Part shown: positions 1 through 64,000 of the stretch, piece by piece | Layout of the letters: each line of letters opens with the position of its first letter | How positions within the stretch are numbered: the stretch's first letter is position 1 | Assembly: GCA_002269645.1 (NCBI GenBank) | Contig: NIVC01002069.1 | Location: 62,001-126,000, forward strand | DNA from: Macrostomum lignano | Taxonomy: Eukaryota | Length of the DNA: 64,000 nucleotides | Direction: 5' to 3' | Program-made: the position numbers and the translations under genes | The notes under the pieces: model-generated | What the model was told of the DNA's origin: nothing | What the model saw: the letters and a program-made list of their open reading frames with translations, nothing else | Databases searched by the model: none

Positions 1-1634
1 CCCAGATCGTAGATCCCAGATCGTAGATCCCAGATCGTAGATCCCAGATCGTAGATCCCAGATCGTAGATCCCAGATCGTAGATCCCAGATCGTAGATCC
101 CAGATCGTAGATCCCAGATCGTAGATCCCAGATCGTAGATCCCAGATCGTAGATCCCAGATCGTAGATCCCAGATCGTAGATCCCAGATCGTAGATCCCA
201 GATCGTAGATCCCAGATCGTAGATCCCAGATCGTAGATCCCAGATCGTAGATCCCAGATCGTAGATCCCAGATCGTAGATCCCAGATCGTAGATCCCAGA
301 TCGTAGATCCCAGATCGTAGATCCCAGATCGTAGATCCCAGATCGTAGATCCCAGATCGTAGATCCCAGATCGTAGATCCCAGATCGTAGATCCCAGATC
401 GTAGATCCCAGATCGTAGATCCCAGATCGTAGATCCCAGATCGTAGATCCCAGATCGTAGATCCCAGATCGTAGATCCCAGATCGTAGATCCCAGATCGT
501 AGATCCCAGATCGTAGATCCCAGATCGTAGATCCCAGATCGTAGATCCCAGATCGTAGATCCCAGATCGTAGATCCCAGATCGTAGATCCCAGATCGTAG
601 ATCCCAGATCGTAGATCCCAGATCGTAGATCCCAGATCGTAGATCCCAGATCGTAGATCCCAGATCGTAGATCCCAGATCGTAGATCCCAGATCGTAGAT
701 CCCAGATCGTAGATCCCAGATCGTAGATCCCAGATCGTAGATCCCAGATCGTAGATCCCAGATCGTAGATCCCAGATCGTAGATCCCAGATCGTAGATCC
801 CAGATCGTAGATCCCAGATCGTAGATCCCAGATCGTAGATCCCAGATCGTAGATCCCAGATCGTAGATCCCAGATCGTAGATCCCAGATCGTAGATCCCA
901 GATCGTAGATCCCAGATCGTAGATCCCAGATCGTAGATCCCAGATCGTAGATCCCAGATCGTAGATCCCAGATCGTAGATCCCAGATCGTAGATCCCAGA
1001 TCGTAGATCCCAGATCGTAGATCCCAGATCGTAGATCCCAGATCCTTGATCCCAGATCCTTGATCCCAGATCCTTGATCCCAGATCCTTGATCCCAGATC
1101 CTTGATCCCAGATCCTTGATCCCAGATCCTTGATCCCAGATCCTTGATCCCAGATCCTTGATCCCAGATCCTTGATCCCAGATCCTTGATCCCAGATCCT
1201 TGATCCCAGATCCTTGATCCCAGATCCTTGATCCCAGATCCTTGATCCCAGATCCTTGATCCCAGATCCTTGATCCCAGATCCTTGATCCCAGATCCTTG
1301 ATCCCAGATCCTTGATCCCAGATCCTTGATCCCAGATCCTTGATCCCAGATCCTTGATCCCAGATCCTTGATCCCAGATCCTTGATCCCAGATCCTTGAT
1401 CCCAGATCCTTGATCCCAGATCCTTGATCCCAGATCCTTGATCCCAGATCCTTGATCCCAGATCCTTGATCCCAGATCCTTGATCCCAGATCCTTGATCC
1501 CAGATCCTTGATCCCAGATCCTTGATCCCAGATCCTTGATCCCAGATCCTTGATCCCAGATCCTTGATCCCAGATCCTTGATCCCAGATCCTTGATCCCA
1601 TGATCCTTGATCCCAGATCCTTGATCCCAGATCC
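1..1634. repeat. 14-bp tandem satellite in two homogeneous blocks: (CCCAGATCGTAGAT)n 1-1036, then (CCCAGATCCTTGAT)n 1037-1634
   Basis: Read directly. Each unit is two GATC-containing 7-mers. The array runs off the left edge of the window. Confidence 0.98.
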
Positions 1635-2499
1635 TGTGATTCGGGGCCCCATCCTCAGAGGGGCAGGGCCAGGATTATGACAACAGCTGTGTTCGGGGCC
1701 AAGACCTGTCTGTGTTAGTGGAAGAGTACATGGAGAAGTTGGTAGAAATCAACTACCGGCCGGTATCCAATCCTGAGGCTAGGCCCATCAACTCTCGTTT
1801 GGAGGCTTCGTGGATTTAATTATTGTTAAAAATATGATGTGCAAACGTAAAGAAGTGATTGATAGCTATAAAATTGTTGCTAAAATTAGCAAAAAGGAAT
1901 CTTTATTTGATTTGTAGTCTTTGAGATAGAATAAACTACAGTACCATATGACTACTGTAGAAAATATTTACCGTTTCTTGTGAATTTTCAGACTCGAGTC
2001 GATTTTCCTAGAATTACATCTATGCAATAGTATTAAGTTACGAAAAACAAAAAGTCCATAAAAACAATGAAAAATGTTTTTTCATGATAGACAGACTATA
2101 GACCAGAAAGAACTAGATTTTTTAGAGAAGTATGACTGTATTTGACATAATTGATCACAGTAAAACTCAATAATTAACATATATTTTTGTTTCAACCTCG
2201 TTCCTAGTTATTCATTCAAATACATGATTAAATACAATCGCCTCGTTTGGGTATTGACGTCTATTTTTAACTTGTTGATTAAAACTGAATTATTAAAAAA
2301 ATTAAACTTTCGTGTAAATACAATTTCAGAGACCTTTATATAAAGTAATCTTAAAGTCCTGCAGACTTGATTAAAATAAGCTTAGGTTAAAATAGGCTAT
2401 TAGGCTAGTTACATGTAACTTTTTATAAGTACTACATGTGTACTTTGCAAAGGCGTTCGACTCGGTGCTCAGGCTTGCGATCGCGTGTGCAGTGGGTAA

Positions 2500-3083
2500 C
2501 GTTGCTGTCCTACGGCGTTCGCCCTCCCTGGTAGCTGCGGTTGTGGTGCTGTACAGTGATTTCTGGGCGGTTGTCCAGACTAGCGACGGCCCGACCGAGA
2601 AATTCAGCACAACCTCCGGCGCCCTGCAGGGAGACACGCTGGCTCCCCTTGCTTTTCATCATTGTCGTAGATTTACGCGCCTTCCTTCAAGAGGATGCCA
2701 GCTACATGCTGGTCCCATGCCGAAGCTCCCGACATCTTGCTGGTGCGCTACGCGGGGCTCCACCAAGAGACAGGGGTGCGTGCTCTCGCGTATGCTGATG
2801 ACACATATCGCGCTTCTCTGTCGCGACCCAGCTGCTGTCCATGAACGCCCTCTTTTCCGGCTCTGTGATGAGGGCACCCGTGGGTGCAGCTGGTGGTCAA
2901 CGCGCGCGAGACAGATCGAAGTGATGCACTTGGGCACTGAGGCACTGACACCGTCCAGGCACTTGCGCTGCCCCCATGCAACGGAGATGTCATCGCCGTG
3001 TGCGAGGATTTCTGGTAGCTCGGATCGCTAGCTAGCAACGAGTCCGGTCTTCATTTATTGTCTCCGACGGAAGGAATCAGGCC
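2500..3083 (+). pseudogene. Degenerate non-LTR retrotransposon (RTE/L2-like) reverse transcriptase fragment
   Basis: Frameshifted motifs: GPTEKFSTTSGALQGDTLAP / LFIIVVD, LAYADD (tat gct gat gac at ~2791), IALL, and DFW*LGS (YLGS-like) at ~3006. Confidence 0.85.
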
Positions 3084-3966
3084 AAGGACCACAGAAGTTA
3101 CCGTTGTATCGATACATTATATCGCTATGTTGTAGTGCTATTAAAGTTTTATGCTTTATCCTAATCGCTGACACCAAGTTGTTGTAGGCCTCTTTACTAT
3201 TATTGTATTTTATCCCACCTTGCCACCAAGTTGTTGCAGGGGACTTCTATTATTCTCTAAATTCCACCGCAATCACCAAGTTGTACAAGGGTAAAACTTG
3301 CTATAATTCTAGAATTCCACAAAATTAGCTATTAGATTCGTTATAAACTACTAAAATACGGTGTCACGGAGTTGAGATTATGGGCTTTCACGTAAGCACG
3401 GATTGCCCTGGTAGCTCGCAGTGCCCGAGTGGCAAGACACTGTTTAGCAAAAATGGGGGGGGGTGACTAAGTCCTAAAGCAGCGCCCTCCAATGGATCGA
3501 GGTTGCCCGGTAAATTTCAATTTCCTCTTACGGATTTGCTCTTGTCATATACGACTTCTCATTGGTTTGTTCAGTTCGAACAGTTTATTGGGATATTTCT
3601 CCCCTTTCTATTGACTGGTTACGCCTCTGCTCTTTGCGAGTCCGCTATTGGCTCTTAGACTATTCGACGTCTCCTGCTTTTGGTAATTTCTACCTCTTGT
3701 CCAGTGAGCATTCGCTCTCAGCTTTTAGCAAATAAGGAAAGACTTTGAAAGATTCTTCAAATTTTTGTTAGGCAAATCGCCTATAAACCAAGGATCGACA
3801 GAGGAAAACTCGGTTGCCTCTCTGGGCGCAAAACTTGCTTCTATTTATATGAAAATTGGGGTGGGGGACGAGGTGCATTTAAACAAAATAATTCTACAAG
3901 CTACGCGTTTCCATAGTAAAGGCGGAAATTCAAACTAGGCCTATCTCAGCTACATCTACCAGAATC

Positions 3967-4340
3967 AATCAGGCCTGGCGCGCACCTGCTCAGGACAGCC
4001 TGAGGTGCGCCTCTTCAAGTCGGCGCGGCCGTGGAGCCGATCCTCCTGTACGACATGGAAGCGGTGCCGATTACCGACACACGGGAGCGAGCCCTGGACG
4101 CGCTCTACAGCTAGGTCTCCTGCCCTGCTGCGCTACGCTCTGGGCGTGCACTTAAACCCGAGGTTGCGGCCGCCTCCAGAGACCTGATAGCCCATGCACG
4201 CCGGCGTTCCAGACAATCGTCCCACCATGCGCCGTCGCCGCCAGAGATGTTGCTGGGTCACTGCCTCCGGAGTCACAGCCGCGGCGACCGAAAGTCTGGC
4301 CGTAAGCGCTGGCCCGCTGCATGCCTCCTGCTGCATCACC
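3967..4340 (+). pseudogene. C-terminal continuation of the same LINE relic
   Basis: Frameshifted NQAWRA...VRLFKSA..AVEPILLYDMEAVP...ALDALYS..LLRYALGVH, typical of the RTE-like RT thumb/C-terminal region. Confidence 0.75.
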
Positions 4341-4343
4341 CTA

Positions 4344-4523
4344 TAGTTGACAATCTTATGAATCGTCTGACAAGATCTGACGATGACTTACAAAATCTTG
4401 GAAGATCTTATCAGATCTGCGAAGAAACTTCAAGTCAGATCTTATACTTTATTAGGAAAAAGTATTAGAATTTTCAAGTAAGATCTGTCAAGTTTGCTAT
4501 CAAGTCGATCATATTGTCAACTA
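4344..4523. mobile_element. Possible small MITE (TA-flanked, short TIR GTTGACAAT)
   Basis: TAGTTGACAAT at 4344-4354 and ATTGTCAACTA at 4513-4523 are inverted repeats. The TIR is short and seen in one copy only. Confidence 0.35.
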
Positions 4524-5349
4524 GGGCAGCCCAACCGAGCAGGATTGCGCGATGGCCTAGGATAAACCAAGTACCAATAGTTACTTCAGTGGTGCCTGGG
4601 GCGAACTGCAGTGACGCTGACTGACTGTTTTGTCTGACTGACTAGCTGGCTTGCAGGCGCTGGGTCTCAGCCCAGACCGCAGCCGTTTGCCCCTGAAAAC
4701 ACTCAGGACACTCACGCAAAAAGTAGCGCATGCGGTTTTGTATTTTAACTTTTTCGTCTTGCAAAATCGGACGTTGTCTCGCCAGATCAGACGAAAGGAC
4801 TCACTGCATATTCTAATAATAAATCAGTTTCTCTATATAACTTTTTCTATTTGGACTAACATTTGTTATAAATTGTGTAGGTTTTAAAATCTGGTCTTTG
4901 GCTAAGTCAATTTTAGCAGCGTTTTTTTTCGTTTCGCCCAATATTGTCAATGCAACAAACACATTTTGTTAGCCTTTGTTTCGTCTCTGGTTAACCTTTT
5001 AAACGGCTTTGATTTCTGCTTTCAATAATTATGTACTTGCTGCTGTTTAATGCAGTATTTAAAGTAAAGTTCTGACATTATTATTATAAAAGACAAAGTG
5101 GTGAAACTGAAGTTAAAGCAGTTGAGTATAGGCCTAAACAGAGAAATAATAGGCCCGTATATTCTCATCAGAACAATCAGAAATTATCTTGCCTTGCACT
5201 AAACTATTTACGAAGAAAATTCGTCTGAAAGCTTCATTGGTCCTAGTTGTTATTGTCCTTTTCACTTATTTTTATAGTTTACATAAATAAATTCTAGTTA
5301 TTGACTTAGAAAGTTAGGTTAGGACTTCACTTTAACTTTAAGTTTTAAC

Positions 5350-8300
5350 ATGACATCACACCTTAATAAGAAAGAAAAATCTGAGCTGTCAGAAAAATTA
5401 TTCAACAATTTTAAAGTCCCATCATGGTAAGTTTAAAGTCATAAATTCATAAGTAGACCTATATCATGATAAGTAAGGCTTACATGTTTCTAATATAATG
5501 CATTAATTTTTATAAACCCTAGTGAGTGCCTAGTATTAGGCCTATATTATAATTTTATTAATTAATAAGCCTTGAGTTTAGTTTGTAGACATGGTAAATT
5601 TTTAGTCAGGTGTACCAATAATTCTGGAGAGTCAGAGTGGTCACTTTAGCAGAGGCTATGCTATGGTTGTTCTGGGACTGCTGGGTCTGGTCGCCAGATT
5701 GGTCAGTTATTGATTGTGTGATGACCATGATAATGCTAATGCTCTGCTACCAGTTTGTCATTTATTATTTTTTTTCTAAAGAATAGGCAAATAGTGCTAC
5801 TTAAAACAAATACAAACAAACTAGGTTTTGAGATGCCAGCTTATAGCCTCCTCTGCTTCTTCTTTGGCTCTTCAGCAAATGCCTTAGTATAGGCAGTGGA
5901 CATGCAACAGAACTGGTCCTTGTCTACCCTGAGTTGGTACAGTATGCATATGCACTCCTTGGTGATTGCTCCTGATTGGGTTCTGGCCAAAGTTGTCATA
6001 TTCGAGATTGTCATCTGCGGCTTATAAGAAAAACAACTAAATCATCTAAATTGTCATCATCTCAGTATTGGACAATGCTGCATTCACTAAATTGTCATAT
6101 AGTGAGTTGCATTAGCTGCGCAAGGATCTTAGCTCATGGCGGCAGCGTGTTCTTGCTTGCCAACAAATTAAAACAATTTATAATGAATAGGCCTAACTTT
6201 AGGCTAATATAACTTTAAACTCGCGTTCCTTGCTACTGCAGTCAGTTCTCTTTGCATAAACTAGTTTTGATATTCGTCATCTCTCTATTGTTTATTATAT
6301 ATTAGTCTCAGTAGTCATGCAGCAATCAGCATTAATTGACATAGTTAATATAAAAATTACGGGTGCATGCAAGGGATTTTTGCCTGATTCAGCCTGAAAG
6401 TAGGAATATCCTAAATTAATACACCCTTGCCTTTGGTCAAAGTCATCATATTTAAATGTTTAAGTCTTCCAGATTCGTTTAAGTCGTCATCATCATATGA
6501 CGATTTTGAATATGACAATTTTGGCTGCACCCCCTGATTGGCCCTCTGGGATGTCATTCCATATAATTATGGTCGTAACATGACAGGCTATTTTTACTTA
6601 TAAAATGAAATATAATAATAGAATATACTAAACCAATATTTCGAATAAAGGATTATTTTGTCAAGAATGCATTTATATAGTTTCATATAGATATCATCAT
6701 TAGTATAGATGCTATTAAACCTTGAATGGCACTTATGGTTGTAACAACAGGATTTTTGATATATAGAAACTAAAAGGTAAAAGTCTAAAAGGTAAATTTT
6801 TCATTTTTGATATTTTGCAATACATTTTTTTATTTGACTAAGAACATCTCCAGAAATCATAATCTTTTATTAGAATATATAAACTCATAAAGGCAACAAA
6901 GATACAAAATAAAAGGCAGCATTATGGTCGTAACATTATGGTCATAACATATTTTTTACTGTCAATTCAGTAACTTTGAGGTACCAATGTATTTAAAATA
7001 TAATTGATTATATAGTCACTAATGTCTTTATCCGATTATGCAAGTATAATTTATAGTATAATTATAGTATGCAACTATAATTTTATCTATAGTTTGTTTC
7101 AACCTTCCTAAGCTTTCCTTTTGTTTTTAAAAGGTACACAAACTTAATGATATCTTTTGCTTAGAAAAATGTCCAAATTTTTACAAAAATGACTTTTTGC
7201 TAATTTATAACTTACTAATCCAACATTTTCCCATTCATTTATTCTTGCACTGTATATATTACAAATTTAAAACATTTGGCAAAAAATGGCTGATAAGGCA
7301 ATGGCAAGCAAAAATATTGACTTTTTTCTATTTTCCAAATATGTCCATCTTATCTAGAATGAGCCTTAATATTGTAATTCATCCTATGCAATTACTAATT
7401 AGCTATAGAGCTTTACTCTTACTATAAAGGGGAGGTACCTTGTATACTCCTGAATTTAATTACTTAGATTCTCTTAAACATACAGAATTATCCTAGTAGC
7501 ATATAGTGCCAAGTGACAAAACATTGTTTTAGCTAGTTTTATTCTTAAGTGACATTCCTAATGAATTGAGGTTGCTAGGTATTTTCTTTTTCCAGTGTCT
7601 AGATTAGCTAGTTGTCTAATTCTGATTTCTTATTGGTAGACTTAGTTCAAAAAGGGCTAATTAGGAAATTTCTCCTTCTATACTTGGCAAATAATGCCTT
7701 TTCCTTCTTGCTATTTTGCAATTGGCCATTAGACTATTCATCTGCATGAGTTAGTGACTAGTGATTCTACTCACTAAATAAGTATTTGCTTCAAATTTAG
7801 GCATTTTTTATTAAAAAGTGAATCAAAGCAAGCCAATATAAAGAACAAAAATTTGCCATATTTATTTTCACAAAATGGGGATAGGGTGCAGCATATTTAA
7901 ACAAATCAAGTGTTTATAAGAATTTTTTGTTCCTATAGAGTTAGACAAAATTTGAAAGGGGTTGCCTCTATCAAATATGCTTGTATTAGTAAAGTTAAAA
8001 TTTTGGATTTTTTATTATTTAATTTTTTAGAACTTCTTAACATAGATATCTTGACACTTCATTTGCGAAACTTAGTCAAGTAATTAAAAATTTATAATAT
8101 TTTTAGTGTCTTGCTTTTTAAAATTTTTTGTTAGCTTTTAAATTGACATAATATATTTTCTATACATAAATACCAACTTCAGTGAAGGTCCCATGAGTTG
8201 CCAATATATATCCAGAATTTTTTTAGTATAAATAGGTTTTTTGCAAATGAAAAACACAGTTTGTAGATGAGAGGAAAGATGTGTGAAAATATAAGATGAG

Positions 8301-11008
8301 AAAGGTGATAGGAAAGAATGGAGAAAAAGAGAAGATAGATAAAATGAGAGATGAAATGAAAGAAAAGATGAGAAAGAAAATGGAAGGAAAAGGGAAGCAG
8401 AGAAACAAGAGAACAAGGAGAAGACCAAGAGAAAAAGGGAGAAAGAAGGTTTATAAGAGCTAAGAGCTAACCTTGAGCAGGCTAGATTGCCAATTTGAAG
8501 TTCAACTGTTCAAAGGACCTAAGGGCCAGATGGAGAGGCATCATGGGCCACATGTAGACCACAGGCTAAAGTTTACTGACCCCTGGTATACAGGATTAGC
8601 AATTTAAGATTGCTTTACTTTTGAAGGTAATTTTTATGCATTTTTTGTCATTTAGGCTATCTTCCTAAGTCTTTAGCAAAAGTTTCAGGAAGATCTAAAG
8701 TTTTAAGCATGTTATAATTGACTCAAAATTTAACAAGTCCATTTTTGAAGTATAGGGATAAGAATAAAAAGTATAAAAATATTAACATTTACATGCTATC
8801 ATTGAAACCTAAGCAATAGTTTGAATTTATTATCTTCATTTTTAGGTCAAAATTTTAAATATGGAATAAAAGATTATAATTGTTTGCCTTATTTTTGTAG
8901 TTATAAATGTATCCACTTTTTAGAAAAAGTTTTAGGTTAGTAATTTTTATCAAAGTTTTCTTTGAATTAATATCTTTTAGAGATTTCATACATTGTAAAA
9001 AGATTGTAAGAGAAAGCATATATATTGTATCCAGAGATAAACTATGCTGCACAATTGCTCCAGAAACATGTCACATCAGCTGGGTAAAATTCAGGATTTT
9101 GGCATGTATTGATTGCCCTCTTATGCCAGAAGGATGCATTTATTCAATTATATACAAATTATTCAAGCTTTTTAACAACATTTTTAAATTACCAAACAAG
9201 ATATTAAGTAGTCACGTGCTAATCTAACCTGTTGTTACCAACTAATTTGCAACAGGGCTGGCAGGCCGCAGATGGGTCTCCATCTGGACGTACTAAAAGA
9301 AGGCAAACTAGTACAGAAGCTAATGATCGACGAGAAGAAGTGTTATTTCTTTGGCCGCAATAGGCAGCTGTGCGATTTCCCAGTTGAGCACGAGTCCTGC
9401 TCTCGCGTTCATGCCGCGTTAGTTTGGCACAAATTCGTGTCCCGGCCATTCTTGATTGATCTGGGCAGTACGCACGGTACTTTTATTGGTACTTTTAGAT
9501 TAGAGCCGCACAAGCCGCAACAGGTGCCAATTGATTCCGAAATACATTTCGGCGCCTCTAGTCGGGTGCATATTATCAGGGAGAAGCCGCAGCATCGTCA
9601 GCGATATCTTGAAGGCGGCGAGGGTGAACAGGGTGCCGATCAAGATGGCGTCAGCGGTAATGGTACCAGCGGCGGTGCTGGTAGCGGCGGCATCAGCAGC
9701 AGTTACGGCGGTGGCGGACGCGAGGGCAATTATTTGGGATTGCCACAGACTGAATCTGAATTGGATAATCTTACCGAATTTAATACGGCTCAGAATCGTC
9801 GGATAGCCTCTGTTGTGGCCGCGTCTGTGACTGCCGCTGCTCAGAATCAGGATCCAGATTCTGTTGATGAAATGGGGGTAAGAATGTTTTATTATCTGTT
9901 TTTCATACGGTTAGCAACGTGTGAAGCATTCGTTTTGTGATAAAGATCAGTTTTAGTCTAAGTTTCGTATTTTCTGTAATTCATGCTTTATTTGAAGTTT
10001 TAATCATTTTTTAGCTATCGGGAATCATGAGATTTCAAGGCTTCTATTAATTGACAATGGGCAGACATATTCTAGCTCAGACAATGAGAGAGAAGTAAGG
10101 AGAGAAGTTAATTGTCAAATGGACAGACATATTCTAGCTCAGCCAATGGGAGAGCAGTAAGGAGAGAAGTCAAGTTAGTCGGACGAAACTCAGTCTAAGG
10201 AGGGGCAGGTACAATCCAGCCCAGCCAATAAGAGAGCGACTTGGTATTTTAATTGATTTTAAATTTCTTTTATCAAACTCAGTTTAGGAAGAGTACGTAA
10301 AATCTTGCCCAGCCAATGAGAGAGCGACTTGGTGTTTTAATTGATTTTTAAATTTCTTTTTTATGTTCCTAGGCGATAGCCAATTCGCGCAAGCGTCGCC
10401 GCGGCCGTTGCATCACATTTGCCGACGAAGATGACGTCATCAATCCGGAGGACGTCGATCCGACAGTTGGCCGGTTTCGCAATCTGGTTTACGAAACTTT
10501 CATTCCGAATAGTGGCAAAAAAACCAAGTTTGCTGTTGGCAGTCAGGATGATTCACACGGCCACAATCAGTTGCATTATCACCAACAGAGTCATTCCGCT
10601 GATGAAGATTCAATAGCGACAAATGCTACCTCCGCGTCATCTGGTATTGGCGGCGATTCTTTGTCAGCTTCGGCTCTGAGTTTGGGCGCGTTTAGCGCCG
10701 CTGCTAAGCTGGGCTTGGCGCTGCCAAATCTCACGCCGGATGTAGATGTGGAACCACCGCCAGTGGCGTCAACGACAGCGTCTGTGGCGACTTCGTCTGC
10801 AGTTCCTGTTATTAATAATAATACTGCGCCAAATGCTGGTAAAACGGCGGGATCGCCGGCTGTTGTGGCTGCTGGCAGCGATGAGGCTCATGAAGCTGGA
10901 ACAGCGGCAGCCTCAAGCGCTGGAGAAGCTTTGGACACGCCTAGAAAGAAGAAATACGCTAAGGAGGCTTGGCCAGGAAAGAAGCCAGGATTTCTAGCGT
11001 CTGGTTAA
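5350..11008 (+). CDS. PPP1R8: Nuclear inhibitor of protein phosphatase 1 (NIPP1), 444 aa; exons 5350-5426, 9256-9877, 10373-11008
   Basis: FHA domain (GLHLDVLKEGK...CSRVHAALVWH...DLGSTHGTF), LGLPQTESELDNLTEFNTAQNRRI, RVxF-type RCITF followed by INPEDVDPTVGRFRNL, and C-terminal KKKYAKEAWPGKKP. Exon 1 ends ...FKVPS-TG|GTAAG and joins phase 2 to G-GCT, giving WAGRP. The total of 1335 nt is in frame. Confidence 0.95.
5978..6532. mobile_element. Non-autonomous TIR element (MITE) in NIPP1 intron 1
   Basis: ~40-bp imperfect TIRs (GGGTTCTGGCCAAAGTTGTCATATTC vs reverse complement GGGTGCAGCCAAAATTGTCATATTC). Flanked by the direct repeat CCTGATT(GG) at 5971 and 6533. Confidence 0.65.
6554..7365 (-). 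mobile_element. Kolobok-like MITE, copy 1 (left TIR eroded)
   Basis: Reverse-complement homologue of 48669-49455 along its length. The right end reads CTTATCTAGAATGAGCC|TTAA. Confidence 0.8.
8230..8585. mobile_element. hAT-like MITE remnant with purine-rich core
   Basis: Ends GTTTACTGACCCCTG (reverse complement CAGGGGTCAGTAAAC, a Charlie-like TIR). Shares GGGCC(A/G)GAT..AGAGGC..GGGCC(A/G)CATG with 51480-51584. Confidence 0.5.
10070..10330 (+). repeat. Degenerate copies of the ~80-bp CCAAT-containing repeat (NIPP1 intron 2)
   Basis: CTAGCTCAGCCAATG(A/G)GAGAGCAGTAAGGAGAGA motif, the same family as 11160-11570 and 35555-36115. Confidence 0.75.
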
Positions 11009-11159
11009 AAAAACATATGCTAGAATGTCTAGATATGCCACTTGCAATTAAACTTGTAAAACAGTAGAGCGTCTGTTCGGTGTCACTTAAATTTTAACAT
11101 TTCATTTCCCTCCTCGGGGTTCGCGGCCTCAGGAGAATATAGGTGGAGGGTTGACGCAA

Positions 11160-11660
11160 AACGGACGAAACTCAGTTTTAGGCACAGGCCCAATCTAGCT
11201 CAGAACAGCAAGGAGAGAGAGAGGTCAGAGCCAGATGGACGAAATACGGCCTAGGGGGCAGGCCCAGTTTAGCTCAGCCAATGAGAGAGCAGCAAGGAGA
11301 GAGAGGTCAGAGCCAGATGAACGAAACACAGCCTAGGGGGCAGGCCCAGTTTAGCTCAGCCAATGAGAGAGCAGCAAGGAGAGAGAGGTCAGTCAGATGG
11401 ACGAAACACAGCTAGGGGGCAGGCCTAGTTTAGCTCAGCCAATGGGAGAGCAGCAAGGAGAGAGAGAGAGGTCAGAGCCAGATGGACGAAACTCAGCCTA
11501 GGGGGCAGTCCTAATCTAGCTCAGCCAATGAGGGGGCAGTAAGGAGAGAGAGGTCAAAGTCAGATACAAGCGGGCAAAAGGAAAGCCGAACTGTTTATCG
11601 GTCTGGCTGGGGGCTGGGGCACCACCCCTTTTCTCTCTCGCACACTATGCACGCACTGGA
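11160..11660 (+). repeat. ~82-bp tandem repeat (about 5 units) plus conserved tail, part of a dispersed element
   Basis: CCAAT at 11278 and 11360 (period 82). The tail ACAAGCGGGCAAA...CTGTTTATCGG.CTGGCTGGGG also follows the 35.6-36.1 kb array. Confidence 0.85.
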
Positions 11661-12844
11661 TTTCGGTAGTTTAAGTTTTCTGCAATCTGCAGTTTTAAAT
11701 ATATTTTTAAACAATCAAATCTGAGGCAGTCTGAAGTCCGTCAAACACGATGATGTAATTTTTTATAGCTGCGCTGTCAAAAAGCCAAAGGCAATTGTTG
11801 CAGCTTTGAAATTCCAGTATGTTCACAATTTCAATTAATTTAAATTTAGACGCTAATCTTACTACTAAAAAGTTGTTTAATGCATTTCTTGCGAGTGACC
11901 TATCTAGATAGATAGCGAATATGTTTTCGGTTTATTATAGCTCGTATAAGCGTGCCGTAGTGCCATTTCAAGGAGTATAAATGTTTTTACTTGGAGTCCA
12001 AGTCAATAGAGATCTACAAACCAAAAAAAACTGGTTTACTTTTCATGCATCTGTTTCCAGTTGTACTACTTGTATATTAAAATCGATATAAAATTTTGGA
12101 AACTTTATATAATAACTCTCACTAAATGCGTAGGTTTGTTACTTTGCCTATATATCGTTAAAATTGCGTTTAAATTGCAGTCTGATAAGCAAGAATTTCG
12201 TACTCATTTATATATATAATTAGATTCATGTTTTTTCTGTCTCTAAAATTGTAACGTTAGACAAGAAAAAATTGCATTAATTCTCTCCTTGTAAATTCGT
12301 ACTGTAAACTCGTGTTCCCCTCATTGTATGGCTTTTTAGCATGCTTTCATGTTTGTTTAATATTTTCATATAGTGTAACATTATTGCTTTTACATAGCTA
12401 ATAAGTAGGGTAATGTAACGGTACGAAATATAAGATGTAAATAACCTTATACTCATTTTTCAACACTTCGACACCACTTGTAACACCTTGTAATTTTTAA
12501 TTAATAATTAATTTTAAGCATTTTGATTTAAAAATCCTCCAATTGTTTAATTCAAGTTTATCTTAAAAAACTGGGATGCCAGATTTCGAATTGTGACTCG
12601 CTATAAGTTCGGGTTCGATCGTTAGCCAGTTAGCCTTCCTCTCCCACTAGTCTTAGTACAGATAGATGTTTCTGTTAGTTATATTGTGAGAGATTTTACG
12701 ATTTTAAATCTATATATTCGTCTACTTTTCTCAGTAGTCTAGAATGAATCTCTTACAGGCGTGAGTTAAAATTTTCAAAATCAAATAAAATAGCAACCCG
12801 CCTACGCTACCATAGAGAATTTAAGTTATATCGTTTCTACAATT

Positions 12845-13104
12845 AAGACATAGTGATTAGAGCGTTGAACTCACGACTGAGAGGTCGGGGATTCGATTCT
12901 CGAGACCTTACTTGGAACAGTTTGTGTCCTTGAGCAAGGCATTGCTTCAGTTCCCCCAGTTGTAAATAGCATTAGCTAGGAGTAATTGGGGGTGTGTGTG
13001 TGTGGCCGTAGGCAGCCTTCAGACGCGCCCGCGCAATAGCTGCGGCTGAGCTGTTGGTTGCACATCTGCCCGTTTCAGCAGGTGCAATCAATTATTATTA
13101 TTAT
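12845..13104 (+). mobile_element. tRNA-derived SINE with CORE-like central domain, copy 1
   Basis: A-box-like TAGTGATTAGAGCG, B-box-like GGATTCGATTC, then GTGTCCTTGAGCAAG...GCTTCAGTTCCCCCAGTTGTAAA, a (GT)n tract and an (ATT)n tail. Homologous to 15339-15597. Confidence 0.85.
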
Positions 13105-13167
13105 CAATAGCAAGTAAGCCACCTAATTATTCTTTCCCCGCTGCAAAATATTTAGCGAATCGGGGTT

Positions 13168-13782
13168 ATGCTGACCGCTTCAATTCGGCACATTTTCAAT
13201 TATGCATCGTTTGGTTCAAGAAATTTTCACCTGTCCGTCGTTCTACCGGCTGAGCCGTTGAAAAAGAAGAAACGCGTCGATCCGCAGGTGGAACTGGAAC
13301 GAATCCGAAAGAAGACCCGTCGTATTGAGAAAGAAATCAAACGATTAGAGCAGCGCGGTCGCTACTTGAAGCCGCTAGACGAAATTGAAGGCGAGCGACA
13401 TTTTATAAAAACTTTGGATAGTCGAGAGCGGAAATTGCCGGCGCCGTCAGAAACGGAAGTTGAACAGCGAGCCCTGCTAATGAAAGAATGGACCCGATTT
13501 AAATGGCGCCAACTAGATACAGAGTGCCAACTCTTAGCTAATCAACGCCGAGAACTATACAGAGCGATGCAGCATTTAAGGATGCTGGATCCGAGCTTAT
13601 TCGAATTGGCTACCCAACCCGATGAGTCTTTGTTAGGCCTGTCTTTGTCTGGCCCGTTGTACACTTTGCCGCAGTCGGCCGAAGTATTTGACGCAGTTGA
13701 TGGCGACTATCGCGATGTGACCCCGACCTACCGGTACACCTTCGAGGTGGACAAGAAGATGACCTTTGGAAAGAAAAAATGA
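13168..13782 (+). CDS. MRPL40: Mitochondrial ribosomal protein L40 (mL40), single exon, 204 aa
   Basis: N-terminus like a mitochondrial targeting peptide, then AEPLKKKKRVDP...IEKEIKRLE...LKPLDE...RALLMKEW, which is the MRPL40 signature. Confidence 0.9.
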   Translation: MLTASIRHIFNYASFGSRNFHLSVVLPAEPLKKKKRVDPQVELERIRKKTRRIEKEIKRLEQRGRYLKPLDEIEGERHFIKTLDSRERKLPAPSETEVEQRALLMKEWTRFKWRQLDTECQLLANQRRELYRAMQHLRMLDPSLFELATQPDESLLGLSLSGPLYTLPQSAEVFDAVDGDYRDVTPTYRYTFEVDKKMTFGKKK

Positions 13783-13987
13783 AGTCACTGTAGTAGCTAA
13801 AGTTCCTAACTGCTATATCATTTGTTATTTGTAATTTGCTAAATTGTTATGTTAGGCTATAATAAGCAATATGTCATATGTCTTTAATTGATAAAAGAAG
13901 CATTTTTATAACCGAAGAATTCACGTATATTATCACCGGCTGCGATTGGGGCTTTTGTGTTTTTGTTTATTTTATTTTTTTACCTAT

Positions 13988-14420
13988 GTCACAGATACTA
14001 GAATAACTAGATGGGCCACTCAGCAAATTTGCATGTAAACTACTTTCAGCTCAGTAGTAAGTTAAACAGAAGCATTTTAATGTATTTTACAGTCAAGGCT
14101 CAATTAATGGCTCTTACCCCTCAGCTTAAACACTTCAGCACCCTCCCCCGCCCCACCCCAATTTTTATTGCCTTTCTATGAATATCAGTCTAAAGCTGCC
14201 ATGTACATTTAAGTGGTTAATCTACATTATGTCTGAACCAATTAGCAAGTTGTTTACGCCTGCAAGCTTGGGCTTCTAAACCTATCAAAGTCATTTCAGC
14301 TGTCTTTATTTTTATAAAATAGCTTATATATTCTTCTTTGCTACTGAACTGAAAGTAGAAAGCTGTTTTACTACGTATATATGCCTGAGTGGCCCATCTA
14401 GTTATTCTAGTATCTGTGAC
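13988..14420. mobile_element. 433-bp MITE with perfect 36-bp TIRs and 4-bp CTAT target duplication (Sola-like)
   Basis: GTCACAGATACTAGAATAACTAGATGGGCCACTCAG at 13988 and its exact reverse complement ending at 14420. CTAT lies at 13984-87 and 14421-24. Confidence 0.85.
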
Positions 14421-14604
14421 CTATGTTTCTGTATTACTTTTAATTTAGGATTATTTTGAATAGCCAGCTAAAAAGCGTTTAAGAAACAATGAAAGAGACA
14501 ATAAAATAAGTTACACTAGCTTACAGCATTTTCTACTATTAGTAGCAGTATATATAACTTTGAACTTAACATTTTGCATGAACCAAAGCATTGAAAGTCA
14601 CGGC

Positions 14605-17600
14605 ATGTCCTCAGACGATTCGGCTGTTAAAAATCAGCAGCTGCACAAGCGACGGAAATCCGACGACAATGATGGCATTGTGGAAAAGCCAAGCGATTCA
14701 GATGATGACAGCAGTAGTGGCGGCAATTCTCCTCCAGAAGTGAAGAAAGCAAAGAAATCTCAGGCCAATGAGGCAGAAGCCAGCGGTAGTAGCCATTTGA
14801 AATTGTCAACTAAATCAGCTGCAGTGAAGACTCTACCACACGAGGATGTCTATCTTGACCGGCTGCCCTGCTCTCACTACTATGAGCGGTCGTATATGCA
14901 TCGAGCTCCAGTAACTCATGTAGGCTATAGTCAGCAGTGCGGCGTACTAGTCACGGCTAGTAGCGATGGTCATTTAAAGCTGTGGGCTAAGCAAGATCCC
15001 GGCATAGAATTCGTGAAGCATTTCCGAGCACATTTAGCTCCGGTATGCGATCTGGCTGTCAGTTGGAATGGCGAATTATGCGCTACAGCCGCCGCCGATG
15101 CCAAGGATCGATCGTTGAAGGTTAGCGAAAATTCTTTAAAACAGCCAAAAAAGTCACGTTTTTGGAACAATTTACTACCAACCGAAACTATTTCATACTA
15201 CTTGCTGAAGTAGTATAAGGTTTATAATACACTTTTCCTCCATAAATTGTGACACCTGAGTATTTTCCCGAATTTAGGCGACCATTTTTGAGCTTTCTGA
15301 CATTGCAGAAAGCCAATTAAAACATTTAACATTGCAAAGGGGTTGTAGCCTAATAGGTTAGAGCGTCGGACTCAACTGAAAGGTCGGGGGTTCGATTCTT
15401 GGCCCACTTGGAACAATTGGTGTCCTTGAGCAAGACGCTTAACTTTGCATTGCTTCAGTTCACCCAGCTGTAAGTAAAATGGGTGCCAGCATTAGCTGGG
15501 GTAATTGAGGCTGTGTGTGTGGCGTCCCCCAGTCCTTGGACTGAACAGCCGTCGGTTGACTCATTATGGCAGGTGTAATAAATCATTAAATTAATCAAAT
15601 AAGCATTGGTATTACAGAAACCCATTTCTCTGTAACTTTCCCCTTTAAAAAAACTCGCAGGTATTCGATGTTGGCAATTTCGACATGATCAACATGTGCC
15701 GATTGGACTTTTATCCTCATAAATTGGCTTGGATATTTGTTAGCGGCGATCCCGTAGCAGCTCTGGCTGTTAGCGATCGGGATTCGGCTAAAATTTGCGT
15801 CTTCGATGGGCGTGGATCGCGCGAACCGCTAAAGGTGATCGAAGGCTCTGGCCACGATTCGCCAGTGTCGGCGCTATGCTACAATGTCAAATTGGAGGTT
15901 GTCGTGTCGGCGGACACTGACGGCATTGTCGAATTCTGGTCAGGACCGAAGAGGAGCTACGAATTTCCTGAGCACTGTTTGAAATGGCAGTACAAAACTG
16001 ATACAGATCTGTTCGCTTGTTGTCAGGCGAAATCCTATGCCACGTTTGCCACGACGTCTAGTGATGGCCGATTGTTAGTGCTGCTGTGCAGCGATGCTAA
16101 AATACGGATTTTCAACTTTTTCACCGGAAAATTGTGGAAGGTAATTTTGTATGGCCGTGATTTGTTTTCTTATCCAATATGAGCAGTCAAATATTGAGTT
16201 AACTAGCATTATGAGCAGTTAAATATTGAACTAATTAATAATTTGAGCAGTCAAATATTGAAATAACATTATGAGCTGTCAAATATTGAACCAACATTAT
16301 GAGCAGTTAAATATTGAAATAACATTATGAGCAGTTAAATATTGAACTAACATTATGAGCAGTTAAATATTGAAATAACATTATGAGCAGTCAAATATTG
16401 AAATAACATTATGAGCAGTCAAATATTGAAATAACATTATGAGCAGTCAAATATTGAACCAACATTATGAGCAGTTAAATATTGAAATAACATTATGAGC
16501 AGTCAAATATTGAACCAACATTATGAGCAGTCAAATATTGAGTTAACTAGCATTATGAGCAGTCAAATATTGAACTAATTAATAATTTGAGCAGTCAAAT
16601 ATTAAACGTACGATAATGAGCAGTCAAATATTGAAATAACATTATGAGCAGTCAAATATTGAACCAACATTATGAGCAGACAAATATTGAACTAACATTA
16701 TGAGCAGAAAAAATATTGTTGAACTAACAATATGAGCAGACAAATATTGAACTAACATTATGAGCAGTCCAGTATTGTATTAACTAAAAATATGATCCAT
16801 CAAATTAAGTCATGCAAAATACCAATACCATAAAAATGAGCCAATCTTAATCCACCTGAATCTCGCACAGGTAATAGACGAGAGCGCCCAGTCCTATTCG
16901 GAGTTGCAACAGCGCAAGCCAATCTTAGCCGACATGGAGTTTGGCAAACGAATGGCAGTTGAAAAAGAATTAGATCGCAGCCAAGAGAATGCCCGATTTG
17001 GCAATGCCGTTATTGACGAAAGTAATAATTTTTTAATATACGCCACCCCGATTGGCGTGAAAGTGGTTAATCTAGTCACTAACCGTGTGTCCAGATTCCT
17101 TTGCCAACAAGAGAACGTACGCTTCGTCCGTTTGGCTCTGTGCCAAAGCCTGCCGAGCGCTAATCAGTTTAATAGCCTCTCATCTGGCGATGCCGGCTTG
17201 CATAGATTAGAACTTGAGCTAGCTGGAAATCCTCTGTTGAAAACTCCCGAGCCCGATCCCACACTGTTCTGCACCGGCTTCAAACGGAATCGATTCTATT
17301 TGATGAGCAGAAGAGAACCGGATCATAGCGGCTCGGAGAGGGACGTGCTGAATGAGAAACCAACTAAAGAAGAGATTCTAGCAGCCACGGAAGATTTTGA
17401 TCACACTCGACTAGCTAATGGCGGCATTTTGCACACCACAATGGGCGATATCGCCTTCAATCTGTTTCCAAAAGAGTGCCCAAAAACGGTGGAGAATTTC
17501 ACCGTTCACAGCCGCAATGGCTACTACAATGGCTTGCTGTTTCATCGCGTCATCAAAGGCTTCATGGTGCAGACTGGCTGCCCATTGGGCAACGGCACCG

Positions 17601-17884
17601 GTGGTCAGTCAATTTGGGGTGGCGAATTTCAAGACGAATTTTGTCCAAGCCTGAGACACGACCGACCCTACACTATGAGCATGGCCAATGCCGGCCCAAA
17701 CACAAACGGTTCGCAATTCTTTATTACCGTAGCGCCGACGCCTTGGCTAGACGATAAGCACACTGTGTTTGGCCGGGTCAAACAGGGCATGGATGTTCTA
17801 CAGAGAATTGCATCGGTTAAAACTAACGGCAAGACTGACAAACCATTGGAGGATATTCGTATTGTCAGCGTCACTCTTAAATAG
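14605..17884 (+). CDS. PPWD1: Peptidylprolyl isomerase domain and WD repeat-containing protein 1, 669 aa; exons 14605-15120, 15661-16140, 16871-17884 (alternative in-frame ATG at 14578)
   Basis: WD40 region (YERSYMHR, IEFVKHFRAHL, VFDVGNFDMINM) and a C-terminal cyclophilin (LHTTMGDI, PKTVENF, FHRVIKGFMVQTG, SMANAGPNTNGSQFFIT, WLDDKHTVFGRV). Both introns are phase 0 GT-AG. Confidence 0.97.
15339..15597 (+). mobile_element. tRNA-derived CORE-like SINE, copy 2 (PPWD1 intron 1)
   Basis: tRNA-like head GGGGTTGTAGCCTAATAGGTTAGAGCG...GGGTTCGATTC. Core at 15419-15483: GGTGTCCTTGAGCAAGACGCTTAAC...GCTTCAGTTCACCCAGCTGTAAGTAAAATGGG. Confidence 0.88.
16175..16790. repeat. 28-bp minisatellite (AATATTGAAATAACATTATGAGCAGTCA)n in PPWD1 intron 2
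   Basis: Read directly; about 21 variant units. Confidence 0.95.
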
Positions 17885-18464
17885 TTTGACAAAACAGTTT
17901 TATGGCCGCTTTCGCTTGACTGCTTTTTACATTGTGTTGTTGTCTTTAGTTACATGCTACTACTGCATCCGCTTAAACCTTATTTTGTTGATTCTTAATT
18001 CCTGCGCGGGACTTTAACTTACTTAATCTTATAATTACCTAAACGAGTCTTTATCGATTTCTTGATAAAAAACACCTGCATTGGATCTTTATCACCCTTC
18101 CTTATCTAAAATACCTGGATTGGGTCTTTATCACTCTGCATTGGGTCTTAAATACCTTCTCACCTGAAAGCTGTATTTAAAAAATTAGGGTATTGGCTAA
18201 AAGTATGACTTTATCATGCATCATTATCGTTGTTTTATAATTCGATTGTCCTATGACTTATTTATATGTCTGTAAATTAGTTTGTTGTAAATTTATTGTA
18301 TCATCTTGGCTTAGCCACAATATGCTGGGTGTGAAAATGATAAATTATAAATTATAACTTGTTAACTGTCTTTTTGTTCATTTATTTACTCCAATCGAGT
18401 TTAGGATTTATAAGTTAAGAAGTATAGTTAAATTTAACAATCCAATCCAAATTTAACAATTAAT

Positions 18465-18765
18465 ACCTACCTGTCTATCTACCTACCTCCATAACTACCT
18501 ACCTACCTACCTACCTACCTTCTTTATCTTTACCTACCTACCCCTACCAACTAATAATCTACACCTACCTATCTACCCATCTTCTACTTTCCTATCTACC
18601 CACCTACCTATTTATCTATCTATCTACCTACCTACCTACCTACCTACCTACCTACCTACCTACCTTAACTACCTATCTATCCCTACCACATAATAATCTA
18701 CACCTACGTATCTACTCATCATCTACTTTCCTGTCTACCCACCTACCTGTTTACCTTTCTACCTG
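18465..18765. repeat. (CTAC)n/(CTAT)n low-complexity microsatellite
   Basis: Read directly. Confidence 0.9.
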
Positions 18766-18941
18766 CGCCATGATGTATATTTTCAGTGACACTGGCCAAA
18801 TTTATATTACGGCTGCACCAGTAGCAAGTTGTTTTCTTGTTTTATAAAATCGCTTACGTATTCATTCATGCTACTAAGCTGCAAGTAATTTTGTTAAAAG
18901 AATGTCAATTAAATTATATTTAAATTTTGCTACAGCCAATA

Positions 18942-21371
18942 ATGAGCAGTACTAAGCCTAACGGACTACTGGACGATAGTAGTGCAAATGGCGAGTTAGA
19001 AGTTGCTTTAATACAGCCTGGCAGCAGCAAGCAGCAGAAGGGCCCTAATACCAGAGCTGTCTCTACGTCAGCTAGCGTGCCAGAAAATCTGCAGTCTTCC
19101 CAGCAGTCAAACAATGCCGGGGTTAATGACAATAATCGGCCGTCAAAGTGCCGCAGTCTTGGCAGTTTAAAAAGTACCGGCGTGTCCTCCCTGCTGCCCG
19201 GCTTCGATCGCCTTGACGGGGTCAGCGCCGGCCTGTCCTGGATGCTGCCCCCGGCTGTGTTCACCGAGCGTCGGCAAGGCAAATCCGCCGGCAGCAAAGG
19301 CGCGGACAAATCTGTTAAGAAATTCTACAAACGTCAGGATAATTTGATTGATCAATTTGATCGAATCTATTCAGAAATTGTTATGGACGATGGCAAATTC
19401 CAGGTAACTATTGATAGTCGAGCTACTGTTCGTTCTATTCGATTGGCTCAGCTGAGCTTCTTTGTTAACTTGTCGCTCGCCATTATCAAAGCTGTGGCTA
19501 TTTGCCTGTCTGGCTCGCTGTCAGTAATCAGCTCGCTAATTGACTCGCTCATTGATCTGGTTAGTGGAGTGGTTGTTTGGATCACTAATCACCAGGTGAA
19601 AAATCGCAATCCGTATTATTATCCGCAAGGTAAAACTAGATTGGAACCAGTGTCTATAGTGATATTGGCGGTAATTATGTCTACGTCTACTGTGCAAATT
19701 ATTATCAAAGCGTTGGAAAGCATCATCACCATGGCAACGGCTAGTCGGGCGGTGGTGCTTAGTTTCAATGCTAGTAGAATTATTGACAGCTGCTGTGTTT
19801 GGTGCAGCGGCAGCGAGAATATTTCAACTATGCACTATTTCGGCAATGACAAGGGTAAGTGCATGACAGTATGGGCCATTCTAAGCTTTATGGGTTAGGA
19901 AAAGCATTTTAGGTGCTGGATCAGTGCAGTGTCATGGGTCAGTGCAGTATCTTGGGTCAGTGTAGTGTCTTGGGTCAGTGCTGTGTCATGGGTCATTGCA
20001 GTGTCTTGGGTCAGTGTAGTGTCTTGGGTCAGTGCAGTGTCTTGGGTCAGTGTAGTGTCTTGGGTCAGTGCTGTGTCATGGGTCATTGCAGTGTCTTGGG
20101 TCAGTGTAGTGTCTTGGGCCAGTGTAGTGTCTTGGGTCAGTGTAGTGTCTTGGGTCAGTGCAGTGTCGGGTCAGTGTAGTGTCTTGGGTCAGTGCAGTGT
20201 CGGGTCAGTGTAGTTTCATGGGTCAGTGCAGTGTCTTGGGTCAGTGCAGTGTCGGGTCAGTGTAGTGTCTTGGGTCAGTGTAGTTTCATGGGTCAGTGCA
20301 GTGTCATAGAATCATGAGTCATTGGAGCATCGTGGGTCAGTAAAGCGTCAGTAGGTCATTTTGAATTCTTCATCATACATGAAAGTACGAGTGGAATGTA
20401 ATGCTATATAAGATTGCTAAATCTGTATTGAACTGCAATTTCAGAGCCAGAAGTGTTCAGCTACTACGTGTTCTACCTCATCGGTTCGGTAATTGCTATT
20501 AAGCTGACTCTCTACCTGCTGTGCAGCAGACTCGGCACAACTAGCAGCACAGAAGCTCTAGCCCAAGACCACAGAAACGATTGTATTTCGAATTCTAGCG
20601 TGCTAATCATGACGGTACTGTCTAGATACCTGTGGCCCTATTGCGATGCTATTGGCGCTCTGGGTATTAGCATCTATATTATCTACACCTGGGTGCAGAC
20701 GCTTAAAGAGCAGGTTAGTAACTCGGTGCCTTTTTTTCCCTGTCTTCTGCAATGATGTGCATGATTTACACGATTCAGATCCATATGAGGGCCAATTCCC
20801 AAGGCCGCTGTTTATGGGTGCGTACCTGGGTACAGTATTGGCGCACCTGTACTCTTAGCGTGTGCCCAGAGCCCTCATCAAGACGATAAGACGATTCAAC
20901 TATACATTACATGTATACTAGCAATCTAGTGCCCCCCTTCGGGGCGGCTAATAAGCGAGCCAACAAAGAATGGAATAAATTTTTTTAATAAACTACATGT
21001 AGCTTCTGACCTGACCTCTCAGCCTTGACATCTCAGCGATTACCCCCGTAAATACATCACAAATATTTCAGGTTCGTCTGCTCACAGGTTACACAGCCAA
21101 TCCGGATTTCCTCAAGCAGTTAACCTACATCTGTTTGAATCATCATCCATTAGTACTGGAAATTGATACAGTTCGGGCATTTCACATTGGCAATAATTTC
21201 TTAGTCGAAGTGGACATTGTCCTGCCGGAGACGTTGACTCTGCGCGAATCGCACGATATTGGCGAGTCTTTGCAGTGCAAATTGGAGAAACTGGAAGCTG
21301 TTGAACGCGCTTTCGTGCACCTGGACTACGAGTCCAGTCATCATCCGCATAGCGAGCACAAGCAGGTTTAA
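18942..21371 (+). CDS. Cation diffusion facilitator of the Mn-CDF / metal tolerance protein (MTP8-11-like) group, 493 aa; exons 18942-19854, 20445-20713, 21072-21371
   Basis: KKFYKRQ, SLIDSLIDLVSG, YPQGKTRLEP, AQDHRND, CDAIGA, and C-terminal DTVRAFHIGNNFLVEVDIVLP...SHDIGESLQCKLEKLEAVERAFVHLDYE. Splice phases 1 and 0 give 1482 nt in frame. Confidence 0.92.
19915..20335. repeat. 18-bp minisatellite (GGGTCAGTG(C/T)AGTGTCTT)n in transporter intron 1
   Basis: Read directly. It explains ORFs 19895-20213. Confidence 0.95.
20960..21050 (+). repeat. Dispersed repeat, homologous to the reverse complement of 44080-44245
   Basis: Shared TAAACTACATGTAGCTTCTGACCT...CTCAGCCTTGACA sequence. Confidence 0.7.
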
Positions 21372-21559
21372 GCGGTCTCTAACAGAAAAATTAATCAACT
21401 CATTTTTCATGCTAGATCAAGATGGTACAAAACTTTTCAACCATTTTTTGTCACAATTTTTTTGCAATCCTCGTTTTTCTACATCATTCGACTTCTTTTA
21501 TAATACGAGCGTGTAGTTTAAAAGCTTTATATTACAAAATCAACCTTTGTTCCGTCTGT

Positions 21560-21709
21560 TTAACCCGGCAGTCGGCTAACTTTGAAACTTCACAATAGCA
21601 ATCCGGCCCGCTCAAATTTGGTGTCTTCTCTTCTCTCTTTTCTCTCCTCTTCTGGCCCGCAGTCATGCGCTAGATTCTCTATCTGGTCCAAAGATTTTGC
21701 CAACCCCTG
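21560..21709. mobile_element. hAT-like MITE
   Basis: Ends TTTTGCCAACCCCTG. Internal CACAATAGCAATCCGGCCCGCTCAA matches the reverse complement of ~51475-51505 and also 29607-29620. Confidence 0.55.
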
Positions 21710-21739
21710 ATTTAACACGTTGAAAACGTTATCGTGATC

Positions 21740-21935
21740 AGAATCGACTGCTGTGACTTTTTAACGTCTCAAACCACTGTAATAGGATAGAGAGATGCCT
21801 GTTTAGTGACGAGCGCATCACGTGAGCGCATTGACGTCCTTGGCCACTTTAACCGCGACATATCGTCGTTTTATAGTCTTCTAGAGTCACTTCTTTCTGG
21901 TTTTACCTGTTTTACCTGCGACGACCCTCAGTAAA
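21740..21935 (+). repeat. Partial copy of a ~450-bp dispersed repeat family
   Basis: GTGACTTTTTAAC..CTCAAACCACTGT...CATCACGTGAG...AGAGTCACTTCTTTC...TTACCTGC is shared with 31075-31515, 50340-50690 and 54780-55275. Confidence 0.7.
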
Positions 21936-22384
21936 ATTAGTGTTCTTTGTCGCGAGTGTCTTAATTTAAAATATTAGATTAATAAATCAAATTAAAGTCA
22001 TTAATTAGCGTGTAGTTGTAGTTTTTAAAAAGATATTATAAGTATTAAATGCGAATAATTTGGCCTTATGCCCAGTATTACTTGTACCACTTGCTTCCTT
22101 TCCTGTCTACCGTAATTTAGTAGTGATCTATTAATATCTAACTGCCTTGGTAGATTTTAATATATCCGCATAATTTTTTATCATCTAGCTTCATTGCAAG
22201 CTTTTCTGCAATCTGTAGTTTGTGTCTGTCGCAGTTAATTTTTTAATTTCAATTAGTTTTAATTCTTTGTACAGAAAAATAAACTGGAAATATATCACAA
22301 TGGCGTCATATTTTTTTTGACATTCAACCAATGGCGACTTTTACTTACTATTTACGATTTAGATTAAGACTACATATGATTTCC

Positions 22385-23040
22385 TTTACACCCCTTGGCA
22401 CACCACTTTCACACCTTTTGGCACACCACTTTCACACTCCTTGGCACACCACTTTCACACCCCTTAGCACGCCACTTTCACACCCCTTGGCACACCCCTT
22501 AGCACACCCCTTTCACATCTCTTAGTGCACCACTTTCCCATCCCCCAGTGCACCACTTTCACACCCCCTAGCACACCACTTTCACACCCCCTAGCACACC
22601 ACTTTCACACCCCTTAGCACACCACTTTCGCATCTCTTAGTGCACCACTTTCCCATCCCTCAGTGCACCACTTTCACACCCCCTAGCACACCACTTTCAC
22701 ACCCCCTAGCACACCACGTTCACACCCCTTAGCACACCACTTTCGCATCTCTTAGTGCACCACTTTCCCATCCCTCAGTGCACCACTTTCACACCCCCTA
22801 GCACACCACTTTCACACCCCTTGGCACACCACTTTCACACGCCCTGGCACACCACTTTCACACCCGTTAGCACACCACTTTCACACCCCTTGGCACACCA
22901 CTTTCACACCCCTTGGCACACCCCTTGGCACACCACTTTCACACCTTTTGGCACACCACTTTCACACCCCTTGGCACACCACTTTCACACCCCTTGGCAC
23001 GCCCCTTAGCACACCACTTTCGCACCCCTTATCGCACCAT
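22385..23040. repeat. 23-bp minisatellite (GGCACACCACTTTCACACCCCTT)n
   Basis: Read directly. It is intergenic and explains ORFs 22331 and 22755. Confidence 0.95.
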
Positions 23041-23265
23041 TTTTACACCTCTTAGCTGCTAAGCTCTTCATCAATTAGCTGTAAATAAGGCCTGTATTAG
23101 CGTATAATTTTCCTGTTTTAGTATATCTGTATGATTAAGTATGATGAATGCTCTTGTCTTGTATAGATTTTTATAGACGTTAATAAAATTGCATGATCAA
23201 ATTTATACGCAGCAACCGTAAAGGGAAACAAATAAAATCCAATTATAAAAGGCATCAGCTTGACC

Positions 23266-26200
23266 ATGTTCCGCAGCAAGCAGCAGGTGGACAAGCAGGT
23301 GGCTAATATATTAAGCCGATCGCAAGATCCTCGTGAGCAGCAGACTCGCGGCTATCAGTTTGCTAAGCTGTATTTTGACGTTAAAGATTATCAATCTGCT
23401 AAACAACACGTTGAAATCTATTTGAAAGCTAATCCTGACTCGGCTCAGGCTCACTGTCTTAAAGCTCAAATTGTTGAAGCAATGAAAGACGATTCGGCAG
23501 CTTTGTGTGCCTATAAGCAGGCGTTCGAATTAGATAGAGGTCAGAAATCCTTGCTATTGTCAATCTGTTCCGTACTGACTAGACAGGCCGCCGCCGGCAG
23601 TCTTAGCGATACGGAATCGGCCAGAATGTGGCTAGAGAGAGCCGAAACCAATTTTCCTAGTAGTCCAGTTGTGTTGTCCTTGAAAACTAGACTTCTGGCA
23701 TCGGCTGGCGATCCTTCATCGGCAGCTAAAAATAGCAGCTCAGCCACGTCGGCGGCCGTCGATCTGTTCAACGCCGAGGTGGCTAAAAATCCTCGCGACG
23801 CTAATCGTCGTATTCAACTAATTGATCATTTAACTAAACTTGGCCGATTAAATGAAGCTTATAAAAACTGTTTAGACGCCGAATTAGTTGGTTGCCATTT
23901 CGATTCAATTGATTGGTATCGGCGTTATTCTAGTCTGCTAGCAGAGATTGGGCGAGTCACCGACGCCGGTGGCTCGTCTGGTGCGGTTGTTGCAGACTCT
24001 GGCAAACTGGCTCTACAACGGTTGCATTGTCAGCGTAGGCTAGCTTGGCTCTACTTTGCGTCCAGCGCCTCGGTTCCTGAGCTGGCTAATCAGCTTGGCA
24101 AACTGGACTCCATGCTGCAGCAGTATGCTGGCACTGTTAGCGAGGCCTGTCTAGCCGATATGGACGCCGAATTATTCGCTCTATCCGGTTTTTTATTGTG
24201 CAAACGGACAACTGTCCGACTGCTGACGGCTGAATCGGCTCGTAAGCCTTTGATCTACTTGATGCAGGCAGCTTTCACTGATACTAGCGCTGGCGAAGGC
24301 GGAACTGCCAACAGTAGTAATATTACTAATAATTTGCCTAATTATTCGGCACTTCGTCGCAGCATCGCCGGTCACATGGTTACAGCAATGACGTCATCCT
24401 CGGGCGCGTCGCTAGCCGAATCTGTTGGCACTTTTGCCGAATCGTCCACAGCCCGGCGTAGCGGCATAGCTGATTTAGTTTACTCGGACGCTAAACTTTC
24501 CGACGTGATTGCCAGATCGCGTCTAGCCGAGTCTCGTCTACATCGATCGATTTCTTTGTCAGCGCCAGGCCGAGAGCAGCAGCTGAATTTGGACGCCGAA
24601 GGCTGCGCCGCCAATGGCAATTGGACGGATTTTAATCAGGTAGCTTGGTGCCTTGATCGCTGGCGTTCGCCCGCCGCTGTCCGGTCGCTTGTCCTGGCCG
24701 GATTTCCCCGACTGCGCGACTCGACAAGCGTGATTTTCAATGAAGATGTCAGCAGTCCCGAGTCGCTTAGCAGAGTCGATATTCGACTGTTTCTATCGGC
24801 TGTTTGCCTGCTGTCGCAGGATTCCACTGGCCAGCAACAGCTGCCTGTGCCGCCTATGCTGCCTTGGAGTCGGCGTTGGTCCGGCTATGACGATTGCGTC
24901 ACCTTTTGGCGAGCCGCCGTCTGCCTAGCAACTAATTCGTCGTCTCAACTGGACACTCGCCAGCGTCGTTCTCTGACGCTAGGTTTAGAAGCTTTGCGCA
25001 ACTGCCTGATGCCGCTGCGCCTGCTGGCTCGTCTAGCCGATTTCTGGTCTTCTTCATCATCCCCAGCAACTAGCACAGCTGACGAAGCCGATGCTAATGA
25101 TTTGGCTATCGCTGCCCGTCTGTGGGAACGCGTAGTTCAAATTGTTCGCTCGGATAGCAGCGGCGGCGCCAGCTCTCGCCCAGCCGCTATGTTCGATATG
25201 GGCGGAGGCGTCGGACTGGCCGCTTGCACTCGGGCGGAGCTGGACGACTGGCTAGCTAACGGCCTGTCGTTTAGGGCCTCGCTAGCCGAGAAGAATGGCG
25301 ATATTGATACGGCTTTGGAGCTCTACTCGGAGATGCGAACTGCCGAGGGAGCGTATCACGCTGGGAAACTGTTGCTGAGTGCCGCTTGTGAGTTTTCAAA
25401 TTGCGTCTGCGCAAATACATGTACCAACCGGTATTCTAGTGCTACTGATATTGAATCGCGAATGTCCAAAGGTTCTTTAAGGATATTTAAGTTAGTGAAA
25501 TCTACAGAGGTGCTTAAAGAGTGGATCTATAGGGTGCTTAGTGTATGGATTAAAAGGTGCTTATAGAGTGAATCTACAGTAGCTTAAATACTCAATATAA
25601 GAATGCTTAAAGATTGAACCAAGAGATGCTTAAAAGAGTAAATCTAATGTCGCTTAAAGAGGGAAGAATCTAAGAGTGCTAGAAAGAGTGAATCTAAGGT
25701 TGCTTAAAAGAGTGAATCTAGAAATGCTTAAAAGAGTGAATCTAAGGGTGCTTAAAATAGTGAATCTAAGGTTGCTTAAAGCGAGAAGAATCTAAGAGTG
25801 CTAAAAAGAGTGAATCTAAGGTTACTTAAAAGAGTGAATCTAAGGTTACTTAAAAGAGTGAATCTAAGGTTACTTAAAAGAGTGAATCTAAGGTTACTTA
25901 AAAGAGTGAATCTAAGGTTACTTAAAAGAGTTAATCTAAGGTTACTTAAAAGAGTTAATCTAAGGTTGCTTAAAATAGTTAATCTAAGGTTACTTAAAAT
26001 AGTTAATCTAAGGTTACTTAAAAGAGTTAACCTAAGGTTACTTAAAAGAGTTAATCTAAGGTTGCTTAAAATAGTGAATCTAAGGTTGCTTAAAAGAGTG
26101 AATCTAAGGTTGCTTAAAATAGTGAATCTAAGGTTGCTTTAAAGAGTGAATCTAAGGTTGCTTAAAAGAGTGAATCTAAGGTTGCTTAAAAGAGTGAATC

Positions 26201-27325
26201 TAAGGTTACTTAAAAGAGTTAATCTAAGGTTGCTTAAAATAGTTAATCTAAGGTTACTTAAAAGAGTTAACCTAAGGTTACTTAAAATAGTTAATCTAAG
26301 GTTACTTAAAAGAGTTAATCTAAGGTTGCTTAAAATAGTGAATCTAAGGTTGCTTAAAAGAGTGAATCTAAGGTTGCTTAAAATAGTGAATCTAAGGTTG
26401 CTTTAAAGAGTGAATCTAAGGTTGCTTAAAAGAGTGAATCTAAGGTTGCTTAAAAGAGTGAATCTAAGGTTGCTTAAAAGAGTGAATCTAAGGTTGCTTA
26501 AAAGAGTGAATCTAAGGTTACTTAAAAGAGTGAATCTAAGGTTACTTAAAAGAGTGAATCTAAGGTTGCTTAAAAGAGTGAATCTAAGGTTGCTTAAAAG
26601 AGTGAATCTAAGGTTACTTAAAAGAGTGAATCTAAGGTTGCTTAAAAGAGTGAATCTAAGGTTGCTTAAAAGAGTGAATCTAAGGTTACTTAAAAGAGTG
26701 GATATAGAGGTGCTTAAAAGAGTGAATCTGAGGGTGCTGGGTCAATCTAGAAATTCATATTTTACTAACAAAGGCTAACCAAACGCAATTAACCAATTAT
26801 TAATAACCTGCAGCGGACCAGACCGGATCGCCGTCAGATCAGCGAGCTCTGCTAGTAAAATCGCGCGACAAGCTTCGCGAAGCCCTGGACCGCACCTGGA
26901 ACAGTCAGGCGCATCCGTTGCACGCTGATATTTGCGCCACGCTAGAAGAGGTTGAGGAACGTCTAGATATTGCTGCCTCGGCCCCCGCTAGCCAGTCTGT
27001 GCTTACTAACGGCGTCTCGATGCAGCAGCAGCAGCAGCAGCAGCAGATTCCTCAGCTGTCAACTCCATTCACTCCAACTGCCCAGCACCACAGATCCTAT
27101 CAGCCTCGTCTAACGCCAGACCGAGTGGACTCTGTTGTTAGATCAATTAGCGCAGCTAATGACAAAGTTGTCAACCAGCTAATTGATCAGAATCGTCAAC
27201 TGATGGAGCAGAATAAACAGTTAATGGCTAGTAATCAGGATCTGATTCGTATGATGAGTCAGCAGCGTCAGGAGGCTAATAAAATTGAACAATTAGAGCG
27301 CTGCATTGCCGAAATGAGATTGCAA

Positions 27326-27358
<33 letters not shown>

Positions 27359-30300
27359 ATTCACGCTATGCAGCACCAGTCGCCGGCTATGGCTTTGCAC
27401 CATCAGCATCAGCCTGCGCCGCCGCCGCCGCCGCCGCCGCAGTTCTATCTGCAGGGCCCCAACGCTACGGCCGCAGCCGCAGCAGCTGCCACAGCCGCCG
27501 CCTATCATCACCAACAGATTGGCGCCCTGCGGCCTTCTCTGGCTCAACCGCATCCGCAGCCGCTGATTCCGCCGCACACCGCTGCTGCTTCGCTAATGAT
27601 TGGCCGAACACCCACCGGAGCCATCAAGGATATCGCCTACGATGACGACGACGATAATGATGATAAACAAGATGCCGGCGGCGAGATGGACGAGGTCGGC
27701 GCCGAGGTGTACAGACAGCAGAAGCAGCAATCGCAGCTACCGACCGCATCCGCTCAAGGCTTCTTCAGCATCGGCGGTAGCCTCTTTGGCCAGCCGCCAA
27801 CCGCGGCCGCTGCCGCCGCTGCCGCTGTTCTGTCGGCTTCAGGCCGGCCGCCAATGCAGCCGCAACAGCAGCCGACTCCGTTTACTCTGTCAGCTAGGCC
27901 TGGCCTGCTGCCGACTCCACCAGTGTTTGGCGTGTCGTCGCCGCGTCAGCCTCCTCCGTCAGCACCTTCGGCGGCTGTTCAACAGTCATCAACGCCGAAG
28001 CCTCAGTTAGTCATCAAGCCGGTGCCGACTTCGGCTACGGCAGCCGTTTCTACCGATTCTGGAGGTAAAGCACCGCCCCAGAATCCGCTGTCGTTTTTTG
28101 GTTTCGGTAGCAAAGCAACGCCGCCGCAGCAACAGCAACAGCAGCAGCAATCGCCATCAATGCAGTCTGGCCTGTCGTTTGGCATTAAGAGCGGTCCCAC
28201 TGCTGCCGCCGCGACCGCACCGGCAACTTCCTCATCGGCGGCTGCAGCGGCGGATAAAGACGATTCGGCCGATCATCCGGAGAGTTTCGAACCGTCGATT
28301 GAATTTACGCCAGTTGTTAATCTGCCCGATAAGGTTTGTGTAAACTATTATCTTAGGGGCTGCCATTAAGGCTTACCCCACAAGGTCAGACTATCTATAT
28401 GACCCGTTGGATTTTGAGTTTTTAAAGTAGGCACGAAAGGTGAAGAGTTTTGCACCTTCTGCCTCACTTTCGCCTCTCTTATGCCTATTTTGTGCCACTT
28501 GTGCACCGCGTGTTCACCTGAGTGCCTCTGCAGGGTCAAAAGGTGAATTTAAGGCACGAAATAGGCGGTAGGGGCACAGGTGCCATAGGGGAGTTAGGTG
28601 AATTAAAGGTGCACAGTGTGCGTTGAGGCACAAAAGGTGAACAAAGTAGGAATTGGGGGCATTGGTGGAGTGAAAGGTGAAAAAAGGTGCGCTGCGGTGG
28701 AGGTGCATAAAAAGTGTACAGTGTGCACTGGAGGCACGAAAGGTGAATAAAGGGTGCACAGTGGGCACTTTAGGCGTAGAGGCAATGCAAGGGGCGTTTC
28801 AACTTGCGAAAGTTCTTTGCTACTTTTCCTTACTATTCTTTGAACAGATTCAAAACTTTTCCTCACTGATGCAAAACTTTTCACCACTTTTCGGAACTTT
28901 TCCTGAGTATTTGAAAGTCATTAAAACTTATCAGTATAGGAAATGTTTGCTTTCGTGGTTTGTCAGGATCAGGAAGGGGATAGCAGCGATTAGTATAGGT
29001 GTAAATAAAGCTTTTCTATGTTCAATCTGTGCATGCAATGTACGAGTATGTAACTCTCAGTTAATTTTTTGTTGCTGATTACGCTCGTATTAATGCGTTA
29101 ATTCGTGCATAGGCATGGAAGGTGAGCGAGGTGCACAGAAGAGGCACTTTTGGGGTCTATTTCGAGCGTGTTTTGGAAATGCACCTGTATACATATTTAC
29201 GCCGCACATGTACAACTTATGCACCTCTAATTCACCTTTCGTGCACTTTCTGCGCCCCTTCAGCACCTTTCCTGCACCTGCTGTGCCTCGCTTGTGAGCC
29301 TGCTGTTCACCTTTTGCGCACCTCCAGTGCCCCTTATGCACCTTTCCTGCCCCTACCGCCGCAACCAATCAAAATTGAGAATTCACCTACTGCCTGACCA
29401 CTTCACCGATTGTACACCTTTCATGCCTCTTTTCGAAAATATTGGTGACATTTAGGCATAAAAGGTGCACTCAGGTGCATTTCCAAAGCACACACGAAAT
29501 AGGCCACCAAAGTGCCTCTTTTGTGCACCTCGCTCACCTTTTATGCCTCTGCAGGTGCATAACTTTTCCAACGGGTGAGGCAGGGGTCGGCCGGCGAAGC
29601 CTCTCAATCCGGCCCGCTCATGGTTTGTCTCTTCTCATCTCTCTTTTCTTGTTTCTCCTCTCCTAAATCTCCTCTCATCCCTCATCTGACCCTGGAGGTA
29701 AAAAAATTTCACCGAACCCCCAATCTAAGGTCTCTTTCACAAGCTCAAAACATATGCGAAGCAATAATTGATATTTTCCGGTTTTCTCAAGGTGGAGGTG
29801 AAGACTGGCGAGGAGTCGGACGTGCGGCTGTTCGCAGAGCGGGCCGCCCTCTACCGATTCGTGCAGGGCGAGTGGAAGTCCCGCGGCATCGGCGAGCTGA
29901 AGATTCTGCAGAGCGAAGGCGGAGCCAAATACCGAATTGTGATGCGGCGCGATCAGGTGAAGAAGCTGTGCGCCAATCACTGGATTGATGCGGCAATGAA
30001 GCTGAAGGAGGTGCAGAACGTCGCCAACGCCGTGTCCTGGACTGCCAACGATTTCTCTGACGGCGAGGCCAAGATGGAGATTCTGTGCGCCAGGTTCAAA
30101 ACGCCTGAGCAGCTGGCTGAGTTCACCGCCAAGTTCACCGAGAGTCAGAAAGCTCTGCAGTCTGGAAAGCAGGTGGCTCCATCAGCTGCTGCTCCTAGTG
30201 ATAGCAAGGCCGCTCCAGCGGCTGCAGCCTCATCAAGCTCAGTTCCCAGCCTCCTGGACCGGCTGAAGCCGCCACCAGGCAGCTGGTCCTGCCCGACATG

Positions 30301-33300
30301 CGCAGTTCAGAACACAAAGGACCAGGCCACGTGTCCCTGCTGCTCCACTGCCAAGCCCGGCGCCCCTGCCGCCTCGGCGAGTCCCGCCACCCACGCCGCT
30401 CCGGCCTCGTCAACTGCCACCACAGTGTCTTCTGCTCAGCCGCTGTTCTCCTTCGGTGGAATGTCGTTCGGCGGCGGCAGTCAGCAAGTCAGCAAGCCGA
30501 CGGCGTCCGCCGGTGCGGGCGCCGCCGCTCCCAGCAGCTCAGCCTCACCCTTTTCCAATTTCTCCTTTGGCTCTTCCGCTAGCAAGCCGTCAGTTTCTAC
30601 TGCCGCCCCTATTGGCTTGGCCGCAGCTTCATCATCAGCAGCATCATCAACTGCCGCCGCTCCGGCGCCATTCGCCAGTTTTTCATTCGGCATGCCGCCG
30701 AAATCTTCTGCCGCCGCGTCTTCCACCGCCACTGCCGCTGCTCCCGCCAGTTTTGCCGGTTTCGGCGGCGTCAGCTTTAGCGGGCTGAACTTTGGCTCGT
30801 CAAAGTCGCCAGCGGCAACGGCTACCGCTGCTGGTGGGCCTCCGTCGCCGGCTGTTGCTGCAGCCGGCGCTGCGTCCGCCTCTGCCGCTGCTGCTGCTGA
30901 CGATTCAGCTGACAATCCTGAGAGCTTCGAACCGTCTGTTGAATTTGCGCCCGTGGTTAATCTGCCGGATAAGGTTGGTTTATAATACCGCTAACAAATT
31001 CCTTAGGGTCAAGATGTCGTTAATTCGCAACCGTACCTACAATGAGGGACCCGTTGAGTGCGTTACCGTGACCAGCCAGAATCGCTAAAGAGCAATTGCA
31101 AGCAACTCACTAGTGACTCTAGCGACTCTTTGGCGACTCGTGTGACTTTTTAACAACTCAAACCACTGTTATGCGATAGAGAGGCGACTGTTGAGTTAAA
31201 AATGCATCACGTGAGTTGCAGAATCGTAAGAGAGTCACGAAAAAGTTGTCCAATAGTCGTTGCGTTGGCGTTTTAACTTTCTACTAACTCAACAACTAGA
31301 CTAAATAGAGTTGTTATAAATGCGAAATACGGTTCTAATTTATAAACTGACGCAGATGCGCTTCTAACGCAACTCGGTGATTCTACAGCGATTCTGGCAC
31401 GCCTCAGGTACGACTCTACGGCCCCTGTGTCATTAAAGATCGAAGCATCCCAGAATCGTTTAGAGTCACTTCTTTCCTATTTTCATCCCCTGCGTTACCT
31501 GCAATGACTCTGGCCCGCTTGTTCACCCAGTATAAGAGGGGGGGCTCACGTTTTTTATCCATTTTCCTCTCCTCAGTTTGCTAGGGATTAATGAGATAAA
31601 ATGGGGTTTAGATGATAAAAACTAAAGTATTTTCGAAGCCATCCATTCCGCATTTTGTTTAACGTATATCTTCTCTAATTAAGTATCGAAAATCTGTGAA
31701 TGACTCGAATCAGCTTACATTATTATTTAAAATTCGATCATTTCTCTTGAAGCAGTTAGCTTGTAGAAGCTAAGTATGCTTGCATTCAGTTACTGCCCCT
31801 CAGGTTAATTAGTTGTTAGTCATTTATTTAGTTAGCTATAGTTAATTAGTCTGTTAGTTAGTTAGTCATTTATTTAGTTAGCTATAGTTAATTAGTCTGT
31901 TAGTTAGTTAGTCATTTATTTAGTTAGCTGTAGTTAATTAGTCTGTTAGTAAGTTAGTAAATTAGTTAGTCCAAACCAAGGTATTTTGTCGCTAGAAAGT
32001 TGGATGCCTTAGCTTTTACCTTGGCTTGCTTCCAGGTGTTTTTTCTTGTCTAAATTGGTCAAGTTTACAGAATCATATTATAAACTTGCTCTAACAATAC
32101 TGATTTTCAATGTCGCTACTCAAGGTGGAGGTGAAGACTGGCGAGGAGTCGGACGTGCGGCTGTTCGCGGAGCGGGCCGCCCTCTACCGATTCGTGCAGG
32201 GCGAGTGGAAGTCCCGCGGCATCGGCGAGCTGAAGATTCTGCAGAGCGAAGGCGGAGCCAAATACCGAATTGTGATGCGGCGCGATCAGGTGAAGAAGCT
32301 GTGCGCCAATCACTGGATTGATGCGGCAATGAAGCTGAAGGAGGTGCAGAATGTCGCCAACGCCGTGTCCTGGACTGCCAACGATTTCTCTGACGGCGAG
32401 GCCAAGATGGAGATTCTGTGCGCCAGGTTCAAAACGCCTGAGCAGCTGGCTGAGTTCACCGCCAAGTTCACCGAGAGTCAGAAGGCTCTGCAGTCTGGAA
32501 AGCAGGTAGCTCCATCAGCTGCTGCTCCTAGTGATAGCAAGGCCGCTCCAGCGGCTGCAGCCTCATCAAGCTCAGTTCCCAGCCTCCTGGACCGGCTGAA
32601 GCCGCCACCAGGCAGCTGGTCCTGCCCGACATGCGCAGTTCAGAACACGAAGGACCAGGCCACGTGTCCCTGCTGCTCCACTGCCAAGCCCGGCGCCCCT
32701 GCCGCCTCGGCGAGTCCCGCCACCCACGCCGCTCCGGCCTCGTCAACTGCCACCACGGTGTCTTCTGCTCAGCCGCTGTTCTCCTTCGGTGGAATGTCGT
32801 TCGGCGGCGGCAGTCAGCAAGTCAGCAAGCCGACGGCGTCCGCCGGTGCGGGCGCCGCCGCTCCCAGCAGCTCAGCCTCACCCTTTTCCAATTTCTCCTT
32901 TGGCTCTTCCGCCACCGCTGGTGGTGCCGGGACAGCTTCGACAATCAAGTTTGGCTTTGGTGGTTTCGGCTCGACACCAACTTCGGCTGACAAGGTGGAA
33001 CAGGCGCCGTTGTCAGATAAAGACTCGGCCGCCGCGAAGGACTCAAAGGATAAAGACTCGGCCGCCGCGAAGGACTCAAAGGACAAAGACTTGGCCGCCG
33101 CGAAGGACTCAAAGGACAAAGACTCGGCCGCCGCGAAGGACTCAAAGGACAAAGACTCGGCCACCGCCAAGGACTCAAAGGACAAAGACTCGGCCGCCGC
33201 GAAGGACTCAAAGGACAAAGACTTGGCCGCCGCGAAGGATTCAAAAGATAAAGACTCGAACGACTTGGTTCTGGTCGGCTTCGAGCCGTCCGTCACCGAC

Positions 33301-35204
33301 GACCAGATTCGTCGGGCTCGCCGATTGAAGCTGCCGGATTATTTCTATGCCTACGAGAATCGCGCCAGCGATGACGGACACGAGAGCGACGGCGAGGGTG
33401 CCTACTCTGGGACTCGGCAGGTGAGATACTGCTCACCGTGTGACCGAATTGTGCGGGCCACATTAATTTGGGGCTTGCTGGGCGATTCACACGTACGCCT
33501 CATGAGAGCCAAACAGTGTACAGCCTGTCAATTAGGAAGTCACAAATGGCTGCTGTACACCCGCTGTACACCCTGTGTGAGCGTGTGTACGAACTAACTA
33601 AAAAACATTTATTGCACAGATACTAATACACTCTATTGTGCTAATATAGTGCATATATATTACCCGACACTTCACAGGAGCAGCAGGAGTCCCAGCAACA
33701 ACAACAGCAACAACAGCAGAAACCGTCTCAGCCTCCTAAACAACAGGAAATGTCAATTGGCATATTTGGCGAAAAAGCCAGTAGTATGTTTTCATTTGCT
33801 AGTCTGGCCTCCACTGCCAACACTGACGCTTCCTCGAATGCGCCAGTCAACTTCTCTTGGTCTGGCGCCGGCTCTGTACTCTTCGGTGGCGGCGCCGCTG
33901 CCGCTGATAAAGCCGCCGACAATCGTCAAGCTGATTCAGCCGATGAAGATGAGGACGAGCACGATCCGCACTATGAGCCAGTGATTGAACTGCCGGAGCT
34001 AGTCTCAGTGAAATCTGGCGAAGAGGAGGAGACTGCGCTGTTCTGTCAGCGGGCCAAGCTGTACAGATGGACCGACGGTCAGTGGAAAGAGCGCGGAGTT
34101 GGTCAGATGAAAGTTCTGCAACAACGCGACGGCGGCGGTAGTCGGCTTGTGATGCGACGTGACCAGGTGCACAAATTGTGCTGCAATCATCGCATTGGCC
34201 CCAATCTGCAATTCAAACCGATGCCAAACTCTGCCACCAGCGTCTGCTGGTTCTGCGTCGACTTCTCGGACGAAACCGCGCCGGAGGGTCGCAACGAGCA
34301 GCTGGCAATCAAGTTTAAAAATAAGGAAGAGCTAGCCGAGTTCCTGAAAGTCTGCTCTGAGGCTACTGGTGCTACCGCGAGTCCAGGTTTGTACTTGTTG
34401 ACCCTATCACCTGTTACTTTAAACCCTTGTCTGCCTTCAGAATTAGCGCCATAATCCTCAACTTCCTGATCCTTTCAGAATTGGCGCCAAATACTCCTCT
34501 TTAGCTTCCGGATCCTTCAGAATTAGCGCCATAATCCTCAACTTCCTGATCCTTTCAGAATTGGCGCCAAATACTCCTCTTTAGCTTCCGGATCCTTCAG
34601 AATTAGCGCCATAATCCCCAACTTCCTGATCTTTCAGAATTGGCGCCAAATACTCCTCTTTAGCTTCCGGATCCTTCAGAATTAGCGCCATAATCCCCAA
34701 CTTCCTGATCTTTCAGAATTGGCGCCAAATACTCCTTTTTAGCTTCCCAATCCTTCAGAATTGGCTCCAAATACCCCTGTTTAGCTTCCCAATCCTTCAG
34801 AATTGGCTCCAAATACCCCTGTTTATCTTCCCGATCCTTCAGAATTGGCTCCAAATACCCCTGTTTAGCTTCCCGATCCTTCAGAATTGGCTCCAAATAC
34901 CCCTGTTTAGCTTCCCGATCCTTCAGAATTGGCTCCAAATACCCCTGTTTAGCTTCTTAATCCTTCAGAATTGGCGCCAAATACTCCTCTTTGGCTTCCC
35001 GATCCTTCTGAATTGGCGCCAAATACCCCTGTTTAGCTTCCCGATCCTTCAGAATTGGCGCCAAATACCCGTTTCCTGATCCTTTACGCCTTTTATTTGC
35101 TATACTAGCGTAGTAAAAGAAATGAATAATAATTTATTCTAATTGAATATGCAGGCAAAGCGAATCAGTCGAACACCAACGGTTCTAATGATGTCAATCA
35201 GTGA
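23266..35204 (+). CDS. RANBP2: RanBP2/Nup358 nucleoporin and SUMO E3 ligase homologue, ~2292 aa; exons 23266-25387, 26814-28333, 29792-30973, 32125-33420, 33678-34386, 35155-35204
   Basis: N-terminal TPR region MFRSKQQVDKQV...GYQFAKLYFDVKDYQSAK. Three RanBD domains (KTGEES..LFAERAALYRF...RGIGELKIL...MRRDQVKKLCANH; KSGEEEETALFCQRAKLYRW). Two RanBP2 zinc fingers (WSCPTCAVQN...CPCCSTAKP), FG motifs and one IR-like segment. Phases 1,0,0,0,1 give 6879 nt in frame. Confidence 0.93.
25600..26735. repeat. 24-bp minisatellite (AAAAGAGTGAATCTAAGGTTGCTT)n in RanBP2 intron 1
   Basis: Read directly. It explains the LLKRVNLR ORFs. Confidence 0.97.
29111..29548. mobile_element. Foldback/MITE-like element with ~75-bp inverted arms in RanBP2 intron 2
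   Basis: AAGGTGAGCGAGGTGCACAGAAGAGGCACTTT...GGAAATGCACCTG at 29119-29182 is the near reverse complement of 29472-29540. Similar GTGCAC-rich sequence occurs at 28430-28790. Confidence 0.7.
29581..29694. mobile_element. Short hAT-like MITE derivative
   Basis: Starts CAGGGGTCGGCC and ends TGACCCTG. Contains AATCCGGCCCGCTCA and a pyrimidine tract, as at 21560-21709. Confidence 0.5.
31075..31515 (+). repeat. ~450-bp dispersed repeat (RanBP2 intron 3)
   Basis: GAATCGCTAAAGAG...CAACTCACTAGTGAC...GTTACCTGCAA.GACTCTGG. Homologues lie in intron 1 of both M-Ras copies. Confidence 0.8.
31805..31970. repeat. ~42-bp tandem repeat of TTAG-rich units (about 3-4 copies)
   Basis: TTAGTTAGTCATTTATTTAGTTAGCTATAGTTAATTAGTCTG repeated. 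Confidence 0.8.
33022..33252 (+). repeat. Coding 33-bp minisatellite, 7 units, encoding (DSAAAKDSKDK)n in RanBP2 exon 4
   Basis: Exact 33-nt period, in frame. Confidence 0.95.
34435..35080. repeat. 42-bp minisatellite, with an 80-bp (38+42) dimer in its left part, in RanBP2 intron 5
   Basis: AATTGGCTCC recurs at 34801 and 34843. AATTAGCGCC recurs at 34441 and 34521. Confidence 0.93.
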
Positions 35205-35384
35205 CTCCATCAACATCTGCCGCTTATCCCTAAGAGGACTTGACAAAAATAATTACTTAATTATGCCGTAACTGTTGTAGCTATGCAATTTTATCCCGAA
35301 ACGTATTGGTACTTGCCTAAATTTAACTATTTAAAACAATAAATGTTATACAGTATGCAAATTGGAATCTATATCTAGCTCTTA

Positions 35385-36387
35385 CCACAGATACTGGCAT
35401 TAGAATAACTACTAGATGTCTGCGCAGCGTCACTTAAATTTAATTGTAGCAGTTAAACTTCCTAATTTCTTCTTTAGGTTTAGTGGCCTCAGAAGCATAT
35501 GGGGTTATGAATGAACAACAAGCATTTAATTCGATGTACACTAGTGAAAGCAAGACTGACAAAACTCAGTCTAGAAGGGGCAGACCCCGTTCTACTTCTG
35601 CCAATCAGACAGCAGTAAGAAGAGAGGTCAAAGTCAGACGAACGAAACTCAGCCTAGGAGGCAGGCCTAATCTAGCTAAGCCAATGAGAGAGCGGTAAGG
35701 AGAGAGGTGAAAGTCAGACGAACGAAACTCAGCTTAGGAGGCAGGCCTTATCTAGCTCAGCCAATGAGAGAGCAGTAAGGAGAGAGGTGAAAGTCAGACG
35801 AACCAAACTCAGCTTAGGAGGCAGGCCTTATCTAGCTCAGCCAATGAGAGAGCAGTAAGGAGAGAGGTGAAAGTCAGACGAACCAAACTCAGCCTAGGAG
35901 GCAGGCCTAATCTACTCGTAGCTCAGCCAATGAGAGAGCAGTAAGGAGAGAGGTGAAAGTCAGACGAACCAAACTCAGCCTAGGAGGCAGGCCTAATCTA
36001 GCTCAGAGCCAATGAGAGAGCAGTAAGGAGAGAGGTGAAAGTCAGACGAACCAAACTCAGCCTAGGAGGCAGGCCTAATCTAGCTCAGAGCCAATGAGAG
36101 AGGTCAAAGTCAGAAACAAGCGGGCAAACTGTTTATCGGCCTGGCTGGGGCGTGGGGCTGATGCGCCACCCCATTTGTATTCCTCTCTATGCGCATTGGA
36201 TTTGGGTGCAGCTTTGAACAGGATGAAAGATGCTAGTTCAGTGGGTCTGCTTGTAGACAGCCTGAGGCAGCTTTGATTTTAAACTATTTAAAAGGACAAA
36301 AAACGCTAATTTTGCTACTGATGACAGTAGATGAGCGCATTTTTTTACGATTGGCATATACCGTAGTTATTCTAGTATCTGTGGCTC
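35385..36387. mobile_element. ~1-kb non-autonomous TIR element carrying about 7 tandem 80-bp CCAAT repeats (35555-36115)
   Basis: Left end CCACAGATAC(TGGCAT)TAGAATAACTAC and right end GTAGTTATTCTAGTATCTGTGGCTC share the TIR core of 13988-14420. The internal period of 80 is seen at 35701, 35781 and 35861. Confidence 0.7.
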
Positions 36388-37149
36388 GTACCAGACGAAG
36401 CTAAGATAAGTTAGACCATTGAAAATATTTAACCTATTTTTCTTTATTAATTAGAATTTATCTATTTTCCTATTATTAAGACTAAGCCCTGTACTACCCA
36501 GTGAAATAAAGTTGGTTTTGCGTGTGTCTATATTGTGTTTCATAATTTTGCTTGTTTGTATGTTTATGACTTGCCTGCCTGCCTGCGCCACACCGTGTGA
36601 ATGCGTGATATAATATACTTGTAATTTCATATTTGTCAAGTTTAGTAGTGCTATCAATTCTGATCTTATAATTGTTTCAATAAAACTGATTGATTAGCAT
36701 TTATGTTGCAAGTCTGTATTGATAGTGTCTGCTGCTCCTTTCCAAACTAATATTATTCTCCCGTGGCTTTTGTCTACTTCGTATGCTGTTTCTGGTGTGC
36801 TTCAACTTTCTGCTTTTTAATATTTATCCATTGCATATGCGTCCATTTTCGGGTCTCGTGTTTTTTTCTGATTTCCTAGTAAATAATTTTTATAACAAAA
36901 TTTAAAAATAATTGTAGTTTGCACTTTAAACTCACTTTACTGTATGTTATCTACTAAATTTATTTATAGTAATACTAAAACAATATAAGGTTTCATGTAA
37001 CTAATAATTTTTTTACAAATATTAATAATAATTCAAATAATATTGCACGCTCGTATTCTGCGGGTTTAATTAAAATCAAAATAATTGTTGTCATCGATTA
37101 AAATGGGTCGTGTTTCTTATATTAAACTTGTAGTTATTATCTGACTAAT

Positions 37150-37293
37150 TGCCATCCTCAGTGACCATCATCTCCCTGCAGTGCCGCCCTCGGTGACCAT
37201 CATCTCCCTTCAGTGCCATCCTCAGTGACCATCATCTCCCTTCAGTGCCATCCTCAGTGACCATCATCTCCCTTCAGTGCCATCCTCAGTGAC
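37150..37293. repeat. ~36-bp tandem repeat, about 4 copies
   Basis: GCCATCCTCAGTGACCATCATCTCCCTTCAGT-type units. Confidence 0.85.
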
Positions 37294-37720
37294 ACTGATG
37301 TTGAAACTTCTTGTAAAGCTTCTCTGTATAGCGGCGGAGGTCATAAGAAGCATACAGACGAATATATTTCGGTGTGCTCTTGAAAACAAAAAACATTAGT
37401 TCGAGTAAAATGTTAACAGGTTTGTATTTTTAAACCAAAAACTTATTTTAAAAGTGCAAACTTTAGTTTTGGGTTAATTTGAAGTGAATTTTATTAGGGC
37501 AAAAAATATACCGATTAGGCACACCAACTAAAGGAAACCTAATCTTAACTTTTTTATTCTATCGATATTATTTTTAATAGATCAACCTGGCTTCTGCCCG
37601 TTCAGGTGTATGATACTGTACACACGCTCACACAGGGTGCACCGCGGCCCTTTGACTTTCTAATCGGTCACTGGTGTTTAATGTACTCATGTTGTAGCTG
37701 TCCATCAGCTCAAATCCAGC

Positions 37721-40700
37721 TCAGAGCATCTGTTGATCCGACGAATTCTTCAACGTCGGCACTCCGTCGTCTTCGCCGACTTCGCTACCGGAAGCTCCGC
37801 CGTCCCGATGCTCTCCGTCGTCAGTCAGGTTGCCCTCTGGCGGCTTAAACACAGAGCTGTCCATCAGCATGTCCTCTTCTGCGTCGCCTGTGCGCTTTCT
37901 GGTCTTCTGCTTTTTCTGGCCCAGCTGCATCGGCGAGGCGGCGCCGCTGCGCACCTGGATGATCTCCGACAAGTTGCTGGCCGACTGCTGGCTGACTCCG
38001 CTCTGTCGAGCTCGCGGATCGCCTTCGTTCAGCGACTTTTCAAATCTGTGGTTATAAAAATTCGAGTCGTTTTCTTAGTTTGAACATCTGATCCAATCTT
38101 GTGTCAACTTTTGGTTTGGCGAACTTGTTACATATATTAATATGGGTAAAATATTCGAAAAGGTTTTTTTAGGCCATTTTTAGATAGTCTCTTAGAGATT
38201 GCTCGAACGCAGCGAATCTTCGTGTGCATAGGATTTGGCGCCCCCTTCTCACAGCAGGTTTGGCGCCCCCTTCTCACAGAAGGTTTGGCGCCCCTTCCTC
38301 GCTACAGGTTTGGCGCCCCCTTCTCACAGCAGGTTTGGCGCCCCCTTCTCACAGCAAGTTTGGCGCCCCCTTCTCACAGCAGGTTTGGCGCCCCCTCCTC
38401 AATGCAGGTTTGGCGCTCCCTCCTCACAGCAGGTTTGGCGCCCCCTTCTCACAGAAGATTTGGCGCTCCCTCCTCACAGCAGGTTTGGCGCCCCCTTCTC
38501 ACAGCAGGTTTGGCGCCCCCTTCTCACAGCAGGTTTGGCGCCCCTTCCTCGCTACAGGTTTGGCGCCCCCTTCTCACAGCAGGTTTGGCGCCCCCTTCTC
38601 ACAGCAGGTTTGGCGCCCCCTTCTCACAGCAAGTTTGGCGCCCCTTCTCACAGCAGGTTTGGCGCCCCCTCCTCAATGCAGGTTTGGCGCTCCCTCCTCA
38701 CAGCAGGTTTGGCGCCCCCTCCTCACAGCAGGTTTGGCGAACTTCTCACAGCAGGTTTGGCGCCCCCTCACAGCTCACCCAACATTATTGAATTCTCCCG
38801 TTCCGTTGCGACTCCCGGCGACTCCAGCGGCTCCGTTATTGCCGCCGCCTCCGCCGCTCCAGTCAATGGCGGCTCCCGCCGACTTTCCCGATTTGCTTTT
38901 CGACTTGTTGGACTTGTTCTTTGACGACTTCTTCTTGTGCCTCTGCTGCTTCTGCTTGCCATCAGATCCGGGCTCAGTGTCCAGAGCCACTTTGTCTGAC
39001 TGCAGCTGCTGCTTCTGCTGCCCTGTGGACAGGTCTCCGGCCTTGAAATCCGCGCCCGAGGCAGCCACTTTGTTATCGCGCGTTGATTGTTCTGACTTCC
39101 TGCGCGGGTGCATCTCGCTGCTGGCGCTGGCCAGGTTCTTGCGGTGCTGCTTTGTCCTGGAAGAGTAGAAGTGGCAGGCATAGAACCCACTGAGTTCGTC
39201 ATCATCATCAGAACCAACATTCTCTTCATCGTTATCATTATAGCACTATCATCATCATCATTATCGTTAAGCGTCATTATCTTTATGATCATCATCTTCA
39301 TTATCACCATCATTATTATCATCAACATAATCATCATCACTTTATCATCATCATTACCATCATCATTATTATCATTACAATTATCATCATATCATCATCA
39401 TCATCATCATCATTATTATCATTATCACTTTATCATCATCACCATCATCATCATCAACATCACTTTATCATCATCATCATCATCATCATCATCTTTATGA
39501 TTATCATCATCACCATCATCATATTTTTTCATCTCTAAAAGCATAAAAATCACAGAAAGCAGAATAATATTTCCACAACTCACTGATGATGTCTCAAAGC
39601 CAAGGCCACAATAATGAGAACCAGAGTGCCCAGCACAAATATTGGCACAATCACTTTATTGGCGAGCACTGGCGGCGGTACAGAATAGAAAATGGCGTTG
39701 ATGTAGACCAGACTGTAGCCCACGGAAGTTGAAACGGATTCGCGTTGTTTCTGGGCAATTTCTAGGAAATGGAAGGAGAAAAACAAATATACACGCCATC
39801 TATCAACTACTTGTTGTTGTTGTTAAACGGGGGTGGGAAGCCGGGAGCTACCCGCGGATCAGCCCTGGGAGGGGCTCTGCCGCTGAGGGGCACTACCAGG
39901 GGCATATAGCCCGAGATTGGACCCTGACGTCTGCAGGCCAGGGGAATCTGCCAACCCAAGCCTTATGGACTAAGACACCGCCAACCCAATTTGTGGAATC
40001 AGGGACGGTGCTAGGACCGAATCCACCCAAGCCACCACCCAGCGGACAAGTCCCGGGAGTGCGCGAAAAAAGAATTGGAAAATGTTTGGGTTACTACTGA
40101 AAAGCGGTCCGAGAGCGGAGACCCAGAAGTCTACGGAAATGGCTTAATTTTGAAGTGAGTCTGGAAGGCTTGTTTCCGAGGGCGAGTCTCCTATCAGGCT
40201 ACCAGAAAACCTATAGGGCTGCAAGCCACGAGGGTGTCACCTATCCAGCTCTATATTGGAGGCCAGGCCAAGGAGTCGGGAAGGGGCACAAGGGGCAAGA
40301 GGACCCGGACTCAGCCGGTATCCCGATTCGGGGCGAACTCATTCCCCAGGACTCCAATCCACTGTCAGGATGAGAGCCAAGACACTAGATCTATTAACTA
40401 CTTACTTCGCTTAGTGTTATTGATTTCTAAGAAATCTAAATTAAAAAAATTTCTCTTGTTGCCAACAGGGTGCCCATTTTCGTATGGCGCTAATTTGGGT
40501 GTCACTCATTTTCTTTGCGACGCTAATTTGGGGGTGGCGCTCATTTTCCTGTGGTGCTCATTTTCCTGTGGCGCTAATTTTAGAGCGCCCATTTTCCTGT
40601 GGCGCTATTTGAAGGCGCCCTATTTTCTTTGTGGCGCTCATTTGGATTAGCCAAGTTTCTTGTGGCGCTAATCGGTCCTCGAAAGCTCCATTTTAGCGCC

Positions 40701-43355
40701 GTATCCTGACATTAAAATTTTGCAATGCCATGTAGTCTAAAATAACAAGCTGATAATAGAAATTGCCATAAGCAACTTGCCTGCAACCGCAGCAGCTGGA
40801 AGGCGAACCCGGCTCGATCCAACTGTGTACTCAATGCCAACGCGAACATTGAGGTAGCGTGATTTGTAATTTACCGGATATCCGGCGCTAATTACCACCG
40901 ACGAAGCTGTGAAACTCCTGAAATTTGGAAAGGAGCAGAAAAAGGTATTGATACGCGTCGTGTACTACTCGCAGTAGCTTCTCTAAGGAGGGTGCCAGAT
41001 CATGAAGAAGAGTGCCAGATTCTCTAGGAAGAGTGCCAGATTCTCTAAGGAGAGTGCCAGATTCATTAAGGAAAGTGCCAGATTCTCTAAGAAAGAAGAG
41101 TGCCAGATTCTCTAAGAATAGTGCCAGATTCTCTAAGAATAGTGCCAGATTCTCTAAGAATAGTGCCAGACTCTCTAGGAAGAGTGCCAGATTCTCTAGG
41201 AAGAGTGCCAGATTATCTAAGATTAGTGCCAGATTCTCTAGGAGTGCCAGATTCCCTAGGAAGAGTGCCAGATTCTCTAAGAAGAGGCCAGATTCTCTAA
41301 GAAGAGCGCCAGATTCTCTAAGAAGAGTGCCAGATTCTCTAAGAAGAGTGCCATATTCTCTAAGAAGAGCGCCAGATTTTCTAAGAAGAGCGCCAGATTC
41401 TCTAAGAAGAGCGCCAGATTCTCTAAGAAGAGCGCCAGATTTTCTAAGAAGAGGCCAGATTCTCTAAGAAGAGTGCCAGATTCTTTAGGAAGAGCGCCAG
41501 ATTCTCTAAGAAGAGGCCAGATTCTCTAAGAAGAGCGCCAGATTCTCTAAGAAGAGCGCCAGATTCTTTAGGAAGAGCGCCAGATTCTCTAAGAAGAGGC
41601 CAGATTCTCTAAGAAGAGTGCCAGATTCTTTAGGAAGAGCGCCAGATTCTCTAAGAAGAGGCCAGATTCTCTAAGAAGAGGCCAGATTCTCTAAGAAGAG
41701 TGCCAGATTCTCTAAGAAGAGCGCCAGATTCTCTAAGAAGAGCGCCAGATTCTCTAAGAAGAGGCCAGATTCTCTAAGAAGAGTGCCAGATTCTTTAGGA
41801 AGAGCGCCAGATTCTCTAAGAAGAGGCCAGATTCTCTAAGAAGAGCGCCAGATTCTCTAAGAAGAGTGCCAGATTCTTTAGGAAGAGCGCCAGATTCTCT
41901 AAGAAGAGGCCAGATTCTCTAAGAAGAGCGCCAGATTCTTTAGGAAGAGCGCCAGATTCTCTAAGAAGAGCGCCAGATTCTCTAAGAAGAGTGCCAGATT
42001 CTTTAGGAAGAGCGCCAGATTCTCTAAGAAGAGGCCAGATTCTCTAAGAAGAGGCCAGATTCTCTAAGAAGAGTGCCAGATTCTTTAGGAAGAGCGCCAG
42101 ATTCTCTAAGAAGAGGCCAGATTCTCTAAGAAGAGCGCCAGATTCTCTAAGAAGAGTGCCAGATTCTTTAGGAAGAGCGCCAGATTCTCTAAGAAGAGGC
42201 CAGATTCTCTAAGAAGAGCGCCAGATTCTTTAGGAAGAGCGCCAGATTCTCTAAGAAGAGCGCCAGATTCTCTAAGAAGAGTGCCAGATTCTTTAGGAAG
42301 AGCGCCAGATTCTCTAAGAAGAGGCCAGATTCTCTAAGAAGAGGCCAGATTCTCTAAGAAGAGTGCCAGATTCTTTAGGAAGAGCGCCAGATTCTCTAAG
42401 AAGAGGCCAGATTCTCTAAGAAGAGCGCCAGATTCTCTAAGAAGAGTGCCAGATTCTCTAAGAAGAGGCCAGATTCTCTAAGAAGAGTGCCAGTTTTTAT
42501 ATATCTAGATAGAAGGGTTTAGAAATGCCTATGGTCTGGGAACTTTCGCGAATGTGGCATACTGGGGCCAATCCTCTTTCAATACACAAGCCAGCTCACT
42601 CACACATCCGATGTCGAGTTGATGCCGCAGGTGACAAAATTCGCTCTGTTCGAACAGTAGTCCTTTAGTCCGGTGAGCATTGCCGACTGCAGCTTTGTCT
42701 GTTGGTTCTCCTGCTCCCACTGTATTTGTATAGAATTGTTTCTAGTCAATTTGAGCCACAAGTTTCACAGATTACACTACTGATTAGTGCGAGTAGCTAG
42801 TGAAGATTTTTTATATGATTTGAAAAACAATAGTGTTTAGTTTACAGAAAAAAAGCCAAATGCGGTGGGTTTGCATGGTTTCTCTGCCTACACAGTCTGT
42901 CTTACTGTTGGTCTGAGTTTCTGTCTCCGTACAAGCGTGTCTTAGTGTCCTAATGTCTATCTGTCTTTGTGTCTGTCTGTCTGTCTTAGTGTCCTAATGT
43001 CTATCTGTCTTTGTGTCTGTCTGTCTGTCTTAGTGTCCTAATGTCTATCTGTCTTTGTGTCTGTCTGTCTGTCTTAGTGTCCTAATGTCTATCTGTCTTT
43101 GTGTCTGTCTGTCTGTCTTAGTGTCCTAATGTCTATCTGTCTTTGTGTCTGTCTGTCTGTCTTAGTGTCCTAATGTCTATCTGTCTTTGTGTCTGTCTGT
43201 CTGTCTTAGTGTCCTAATGTCTATCTGTCTTTGTGTCTGTCTTTCTGTCTTAGTGTCCTAATGTCTATCTGTCTTTGTGTCTGTCTGTCTGTCTTAGTGT
43301 CCTAATGTCTATATGTCTTTGTGTCTGTCTGTCTGTCTTAGTGTCCTAATGTCTA

Positions 43356-43428
<73 letters not shown>

Positions 43429-43573
43429 ATGTCAGTTTGTATGCTTTTATACTTACCAGTGTCACTTGATTCATGTAGAATTGCAAGAACACATCATTAC
43501 CAGCACTAGCAAGTGCAGCTTTTAAGTAAATAACAACCAAAATTTGTAGAATTGTTTGCTTGGTAACATTCAT
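37721..43573 (-). CDS. Uncharacterised type-I single-pass membrane protein, 427 aa (signal peptide, ~130-aa SEA-like ectodomain, TM helix, long basic/disordered tail); exons 43573-43457, 42719-42604, 40917-40781, 39761-39584, 39189-38779, 38045-37721
   Basis: Six exons join with phases 0,2,1,2,2 into one stop-free 1284-nt ORF: MNVTKQTILQILVVIYLKAALASAG|NDVFLQFYMNQVTL-WEQENQQTKLQSAMLTGLKDYCSNRANFVTCGINSTSD-VSFTASSVVISAGYPVNYKSRYLNVRVGIEYTVGSSRVRLPAAAVA-EIAQKQRESVSTSVGYSLVYINAIFYSVPPPVLANKVIVPIFVLGTLVLIIVALALRHH-HGFYACHF... The acceptor at 39190 is weak. Confidence 0.75.
38230..38768. repeat. 25-bp minisatellite (AGGTTTGGCGCCCCCTTCTCACAGC)n, intronic
   Basis: Period 25, read directly. Confidence 0.95.
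39195..39525. repeat. Degenerate (ATC)n/(ATT)n microsatellite, intronic
   Basis: Read directly. No continuous reading frame runs across it. Confidence 0.9.
39813..40388 (-). mobile_element. 5'-truncated non-LTR retroposon insertion with (CAA)n tail
   Basis: GC-rich insert flanked by ATCTATCAACTACTT (39798-39812) and ATCTATTAACTACTT (40389-40403), a 15-bp TSD with one mismatch. A (GTT)n tract abuts the left TSD. Confidence 0.7.
41000..42492. repeat. 20/21-bp minisatellite (AGAAGAG(T/C/-)GCCAGATTCT(C/T)TA)n with a 290-bp higher-order repeat
   Basis: The variant order at 41771 recurs at 42061 and 42351. Confidence 0.96.
42938..43427. repeat. 44-bp repeat built from TCTG units (about 9 copies), followed by pure (GTCT)n
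   Basis: CTGTCTTTGT recurs at 42961 and 43005. Confidence 0.95.
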
Positions 43574-43839
43574 GCTGCAATTTTTTTAACTGTTGAATTA
43601 GTCGGTATGTAAGGATAGTATTCAGAGCTTGCTCAATATACTTCGTATATAAATGTGGATTAGCTGGAAAGAAAATGTTTTTACCTGTATCTTCAGACCA
43701 ATCACACACATACCTGTCATTGGACTGATCAAGGGACCGCAGTCCTTCTTTGTGTAATGAATAATTTAACAAAAACTGCATTAGGCATTCAATCTGGTGA
43801 GATCTGATAGATGGCTAAGAATTACCTTTACTTGAATGG

Positions 43840-43871
43840 GTTGCCCATAGCAACGGAATCTCCCTGGCAAC
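43840..43871. promoter_or_regulatory. Two tandem RFX X-box-like motifs upstream of the - strand membrane protein gene
   Basis: GTTGCCCATAGCAAC (43840-43854) fits GTNRCC-N0-3-RGYAAC. ATCTCCCTGGCAAC (43858-43871) fits RTHNYYWTRRNRAC with one mismatch. They lie ~270-300 nt from the ATG at 43573. Confidence 0.55.
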
Positions 43872-44079
43872 GACCAGTGGTATCCATTGGTATCGTTTGA
43901 GTGAAAATATCTCTTCAATACTTGTTTATGAGAGAACAGAAAAGCTTTACTTTATAGTGTCTTTTAAGAGCGTACAATTTAGCAAATCAAGGCTGACCCC
44001 TGAGCATGCACAGTGTTACGTCCGCGGGCATATGTTCACACGCGGTGTACGGTACACGTAATTGTAAAACGCTCTTGGG

Positions 44080-44245
44080 AATTGCTGAGATGTCAAGGCT
44101 AACAGGGTGGAATTGCTGAGATGTCAAGGCTAACAGGGTGAATTGCTCAGTTGTCAGGGCTTACGGGGGAATTGCTCAGTTGTCAAGGCTGAGAGGTCAG
44201 AAGCTACATGTAGTTTAATAAAAAACGTTTACTTCATTCTTTGTT
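44080..44245 (-). repeat. Dispersed repeat with about 4 internal ~32-bp tandem units
   Basis: GAATTGCT(G/C)AG(A/T)TGTCA(A/G)GGCT repeats. The right part is the reverse complement of 20960-21040. Confidence 0.7.
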
Positions 44246-47200
44246 GTATCCCCAATGATGGGGTGCAGATTTCTACGAGTAGTTCTCACATCTAATATTT
44301 TCTGGCTAATTAAAGCAAGTCCTAATTTTATTGGCTGTTTAAATTTGCATAAATTTTAGATAAATAGAACTTTCTTTTTTTTACTTTAAAAATTAATTCT
44401 CAATGAGATTTCTGTATTTGTATTTGTATTCATAGCTCGTTAATTGTTTGTCTATCAACTTGCCAGACTATAGCACAGTAGCATTTGATGGGTTTCGACC
44501 TTCGGGTCCCTTGTTAGGGAACCTTCGGGCCTCAGGCCTCAGAAATAAATCAATTAGAGTCCTGGCCCCCCACTCCTGTCAGATGGTCAGCCCCATGGTA
44601 GCTTGATCGTGTGGCGAGCAGTCTAGGTCCTATAGCTAAGAGAGGGACAGCGAGAGACAAGCAGGGAGAATTTTGAAGGTAGAAATTAGCTAATCCGCAG
44701 ACTAAGCTAACTCGCTGCCACCAGCCCGTACGTCCTGGCTCACCACACCGGGACTCTCGAAATCGGGCTTCCGACTAGAAGGGGCTTTGCACTTACCTGC
44801 CAACTAGTGTCTTTTTGCTGTCTATCTCGAAGTCATAGCCGATGATAAGGGACACTGCTGGGACTAGATCGCATTGGCCATGCAGGTACAGAGGGGACTT
44901 GTGCAGGGGATTCTTGCAGTGGCGAGTCTATGGGGTAGCTACATGTACTATTACATTGCTAAATACGAAGATTTGTACTTTTGGCCTTCAACGCGCTAAC
45001 TAGCCTCTCATAGCGCTGATGATAGACTAACTCGAACTTCAGAGACCTCGCATGATTCATTACCCGAGCCGCTTGGCTAACCTAGAGTGCACAAAGTACA
45101 TCTCTGGCGCCGATTCTGCACTTCTGGCAGTTTTGCTCACTGATTTGATTGATTGATCGACTGAGAACCGCCTTGCCATTGGTCCACTGTGACCGGCGCC
45201 TACTAGCTTAGCTACTCATCTGAGCCATCGGCGAACAAAGAAATAAAACCGATAAAAATAACTGTTAGATTTAACCTTCTTCTTAGATCACTTCACACCT
45301 CAGATTGAATTGGAGTTTCAGACTACTAGTAGTATTATTAAGTGATTTCTGCCTCAGTAACAGCACTACTGAACAAAATGAGCAAAAGTGTGCGCCTAAT
45401 TCAGCTACTGAAACAGGGGACAGATAGGGGATCACCCAATCAAGCAAGTCTAGGTAGCCTCTCACCCAACCAATCAGAAACTCAACAGCCGGAGACCAGG
45501 AAATCCACAGTGACCGAATCGGCTTGATGCTTCGCAGCTGTAGACTCGGGATGATGCTGACACAATCTTCGCAGATAGCTAGCATCTTAACTTTGATGTT
45601 CGCTGCTGATGACCGGGGGACTCGTCCTTGATGATGATAAGGGGAAGTCGCAATCCGGGGATCAAGAAACGACGGTCGCGCTCCGGGATGTCTCAAGCTA
45701 GGCTAAGGTCCCGATCCCAGGAGGTGAGTTCCGAGCGGGCCGAAAACACCGGTTTAAATAGGCGCCAACTGGACCGCAGTTTGTTATAATGGAACACGTC
45801 GATTCTGATTGGCTGAGCCATTTTGTTAAAATGAGAGCCGAATTTTCTGATTGGCTAAGCTTGTTGCTACCCAGAATCACGTGACCGAGAGTTCCTATCA
45901 GTTCCCACAGGGTCGTAAAAAGATGACAGGTGCGGCCATAAATCACTCAAAATCGCAACAAAATGATTTATGACTTTTCGCGTAGGATTGACAGAAATTA
46001 ATGAAAAAATATACATTAGAAAGCTCTTATTAAATAGAAAGTGAAGATAATGAAGAGAAAACGCTAATCGCTAATCCCAAAGTACTTTTAGGGGTAAAAC
46101 GCATAGCTGTCAAAGCTGTCACACGCTTGAGTGAATCCGAACAATAGGCTCTGACCTCATAAATCTTGATGGCCTGTCAAAAGGATGAGAAAAAAGCTAC
46201 CGCCCGCATCCTCTCAGACCATCTGGCGCCCGTCTCAACACTGAGTGAGGCGCAGGTGGCTGTCAGACCAGCTTCGAAAGCGATGATTTATGACCCAAAA
46301 AGCAATGCCTATGTTATTATGACTACTAGTATGGCCAGACATTATATCTAGTATAGATTCTATAACAATTTGCAGAAAAAGGATAAAAATGCTCGCTGCC
46401 CACTGTTAGTAGGCAAGTAAGTTTCGAGCCCATGTGCTAGCGCGGGATTTGGGAAAAAGTGCGTCCTCATCACATTGTAAATTTGTTCATCATGCATTTC
46501 TGTGATCGTGTCAGAAAAGTACTGCGATATTTAATTAGGATTTTTCATTTGTTGACCATGGGCGCACAACGATAATACGAAGCGGCGGTCCGCTACTGGA
46601 GGTTGATCAGTTCGGGCGTGGAACACGAAATGTGACTGGCTAGATTGTCCAATATTCAATTGCTTTCAACTTGATCGATCAGCTGCTGTCAATTCTGCAA
46701 TTCTGATCCTGCTGGAGAAGGATCAATCTTGTAATTAAATAATTAGAAAAAACTCTTACAAACATTACGCTGCTGTATCTTTGCGACTTCACCAAGTCGA
46801 CCATTATTTGCTTTGTGTGCTTTCACTGCTTTGTTCAAATGAAATCTGAATTTTGAAAATCCTGATGGGACAATAAAAATGTTATGAAGGCAGCAGTGAA
46901 ATTCTGTTCTATTGCCAATCTCTGAGCTGCGTTTCCGACATACATGTACAGGTGCTGTAAATGTAGGGTTCAAATTGTCACTAGGCGCAGTTTTATGTAG
47001 ATATTGCTTCACCGACAGGCGACTGCAGCAGTAATTATATATAAGCTATATGAATTTATTTTATTTGTCTAATGTCTGACTGATTACTGCTGCTGAGTAA
47101 TGGAAATATCGATGACGTTAACCGACTATAAAAGGCCACAAGATACATGTTTGAACAAAATCAATATATCCTATATACTATACACGTACTTATGTACTTA

Positions 47201-48668
47201 TTCTGAGCATCCTAAGTAGTGATGAATGATGATGCAACAAACAAGCTAAGCTATATATATTTATTTAACAACCTGCAGGCTGCATGGTGCAAGCTATAGA
47301 TTGAATAGATTAATTGAGTAGTAGATAAGTACGAGAATACAAGGACTGCAGCTGTAGATTGTAATGCATTGATGCACGAGTGGCCCCGACTGACCTTAAC
47401 AAAATGGTCTTAAAATTAAAATAATACTGAAACTTACACATTTATTAAAACAAAAAGAAACCGTGTAAAGCAAGGTGTATGCACTCGCATAAGATTAAAC
47501 TTCTATATTACAAGCTGTATAAAAAGTAATCAAGTTAAGATGAACTATAGATAACTATTTGCGAAGGATGTGCTGAGTTGTGAAGATAATAAAATTTAAA
47601 TAGACATGTACTTAGTAACTTGCTGAAAACGAGAGGCGGCTCTGCCTCTGGCAGGTGCAGACTAGCCATAGGGCATAGCCTAGGCTTATACGAATAAGTA
47701 GTAACTAATTAAGCAACTCATTCATTTATTCAAGCAAGCTATTCATGCTAGGGGCTTAAGGCTAAGCGTTAGGGCCACTAAGACCTAAGCTAGCCTACCT
47801 AGGGGCAGGGCTAAGGCATATTCTATTGACTCTAATTTATACTAATACTTCATCTCATAATAAATTAATAAGTAACTCATAAATGAGGTATGAGCCTCAA
47901 CCAATCAACTTAATATTATAGACCCATCCAAGGCCCCACGGCCCACGGGCAGAGTAGGCCTAGGCCTAGCTTGGCTGTAAAAACAGTGTAAAAGTGTTTG
48001 CCATTTGTCTCTTGTGCCACAATGTCGACCCTGGCCCTAGTTTGATTATGGGTGCTTCCATTAAAATGAATTGATTTTGGGGCTTCATGTACAAAAATTG
48101 GTCTAGGTGACTAGGTTTCTAAGATTCAACCCACCCCATGAGAGCCAACCCCACAGAGTGATTTCAATAGACTAGGCTAGGGGCCTTGAACAGCTTGCAG
48201 CCTATGCCCTAATCTTGCCTACAGCTGCATCCTTATCCCCAACCCAACCAACTGCCAGTAGACCTAATAGGCCAGGCCTAAAACACAGTGAATATTCCTG
48301 ATGTTTGACAATGAGAAAGTTTTAAACTTCTATAGCTATAGGGCCTATAATTTATGTCACATATAATTTATATATGTCACATATGGTTCCTGGACACTTT
48401 GTCATCTACTTTTTGTATGAAAAACAAAAAGTCCTCAAAATTTGGTCACTTCGTCATCTAGATTTACTAACAATTTTTTGATATGACAAAGGATCCAAAA
48501 ACCATGGGCATGGTCACTTTGTCATCTCAATTCAAAACATCTCAGTGATGAAGCCATATTTATAAGAATATATATTTAAATAAATAAGCATACATGTGCA
48601 ACTGCTGGCCAACCTGGCCAATCTGGCCACTGTAAATTGTGGTGTAAGCATATTTATAGTTGCTTTTA

Positions 48669-49455
48669 GGCTCATTCCATATAAGATGGACATATTTGGA
48701 AAATAGAAAAAAGTCAATATTTTTGCATGCCATTGCCTTATTAGCCTATTTTTTTTACCTAATGTTTTTTATGTGCAATATATACAATCTAAGAATAAAG
48801 GAATGGTAAAATGTTGGATTAGTATGTTATCAATTGGAAAAAAATCATTTTTGTACAAATTTGGACATTTTTCGAAGCAAAAAACATCATTAAGATTTTG
48901 TACCTTTTAAAAACAAATAGAAAGCTTTTGAAGGTTGAAACAAACTGTAAATAAAAGTATAGTACTTGCGTCATCAGATAAAAGCATTGGTGACCAAATA
49001 ATCTATTATATTTTTAATGTATTAGTACCTCAAAATTACTGAATTGACAGAAAAAAAATATGTTACGACCATAATGTTACAACCATAAGGCTGCCTTTTC
49101 TTTTGTATCTTTTTTGCCTTAGAGTTTATATATTCTAATAAAAGAGTATGATTTCTAAAGATGTTCTTAGTCAAATTTTAAAAATGTATTGCAAAATATA
49201 AAAAATGAAAAATGTTATAAGACTTTTACCTTTTAGTTTCTATATGTCAAAAATCCTGTCGTTACGACCATAAGTGTCATTTAAGGTTTAATAGCATCTA
49301 TACTAATGATGATATCTATATGAAACTCTATAAATATATTCTAGACAAAATAATCTTTCATTTAAAATGTTGGTTTAGTATATTCTATTATTAGATTTCA
49401 TTTTATAAGTAAAAATAGCCTGTCATGTTACAACCATGCTTATATGGAATGAGCC
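48669..49455 (+). mobile_element. 787-bp Kolobok-like MITE, copy 2, intact ends
   Basis: Perfect 17-bp TIR GGCTCATTCCATATAAG / CTTATATGGAATGAGCC, with TTTA on both sides (48665-68, 49456-59). Confidence 0.88.
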
Positions 49456-50058
49456 TTTAGTACCAATTTTATTACTCTTTCTATGATGAATATACTATAT
49501 ACTACATCTATAACCATAACTATTGAAATACAACAATTAATTTTTGTATAATAGACTAAGCTAGACCTACATTAACTAGTAGAGTTCTGTTATAGCTTTA
49601 AACATGGCTCTGGAAGAGATAATGTAGAAGTTTTAAGACAAAACATTTAGATTCAAATATAGTTAAAGGAATGCATATTTTTTATCTAGTAATATTGGCC
49701 ACTTAGTACTTAAGACTTGAATATCTAAAAAGAACAGTAGAAATAAATGAATTTTGCCAGTTTCAAAGCATTTTGAAAGGAGCTCTTTAAGTCTCTAGGG
49801 TTAGGGACTCAAGCAACCAAAATTTACAATGCCATATGCACATTGTGTAGTTAAAGTGAAAATTTTAAATAAACTGGTATAGGCCTTGTGCTAGTGAGTC
49901 AATGACAGATAAAAAATAGTGTAGTAGGTCACTAATTTAATGAATCAATACATTTTTATTGCACCCTTTTCATTGATCTGCTAGCACAATCATTTTCAAG
50001 TAGGCCTAACTTTGTTTAATGTAAAATTTTGTGAATTCATGCATTACTGCCAGGCACA

Positions 50059-52968
50059 ATGGCTGGTCGCCCACCCAACAGCGATGATGGCACAGTGTTC
50101 AAGCTTGTTGTAGTCGGCAATGGCGGCGTTGGGAAAAGCGCTTTGACAATTCAGTACTTCCAGAAGATGTTTGTGCAAGATTATGATCCCACGATTGAGG
50201 ACTCTTATATCCAGTTTAAGATGATTGATAACGAATGGTACTTGCTTGATGTGCTGGATACAGCAGGTAAGTTCGCTTTGATTATTTGAAATGTCAATAG
50301 TTTGGTTGACAGTTGGCAAAGGTCACTGAGTGTGCACTGAAAACGTTACTATGATAAGAATCGCTAAAGAGTCATCGCAAACAACTCACTAGTGACCTCG
50401 ATCTAGGAGTCTAGGGACTCTAGGCCGACTCCTGAAGCCTTTTGACGGCTCAAACGACTGCAATGCAACATATTGGCAACTGTTGAGTCATTAGCGCATA
50501 ACGTGCGTTGCAGAATCGTAAATGGGTCGCCGCAGACGTCCTAAATTGACTTTTAACGACTTGTACTGTGACGTCTCTACGTTTAGAGCCGTTAAAAGTC
50601 ACTTCTTTCCTACGGTATTTTACCTGTGTTACCTGTAACGACTCTGAGGCGATGCAAGTGGCTCTGGGACGCTTCCTGGCCTAGGTAGCTACCGTATTCA
50701 TCGGACAGTCGTTGACTTGGTTGCTGCCACAGCACACGTACTTTAAGAATAAAAAATTCAGGGTCACTGTACCAAATTTGCATTCTCCGGGGTTAACTGT
50801 CACTTTGTGGTTGTACATACTGGTCTAAATCTGTTCTAATCTGACATTGAACTCATTATTAATCTGTGATGACAGCTTTGATGCCAAAAACCTAGGATAA
50901 TTAGCATTTATATCTTTATATCAACGATTTGCAATGACTTACCTCCAGGACAAGAGGAGTTCTCAGCCATGCGAGAGCAGTACATGCGCAAAGGCGACGG
51001 CTTTCTGTTGGTCTATTCCGTTACTGATCGAAAAAGCTTCGAAGATATTCGACATTTTCATACGCAAATTTTGCGTGTTAAAGATCGCGAACATTATCCA
51101 ATGATTCTACTGGCTAACAAGGTGGATCTCGTGCATCTGAGGCAGGTGTTTGAGGACGAAGGCAAAGCCCTGGCAAGTCAACTTAAAGTGAGTTCGTTGG
51201 ATTAAATATTTCTTCATCTTAATTGAATCAGTCTGTGACTGCTTGCCATAGAGAGGGAGGAGAGAAGCGAGATGAGAGAAGAAATAGGAAGGTGGGGGAG
51301 GGAGAGAAGCGAGATAAGAGAAGAAATAGGAAGGTGGGGGAGGGAGAGAAGCGATATGAGAGAAGAAAGAGGAAGGGGGAGAGAGACGAGTTGAGTGAGG
51401 AAAGGGGGAGAGGATAGGAGAGGCGAGAGATGAGAGAGGAAGAGAAAAGAGAAGAGAGCTGAGAAGAGACAAACATTGAGCGGGCGGGATTGCTATTGTG
51501 ATGTTTCCCGGACCCACCCGAGGGCCGGATAGAGAGGCTTTGCGGGCCGCATGCGGCTTCTGATCTGGAGTTTGCCGACCTCTGTGTGAAAATTGAAATG
51601 AAATAGTAAGTCATAGAATTAGCAGTAGTGATAGTTTACTGGCTCAGGAAAACTTTTCTGTTCACCAAGCATAAGTTGATGTATTTAATAGTAGGAATTT
51701 TTTCATTTTAATTACGACTATATAGTCTGTCTAAACTGCAGTTCAACCTATCAAATGTAATGAGCTATATTGCTAAACTAATGTGCAAATTATGTTAGAA
51801 TTTGGCTTCTTGAATTCACTTATCGCTGAGATCAAGGCTAACGAATTGTTTGTGCAGAAGAAATGTTTATTATAAACTGTTGAGTGCTTTTTCGGCAGCT
51901 GCCACGCTTTTCTTGGCAAACCGGAAGTTGGCCCTACTAGCTTTTGTGAAAAGAAAACTTAGATACCTGCAATATATAAGGATTAGTGGGTCTTGGCGCT
52001 TCTTAGCTTTTAATAATCTAGTCAGGAAGGTGCAGTTCAGTTAACTGAATAACTGGGTTTCCGGCTGACCTGGCTTTCTTGCAACTACTGCATTTAATAC
52101 AGATAACAGATGTCCTGTAGTGTTAATTATAGTGTTAACTTTTATTTTAAAATAATGTAAGTCATGTCGGAATAGGAGTGCTGAAATATTTCATACACCA
52201 CAAAGAATTACCCATCAAGCTAATAAAAATTGCCTATCGAGGCCTTAACAAACGGCTATTAAAACTCAAAATCGCTCATCAAAGCCACTTAAAATCGCCG
52301 ATCAAAGCCCCAACAATCGCCCGTCAAAGCCCCAAGAATCGTCCGTCAAAGCCCCAACAATCGCCCATCAAAGCCCCAAGAATCGCCCGTCAAAGCCCCA
52401 AGAATCGCCCGTCAAAGCCCTAAGAATCGCCAATCAAAGTTTCAAAAATTACCCGTCAAAGCCCCAAGAATCGCCAATCAAAGTCTCGAGAATTACCCGT
52501 CAAAACCCCAAGAATCGCCCATCAAAGTCTCGAGAATTACCCGTCAAAACCCCAAGAATCGCCCATCAAAGTCTCGAGAATTACCCGTCAAAACCCCAAG
52601 AATCGCCCATCAAAGTCTCGAAAATTACCCGTCAAAACCCCAAGAATCGCCAATCAAAGTCTCGAAAATTACCCGTCTAAACCCCAAGAATCGCCAATCA
52701 AAGTCTCGAGAATTACCCGTCAAAGCCCCAAGAATCGCCCGTCAAAGCTCCAACGATCGGTCATAAAAATCTCAGGAATCGGTTATCGAACCCCCACCCT
52801 CAGATCCAGTACATCGAGACCAGCGCCAAAGACCCGCCATTCAATGTTGATGAAGCGTTCAACACAATTGTACGAATTGTTCGAAATCAGCCACGCGAGG
52901 CGGCACCGGCGAAAGAGAAAAAACGGCGCAGAGGCGCGGGGCGCAAACTCAAATGCGAGCTCATGTAA
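50059..52968 (+). CDS. MRAS: M-Ras (R-Ras3)-like small GTPase, copy A, 203 aa; exons 50059-50266, 50949-51187, 52804-52968
   Basis: G1 [39 protein letters not shown], the M-Ras-specific [12 protein letters not shown] and ILRVKDRE, a polybasic tail and CaaX CELM. Confidence 0.95.
50340..50690 (+). repeat. ~450-bp dispersed repeat family member in M-Ras A intron 1
   Basis: Homologous to 31075-31515 and 54780-55275. Confidence 0.75.
51250..51584. mobile_element. hAT-like MITE with purine-rich core (M-Ras A intron 2)
   Basis: Ends GAGTTTGCCGACCTCTG (reverse complement CAGAGGTCGGCAAACTC). It is absent from the equivalent intron of copy B. Confidence 0.65.
52285..52770. repeat. 22-bp minisatellite (CCCGTCAAAGCCCCAAGAATCG)n becoming a 44-bp dimer
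   Basis: Period 22 at 52381/52403 and period 44 at 52501/52545. Confidence 0.93.
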
Positions 52969-54501
52969 ATCTGGTTGCTAGGCAAAATATGTGTAAATAA
53001 GCCAGTAAATTCACCAGCCTGACAATAACCCTTAATTAGCATTACATTGCGGCTTTTTGTTGTTTATTTACAGTGAAAAAAGACGTTAAAACCCTATTAT
53101 TCTACTGCCTACCTTTTAGACAGCGTATCTAACTTTATTAATATTATTGTATTTGTTAATTTTGTCTAACCTTATTCAATTATATCTGGATAGGTAAATT
53201 TGAACTCGAAAATTTTTTTGTTTGTTTGATTTTCAAACTTTTATTTATTTTTGTGTAGCGTTAAAGTGCGCTTTTTTGCCAGTTTATTTTATCCCCATGA
53301 ATTTTATTAAATTCTCTATTGTATTTTAACATGCTCATTTGGTCGCTTTTACCGTTATTTTTAGTGGTATTTGGAACTTTTTGGTGCCATAAAAATGCGT
53401 GTATTTTTTAACTAGTAATGTCACGTAAATACATTTTCGAATTCTGTGTATACTACTTCAACCTAGGATGGATATAAGTAGTATGCCAAAAATATATATA
53501 TCTACAAGAAATTGATTAGATTAGCAGCGCCGCCTACTAATATTGACTGCTAAAACTGATTGGCTTTTCAACCCTGCTTTACATATTTAAATACCATTGT
53601 TTTTAAACGTGAAAAAGTTTTTAATCGTTTGCGGGTGGCTTCCTAAATTGTCTTAGTGAATGAATTCGGCTCAATATTTTCATAGAACAAGTGTTGTTTT
53701 TTTATCTAGCTTGTAGCATGGAACTAACGGGTAGTGATTTTGTTGCTTGTTCCGTCTATGTTATATTCTTTACGAGTATATGTGTTTTTAATGTTATTCT
53801 CCATGTTGGAATTTGCTCATGGTTATATAGACATCTATTCTGCCAATGTTCTTATTTACTCATTAGTAGGCGGGAAGATTATTAAGCTTAAAACTGCAAT
53901 GTTTAACAGAAGATCGTAAGCCATATTTGACTTCTGCGCAGCAAAGTGACTGTTTGACATTTATGTGCTCTAATGAAATGCACTAATTAAGGGTAGCAAA
54001 CTTATTTGTTACAAATTCAGCTTTAAATATAAAAATTATAGATATCTAAATTTCGTCCAAGCTTTCTGTTGTTGTTGCTTTCTTGTTTATGATATTTGAT
54101 AAATAAGTTGTAGGATGAATTTTTATTTAATATTCATATTAAGTAGGCTGGGAAGCGCGACCCCAGCTGGTCGCACCCATGAGAAGGCCCAGGCCCAAGG
54201 CACAGAGAGTGTACATGCCTGACGATTAGAAGTCACAAGGCCGCTGTACACCCTGTGTGAGCGTGTGAACGAGTGCCGTGCCTGCGTACAGTGTTGGCGC
54301 GCTTGTTGGCGTGTGGCGTGTTCAGGAGTCAGCCCTCAATCCTCGTGTGATGGTATATTTTAGAAGTGTAAGATATCCTTTAAAATCCCCTACAGTGTTC
54401 CTCATTCTTGGGTCTTTGTAGCATATGCATAGTTGTAGGCAAAACTGAGATAATTTCTAAGAATATTCGTCTTCCAAATTGATGCATTACTGCCAGGCGC
54501 A

Positions 54502-57500
54502 ATGGCTGGTCGCCCACCCAACAGCGATGATGGCACAGTGTTCAAGCTTGTTGTAGTGGGAAATGGTGGCGTTGGGAAAAGTGCTTTGACAATTCAGTAC
54601 TTCCAGAAGATGTTTGTACAAGATTATGATCCCACGATTGAGGACTCTTATATCCAGTTTAAGATGATTGATAACGAATGGTACTTGCTTGATGTGCTTG
54701 ATACAGCAGGTAAGTTCGCTCTGATTATTTGAAATGTCAATAGTTTAGTTAGTTGGCAAAGGTCACTCAGTGTGCACTGAGAACGTTACTGTGATACGAA
54801 TCGCTAGAGTAATTGCAAATAACTCACTAGTGACTAACGACTCTATAAACTACTCTAGAGGCTTTTAAACTGCTCAAACGACTGCAATGCAACGGAGAGG
54901 CGACTTGAGTGATGGTCGCATCAATTGAGCTGTAGATCTGTAGGAGCCACAAAATGTCGTCCAATAATCGTGTTAGACCTTTACTTTCTATTAACTTCAA
55001 TCCACTAAAGTTGTTATAAATGCGAATGAGATTCAAATTCATAAACTGATGCGGATGCGCTTTAGATGCAACTCGGTGTTTCTAAAGCGACTCTGGCCCC
55101 AGAGTCATTAAAGAAACGCCCCAGAGTCGCAGACAATAAAACGTCCCAAATTGACTCTTGGTGACATCTCATCGTTTTAGAGTCGTCTAAGAGTCACTTA
55201 CCTATTTTACCTGTGTAACCTGCAACGACTCTTGGCGACGCAAGTGACTCTGAGACGCCTCTTGGCCTAGGTACCGTTTTCATTATGCAGTCATTGTTTT
55301 GGTTCTCTGGCACAGTACGCACTGTGACTGTGCACCATGTTCGTGCTTAGGGGTCACCTATGTGATTGTTTATACTGTTCTGTTCTAATCTGAACGTGCC
55401 GTTACTACTTTGTTATGTCTTTGCAGGTCAAGATGAGTTCTCTGCCATGCGAGAGCAGTACATGCGCAAAGGCGACGGCTTTCTGTTAGTCTATTCCGTT
55501 ACTGATCGAAAAAGTTTCGAAGATATTCGACATTTTCATACGCAAATTTTGCGCGTTAAAGATCGCGAACATTATCCAATGATTCTACTGGCTAATAAGG
55601 TGGATATCGTGCACCTGAGGCAGGTGTTTGAGGACGAGGGCAAAGCCCTGGCAAGTCAACTTAAAGTGAGTTCGTTGGATTAAATACATTTCATCTTATG
55701 AAATTAGCTTATAATTATAGTAAGTTTGGAGTACAGGTTGGCTGTGGTACAGTATGTAGTACGCAAGGAAAGGAACGTCGTTAGAATATCTCTGGGAGAA
55801 TTCTGCTACTACTCTTATTTAAGTACACACGTTTACGAAACAAGGCGCTACAAACACACCCTCTGAGAACAAAGTAAAGGAAGTGTGAACAAAACAATGT
55901 ACGGTAGAGAAAACTGATCAGACAGGTTCAATAATTTTAATCAATGTATGCGCAGCAAACTAAGCACTGCAACATCAACCGAGTCCGATGCGAGGGTGTA
56001 GCTGGTTTTATACGATCGATTGACACCACTGAAGGCTTGCTGTTGGTTTCTAACGTGAATTTTGTCTGGTGTCTGTCTAAAGTCATACGTGGGTACATGC
56101 ATGCAGCCAAAGCAGACGGAAGTTGAAGGACGGAGGCGCGTTCGTGCATAGTTGGGTGTAAGGAAAAAAACAGCTGGTGCAGGCTTGTAAACAGCTCCTT
56201 GGCAGTGGACCAATGACTGTCTCGTCCCCGAAAATATGCATCTCGCGGAGCACAACAGGTAGCTGCTGGAGCCAGTCCTTTCTGCGTACTCTCAACCCAA
56301 CCTTCAGCGTCCGATAGATACTCAGCGATGCCATTCGCTCTCGGATATTTTAGGTTGGTGCGCGAGTGTAATAAAAAATTCCGAGCAGTATCGTCAAACT
56401 CTGCATGAGCTCCGCGCGGAACTGCCAGCCCTGGTCACTCGTCACGACCGTCAATGGTGGGCCGAACGGCGAAATCCTGGATTCTAGAAAGTGCGGCTGA
56501 CTTGGCGACGATGTCGGGTGGCTTCAAATCCAGCGCGAATACGCGTCGACCATCGTGAGCAAGTAGCGAGGCCTTGGACTGACATCGGTAGCCGTGACAA
56601 CCTGTCTTACACTGCTGACATTAGGCCATCAATTTTAGGATATCGACGATAACCATGTCCAGACAAAAGAAACGATAAATACAAGCGTAATGAGCCGTTG
56701 AGTAGCCTTGCTTCAATGGTGTGCGAACGAATGCAACGAATCGAACACGGCGTAGGTTTGTCTACTAGACAAAGACGCACCGCAGCGGGCAGTCCTTGAT
56801 GCCGGCCCATGTCGAAGTTGCTAAAACCACCTGTTTAAGAATCGGTCTCCGGGCTCTAACTGTGCCCAAGCGACGACTGGCAGGTCCACGCATTGCGGAA
56901 TGTCAGATTTGAGCCGAACAGTAGCTATTGGTTGGTCCTAGGCGGGGTAGACCAGCTGTTGTTATAGCGCGTCGGCCACGATGTTGTCTTTGGATAGTTA
57001 GAGTTGCTGCCGGTCAGAGAAACACCCTTTCCTATTCTCGAACACTCCGATGATGGGTTTGTGATCGCAGAACATGGAGGTCTGTTGATCCTGGATCATG
57101 TACTTCTGTCTTGACCGCGGAAAAGTAGGGAGTAGCTCTCAGCCTGCTGCTTCTGTATTGGATAGCTTGTGTAAGTAGAAAGCCAATAGTGAAGACTGCC
57201 CAGCTACTACCTGGTTGAAAGCTTCTTCAATGGCGGTGGCGCTGAAATCTTTTGTGACTGTAAACGGCTCTTGAGATGCCTTCCAAGCGCCTTCGTATCG
57301 ACTTGTCTAAATGAAAGAAGCAGTGACGAGCTGTCGTGGCGGGACGGCGTTATCGGCATAGTTGGGAATGCGCCGCTGGTAAAAAAAACATTCCGTGGTA
57401 GCGTTGCAATGATTGATAATCAGTGGGAAACTCGAGAGTTTTAGCGGCCGAATGCTGTCGGAAGCGACGAGGTTGCCAAGAAACTGCACTGAGTCGCGAA

Positions 57501-58045
57501 AGAGCTGGCGCGTCGCAGAATCGACGCTTAAACCTTTGTCGCTAAAGTGTCGCAGCATGCATAGCTTTCACGTGATCTTGGTGCTTTTCTTGCGACTGGC
57601 TATATACCAGGATGTTTTAAATGCATTGCGTTACGAACGGAAGCTCGCGGAAGATGGAGTCTACGTACCGTTGGAACGTATTAGCAGCGTTTCGGCGGCC
57701 GAATTTCATTCGCAGGTATTCAAAAGAATCTAGCCGGTACAAATAGCCGTTTTGTTTCAATGTCTTTGTCTGCCATCGGGACGAAGTGCTAGGCCTTGTT
57801 TAGTGGTAGGCTCTGTCTGTGTTTATCAACCCCCAAGAATCGGTAGTAAAACATCTCAATAATCGAACCCCCACCCTCAGATCCAATACATCGAGACCAG
57901 CGCTAAAGACCCGCCATTCAATGTTGATGAAGCCTTCAGCGCAATTGTACGAATTGTCCGAAATCAGCCACGCGAGGCGGTGCCGGCGAAAGAGAAAAAA
58001 CGGCGCAGAGGCGCGGGGCGCAAACTCAAATGCGAGCTCATGTAA
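54502..58045 (+). CDS. MRAS: M-Ras-like small GTPase, tandem copy B, 203 aa; exons 54502-54709, 55427-55665, 57881-58045
   Basis: Same exon sizes (208/239/165 nt) and intact frame as copy A; 5 amino-acid differences. Confidence 0.93.
54780..55275 (+). repeat. ~450-bp dispersed repeat family member in M-Ras B intron 1
   Basis: Homologous to 50340-50690 and 31075-31515. Confidence 0.75.
55950..57560 (-). mobile_element. Degenerate Ty3/Gypsy pol relic (RT-RNaseH-integrase) in M-Ras B intron 2
   Basis: Fragmented - strand motifs in Gypsy order: [17 protein letters not shown] (RT), MFCDHKPI and KDNIVADAL (RNaseH), [12 protein letters not shown] and [15 protein letters not shown] (integrase), [19 protein letters not shown], and VSIDRIKPA (GPY/F end). 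Confidence 0.88.
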
Positions 58046-59734
58046 ATCTGGTTGCTAAGATGGGAAAGATGGGTAAATAATCCAGTAAATTCACCAGCCT
58101 GACAAAAAACTTCAATAGGCATTAAATAGCTTTTTTGTCGTTTAGGGGAAAAATACGTTAAAACCTCTATTATGCTACTGCCTACCTTTTGGGCAGCGTC
58201 TCTACGTTTATATACATTGTTTTTGTCATTGTCGAATTTTATAGCAGGCTTTTTGCCAGTTTATTGTATCCCATCAATTTTATTAAGTTCTCTATTGTCT
58301 TTTAATTTTGCTCATCATACCAAACAATCCTTTTCTCTTTTACAAATTATAAAAACAGCATATCTGTATTATTTATTCGGAAAATAGTCTAAAATTGACC
58401 ATCTTTGGACGAGAAAATCCCCATGATCCCAGCCCCAGCTGCAGCGGCAACAGTAACTTTCGTGATGATGAAGTTCATTTATTGAATTCTGTGTATACTA
58501 CTTCAGAATATCACTGAATATGAGTAGTATGCTTGGATTAAAATCTACCAGAAATCAATTAGAGATTAGCTCTGCCTACTAATAGAATGGAAAAACTGAT
58601 TGCTGATCATCAAGCCCTGATTTATATATTTAAATACCATTGTAGCTATTTTTATGCCGTATTGTTAACATCATCAATGCAAAGATGCACGAATTTTGTC
58701 TCAATGCTTTCATAGAAAAAGGGTTGCTTTTTAAAATAGCATGAAGCCAACAGGTAGTCATGCTATTGTTTGTTCTGTGTCTGTATAGGTGTGATATAAT
58801 ATTTTTTATATTTGTTATATTTTTATTGTCTATATGCAGTTTTGAATTGGCTCGACTTGGTAAAAAATGCACTAATTAAGGGTACCAAACTTATTCGCTA
58901 CAAATTCAACTGCAAATATAAATATTTGATAGCTAATTTCGTCCCAGCTTTTTGCTGTTGTTATTGTTGTTTTCCGAATATGCCTCTGTCTTAAAAATTT
59001 GAGAGATTAGTTGTTTTATTGTTCTTATTAAAAGGCTACGAATAGTAGTGCGGCTACTATATTATAATACATAGTACTCGTATTAGTACAAAGCAATTGT
59101 AGTATTTGAGCGTAGTTCATATAGCAGCACAATATACCAATATACATGCCTTATTGTATGTATATATGTAACTGCATATCAATTATAGGAAAATCTTACT
59201 TATAGGGTTCCTGCGCCTCTGTCCAATAAGTGGAACAATACATGTAGAGCCGCGAGAGTTCAGAAATTATTTATGAGCAATTGAGCAGTAATCTCATTCT
59301 CACACTACACTATACGCATGAACAATATAGCTGGTATGCACCGAAGGTACGACAGCGAAACACGAACAACCTTTTCCTTTTCTTGGGCCTGTACCGTATC
59401 ATTTATTAGTTAATATGATATGGAAAAAGATTGTTAAGAATATCTGCCTTAGCTAAGTAGATATTTATTGTGCATAAATTAGTTATTATGCTTGAATTCC
59501 GTGGTAGAATTTTTATTCTGATATTCCTGAGCGAAATTCATTACCTAATTTAGGTCTGTAACAGGGTGTAGGTTCGGGTTTGAATTCAGGTTTAGAATAC
59601 TTTTGTAGGGGTTAATGAAATCGCTGACAGTATTATATATGCTGTCATTAGGCCTACTTCCAGGTTATAACTTAATCCCTAATTCTTAACTCCTATTCCT
59701 AAACCCTTAACGACATGTTTATCATAACTGCCTC

Positions 59735-61105
59735 TTGAGGGGCGCCCCTGTCTCTTTGGTAGGCACCCCACCGCCCCTGTCTCTTGGTGGGCGCCCCTGT
59801 CTCTTGGTGGGCGCCCCTGTTTCTTGGTGGGTGTCCCTATCTCTTAGTTGGGCGCCCCTGTTTCTTGGTGGGTGTCCCTATCTCTTAGTTGGGCGCCCCT
59901 GTTTCTTGGTGGGTGTCCCTATCTCTTAGTTGGGCGCCCCTGTTTCTTGGTGGGTGTCCCTATCTCTTAGTTGGGCGCCCCTGTTTCTTGGTGGGTGTCC
60001 CTATCTCTTAGTTGGGCGCCCCTGTTTCTTGGTGGGTGTCCCTATCTCTTAGTTGGGCGCCCCTGTTTCTTGGTGGGTGTCCCTATCTCTTAGTTGGGCG
60101 CCCCTGTTTCTTGGTGGGTGTCCCTATCTCTTAGTTGGGCGCCCCTGTTTCTTGGTGGGTGTCCCTATCTCTTAGTTGGGCGCCCCTGTTTCTTGGTGGG
60201 TGTCCCTATCTCTTAGTTGGGCGCCCCTGTTTCTTGGTGGGTGTCCCTATCTCTTAGTTGGGCGCCCCTGTTTCTTGGTGGGTGTCCCTATCTCTTAGTT
60301 GGGCGCCCCTGTTTCTTGGTGGGTGTCCCTATCTCTTAGTTGGGCGCCCCTGTTTCTTGGTGGGTGTCCCTATCTCTTAGTTGGGCGCCCCTGTTTCTTG
60401 GTGGGTGTCCCTATCTCTTAGTTGGGCGCCCCTGTTTCTTGGTGGGTGTCCCTATCTCTTAGTTGGGCGCCCCTGTTTCTTGGTGGGTGTCCCTATCTCT
60501 TAGTTGGGCGCCCCTGTTTCTTGGTGGGTGTCCCTATCTCTTAGTTGGGCGCCCCTGTTTCTTGGTGGGTGTCCCTATCTCTTAGTTGGGCGCCCCTGTT
60601 TCTTGGTGGGTGTCCCTATCTCTTAGTTGGGCGCCCCTGTTTCTTGGTGGGTGTCCCTATCTCTTAGTTGGGCGCCCCTGTTTCTTGGTGGGTGTCCCTA
60701 TCTCTTAGTTGGGCGCCCCTGTTTCTTGGTGGGTGTCCCTATCTCTTAGTTGGGCGCCCCTGTTTCTTGGTGGGTGTCCCTATCTCTTAGTTGGGCGCCC
60801 CTGTTTCTTGGTGGGTGTCCCTATCTCTTAGTTGGGCGCCCCTGTTTCTTGGTGGGTGTCCCTATCTCTTAGTTGGGCGCCCCTGTTTCTTGGTGGGTGT
60901 CCCTATCTCTTAGTTGGGCGCCCCTGTTTCTTGGTGGGTGTCCCTATCTCTTAGTTGGGCGCCCCTGTTTCTTGGTGGGTGTCCCTATCTCTTAGTTGGG
61001 CGCCCCTGTTTCTTGGTGGGTGTCCCTATCTCTTAGTTGGGCGCCCCTGTTTCTTGGTGGGCGGGGGCCCCCAGCTGTCTCTTAGTTGGGCGCCCCTGTC
61101 TCTTG
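59735..61105. repeat. 41-bp satellite (20+21 dimer), about 30 essentially identical copies
   Basis: GGGCGCCCCTGTTTCTTGGT+GGGTGTCCCTATCTCTTAGTT. Monomeric 20-mers flank both ends. Confidence 0.98.
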
Positions 61106-61622
61106 ATGGGCACACTACCCCGGTGCATGGCTGCCATGTCCAAGGTGAGGCAAAAGTTGAGCTCCTAGCATTCATCGAGCTTTGTTACCTGTTTCATTTA
61201 GTTTTCGGAGGGGCATTGAGGTGGGGTCGCCCCCTTCCTCCTGACCCCCTTTGCGTACCGTACGCCACCCAAATAGAACCTTTTTAATAGCTACTGTCTT
61301 TCTAGCCAGCTCTTCAAATGTACACAAAATATTTAGCAAGTGTCTTGCATTTGAATAAGTTTCGTAGTAGGAGACGAAAGAAACTAAACAGAATAATGGC
61401 AGTGTTCAGCTGTTCAGAGCTGTAAGCAAGCATAATTGTAATAGGAGGAGAGAGGGTGTAACTGCAGGTAACCGCTTAAACAACTAAGTGCAAGCATAGC
61501 CGTTGGGTCATTACAAAAGATTGGTCGCTGCAAAAACAGCGACTGGCACAGCGGGCGAGACAAGCTCAGATGCTCTGTGCGCTACCTCGAGTGAGACGGC
61601 GACGAGGGCCTTAGCAACAGAA

Positions 61623-63981
61623 ATGATGAAATCTCGCCAGTCGCCAATGGAGCCGGAGGCGGACAGAGGCGCTTACAATAGTCGGCCATCGACAGGCGCT
61701 GAGTCAGCTGCAACACTGGCCGATTCAACATGTTTCAATTCTGTTGGAGAGGTGCGTGCAGTGATTCTGTGTACTTTTCTTGCGATTTATACTCGTACAG
61801 TACCCAGTAGGTAAATTCTAAAGTTAAATCACTTTTAAAACTCTGAATGGTCGACTGACTGTCTTTAAAGCTGCCATTAAAGCTCTGGATGGTTAACCAC
61901 TGGCTTGTGCTCTGGATGGTTAACCACTGGCTTGCACAGCTCTGGATGGTTAACCACTGGCTTGCACAGCTCTGGATGGTTAACCACTGGCTGTTAAAGC
62001 TCTGGATGGTTAACCACTGGCTTGCACAGCTCTGGATGGTTAACCACTGGCTGTTAAAGCTCTGGATGGTTAACCACTGGCTGTTAAAGCTCTGGATGGT
62101 TAACCACTGGCTTGCACAGCTCTGGATGGTTAACCACTGGCTGTTAAAGCTCTGGATGGTTAACCACTGGCTTGTACAGCTCTGGATGGTTAACCACTGG
62201 CTGTTAAAGCTCTGGATAGTTAACCACTGGCTTGTACAGCTCTGGATAGTTAACCACTGGCTTGTACAGCTCTGGATGGTTAACCACTGGCTGTTAAAGC
62301 TCTGGATGGTTAACCACTGGCTTGCACAGCTCTGGATGGTTAACCACTGGCTTGCACAGCTCTGGATGGTTAACCACTGGCTTGCACAGATCTGGATGGT
62401 CAACCACTGGCTTGCACAGCTCTGGATGGTTAACCACTGGCTTGCACAGCTCTGGATGGTTAACCACTGGCTGTTAAAGCTCTGGATGGTTAACCACTGG
62501 CTTGTACAGCTCTGGATGGTTAACCACTGGCTGTTAAAGCTCTGGATGGTTAACCACTGGCTTGCACAGCTCTGGATGGTTAACCACTGGCTTGCACAGC
62601 TCTGGATGGTCAACCACTGGCTTGCACAGCTCTGGATGGTTAACCACTGGCTGTTAAAGCTCTGGATGGTCAACCACTGGCTTGCACAGCTCTGGATGGT
62701 TAACCACTGGCTGTTAAAGCTCTGGATGGTTAACCACTGGCTTGTACAGCTCTGGATGGTTAACCACTGGCTGTTAAAGCTCTGGATGGTTAACCACTGG
62801 CTGTTAAAGCTCTGGATGGTTAACCACTGGCTGTTAAAGCTCTGGATGGTTAACCACTGGCTGTTAAAGCTCTGGATGGTTAACCACTGGCTTGCACAGC
62901 TCTGGATGGTTAACCACTGGCTGTTAAAGCTCTGGATGGTTAACCACTGGCTTGTACAGCTCTGGATGGTTAACCACTGGCTGTTAAAGCTCTGGATGGT
63001 TAACCACTGGCTTGCACAGCTCTGGATGGTTAACCACTGGCTTGCACAGCTCTGGATGGTCAACCACTGGCTTGCACAGCTCTGGATGGTTAACCACTGG
63101 CTGTTAAAGCTCTGGATGGTCAACCACTGGCTTGCACAGCTCTGGATGGTTAACCACTGGCTGTTAAAGCTCTGGATGGTTAACCACTGGCTTGTACAGC
63201 TCTGGATGGTTAACCACTGGCTGTTAAAGCTCTGGATGGTTAACCACTGGCTGTTAAAGCTCTGGATGGTTAACCACTGGCTGTTAAAGCTCTGGATGGT
63301 TAACCACTGGCTGTTAAAGCTCTGGATGGTTAACCACTGGCTTGCACAGCTCTGGATGGTTAACCACTGGCTGTTAAAGCTCTGGATGGTTAACCACTGG
63401 CTTGTACAGCTCTGGATGGTTAACCACTGGCTGTTAAAGCTCTGGATGGTTAACCACTGGCTGTTAAAGCTCTGGATGGTTAACCACTGGCTGTTAAAGC
63501 TCTGGATGGTTAACCACTGGCTGTTAAAGCTCTGGATGGTTAACCACTGGCTGTTAAAGCTCTGGATGGTTAACCACTGGCTTGTACAACTCTGGATGGT
63601 TAACCACTGGCTTGTACAGCTCTGGATGGTTAACCACTGGCTGTTAAAGCTTTGGATGGTTAACCACTGGCTTGCACAGCTCTGGATAGTTAACCACTGG
63701 CTTGTACAGCTCTGGATGGTTAACCACTGGCTGTTAAAGCTCTATAGTGATAACTGTTTTTGTCCATCATTTCGACTGACAGACGTTTATTGGCAAAACC
63801 TTGAGCAATTTCGAATCTTACTATCGCATATTGCAGTCTAAAATCCTTATTTCCATTCGACTTCTACGTCAATTCCCACAGCGCAAGAAGATGCGCCTAT
63901 TCATCTGCCACGAAAACGGTCGCAACACGATGGACGTGCCCGAAGGAAAAACTGTAGGTGCCATTAAACAGATCATCAAAG
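61623..63981 (+). CDS. 5' part of a ubiquitin-like-domain protein (ANKUB1-like); candidate exons 61623-61751 and 63882-63981, continuing beyond the window
   Basis: MRLFICHENGRNTMDVPEGKTVGAIKQIIK (ATG 63891) has the UBL N-terminal pattern and resembles ANKUB1 as I recall it. It ends at an AAAG|GTGAG donor. The upstream exon ends GAG|GTGCGT and joins in frame at CAG|CGC. The true start is uncertain (61623 or 63891). Confidence 0.5.
61880..63742. repeat. 30-bp minisatellite (about 62 units): constant 21 nt plus a three-state variable 9 nt, with a 450-bp higher-order duplication
   Basis: CTCTGGATGGTTAACCACTGG followed by CTTGCACAG, CTGTTAAAG or CTTGTACAG. Confidence 0.98.
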
Positions 63982-64000
63982 GTGAGCACTGACTGTGTAC

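What the first reader, a model, noticed from the sequence alone, without database searches (positions are those of the whole stretch)
5350..35204. Candidate five-gene eukaryotic operon (NIPP1-MRPL40-PPWD1-MTP-RanBP2) processed by SL trans-splicing
Seen: five unrelated housekeeping genes on one strand with stop-to-start gaps of only ~0.8-2.2 kb, much of it mobile or repeat DNA. Seen: several ATGs follow an unpaired AG acceptor within a few nt (TTTAG|CGAATCGGGGTTATG for MRPL40, TTTGCTACAG|CCAATAATG for MTP, CATCAG|CTTGACCATG for RanBP2), and AATAAA hexamers at 23182 and 23231 precede the RanBP2 acceptor. Known: flatworms and nematodes resolve polycistronic RNAs by spliced-leader trans-splicing, and nematode operons are rich in RNA-processing and mitochondrial genes. 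Inference: one promoter upstream of NIPP1 drives a ~30-kb polycistron.
Basis: partly seen in the sequence, partly recalled or inferred. Interest (0 to 1): 0.7.

Follow-up and report, generated by a model that had tools for sequence, protein, structure and literature searches.

The report
Macrostomum spliced-leader operon cluster, already annotated

Summary
The window is Macrostomum lignano assembly Mlig_3_7 (764 Mb; 43 exact copies of its 35-nt spliced leader, SL). In this species SL trans-splicing and operons with repeat-inflated spacers are already published. The five genes are real, all on the + strand, with no opposite-strand gene between them: NIPP1, mL40, PPWD1, a CDF metal transporter (MTP) and a RanBP2-like gene. 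Stop-to-ATG gaps are 2159, 795, 1057 and 1894 nt. High-copy repeats fill much of each gap; without them the spacers are about 1150, 370, 600-750 and 850 nt.

Exact protein look-ups recovered GenBank locus tags. PPWD1 and MTP share one transcriptional-unit prefix in the window (Mlig001891 g2, g3). NIPP1 and mL40 share one in the homeologous copy (Mlig025639 g1, g2). The RanBP2-like gene is published as TRANSSPLICED. PPWD1's acceptor is at 14580. RanBP2's is probably at 23197, not 23258. mL40's is unverified.

The assembly was polished with RNA-seq, and SL 3' ends appear written over several acceptors, which marks trans-splice sites. One promoter driving all five genes is not shown. Verdict: operon-type organisation well supported, ordinary for this species, low novelty.

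The parts
3991..5349 (+). Region upstream of NIPP1 that is collinear with the homeolog (93% identity). It is the candidate promoter, 5'UTR or outron. Further upstream lie a 14-bp satellite (1 to about 1720) and an ORF with a reverse-transcriptase-like motif.
   Evidence: no Pfam family in its ORFs
5350..11008 (+). NIPP1 (PPP1R8-like) gene. CDS exons 5350-5426, 9256-9877 and 10373-11008; 444 aa. GenBank PAA61104.1, BOX15_Mlig000701g2 (complete CDS).
11009..13167 (+). Spacer 1 (2159 nt). ATTAAA at 11047; satellite-bearing high-copy element 11062-11810; unique stretch 11811-12850 with AATAAA at 12784; SINE-like high-copy element 12851-13113. Repeat-adjusted length about 1147 nt.
13168..13782 (+). 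mL40/MRPL40, single coding exon, 204 aa. The homeolog copy is PAA84229.1, BOX15_Mlig025639g2. Its SL acceptor is not identified.
13783..14577 (+). Spacer 2 (795 nt). MITE at 13990-14418 with terminal inverted repeats of about 34 nt (first-look search found >2800 candidate matches for the spacer query; the 38 scored outside this locus all cover the MITE). AATAAA at 14500. Repeat-adjusted length about 369 nt.
14574..14580 (+). PPWD1 SL acceptor position (14580|14581). It reads TTGCATG, identical to the last 7 nt of the SL, and I interpret it as an RNA-seq polishing footprint over a real ...TTTCAG acceptor. The SL would then supply the AUG.
   Evidence: (GenBank CDS starts at N, the codon after the ATG; the UniRef protein from another source reads LTFFQ|NQS)
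14578..17884 (+). PPWD1 gene. Exons 14578-15120, 15661-16140 and 16871-17884. GenBank PAA61106.1, BOX15_Mlig001891g2 (5' partial).
17885..18935 (+). Spacer 3. (TACC)n-like repeat array at 18464-18764. Upstream acceptor TTTTCAG| ends at 18786 (the homeolog reads ATG there). ATTAAA at 18908. Main acceptor GCTACAG| ends at 18935 (the homeolog reads CATG). Repeat-adjusted length 601 or 750 nt, depending on the acceptor.
18936..21371 (+). CDF metal transporter ('MTP'). The annotated mRNA and partial CDS start at 18936 (PIMSSTK...); ATG at 18942. Exons 18936-19854, 20445-20713 and 21072-21371. GenBank PAA61107.1, BOX15_Mlig001891g3.
21372..23197 (+). Spacer 4. High-copy TE fragments at 21565-21686 and 21751-21931; 23-bp tandem array at 22384-23056; AATAAA at 21981, 22278 and 23182. 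Repeat-adjusted length about 850 nt.
23190..23197 (+). Probable RanBP2 SL acceptor (23197|23198). It reads ATTGCATG, the last 8 nt of the SL. The homeolog reads TTTCATG. I interpret both as polishing footprints.
23266..34454 (+). RanBP2-like gene. First coding exon 23266 to about 25500 (TPR region); three RanBP1 domains at about 29795-30151, 32128-32484 and 34008-34364. The 3' end is not resolved (AATAAA at 35338). Published ids Mlig001371.g1 and Mlig024359.g1: TRANSSPLICED, neoblast-enriched.

Best explanation
The region is an SL-resolved, operon-type gene cluster of Macrostomum lignano.

Proposed mechanism: RNA polymerase II reads through several of these same-strand genes. Each upstream message is cleaved and polyadenylated. 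Each downstream message gets its 5' end by trans-splicing of the single 35-nt SL, which ends in AUG, onto an acceptor just upstream of its coding region.

Shown or documented:
- The species, its SL and the published operon biology.
- Gene content, strand and the repeat content of the spacers.
- PPWD1 and MTP share one annotated transcriptional unit in this contig; NIPP1 and mL40 share one in the homeolog.
- Annotated mRNA 5' ends at 14581 (PPWD1) and 18936 (MTP).
- The RanBP2-like gene is flagged trans-spliced.

Inferred:
- All five genes can be read from one promoter upstream of NIPP1.
- RanBP2's acceptor is at 23197.
- PPWD1's AUG comes from the SL.
- SINE, MITE and satellite insertions merely stretched spacers that were once about 100-400 nt.
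For: Species and published biology:
- The genome has 764,410,778 b in 5269 contigs and 43 exact copies of the M. lignano SL. Proteins from this contig are named Macrostomum lignano.
- In this species 30% of genes are trans-spliced and 15% lie in operons. Repeats inflate operon spacers. The published operon rule is adjacent same-strand genes, the downstream one trans-spliced, with a repeat-adjusted distance under 1 kb (PMC8629364).

Locus tags:
- Window: NIPP1 = Mlig000701g2, PPWD1 = Mlig001891g2, MTP = Mlig001891g3.
- Homeolog: NIPP1 = Mlig025639g1, mL40 = Mlig025639g2.
- Prefixes name transcriptional units that the TBONE pipeline cut at SL and poly(A) signals (PMC5730564).

Annotated 5' ends: the partial CDSs start at 14581 and 18936.

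SL footprints:
- The assembly was polished with RNA-seq.
- In 23 kb of well-aligned window/homeolog sequence, the CAG/ATG double substitution occurs only at the two acceptors upstream of MTP.
- SL-like 7- and 8-mers sit at the PPWD1 and RanBP2 sites.

Other support:
- The RanBP2-like gene is flagged TRANSSPLICED.
- Repeat-adjusted spacers are 1147, 369, 601-750 and 850 nt.
- No opposite-strand gene lies inside the cluster.
- The same five-gene order is present in the homeologous contig C385.
Against: - No RNA data could be read directly. The meaning of the locus tags is inferred from the Methods text.
- The RanBP2-like gene is 'g1' under separate unit names, and NIPP1 in the window carries a different prefix from PPWD1 and MTP. 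The homeolog's PPWD1 and MTP are each 'g1' of their own units. No single annotated unit therefore spans all five genes.
- Shared units could reflect read-through, or merging by the transcript assembler.
- RanBP2 appears in a neoblast-enriched list. The other four were not found in the stored (truncated) part of that table, which may hint at separate regulation.
- Spacers are no more conserved between homeologs (91-96%) than introns are (86-97%).
- mL40's acceptor is unknown, and spacer 1 is slightly above 1 kb when measured CDS to CDS.
- The poly(A) hexamer and acceptor motifs are not all conserved in the homeolog. For the acceptors, part of this is explained by the footprints.
- Gene order is not conserved in two parasitic flatworms.
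Confidence: 0.7

Rival explanations
1. There are several transcription units rather than one. The cluster would hold two or three shorter operons or hybrid operons, for example NIPP1-mL40, (mL40-)PPWD1-MTP, and RanBP2 on its own. Internal promoters would lie in spacers 1, 2 or 4, and each primary transcript would still be trimmed by SL trans-splicing.
For: - Unit prefixes differ along the cluster: Mlig000701, Mlig001891, and Mlig001371/Mlig024359.
- RanBP2 is 'g1' and neoblast-enriched.
- About 60% of trans-spliced M. lignano genes are not in operons, and 93% of operons have only 2-3 genes.
- The first kilobase of spacer 4 is 97% identical between homeologs, higher than the megablast identities of the other three spacers, 85-95%.
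Against: - The authors state that RNA-seq units tend to split in repeat-rich operon spacers, and the splits here fall at repeats.
- The splits differ between the two homeologs, as expected for an assembly effect.
- The E-box- and CRE-like motifs in spacer 4 lie inside high-copy TE fragments.
- No promoter feature could be demonstrated.
Confidence: 0.4
2. The five genes are conventional monocistronic genes that happen to lie on one strand. Shared transcriptional units would then be read-through or assembler merges, and SL trans-splicing would only trim each gene's own outron.
For: - Five consecutive genes on one strand has a chance probability of (1/2)^4, about 6%.
- An AG near an ATG is at chance level.
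- Neighbours of mL40 are not conserved in other flatworms.
- Spacers of 0.8-2.2 kb could hold promoters.
Against: - Two independent junctions have shared units in the public annotation.
- Once repeats are removed, the unique DNA in spacers 2-4 is short: 369-850 nt including the 3'UTRs.
- The sequence immediately upstream of mL40 and PPWD1 is a SINE or a MITE.
- The flanks of the cluster have no recognisable gene for more than 5 kb upstream, and none was recognised (no Pfam match in the long ORFs tested) in the repeat-rich 29 kb downstream within the window.
Confidence: 0.12

Closest known systems
Macrostomum lignano operons as defined by Wudarski et al. 2017 (PMC5730564) and Ustyantsev & Berezikov 2021 (PMC8629364)
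   Same: Same species and the same single 35-nt SL. Same-strand neighbours, downstream genes trans-spliced, spacers inflated by repeats, and conserved housekeeping or neoblast genes. The locus tags already encode multi-gene transcriptional units here.
   Different: No published unit covers all five genes. Five-gene operons are in the rare tail: 93% of published operons have 2-3 genes and the maximum is 9. Spacer 1 is borderline for the 1-kb repeat-adjusted rule.
Caenorhabditis elegans SL2-type operons
   Same: A polycistronic precursor, 3' end formation of the upstream gene coupled with trans-splicing of the downstream gene, and enrichment for housekeeping, mitochondrial and RNA-processing genes (my own knowledge).
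   Different: Nematodes use a specialised SL2 and spacers of about 100 nt. M. lignano has one SL, and the spacers here are 0.8-2.2 kb (0.37-1.15 kb after removing repeats).
Operons without an intercistronic spacer (C. elegans SL1-type; Ciona, Oikopleura)
   Same: Canonical poly(A) hexamers lie 10-75 nt upstream of the acceptors: AATAAA at 23182 before 23197, ATTAAA at 18908 before 18935, AATAAA at 14500 before 14580. This would fit cleavage close to the acceptor.
   Different: The poly(A) sites are unknown here. This reading would require repeat-laden 3'UTRs of 0.7-1.8 kb. The published M. lignano mode is about 100 bp between the mRNA end and the next acceptor.
Polycistrons of parasitic flatworms (Schistosoma, Echinococcus, Hymenolepis; PMC12582326)
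   Same: The SL ends in AUG, operons are mostly short, and acceptor sites can be shared.
   Different: Those candidates are defined by spacers of 300 bp or less (S. mansoni median 99 bp). The SL sequence is different: no cestode-type SL-RNA pattern occurs in this genome. This gene order was not seen around mL40 in E. multilocularis or C. daubneyi.

Membership tests
M. lignano SL operon (operational definition of PMC8629364) | Immediately adjacent genes in the same orientation, with no opposite-strand gene between them | tested here: met
   Five + strand genes. Minus-strand ORFs of 100 aa or more inside the cluster match no Pfam family above its curated cut-off.
M. lignano SL operon (operational definition of PMC8629364) | The downstream gene is SL trans-spliced: PPWD1, MTP, RanBP2 | tested here: met
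   Indirect evidence only. GenBank partial CDSs start at 14581 and 18936. SL-3'-end footprints sit at 14574-14580 and 23190-23197, and at both MTP acceptors in the homeolog. RanBP2 is flagged TRANSSPLICED. No reads were inspected.
M. lignano SL operon (operational definition of PMC8629364) | The downstream gene is SL trans-spliced: mL40 | tested here: inconclusive
   The annotated CDS is complete. Neither the RIGVM... form nor the LTAS... form exists in public records. No footprint was found, apart from a T/C difference at position -4 of the ATG.
M. lignano SL operon (operational definition of PMC8629364) | Repeat-adjusted intergenic distance below 1 kb | tested here: met
   Spacer 2 is 369 nt, spacer 3 is 601-750 nt and spacer 4 is about 850 nt. 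Spacer 1 is 1147 nt measured CDS to CDS, so it falls under 1 kb only if the UTRs take about 150 nt or more. Spacer 1 is therefore borderline.
M. lignano SL operon (operational definition of PMC8629364) | A precursor RNA (transcriptional unit) spans the cistrons | tested here: inconclusive
   A shared locus-tag prefix exists for PPWD1+MTP (window) and NIPP1+mL40 (homeolog). It is not seen for MTP to RanBP2. mL40 to PPWD1 is unknown because the window's mL40 tag is masked. The meaning of the prefix is inferred from the Methods.
Operon in the strict sense (one promoter, one primary transcript) | A single transcription start region for all cistrons | not testable with these tools
   No CAGE, nascent-RNA or long-read data were reachable. 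Records from this genome are withheld from the contig look-ups.
C. elegans SL2-type operon | A specialised SL for downstream genes and a spacer of about 100 nt | tested here: not met
   M. lignano uses one 35-nt SL. The spacers here are 0.8-2.2 kb raw.

The most novel reading that the evidence does not exclude
All five genes are made from one primary transcript of about 30 kb whose intercistronic spacers have absorbed SINE, MITE and satellite insertions, growing to 0.8-2.2 kb without breaking the operon. In addition, the start codon of PPWD1 is not in the real genome at all but is donated by the AUG at the end of the SL. The 'ATG' and 'TTGCATG' seen in the reference would then be footprints of RNA-seq-based polishing, which overwrote CAG acceptors at this and probably hundreds or more trans-splice sites in Mlig_3_7.
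Probability: 0.3. Interest if true: 0.45.

Novelty: already known. Interest (0 to 1): 0.2.

Why it matters
For operon biology this is a routine example. Operons resolved by SL trans-splicing, including ones with repeat-inflated spacers, are published for M. lignano, and the public locus tags already group some of these genes.

Its use is as a worked case showing that kilobase-scale, transposon-filled spacers are compatible with operon-type annotation in a flatworm.

The more useful by-product is technical. Polishing the reference with RNA-seq seems to have written the SL's 3' end over real splice acceptors. That creates spurious genomic ATGs and destroys AG acceptors in a widely used model-organism assembly. 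It also leaves a mark from which trans-splice sites can be read off the DNA sequence alone.

Tried and rejected
1. A cestode or trematode origin. The best mL40 hits were cestodes at 45% identity, but a cestode-type SL-RNA pattern is absent from the genome and the M. lignano SL is present 43 times.

2. Direct RNA evidence. Exact-protein contig look-ups for mL40 from both copies returned nothing, because this genome's records are withheld. Logan contigs of distant mL40 relatives showed no recognisable SL.

3. Supplementary tables of five papers, searched for gene names or Mlig ids. Only the RanBP2 entry was found. A full-text search for the ids found nothing.

4. A regular spacing of 26-27 nt between a poly(A) hexamer and the acceptor (note). 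I weakened this idea after the PPWD1 and RanBP2 acceptors moved to 14580 and 23197, and because the hexamer and acceptor are not both kept in the homeolog.

5. A promoter in spacer 4, suggested by CACGTG and TGACGT motifs. Those motifs lie in high-copy TE fragments.

6. Neither predicted partial protein is on record.

7. A third genomic copy of PPWD1 carrying CAG|AACC. Only two copies exist in this assembly. One pattern search was wasted on a mis-specified pattern.

8. A RanBP2 protein search for its locus tag. It returned nothing.

9. Rfam and tRNA scans of the window. Both found nothing.

10. Conservation of the spacers as a sign of function. They evolve like introns.

Full report
**Origin of the window.** The window is positions 62,001-126,000 of contig C2069 in an assembly of 764,410,778 bases in 5269 contigs. 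The 35-nt spliced leader (SL) of Macrostomum lignano (CGGTCTCTTACTGCGAAGACTCAATTTATTGCATG; PMC8629364) occurs 43 times exactly in this genome and never in the reversed control. The size and contig number match Mlig_3_7: 764 Mb and 5270 scaffolds. Proteins encoded here are named Macrostomum lignano in GenBank. A cestode-type SL-RNA pattern is absent.

**The five genes.** All five are real and lie on the + strand.
- NIPP1: FHA domain. PDB matches to NIPP1 entries 2jpe (E=3e-53) and 3v4y, the PP1-binding stretch. My three-exon model (5350-5426, 9256-9877, 10373-11008) equals PAA61104.1 exactly.
- mL40/MRPL40: 13168-13782, Pfam PF09812.
- PPWD1: WD40 plus cyclophilin. Exons 14578-15120, 15661-16140 and 16871-17884 reproduce PAA61106.1 apart from the first M.
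- CDF metal transporter (MTP): Cation_efflux, ZT_dimer, TIGR01297. The model 18936-19854, 20445-20713, 21072-21371 equals PAA61107.1.
- RanBP2-like: an N-terminal TPR region and three RanBP1 domains. Its 3' end is unresolved.

No minus-strand ORF inside the cluster reaches a Pfam family's curated cut-off. Upstream of NIPP1 lie a perfect 14-bp satellite and an ORF with a reverse-transcriptase-like motif, but no recognisable host gene. Downstream of RanBP2 the window is largely tandem repeats and low-complexity sequence, and none of the long ORFs tested matches a Pfam family above its cut-off.

**The spacers.** Stop-to-ATG gaps are 2159, 795, 1057 and 1894 nt. Searches of the whole genome show that much of each gap is high-copy DNA:
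- a satellite-bearing element at 11062-11810; the first-look search returned >3600 candidates, and the scored matches all cover it;
- a SINE-like element at 12851-13113 that ends 55 nt before the mL40 ATG (>2500 candidates);
- a MITE at 13990-14418 with terminal inverted repeats of about 34 nt (>2800 candidates);
- a (TACC)n-like array at 18464-18764;
- TE fragments at 21565-21686 and 21751-21931, plus a 23-bp tandem array at 22384-23056.

Without these repeats the spacers are about 1147, 369, 601-750 and 850 nt.

**What is published for this species.** Wudarski et al. 2017 assembled RNA-seq into 'transcriptional units'. They found that nearly 7% are precursors holding several trans-splice sites and encoding two or more proteins, and cut them into genes at SL and poly(A) signals with the TBONE pipeline. 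Ustyantsev & Berezikov 2021 report that 30% of genes are trans-spliced and 15% lie in operons. The acceptor motif is [T/C]TNCAG. Repeats inflate operon spacers, and RNA-seq units tend to split in repeat-rich spacers. Their operational rule is adjacent same-strand genes, the downstream one trans-spliced, with a repeat-adjusted distance below 1 kb. Of the operons, 75% have two genes and 18% have three; the maximum is nine.

**Public annotation of this locus.** Exact-sequence look-ups returned the following tags.
- Window contig (207,254 bp): NIPP1 = BOX15_Mlig000701g2 (complete); PPWD1 = BOX15_Mlig001891g2 (partial); MTP = BOX15_Mlig001891g3 (partial). The mL40 tag is masked.
- Homeologous contig (639,492 bp): NIPP1 = Mlig025639g1; mL40 = Mlig025639g2; PPWD1 = Mlig020160g1; MTP = Mlig011061g1.

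Prefixes name transcriptional units, or clusters of units that are 95% identical. Two unrelated genes that share a prefix with consecutive g-numbers in transcription order should therefore come from one assembled unit. This step is my inference. On that reading, PPWD1 to MTP is co-transcribed in the window and NIPP1 to mL40 in the homeolog. A published table lists the RanBP2-like gene as Mlig001371.g1 / Mlig024359.g1, TRANSSPLICED and neoblast-enriched. It is 'g1' under its own names, so no annotated unit links it to MTP.

**Acceptors.**
- MTP: the GenBank protein starts PIMSSTK in both homeologs. This proposal is corroborated.
- PPWD1: the GenBank protein starts with N, the codon after the ATG.
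- mL40: the protein is annotated complete. Its acceptor is unknown.

On its own, an AG within 16 nt upstream of an ATG is found at 64% of all ATGs in the window.

**SL footprints in the assembly.** At 14574-14580 the window reads TTGCATG|AACC, identical to the last 7 nt of the SL, and there is no AG. The homeolog reads TTTTTATG|AACC. A UniRef M. lignano PPWD1 that is not from this GenBank annotation (A0A1I8GS73) reads LTFFQ|NQS, which implies ...TTTTTYCAR|AACC, a good acceptor. Only two genomic copies exist in this assembly.

The Methods of the assembly paper state that the Canu assembly was polished with Pilon using Illumina DNA reads and RNA-seq mapped by STAR. I infer that SL-bearing RNA-seq reads overwrote the few bases upstream of trans-splice acceptors with the SL's 3' end.

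I tested this on a 32-kb alignment of the window with its homeolog. The only well-aligned places where one copy has CAG and the other ATG are 18784-18786 (window TTTTCAG|TGACAC, homeolog TTTTATG|) and 18933-18935 (window GCTACAG|CCAATA, homeolog GCTCATG|). Both are acceptor-like sites within 160 nt upstream of the MTP ATG. The strict filter kept one of the two, and none was found on the opposite strand. That filter counted 45 adjacent double substitutions of all kinds in 23,379 well-aligned columns.

A further site is 23190-23197: the window and a third partial copy on contig C3858 read ATTGCATG|ATCAAA (8 nt of SL), while the homeolog reads TTTCATG|.

Genome-wide, the SL's last 11 nt occur 1092 times against 184 for the reversed control and about 570 expected from base composition (my calculation). 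Of 20 sampled sites, 9 extend to 12 nt or more and 3 to 14 nt or more of SL. That is modest support for footprints elsewhere, although retroposed SL fragments could also contribute.

If the inference holds, PPWD1's AUG is supplied by the SL.

**Homeolog comparison and synteny.** The same five genes lie in the same order on contig C385. Exons are 97-100% identical, apart from the 77-nt first NIPP1 exon at 92%. Alignable introns are 86-97% identical and spacers 91-96%. The spacers therefore carry no detectable extra constraint. The SINE, the MITE and the satellites are shared by both copies, so they predate the duplication. In Echinococcus multilocularis and Calicophoron daubneyi, mL40 has other neighbours on the opposite strand, in line with the poor conservation of flatworm operons reported in PMC12582326.

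**Poly(A) signals.** Canonical hexamers lie shortly upstream of the acceptors: AATAAA at 14500 before 14580, ATTAAA at 18908 before 18935, and AATAAA at 23182 before 23197. Spacers 2 and 3 contain only one canonical hexamer each. This fits 3' end formation close to the downstream acceptor. However, the poly(A) sites themselves are unknown, and the 14500 hexamer is altered in the homeolog. I treat it as a lead only.

**Verdict.** Operon-type organisation is well supported for PPWD1-MTP and NIPP1-mL40, and is plausible for the whole run under the published distance and trans-splicing rule. A single promoter for a 30-kb five-gene transcript is not shown. I estimate about 0.4 that all five are read from one start, and about 0.7 for the operon-type explanation as stated. 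This is a known kind of system in this species and is partly recorded in the public annotation, so novelty and interest are low. The polishing-footprint observation is the one thing worth passing on.

Noticed in passing
window 14574-14580 and 23190-23197; homeolog G000:C385 at the two MTP acceptors (aligned to window 18784-18786 and 18932-18935): The 3-8 bases upstream of trans-splice sites read like the SL's 3' end (..ATTGCATG) instead of a CAG acceptor, and they differ between homeologs exactly there. The assembly paper says RNA-seq was used for Pilon polishing. This looks like a systematic assembly artefact that creates spurious ATGs and also marks SL sites.
   Followed up: partly
whole genome G000; 20 sampled sites, L023-L042: The last 11 nt of the SL occur 1092 times, against 184 for the reversed control and about 570 expected from base composition. 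Only 43 of these are full SL copies. Of 20 sampled sites, 9 extend to 12 nt or more of SL and one to 32 nt.
   Followed up: partly
window 18780-18787: A second acceptor-like site, TTTTCAG|TGACAC, lies 149 nt upstream of the main MTP acceptor, and the homeolog reads ATG there. It is probably an alternative SL site. With it, the SL's AUG would be followed at once by UGA.
   Followed up: partly
window 1 to about 1720: A perfect 14-bp tandem satellite (more than 100 copies at 100% identity) at the window's start leaves all three minus-strand frames open.
   Followed up: no
window 2429-3031 (+): A 200-aa ORF carries a reverse-transcriptase-like motif (..FAKAFDSV.., ..LQGDTLAPLAF..) judged by eye. 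Pfam gave no hit. It is probably a decayed LINE fragment upstream of NIPP1.
   Followed up: no
window 29768-30985 and 32104 to about 33100: The RanBP2-like gene contains an internal, near-identical duplication of a block holding a RanBP1 domain and a CxxC (zinc-finger-like) motif. The two translated blocks are identical over roughly 300 residues.
   Followed up: no
window 10047-10237, 11161-11667, 35549-36207: One family of repeat built from units of about 80 bp sits in a NIPP1 intron, just after the NIPP1 stop and just after RanBP2. The genome-wide first-look search returned thousands of candidates.
   Followed up: partly
window 6554-7369 and 48665-49452: An element of about 800 bp in NIPP1 intron 1 has an inverted copy 41 kb downstream (84-92% identical).
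   Followed up: no
G000:C3858:1-4777 (L022): A third, near-identical (98-100%) partial copy of the locus starts inside the last MTP exon and continues into RanBP2. It has an insertion of about 196 bp in spacer 4. It is likely a duplicated-chromosome or haplotig contig.
   Followed up: partly
G000 contigs C1214, C3830, C4525, C4853: Full SL copies recur every 11.3-11.4 kb on C4525 and C4853 and at more variable spacings of about 11-25 kb on C1214 and C3830, so the SL-RNA genes appear to sit in long tandem repeat units.
   Followed up: no
window 37700-42500 and 52200-53000: Long ORFs are open in several frames over tandem repeats (for example the GAPFSQQVWRPLLTAGLAPPSHSRF units). No Pfam family matches, and the region is collinear with the homeolog to at least 48.3 kb.
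   Followed up: no

Follow-up and report, generated by a model that had tools for sequence, protein, structure and literature searches.

The window analysed here, a stretch of 64,000 nucleotides from the flatworm Macrostomum lignano, contains several short open reading frames lost among satellites, and these raise two questions: do they belong to one functional gene and, if so, what could the encoded protein do? A preliminary description had joined them into a hidden six-exon gene for an orphan-like, SEA-fold membrane protein, probably ciliary. Reconstruction of the gene from the sequence gave six exons on the minus strand, from 43573 to 37721, whose phases chain in frame as had been proposed. 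They are listed below with the parts of the protein that they are predicted to encode.

43457..43573, minus strand: exon 1 (117 nt), ATG at 43573; signal peptide (residues 1-24) and first beta strand
42604..42719, minus strand: exon 2 (116 nt); helix alpha-1 with the conserved W40, Y60-C61 and C70
40781..40917, minus strand: exon 3 (137 nt); central beta strands
39584..39761, minus strand: exon 4 (178 nt); helix alpha-2 (conserved Arg130), last strand, FYSVPPP juxtamembrane motif, invariant Asn158 and transmembrane (TM) helix (about 39589-39657, minus strand)
38779..39156, minus strand: exon 5 (378 nt); start of the disordered, S/G/K/Q-rich cytoplasmic tail
37721..38045, minus strand: exon 6 (325 nt, including the TGA at 37723-37721); remainder of the tail, with the polybasic run KKQKTRKR and an acidic C-terminus

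The first four exons, of 117, 116, 137 and 178 nt, agree with the four exons of 116-178 nt announced beforehand amid satellites and a retroposon. The coding sequence amounts to 1251 nt and thus to 416 residues, and not to the 427 given earlier. The donors of exons 1 and 2 are GTAAGT (phase 0) and GTGAGT (phase 2). Exon 3 ends at a GCAAGT donor (position 40780, phase 1), that is a GC-AG intron in which the rest of the donor follows the consensus, and the string LPAAAVA/EIAQKQRESVSTSVGYSLVYI spans its junction with exon 4. The donors of exons 4 and 5 are GTGAGT and GTGAGC, respectively. The acceptor is AG at all introns, and no other nearby donor that would hold the frame open was found for this gene. 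Immediately ahead of the ATG stands TTGCAG/C, a candidate trans-splicing site.

All five introns harbor a tandem array, with units of 44 bp, 21 bp (73 copies), 17/31 bp, (ATC)n and 25 bp from intron 1 to intron 5, and intron 3 also carries an insertion:

42938..43426, unstranded: satellite of intron 1, 44-bp unit repeated 11 times
40979..42493, unstranded: satellite of intron 2, 21-bp unit repeated 73 times
39813..40388, minus strand: retroposon-like insertion of intron 3, 576 bp, with an (AAC)n tail in the orientation of the gene
39798-39812 and 40389-40403: 15-bp direct repeat around this insertion
39199..39522, unstranded: (ATC)n microsatellite of intron 4
38234..38768, unstranded: satellite of intron 5, 25-bp unit repeated 21 times

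The insertion is absent from the homeologous M. lignano locus (L001), where the flanking repeat is present as a single copy. We found no second copy of it in the 64-kb window and no tRNA-like head with ARAGORN, and a search of the whole window against Rfam gave no match.

Introns packed with satellites are what one would also see if the reading frames formed a chance chain among repeats or a decaying duplicate. Comparison with the homeologous locus speaks to this point. The exons of the two loci are 98.3% identical (99.7% for exon 6) and the introns and flanks about 87-90%; the boundaries of exon 1 are the same, and all splice signals are conserved, including the GC donor of exon 3. Over the whole coding sequence, 14 amino-acid changes stand against 7 silent ones, a high ratio that could again be taken as a sign of decay. 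These changes are unevenly distributed: the tail has 7 amino-acid changes for 1 silent change, whereas the ectodomain and TM segment have 3 for 6 and are shown by these substitution counts to be under purifying selection. In addition, the homeolog is represented in GenBank by a full-length model, PAA49501.1 ("hypothetical protein"), with junctions identical to those of our six-exon gene, so that the gene was not, as had been supposed, hidden from annotation. The Mlig_3_7 models were built from RNA-seq with StringTie/TACO; older UniProt models lack exons 1-3. Altogether, the conservation of the exons in the homeolog, the junctions of PAA49501.1 and intron positions and phases that match those of other phyla (see below) confirm the gene model and place it far beyond chance. 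The intact frame and splice sites of both homeologs, the transcript-derived model, the constrained and confidently predicted ectodomain and, above all, the homeolog comparison and the cross-phylum conservation of the intron/exon structure effectively refute a non-functional locus, to which we would grant next to no probability. That we are dealing with a real M. lignano gene, whose expression is attested by the transcript-derived GenBank model of the homeolog, can be considered as effectively settled.

The deduced protein has the type-I layout that had been predicted for it: a signal peptide (residues 1-24) with the cleavage motif ASA/G, one domain of about 130 residues, a single hydrophobic TM segment at about residues 159-181, and a long, disordered and basic tail. 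The expected pair of cysteines is also present, as Y60-C61 and T69-C70. The tail had been described as Lys-rich and about 245 residues long; we counted 234 residues, rich in S, G, K and Q, with 10.7% of lysine. The protein ends with QML.

Is this protein an orphan, as its description suggested? A word-indexed search with the full-length sequence recovered the M. lignano cluster only, probably because the low-complexity tail swamped the word index, and its profile version added few sequences. It is an exhaustive phmmer/HMMER search of 1.84 billion representatives that brought the family to light, with 26 matches at E<=1e-3, of which about 20 are true, uncharacterised relatives from molluscs, a nemertean, an echinoderm, a hemichordate and Macrostomum, that is from five phyla. 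Members from Pinctada (P0008, E 2.5e-9), Acanthaster (P0025, E 8.8e-5) and Saccoglossus (P0029, E 7.9e-4) carry the Pfam domain PF26284, and the M. lignano domain aligns with them from end to end. Through these relatives, sequence comparison shows the gene to be the M. lignano member of the DUF8077 family. The shared motifs are FY..W..YC..C, an arginine in helix alpha-2, G-Y-x-I-T-Y-I, FYGIPP and N-x-IIIPIA, and the polybasic run of exon 6 aligns with the poly-Lys run of the orthologues. On the other hand, the flatworm protein is the most divergent branch of the family, with about 24% identity to non-Macrostomum members in the ectodomain, and it has neither the LPPL motif nor the TEL C-terminus. 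Within the family, mean pairwise identity is higher in the juxtamembrane and TM region (39%) than in the ectodomain (29%). Neither DUF8077 nor Mlig017839 was mentioned in the literature that we searched.

Direct searches with the protein were far less telling. Pfam gave no informative match for the protein (E<=10) or for 24 family members (E<=0.01); matches to Neur_chan_memb, YxzE and SIT were discarded as noise from TM or low-complexity segments. Among PDB sequences, the single protein found one weak match, PilA (E 0.62), and the family profile found TLR4 TM peptides only. The names given to two M. lignano paralogues in UniRef, "Translocon-associated protein subunit delta" and "Signal sequence receptor subunit alpha", would make the protein a subunit of the TRAP delta/alpha type associated with the ER translocon. 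Apart from these names nothing points that way: no TRAP domain was matched in Pfam by the family or, even at E<=1, by the paralogues, no TRAP chain appears among the top 50 fold matches, and the other machine-given names in the family (DIS3L2, DRAM2) are mutually inconsistent. An SSR1/SSR4 identity is in our opinion extremely improbable and effectively refuted by the Pfam and fold results.

The gene structure of the orthologues was compared for Haliotis, Solemya, Pinctada and Saccoglossus. Four of the five introns match these mollusc and hemichordate genes in position and in phase (phases 0, 2, 1 and 2). In all four species, the exon that encodes the TM segment also measures exactly 178 nt, with equal phases. 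Exon 2 ends, as in all four orthologues, at a phase-2 intron located 1-2 codons ahead of a conserved Phe, and the phase-1 intron at the end of exon 3 is equally placed. Exon 1 corresponds to two exons in the orthologues, whose second intron (phase 0, before the conserved Trp) coincides with its 3' end, the flatworm gene having lost the intron that follows the signal peptide.

The fold of the ectodomain was predicted with AlphaFold (AF2) from the sequence of the homeolog, whose ectodomain differs by 3 substitutions from that of the gene itself. The model is confident (pLDDT 95) and presents a ferredoxin-like domain seated on the TM helix, with a beta-alpha-beta-beta-alpha-beta sandwich topology, an extra hairpin and one conserved Cys pair. 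In Foldseek, full-length ACE2 chains came out on top whether or not the TM helix was included in the query (E 3.5e-4 and 3.4e-3, probability 1.0, TMq up to 0.58); the ACE2 structures concerned are complexes with B0AT1 and SIT1. Among PDB structures, the collectrin-like neck of ACE2 thus ranks first, followed by Nup54 and IA-2; sequence identity in these fold matches is just 11-13% and the TM-scores are moderate, at 0.5-0.58.

The SEA-like fold claimed in the preliminary description holds in its broad sense only. IA-2/phogrin, cadherin-23 (MAD28), PCDH15 (MAD12) and Nup54 have the same alpha/beta sandwich topology, and the mature ectodomain of IA-2/phogrin superimposes on the predicted one with an rmsd of 3.1-3.4 Å and a TMt of 0.64-0.72. 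SEA-like juxtamembrane domains also sit next to the membrane, as the M. lignano ectodomain does. With canonical SEA domains (PF01390; MUC1, MUC16, enteropeptidase, agrin), what is common is the general beta-alpha-beta-beta-alpha-beta fold class: the protein has no Pfam SEA match, no canonical or mucin-type SEA structure was found among the top 50 fold matches, and the family has no conserved G/SVVV autoproteolysis motif. The M. lignano protein does display SSVVIS at the place of SEA autoproteolysis, in the stretch from strand 2 to strand 3, yet conservation across the family extends neither to the Gly nor to the motif. Pei and Grishin (Protein Sci, 2017) reportedly counted collectrin itself among the divergent SEA domains.

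The Foldseek E-values of IA-2 (0.15-0.3) and cadherin-23 (about 0.3) are weaker than that of ACE2, with the exception of Nup54, whose value (6e-3) comes close to it. Nup54 and IA-2 nonetheless follow ACE2 at a short distance in fold score, and so keep a generic SEA-like stalk among the candidates. The ectodomain of such a protein would be shed, and intramembrane proteolysis would then free the polybasic, NLS-like tail for signaling. The fold neighbors IA-2/phogrin, CELSR1, CDH23 MAD28 and PCDH15 would fit with this mechanism, as would the conservation of the poly-Lys/Arg run of the tail. In the SNAPS assay, shedding was constitutive for SEA-like domains devoid of a neighboring domain (PMC6586460), and another report describes shedding of the collectrin-like part of ACE2 by ADAM10/17 (PMC9111296). 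However, the missing autoproteolysis motif and the fast change of the tail between homeologs speak against shedding, and the TM and juxtamembrane parts are the most conserved of all, which points to a stable partner within the membrane. We regard a shed stalk as improbable, and collectrin/ACE2 is the best match by fold and is also matched at the profile level, which leaves "SEA-like" as a broad label.

Profile comparison indeed leads back to the collectrin-like domain. With hhalign, the family profile aligned with a collectrin plus ACE2 profile over 92 ectodomain columns with a probability of 90.8% (P 1.2e-6), compared with P-values of 0.13-0.8 for reversed and shuffled controls. The Pfam Collectrin HMM (PF16959) matched neither the protein (E<=10) nor any of 24 family members (E<=0.01). 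From the profile alignment and the predicted model, the ectodomain is in all probability a remote homologue of the collectrin/ACE2 C-terminal domain, the closest known family.

A parallel can thus be drawn in some detail. Like DUF8077 proteins, collectrin (CLTRN/TMEM27) and ACE2 are of type I, begin with a signal peptide and carry one ferredoxin-like neck directly on the membrane. The Arg...Ile of helix alpha-2 and the EF-G-I-P motif that follows the last strand align between the two groups. Both have a Pro-rich linker, a highly conserved TM helix (near-invariant in collectrin/ACE2) and a basic juxtamembrane stretch. The exon plan of collectrin, with intron phases 1, 0, 2, ..., 2, is broadly that of DUF8077, apart from an offset of two codons between the introns and a difference of phase for one of them. 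Many members on either side end with T-x-hydrophobic (T-E-L/I in several DUF8077 proteins), an ending that the M. lignano protein does not have. The taxon ranges are complementary, vertebrate for the collectrin matches and invertebrate for those of DUF8077. The differences are nevertheless substantial: identity is about 12%, DUF8077 has in addition the conserved Cys pair and the extra hairpin, and its tail, of 150-250 residues with a poly-Lys run, is three- to fourfold longer than that of collectrin (about 60 residues).

We propose that this DUF8077 member, a type-I membrane glycoprotein of 416 residues, may act as a collectrin-like, single-pass accessory subunit. Taken as a whole this proposal is tentative, and we would place it just short of an even chance. 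PMC10914197 presents collectrin as a chaperone of neutral amino-acid transporters, and the accessory role, the partner and the chaperone function suggested here are drawn by analogy with it. The reading is favored by the juxtamembrane and TM region being better conserved than the ectodomain, as the TM helix also is in collectrin/ACE2, by the T-x-hydrophobic ends of several family members and by the presence of B0AT1 and SIT1 in the matched ACE2 structures. After cleavage of the signal peptide, a compact ferredoxin-like ectodomain would rest on the Pro-rich juxtamembrane motif and the TM helix. Neck and helix together would bind a partner that crosses the membrane several times, an SLC6-type amino-acid transporter being the most plausible one, and thereby support its trafficking and its stability at the cell surface; signals for sorting or docking in the cytosol could come from the 234-residue tail. 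Taken by itself the gene is unremarkable: it has a hypothetical-protein annotation already, and its family is a Pfam DUF. Its value lies in the concrete and testable lead that it offers on the function of uncharacterised proteins present in at least five animal phyla. Should the collectrin link be true, the collectrin module would be older than vertebrates, DUF8077 would gain a function as transporter accessory subunit, and the likeness between flatworm protonephridia and the vertebrate nephron would gain a molecular link.

One would also wonder whether the gene is connected to cilia, as inferred previously from several X-boxes upstream of it. With the strict consensus GTNRCC N0-3 RGYAAC, we found one full X-box and one half-site:

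43840..43854, unstranded: strict X-box GTTGCCCATAGCAAC, 267-281 bp upstream of the ATG, identical in the homeolog
43866-43871: X-box half-site GGCAAC
43776..43911, minus strand: putative core promoter block of 136 nt, identical between homeologs and containing the X-box

The window has 3 distinct strict sites, compared with about 0.8 expected from shuffles. The upstream region is 87.9% identical to that of the homeolog over 952 aligned columns, and the block that holds the X-box is its longest perfect run (136 nt, the next being 70). Inside the gene of the Saccoglossus orthologue there are two X-boxes that form perfect palindromes, where 0.13 would be expected. These observations could fit with an RFX-controlled surface receptor or adhesion protein of the ciliary membrane, a hypothesis that is compatible with the collectrin-like reading. 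Nonetheless, one of the two Saccoglossus sites lies in a coding exon, and no strict X-box was found between -3 kb and +1.5 kb relative to the ATG in Saccoglossus, Pinctada, Haliotis or Solemya, where 5' UTR exons missing from the annotation could conceal the true promoters. Conservation between homeologs could stem from any promoter function, and the protein has neither a ciliary targeting motif nor a known ciliary domain. A search for expression of Mlig017839 in the literature and in the supplements of M. lignano papers returned no record. We dropped a link between collectrin and primary cilia, the sole paper that made it having been retracted. The ciliary inference therefore retains one well-placed, homeolog-conserved X-box and loses the proximal promoters of the four orthologues; transcription in ciliated cells through this putative site is suggestive only, and a ciliary receptor or adhesion protein seems to us unlikely. 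Since transgenesis and RNAi work in M. lignano, the X-box and the function of the gene are directly testable.

A bolder hypothesis would join the X-box to the collectrin-like accessory subunit. DUF8077 could be the invertebrate counterpart of collectrin, an ancient single-pass module from which ACE2 would have arisen through later fusion with an ACE-type peptidase. In flatworms this gene could serve, under RFX control, as a chaperone of SLC6 amino-acid transporters in multiciliated transporting epithelia such as the proximal tubule of the protonephridia, a role that collectrin fulfils in the proximal tubule of vertebrates. We consider this scenario speculative and would give it perhaps one chance among several. 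It would find a suitable setting in planarians, where the proximal tubule of the protonephridia is multiciliated and expresses SLC6 carriers (PMC4500094).

The coding region, rebuilt base by base, is a chain of six open segments on the minus strand between positions 37721 and 43573 of the window, with good splice signals at their bounds:

43573-43457, minus strand, exon 1, 117 nt
42719-42604, minus strand, exon 2, 116 nt
40917-40781, minus strand, exon 3, 137 nt
39761-39584, minus strand, exon 4, 178 nt
39156-38779, minus strand, exon 5, 378 nt
38045-37721, minus strand, exon 6, 325 nt, TGA included

All acceptors are pyrimidine-rich and end in AG. Four donors are of the GT(A/G)AG type, and that of exon 3 (CAG/GCAAGT) opens a GC-AG intron with consensus bases at its other positions; alternative donors near exons 2 and 3 lead to stop codons. 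The exons of the preliminary description are right, since the chain is in frame, the GenBank protein PAA49501.1 has the same junctions and introns 1-4 are common to orthologues. Its 427 residues and tail of about 245 were small miscounts: the CDS of 1251 nt encodes 416 aa, with a tail of 234 aa. The gene is real, yet it was already annotated and belongs to an existing Pfam DUF. It was thus not hidden, being on record as a hypothetical protein, but it was indeed easy to miss: three older UniProt models of 265 aa start only at exon 4 and have a wrongly spliced TM region.

When searched with the full-length protein, close relatives were found in Macrostomum lignano only. Their cluster includes PAA49501.1 ("hypothetical protein BOX15_Mlig017839g1, partial"), in which 19 residues of read-through 5' leader precede a 416-aa protein with junctions exactly as in our model. 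RNA-seq, processed with StringTie/TACO, and experimental 5' and 3' boundaries underlie the Mlig_3_7 annotation (PMC5730564), so these junctions are transcript-derived, but for the other genomic copy. This homeologous copy (L001, contig NIVC01003858.1) is collinear with the window and has the same exon lengths and splice signals, GC donor included. Identity is 96.4-99.7% in the exons, where 21 of 1251 nt differ, and about 87-90% in introns and flanks. We counted three amino-acid versus six silent changes in the ectodomain and TM helix and seven versus one in the tail, which indicates that the former are constrained and the tail is free. Relative to L001, the window has a 1-nt indel in the leader that shifts the upstream ORF out of frame, which speaks for the ATG at 43573 as start codon. 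Directly 5' of it, AAAAATTGCAG/C (43574-43585) is a good splice-acceptor-like site and, because many M. lignano mRNAs undergo SL trans-splicing (PMC5730564), it could be a candidate trans-splice site. Against this, the annotated transcript of the homeolog reaches at least 57 nt further upstream.

The protein had been called orphan-like, which does not hold. Searched exhaustively by phmmer, with the ectodomain and TM helix as query, 1.84 billion representatives yielded 26 matches at E<=1e-3, two of them repeat-protein artefacts. The true matches, all uncharacterised proteins, come from bivalves (Mercenaria, Pinctada, Crassostrea, Mytilus, Mya, Solemya), gastropods (Haliotis, Babylonia, Batillaria, Plakobranchus), the nemertean Lineus, the hemichordate Saccoglossus and the sea star Acanthaster, and include two further Macrostomum paralogue groups. 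Several relatives carry Pfam PF26284, named DUF8077 in the gene table of the Saccoglossus locus; our search of the literature found no papers on DUF8077. UniRef names given to A0A1I8G2A7, A0A1I8JHB9, A0A1I8GQZ2 and A0AAV4DLA3 (TRAP delta, SSR alpha, DIS3-like exonuclease 2, DRAM2) are mutually inconsistent, have neither Pfam nor fold support and look machine-guessed. In the family alignment, a signal peptide is followed by FY..W on the first strand and turn, a helix 1 ending in Y-C, a second Cys, a conserved Phe, a conserved Arg in helix 2, the motifs G-Y-x-I-T-Y-I and F-Y-G-I-P-P, and an invariant Asn before IIIPIA and the TM helix; the tail is basic, with a poly-Lys run and frequently a T-E-L/I end.

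In an exact spliced alignment of four orthologues (Haliotis, Solemya, Pinctada, Saccoglossus), M. lignano introns 1-4 (phases 0, 2, 1, 2) coincide in position with introns of the orthologues. All five species have a 178-nt exon for helix 2, the last strand and the TM helix, and the sole intron lost in the flatworm is that after the signal peptide. This match is a strong and independent confirmation of gene model and orthology. An enoyl-CoA hydratase-family gene (ECH_1/ECH_2) is the head-to-head neighbour of the DUF8077 gene in Saccoglossus, Pinctada and Haliotis (L002, L003 and L004, 1-6001), at gaps of about 0.5, 2.8 and 0.3 kb, respectively. The pair looks conserved between a deuterostome and molluscs, possibly with a common bidirectional promoter. 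M. lignano lacks it and has a Ras-like gene as the upstream neighbour.

AlphaFold2, run on a 21-sequence family alignment with the homeolog ectodomain (G71A, S84A, Y108F) as first row, gave models of very high confidence, with a pLDDT of 95.0 and pTM of 0.79 for ectodomain and TM helix, and 95.5 and 0.88 for the ectodomain alone. The predicted topology is strand, long helix, loop, hairpin strands, helix, strand and TM helix. With both queries, full-length ACE2 chains from the ACE2-B0AT1 and ACE2-SIT1 complexes (e.g. 6m17_B, 6m18_B) came first in Foldseek against the PDB (E 3.5e-4 with the TM helix; E 3.4e-3, TMq 0.56-0.58 without). The match covers the collectrin-like region at the C-terminus, and a collectrin probe falls on ACE2 611-776. 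Next came a SEA-like group: the Nup54 ferredoxin-like domain, CELSR1, the IA-2/phogrin mature ectodomain (rmsd 3.1-3.4 Å), CDH23 MAD28 and PCDH15. No mucin-type SEA domain was among the best 50 matches. Sequence comparisons gave a mixed result. The Pfam Collectrin HMM did not match. When the family profile was compared with that of a collectrin+ACE2 alignment assembled from database sequences, the probability was 90.8% and P 1.2e-6 over 92 columns, all in the ectodomain; one reversed and 21 column-shuffled controls gave P 0.13-0.8. Profile alignment and structure are in register (Trp-Trp, Phe-Phe, helix-2 Arg..Ile to ACE2 R708..I711, FYGIPP to EFLGIQP). The SEA-like fold proposed initially is therefore correct in a broad sense, with collectrin and the ACE2 collectrin-like domain as the specific relative. 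Taken alone, this link in homology and fold is quite probable, and we found no earlier statement of it in the literature.

Collectrin genes of Solea and Rhincodon have six coding exons with intron phases 1, 0, 2, 2, 2. Like DUF8077 genes, they show phase 1 after the signal peptide, 0 near the Trp, 2 near the Phe and 2 after the TM helix; however, these introns are offset by up to two codons from the DUF8077 introns of the same phase, and the helix-2 intron differs in phase. The similar exon plan is suggestive of shared ancestry and lends it weak support. Since identified DUF8077 matches are all invertebrate and named collectrin/ACE2 matches all vertebrate, we infer one ancient family with two divergent branches, which fits these data.

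How could such a protein work? The ectodomain sits directly on the membrane to which it is anchored, has a conserved Cys pair at the end of helix 1 and is probably N-glycosylated at its one sequon, N73. The juxtamembrane and TM segment is the best conserved (39% mean pairwise identity versus 29% in the ectodomain), which in a single-pass protein points to a specific intramembrane partner, and collectrin and ACE2 show the same pattern. The neck and TM helix of ACE2 bind B0AT1 and SIT1. Collectrin is described as a chaperone that acts in trafficking of transporters for neutral amino acids (PMC10914197). We propose, at somewhat less than even confidence, that the protein is a collectrin-like accessory subunit of a carrier with several membrane passes, the most plausible being an SLC6 transporter. 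Signals for sorting or docking would then reside in the disordered basic tail of the DUF8077 protein. This would give a multi-phylum DUF a candidate, testable function, and the ACE2 anchor a possible pre-vertebrate origin.

A ciliary role had been suggested from upstream X-boxes, which amount to one strict site and one half-site 12 bp further up. The strict sites of the window and those of the Saccoglossus gene are:

43840-43854, strict X-box GTTGCCCATAGCAAC, 267-281 bp upstream of the ATG
30805-30819, strict X-box GTCGCCAGCGGCAAC
4249-4261, strict X-box
L002 19714-19727, GTTGCCATGGTAAC, in the 14.7-kb intron 2
L002 24087-24100, GTTGCCGCGGCAAC, in coding exon 6

Three strict sites in 64 kb compare with about 0.8 expected from shuffles; from the window counts, the chance of one within 500 bp upstream of the ATG is roughly 0.006-0.02. 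The site at 43840 lies in a 136-nt run identical between homeologs, in an upstream region otherwise 88% identical with a next-longest perfect run of 70 nt. This is real evidence that a promoter element is under constraint, but it says nothing for cilia, and ciliary function is unproven. No strict X-box occurs from -3 kb to +1.5 kb of the ATG in the four orthologues. The Saccoglossus gene holds its two perfect palindromic sites internally, against 0.13 expected from shuffles. The site at 30805 is also present in L001, within the span of the neighbouring gene for a 2271-aa protein without a Pfam domain. No expression data for the DUF8077 gene were found in the literature searched. A 2007 PLoS One paper, the sole one found to tie collectrin to primary cilia, was retracted in 2023 (PMC1853234, PMC10194965), so this link is unusable as an argument. 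One way to reconcile the ciliary and SLC6 ideas could be the protonephridia, whose proximal tubules in planarians combine multiciliation with expression of SLC6 carriers (PMC4500094).

Each of the five introns contains its own, different tandem array (38234-43426), and the same arrays occupy the same introns of the homeolog (L001 10250-16820) with differing copy numbers, e.g. of 21-bp and 25-bp units. These satellites therefore predate the duplication and evolve by copy-number change. Other features of the window are:

39813-40388, intron 3 insertion of 576 bp, between 15-bp direct repeats (39798-39812 and 40389-40403; 14/15 identical) resembling a target-site duplication
50059-51205, plus strand, Ras-family small GTPase gene (Pfam Ras, E 2e-44)
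54502-55683, plus strand, second, tandem Ras-family gene (same Pfam match)

The insertion has an (AAC)n end in gene orientation but no tRNA-like head, and the window contains no second copy. The homeologous locus does not have it, so it was inserted after the genome duplication. The Ras-family genes lie about 6.5 kb upstream of the DUF8077 gene and are divergent from it; their first two coding exons are nearly identical.
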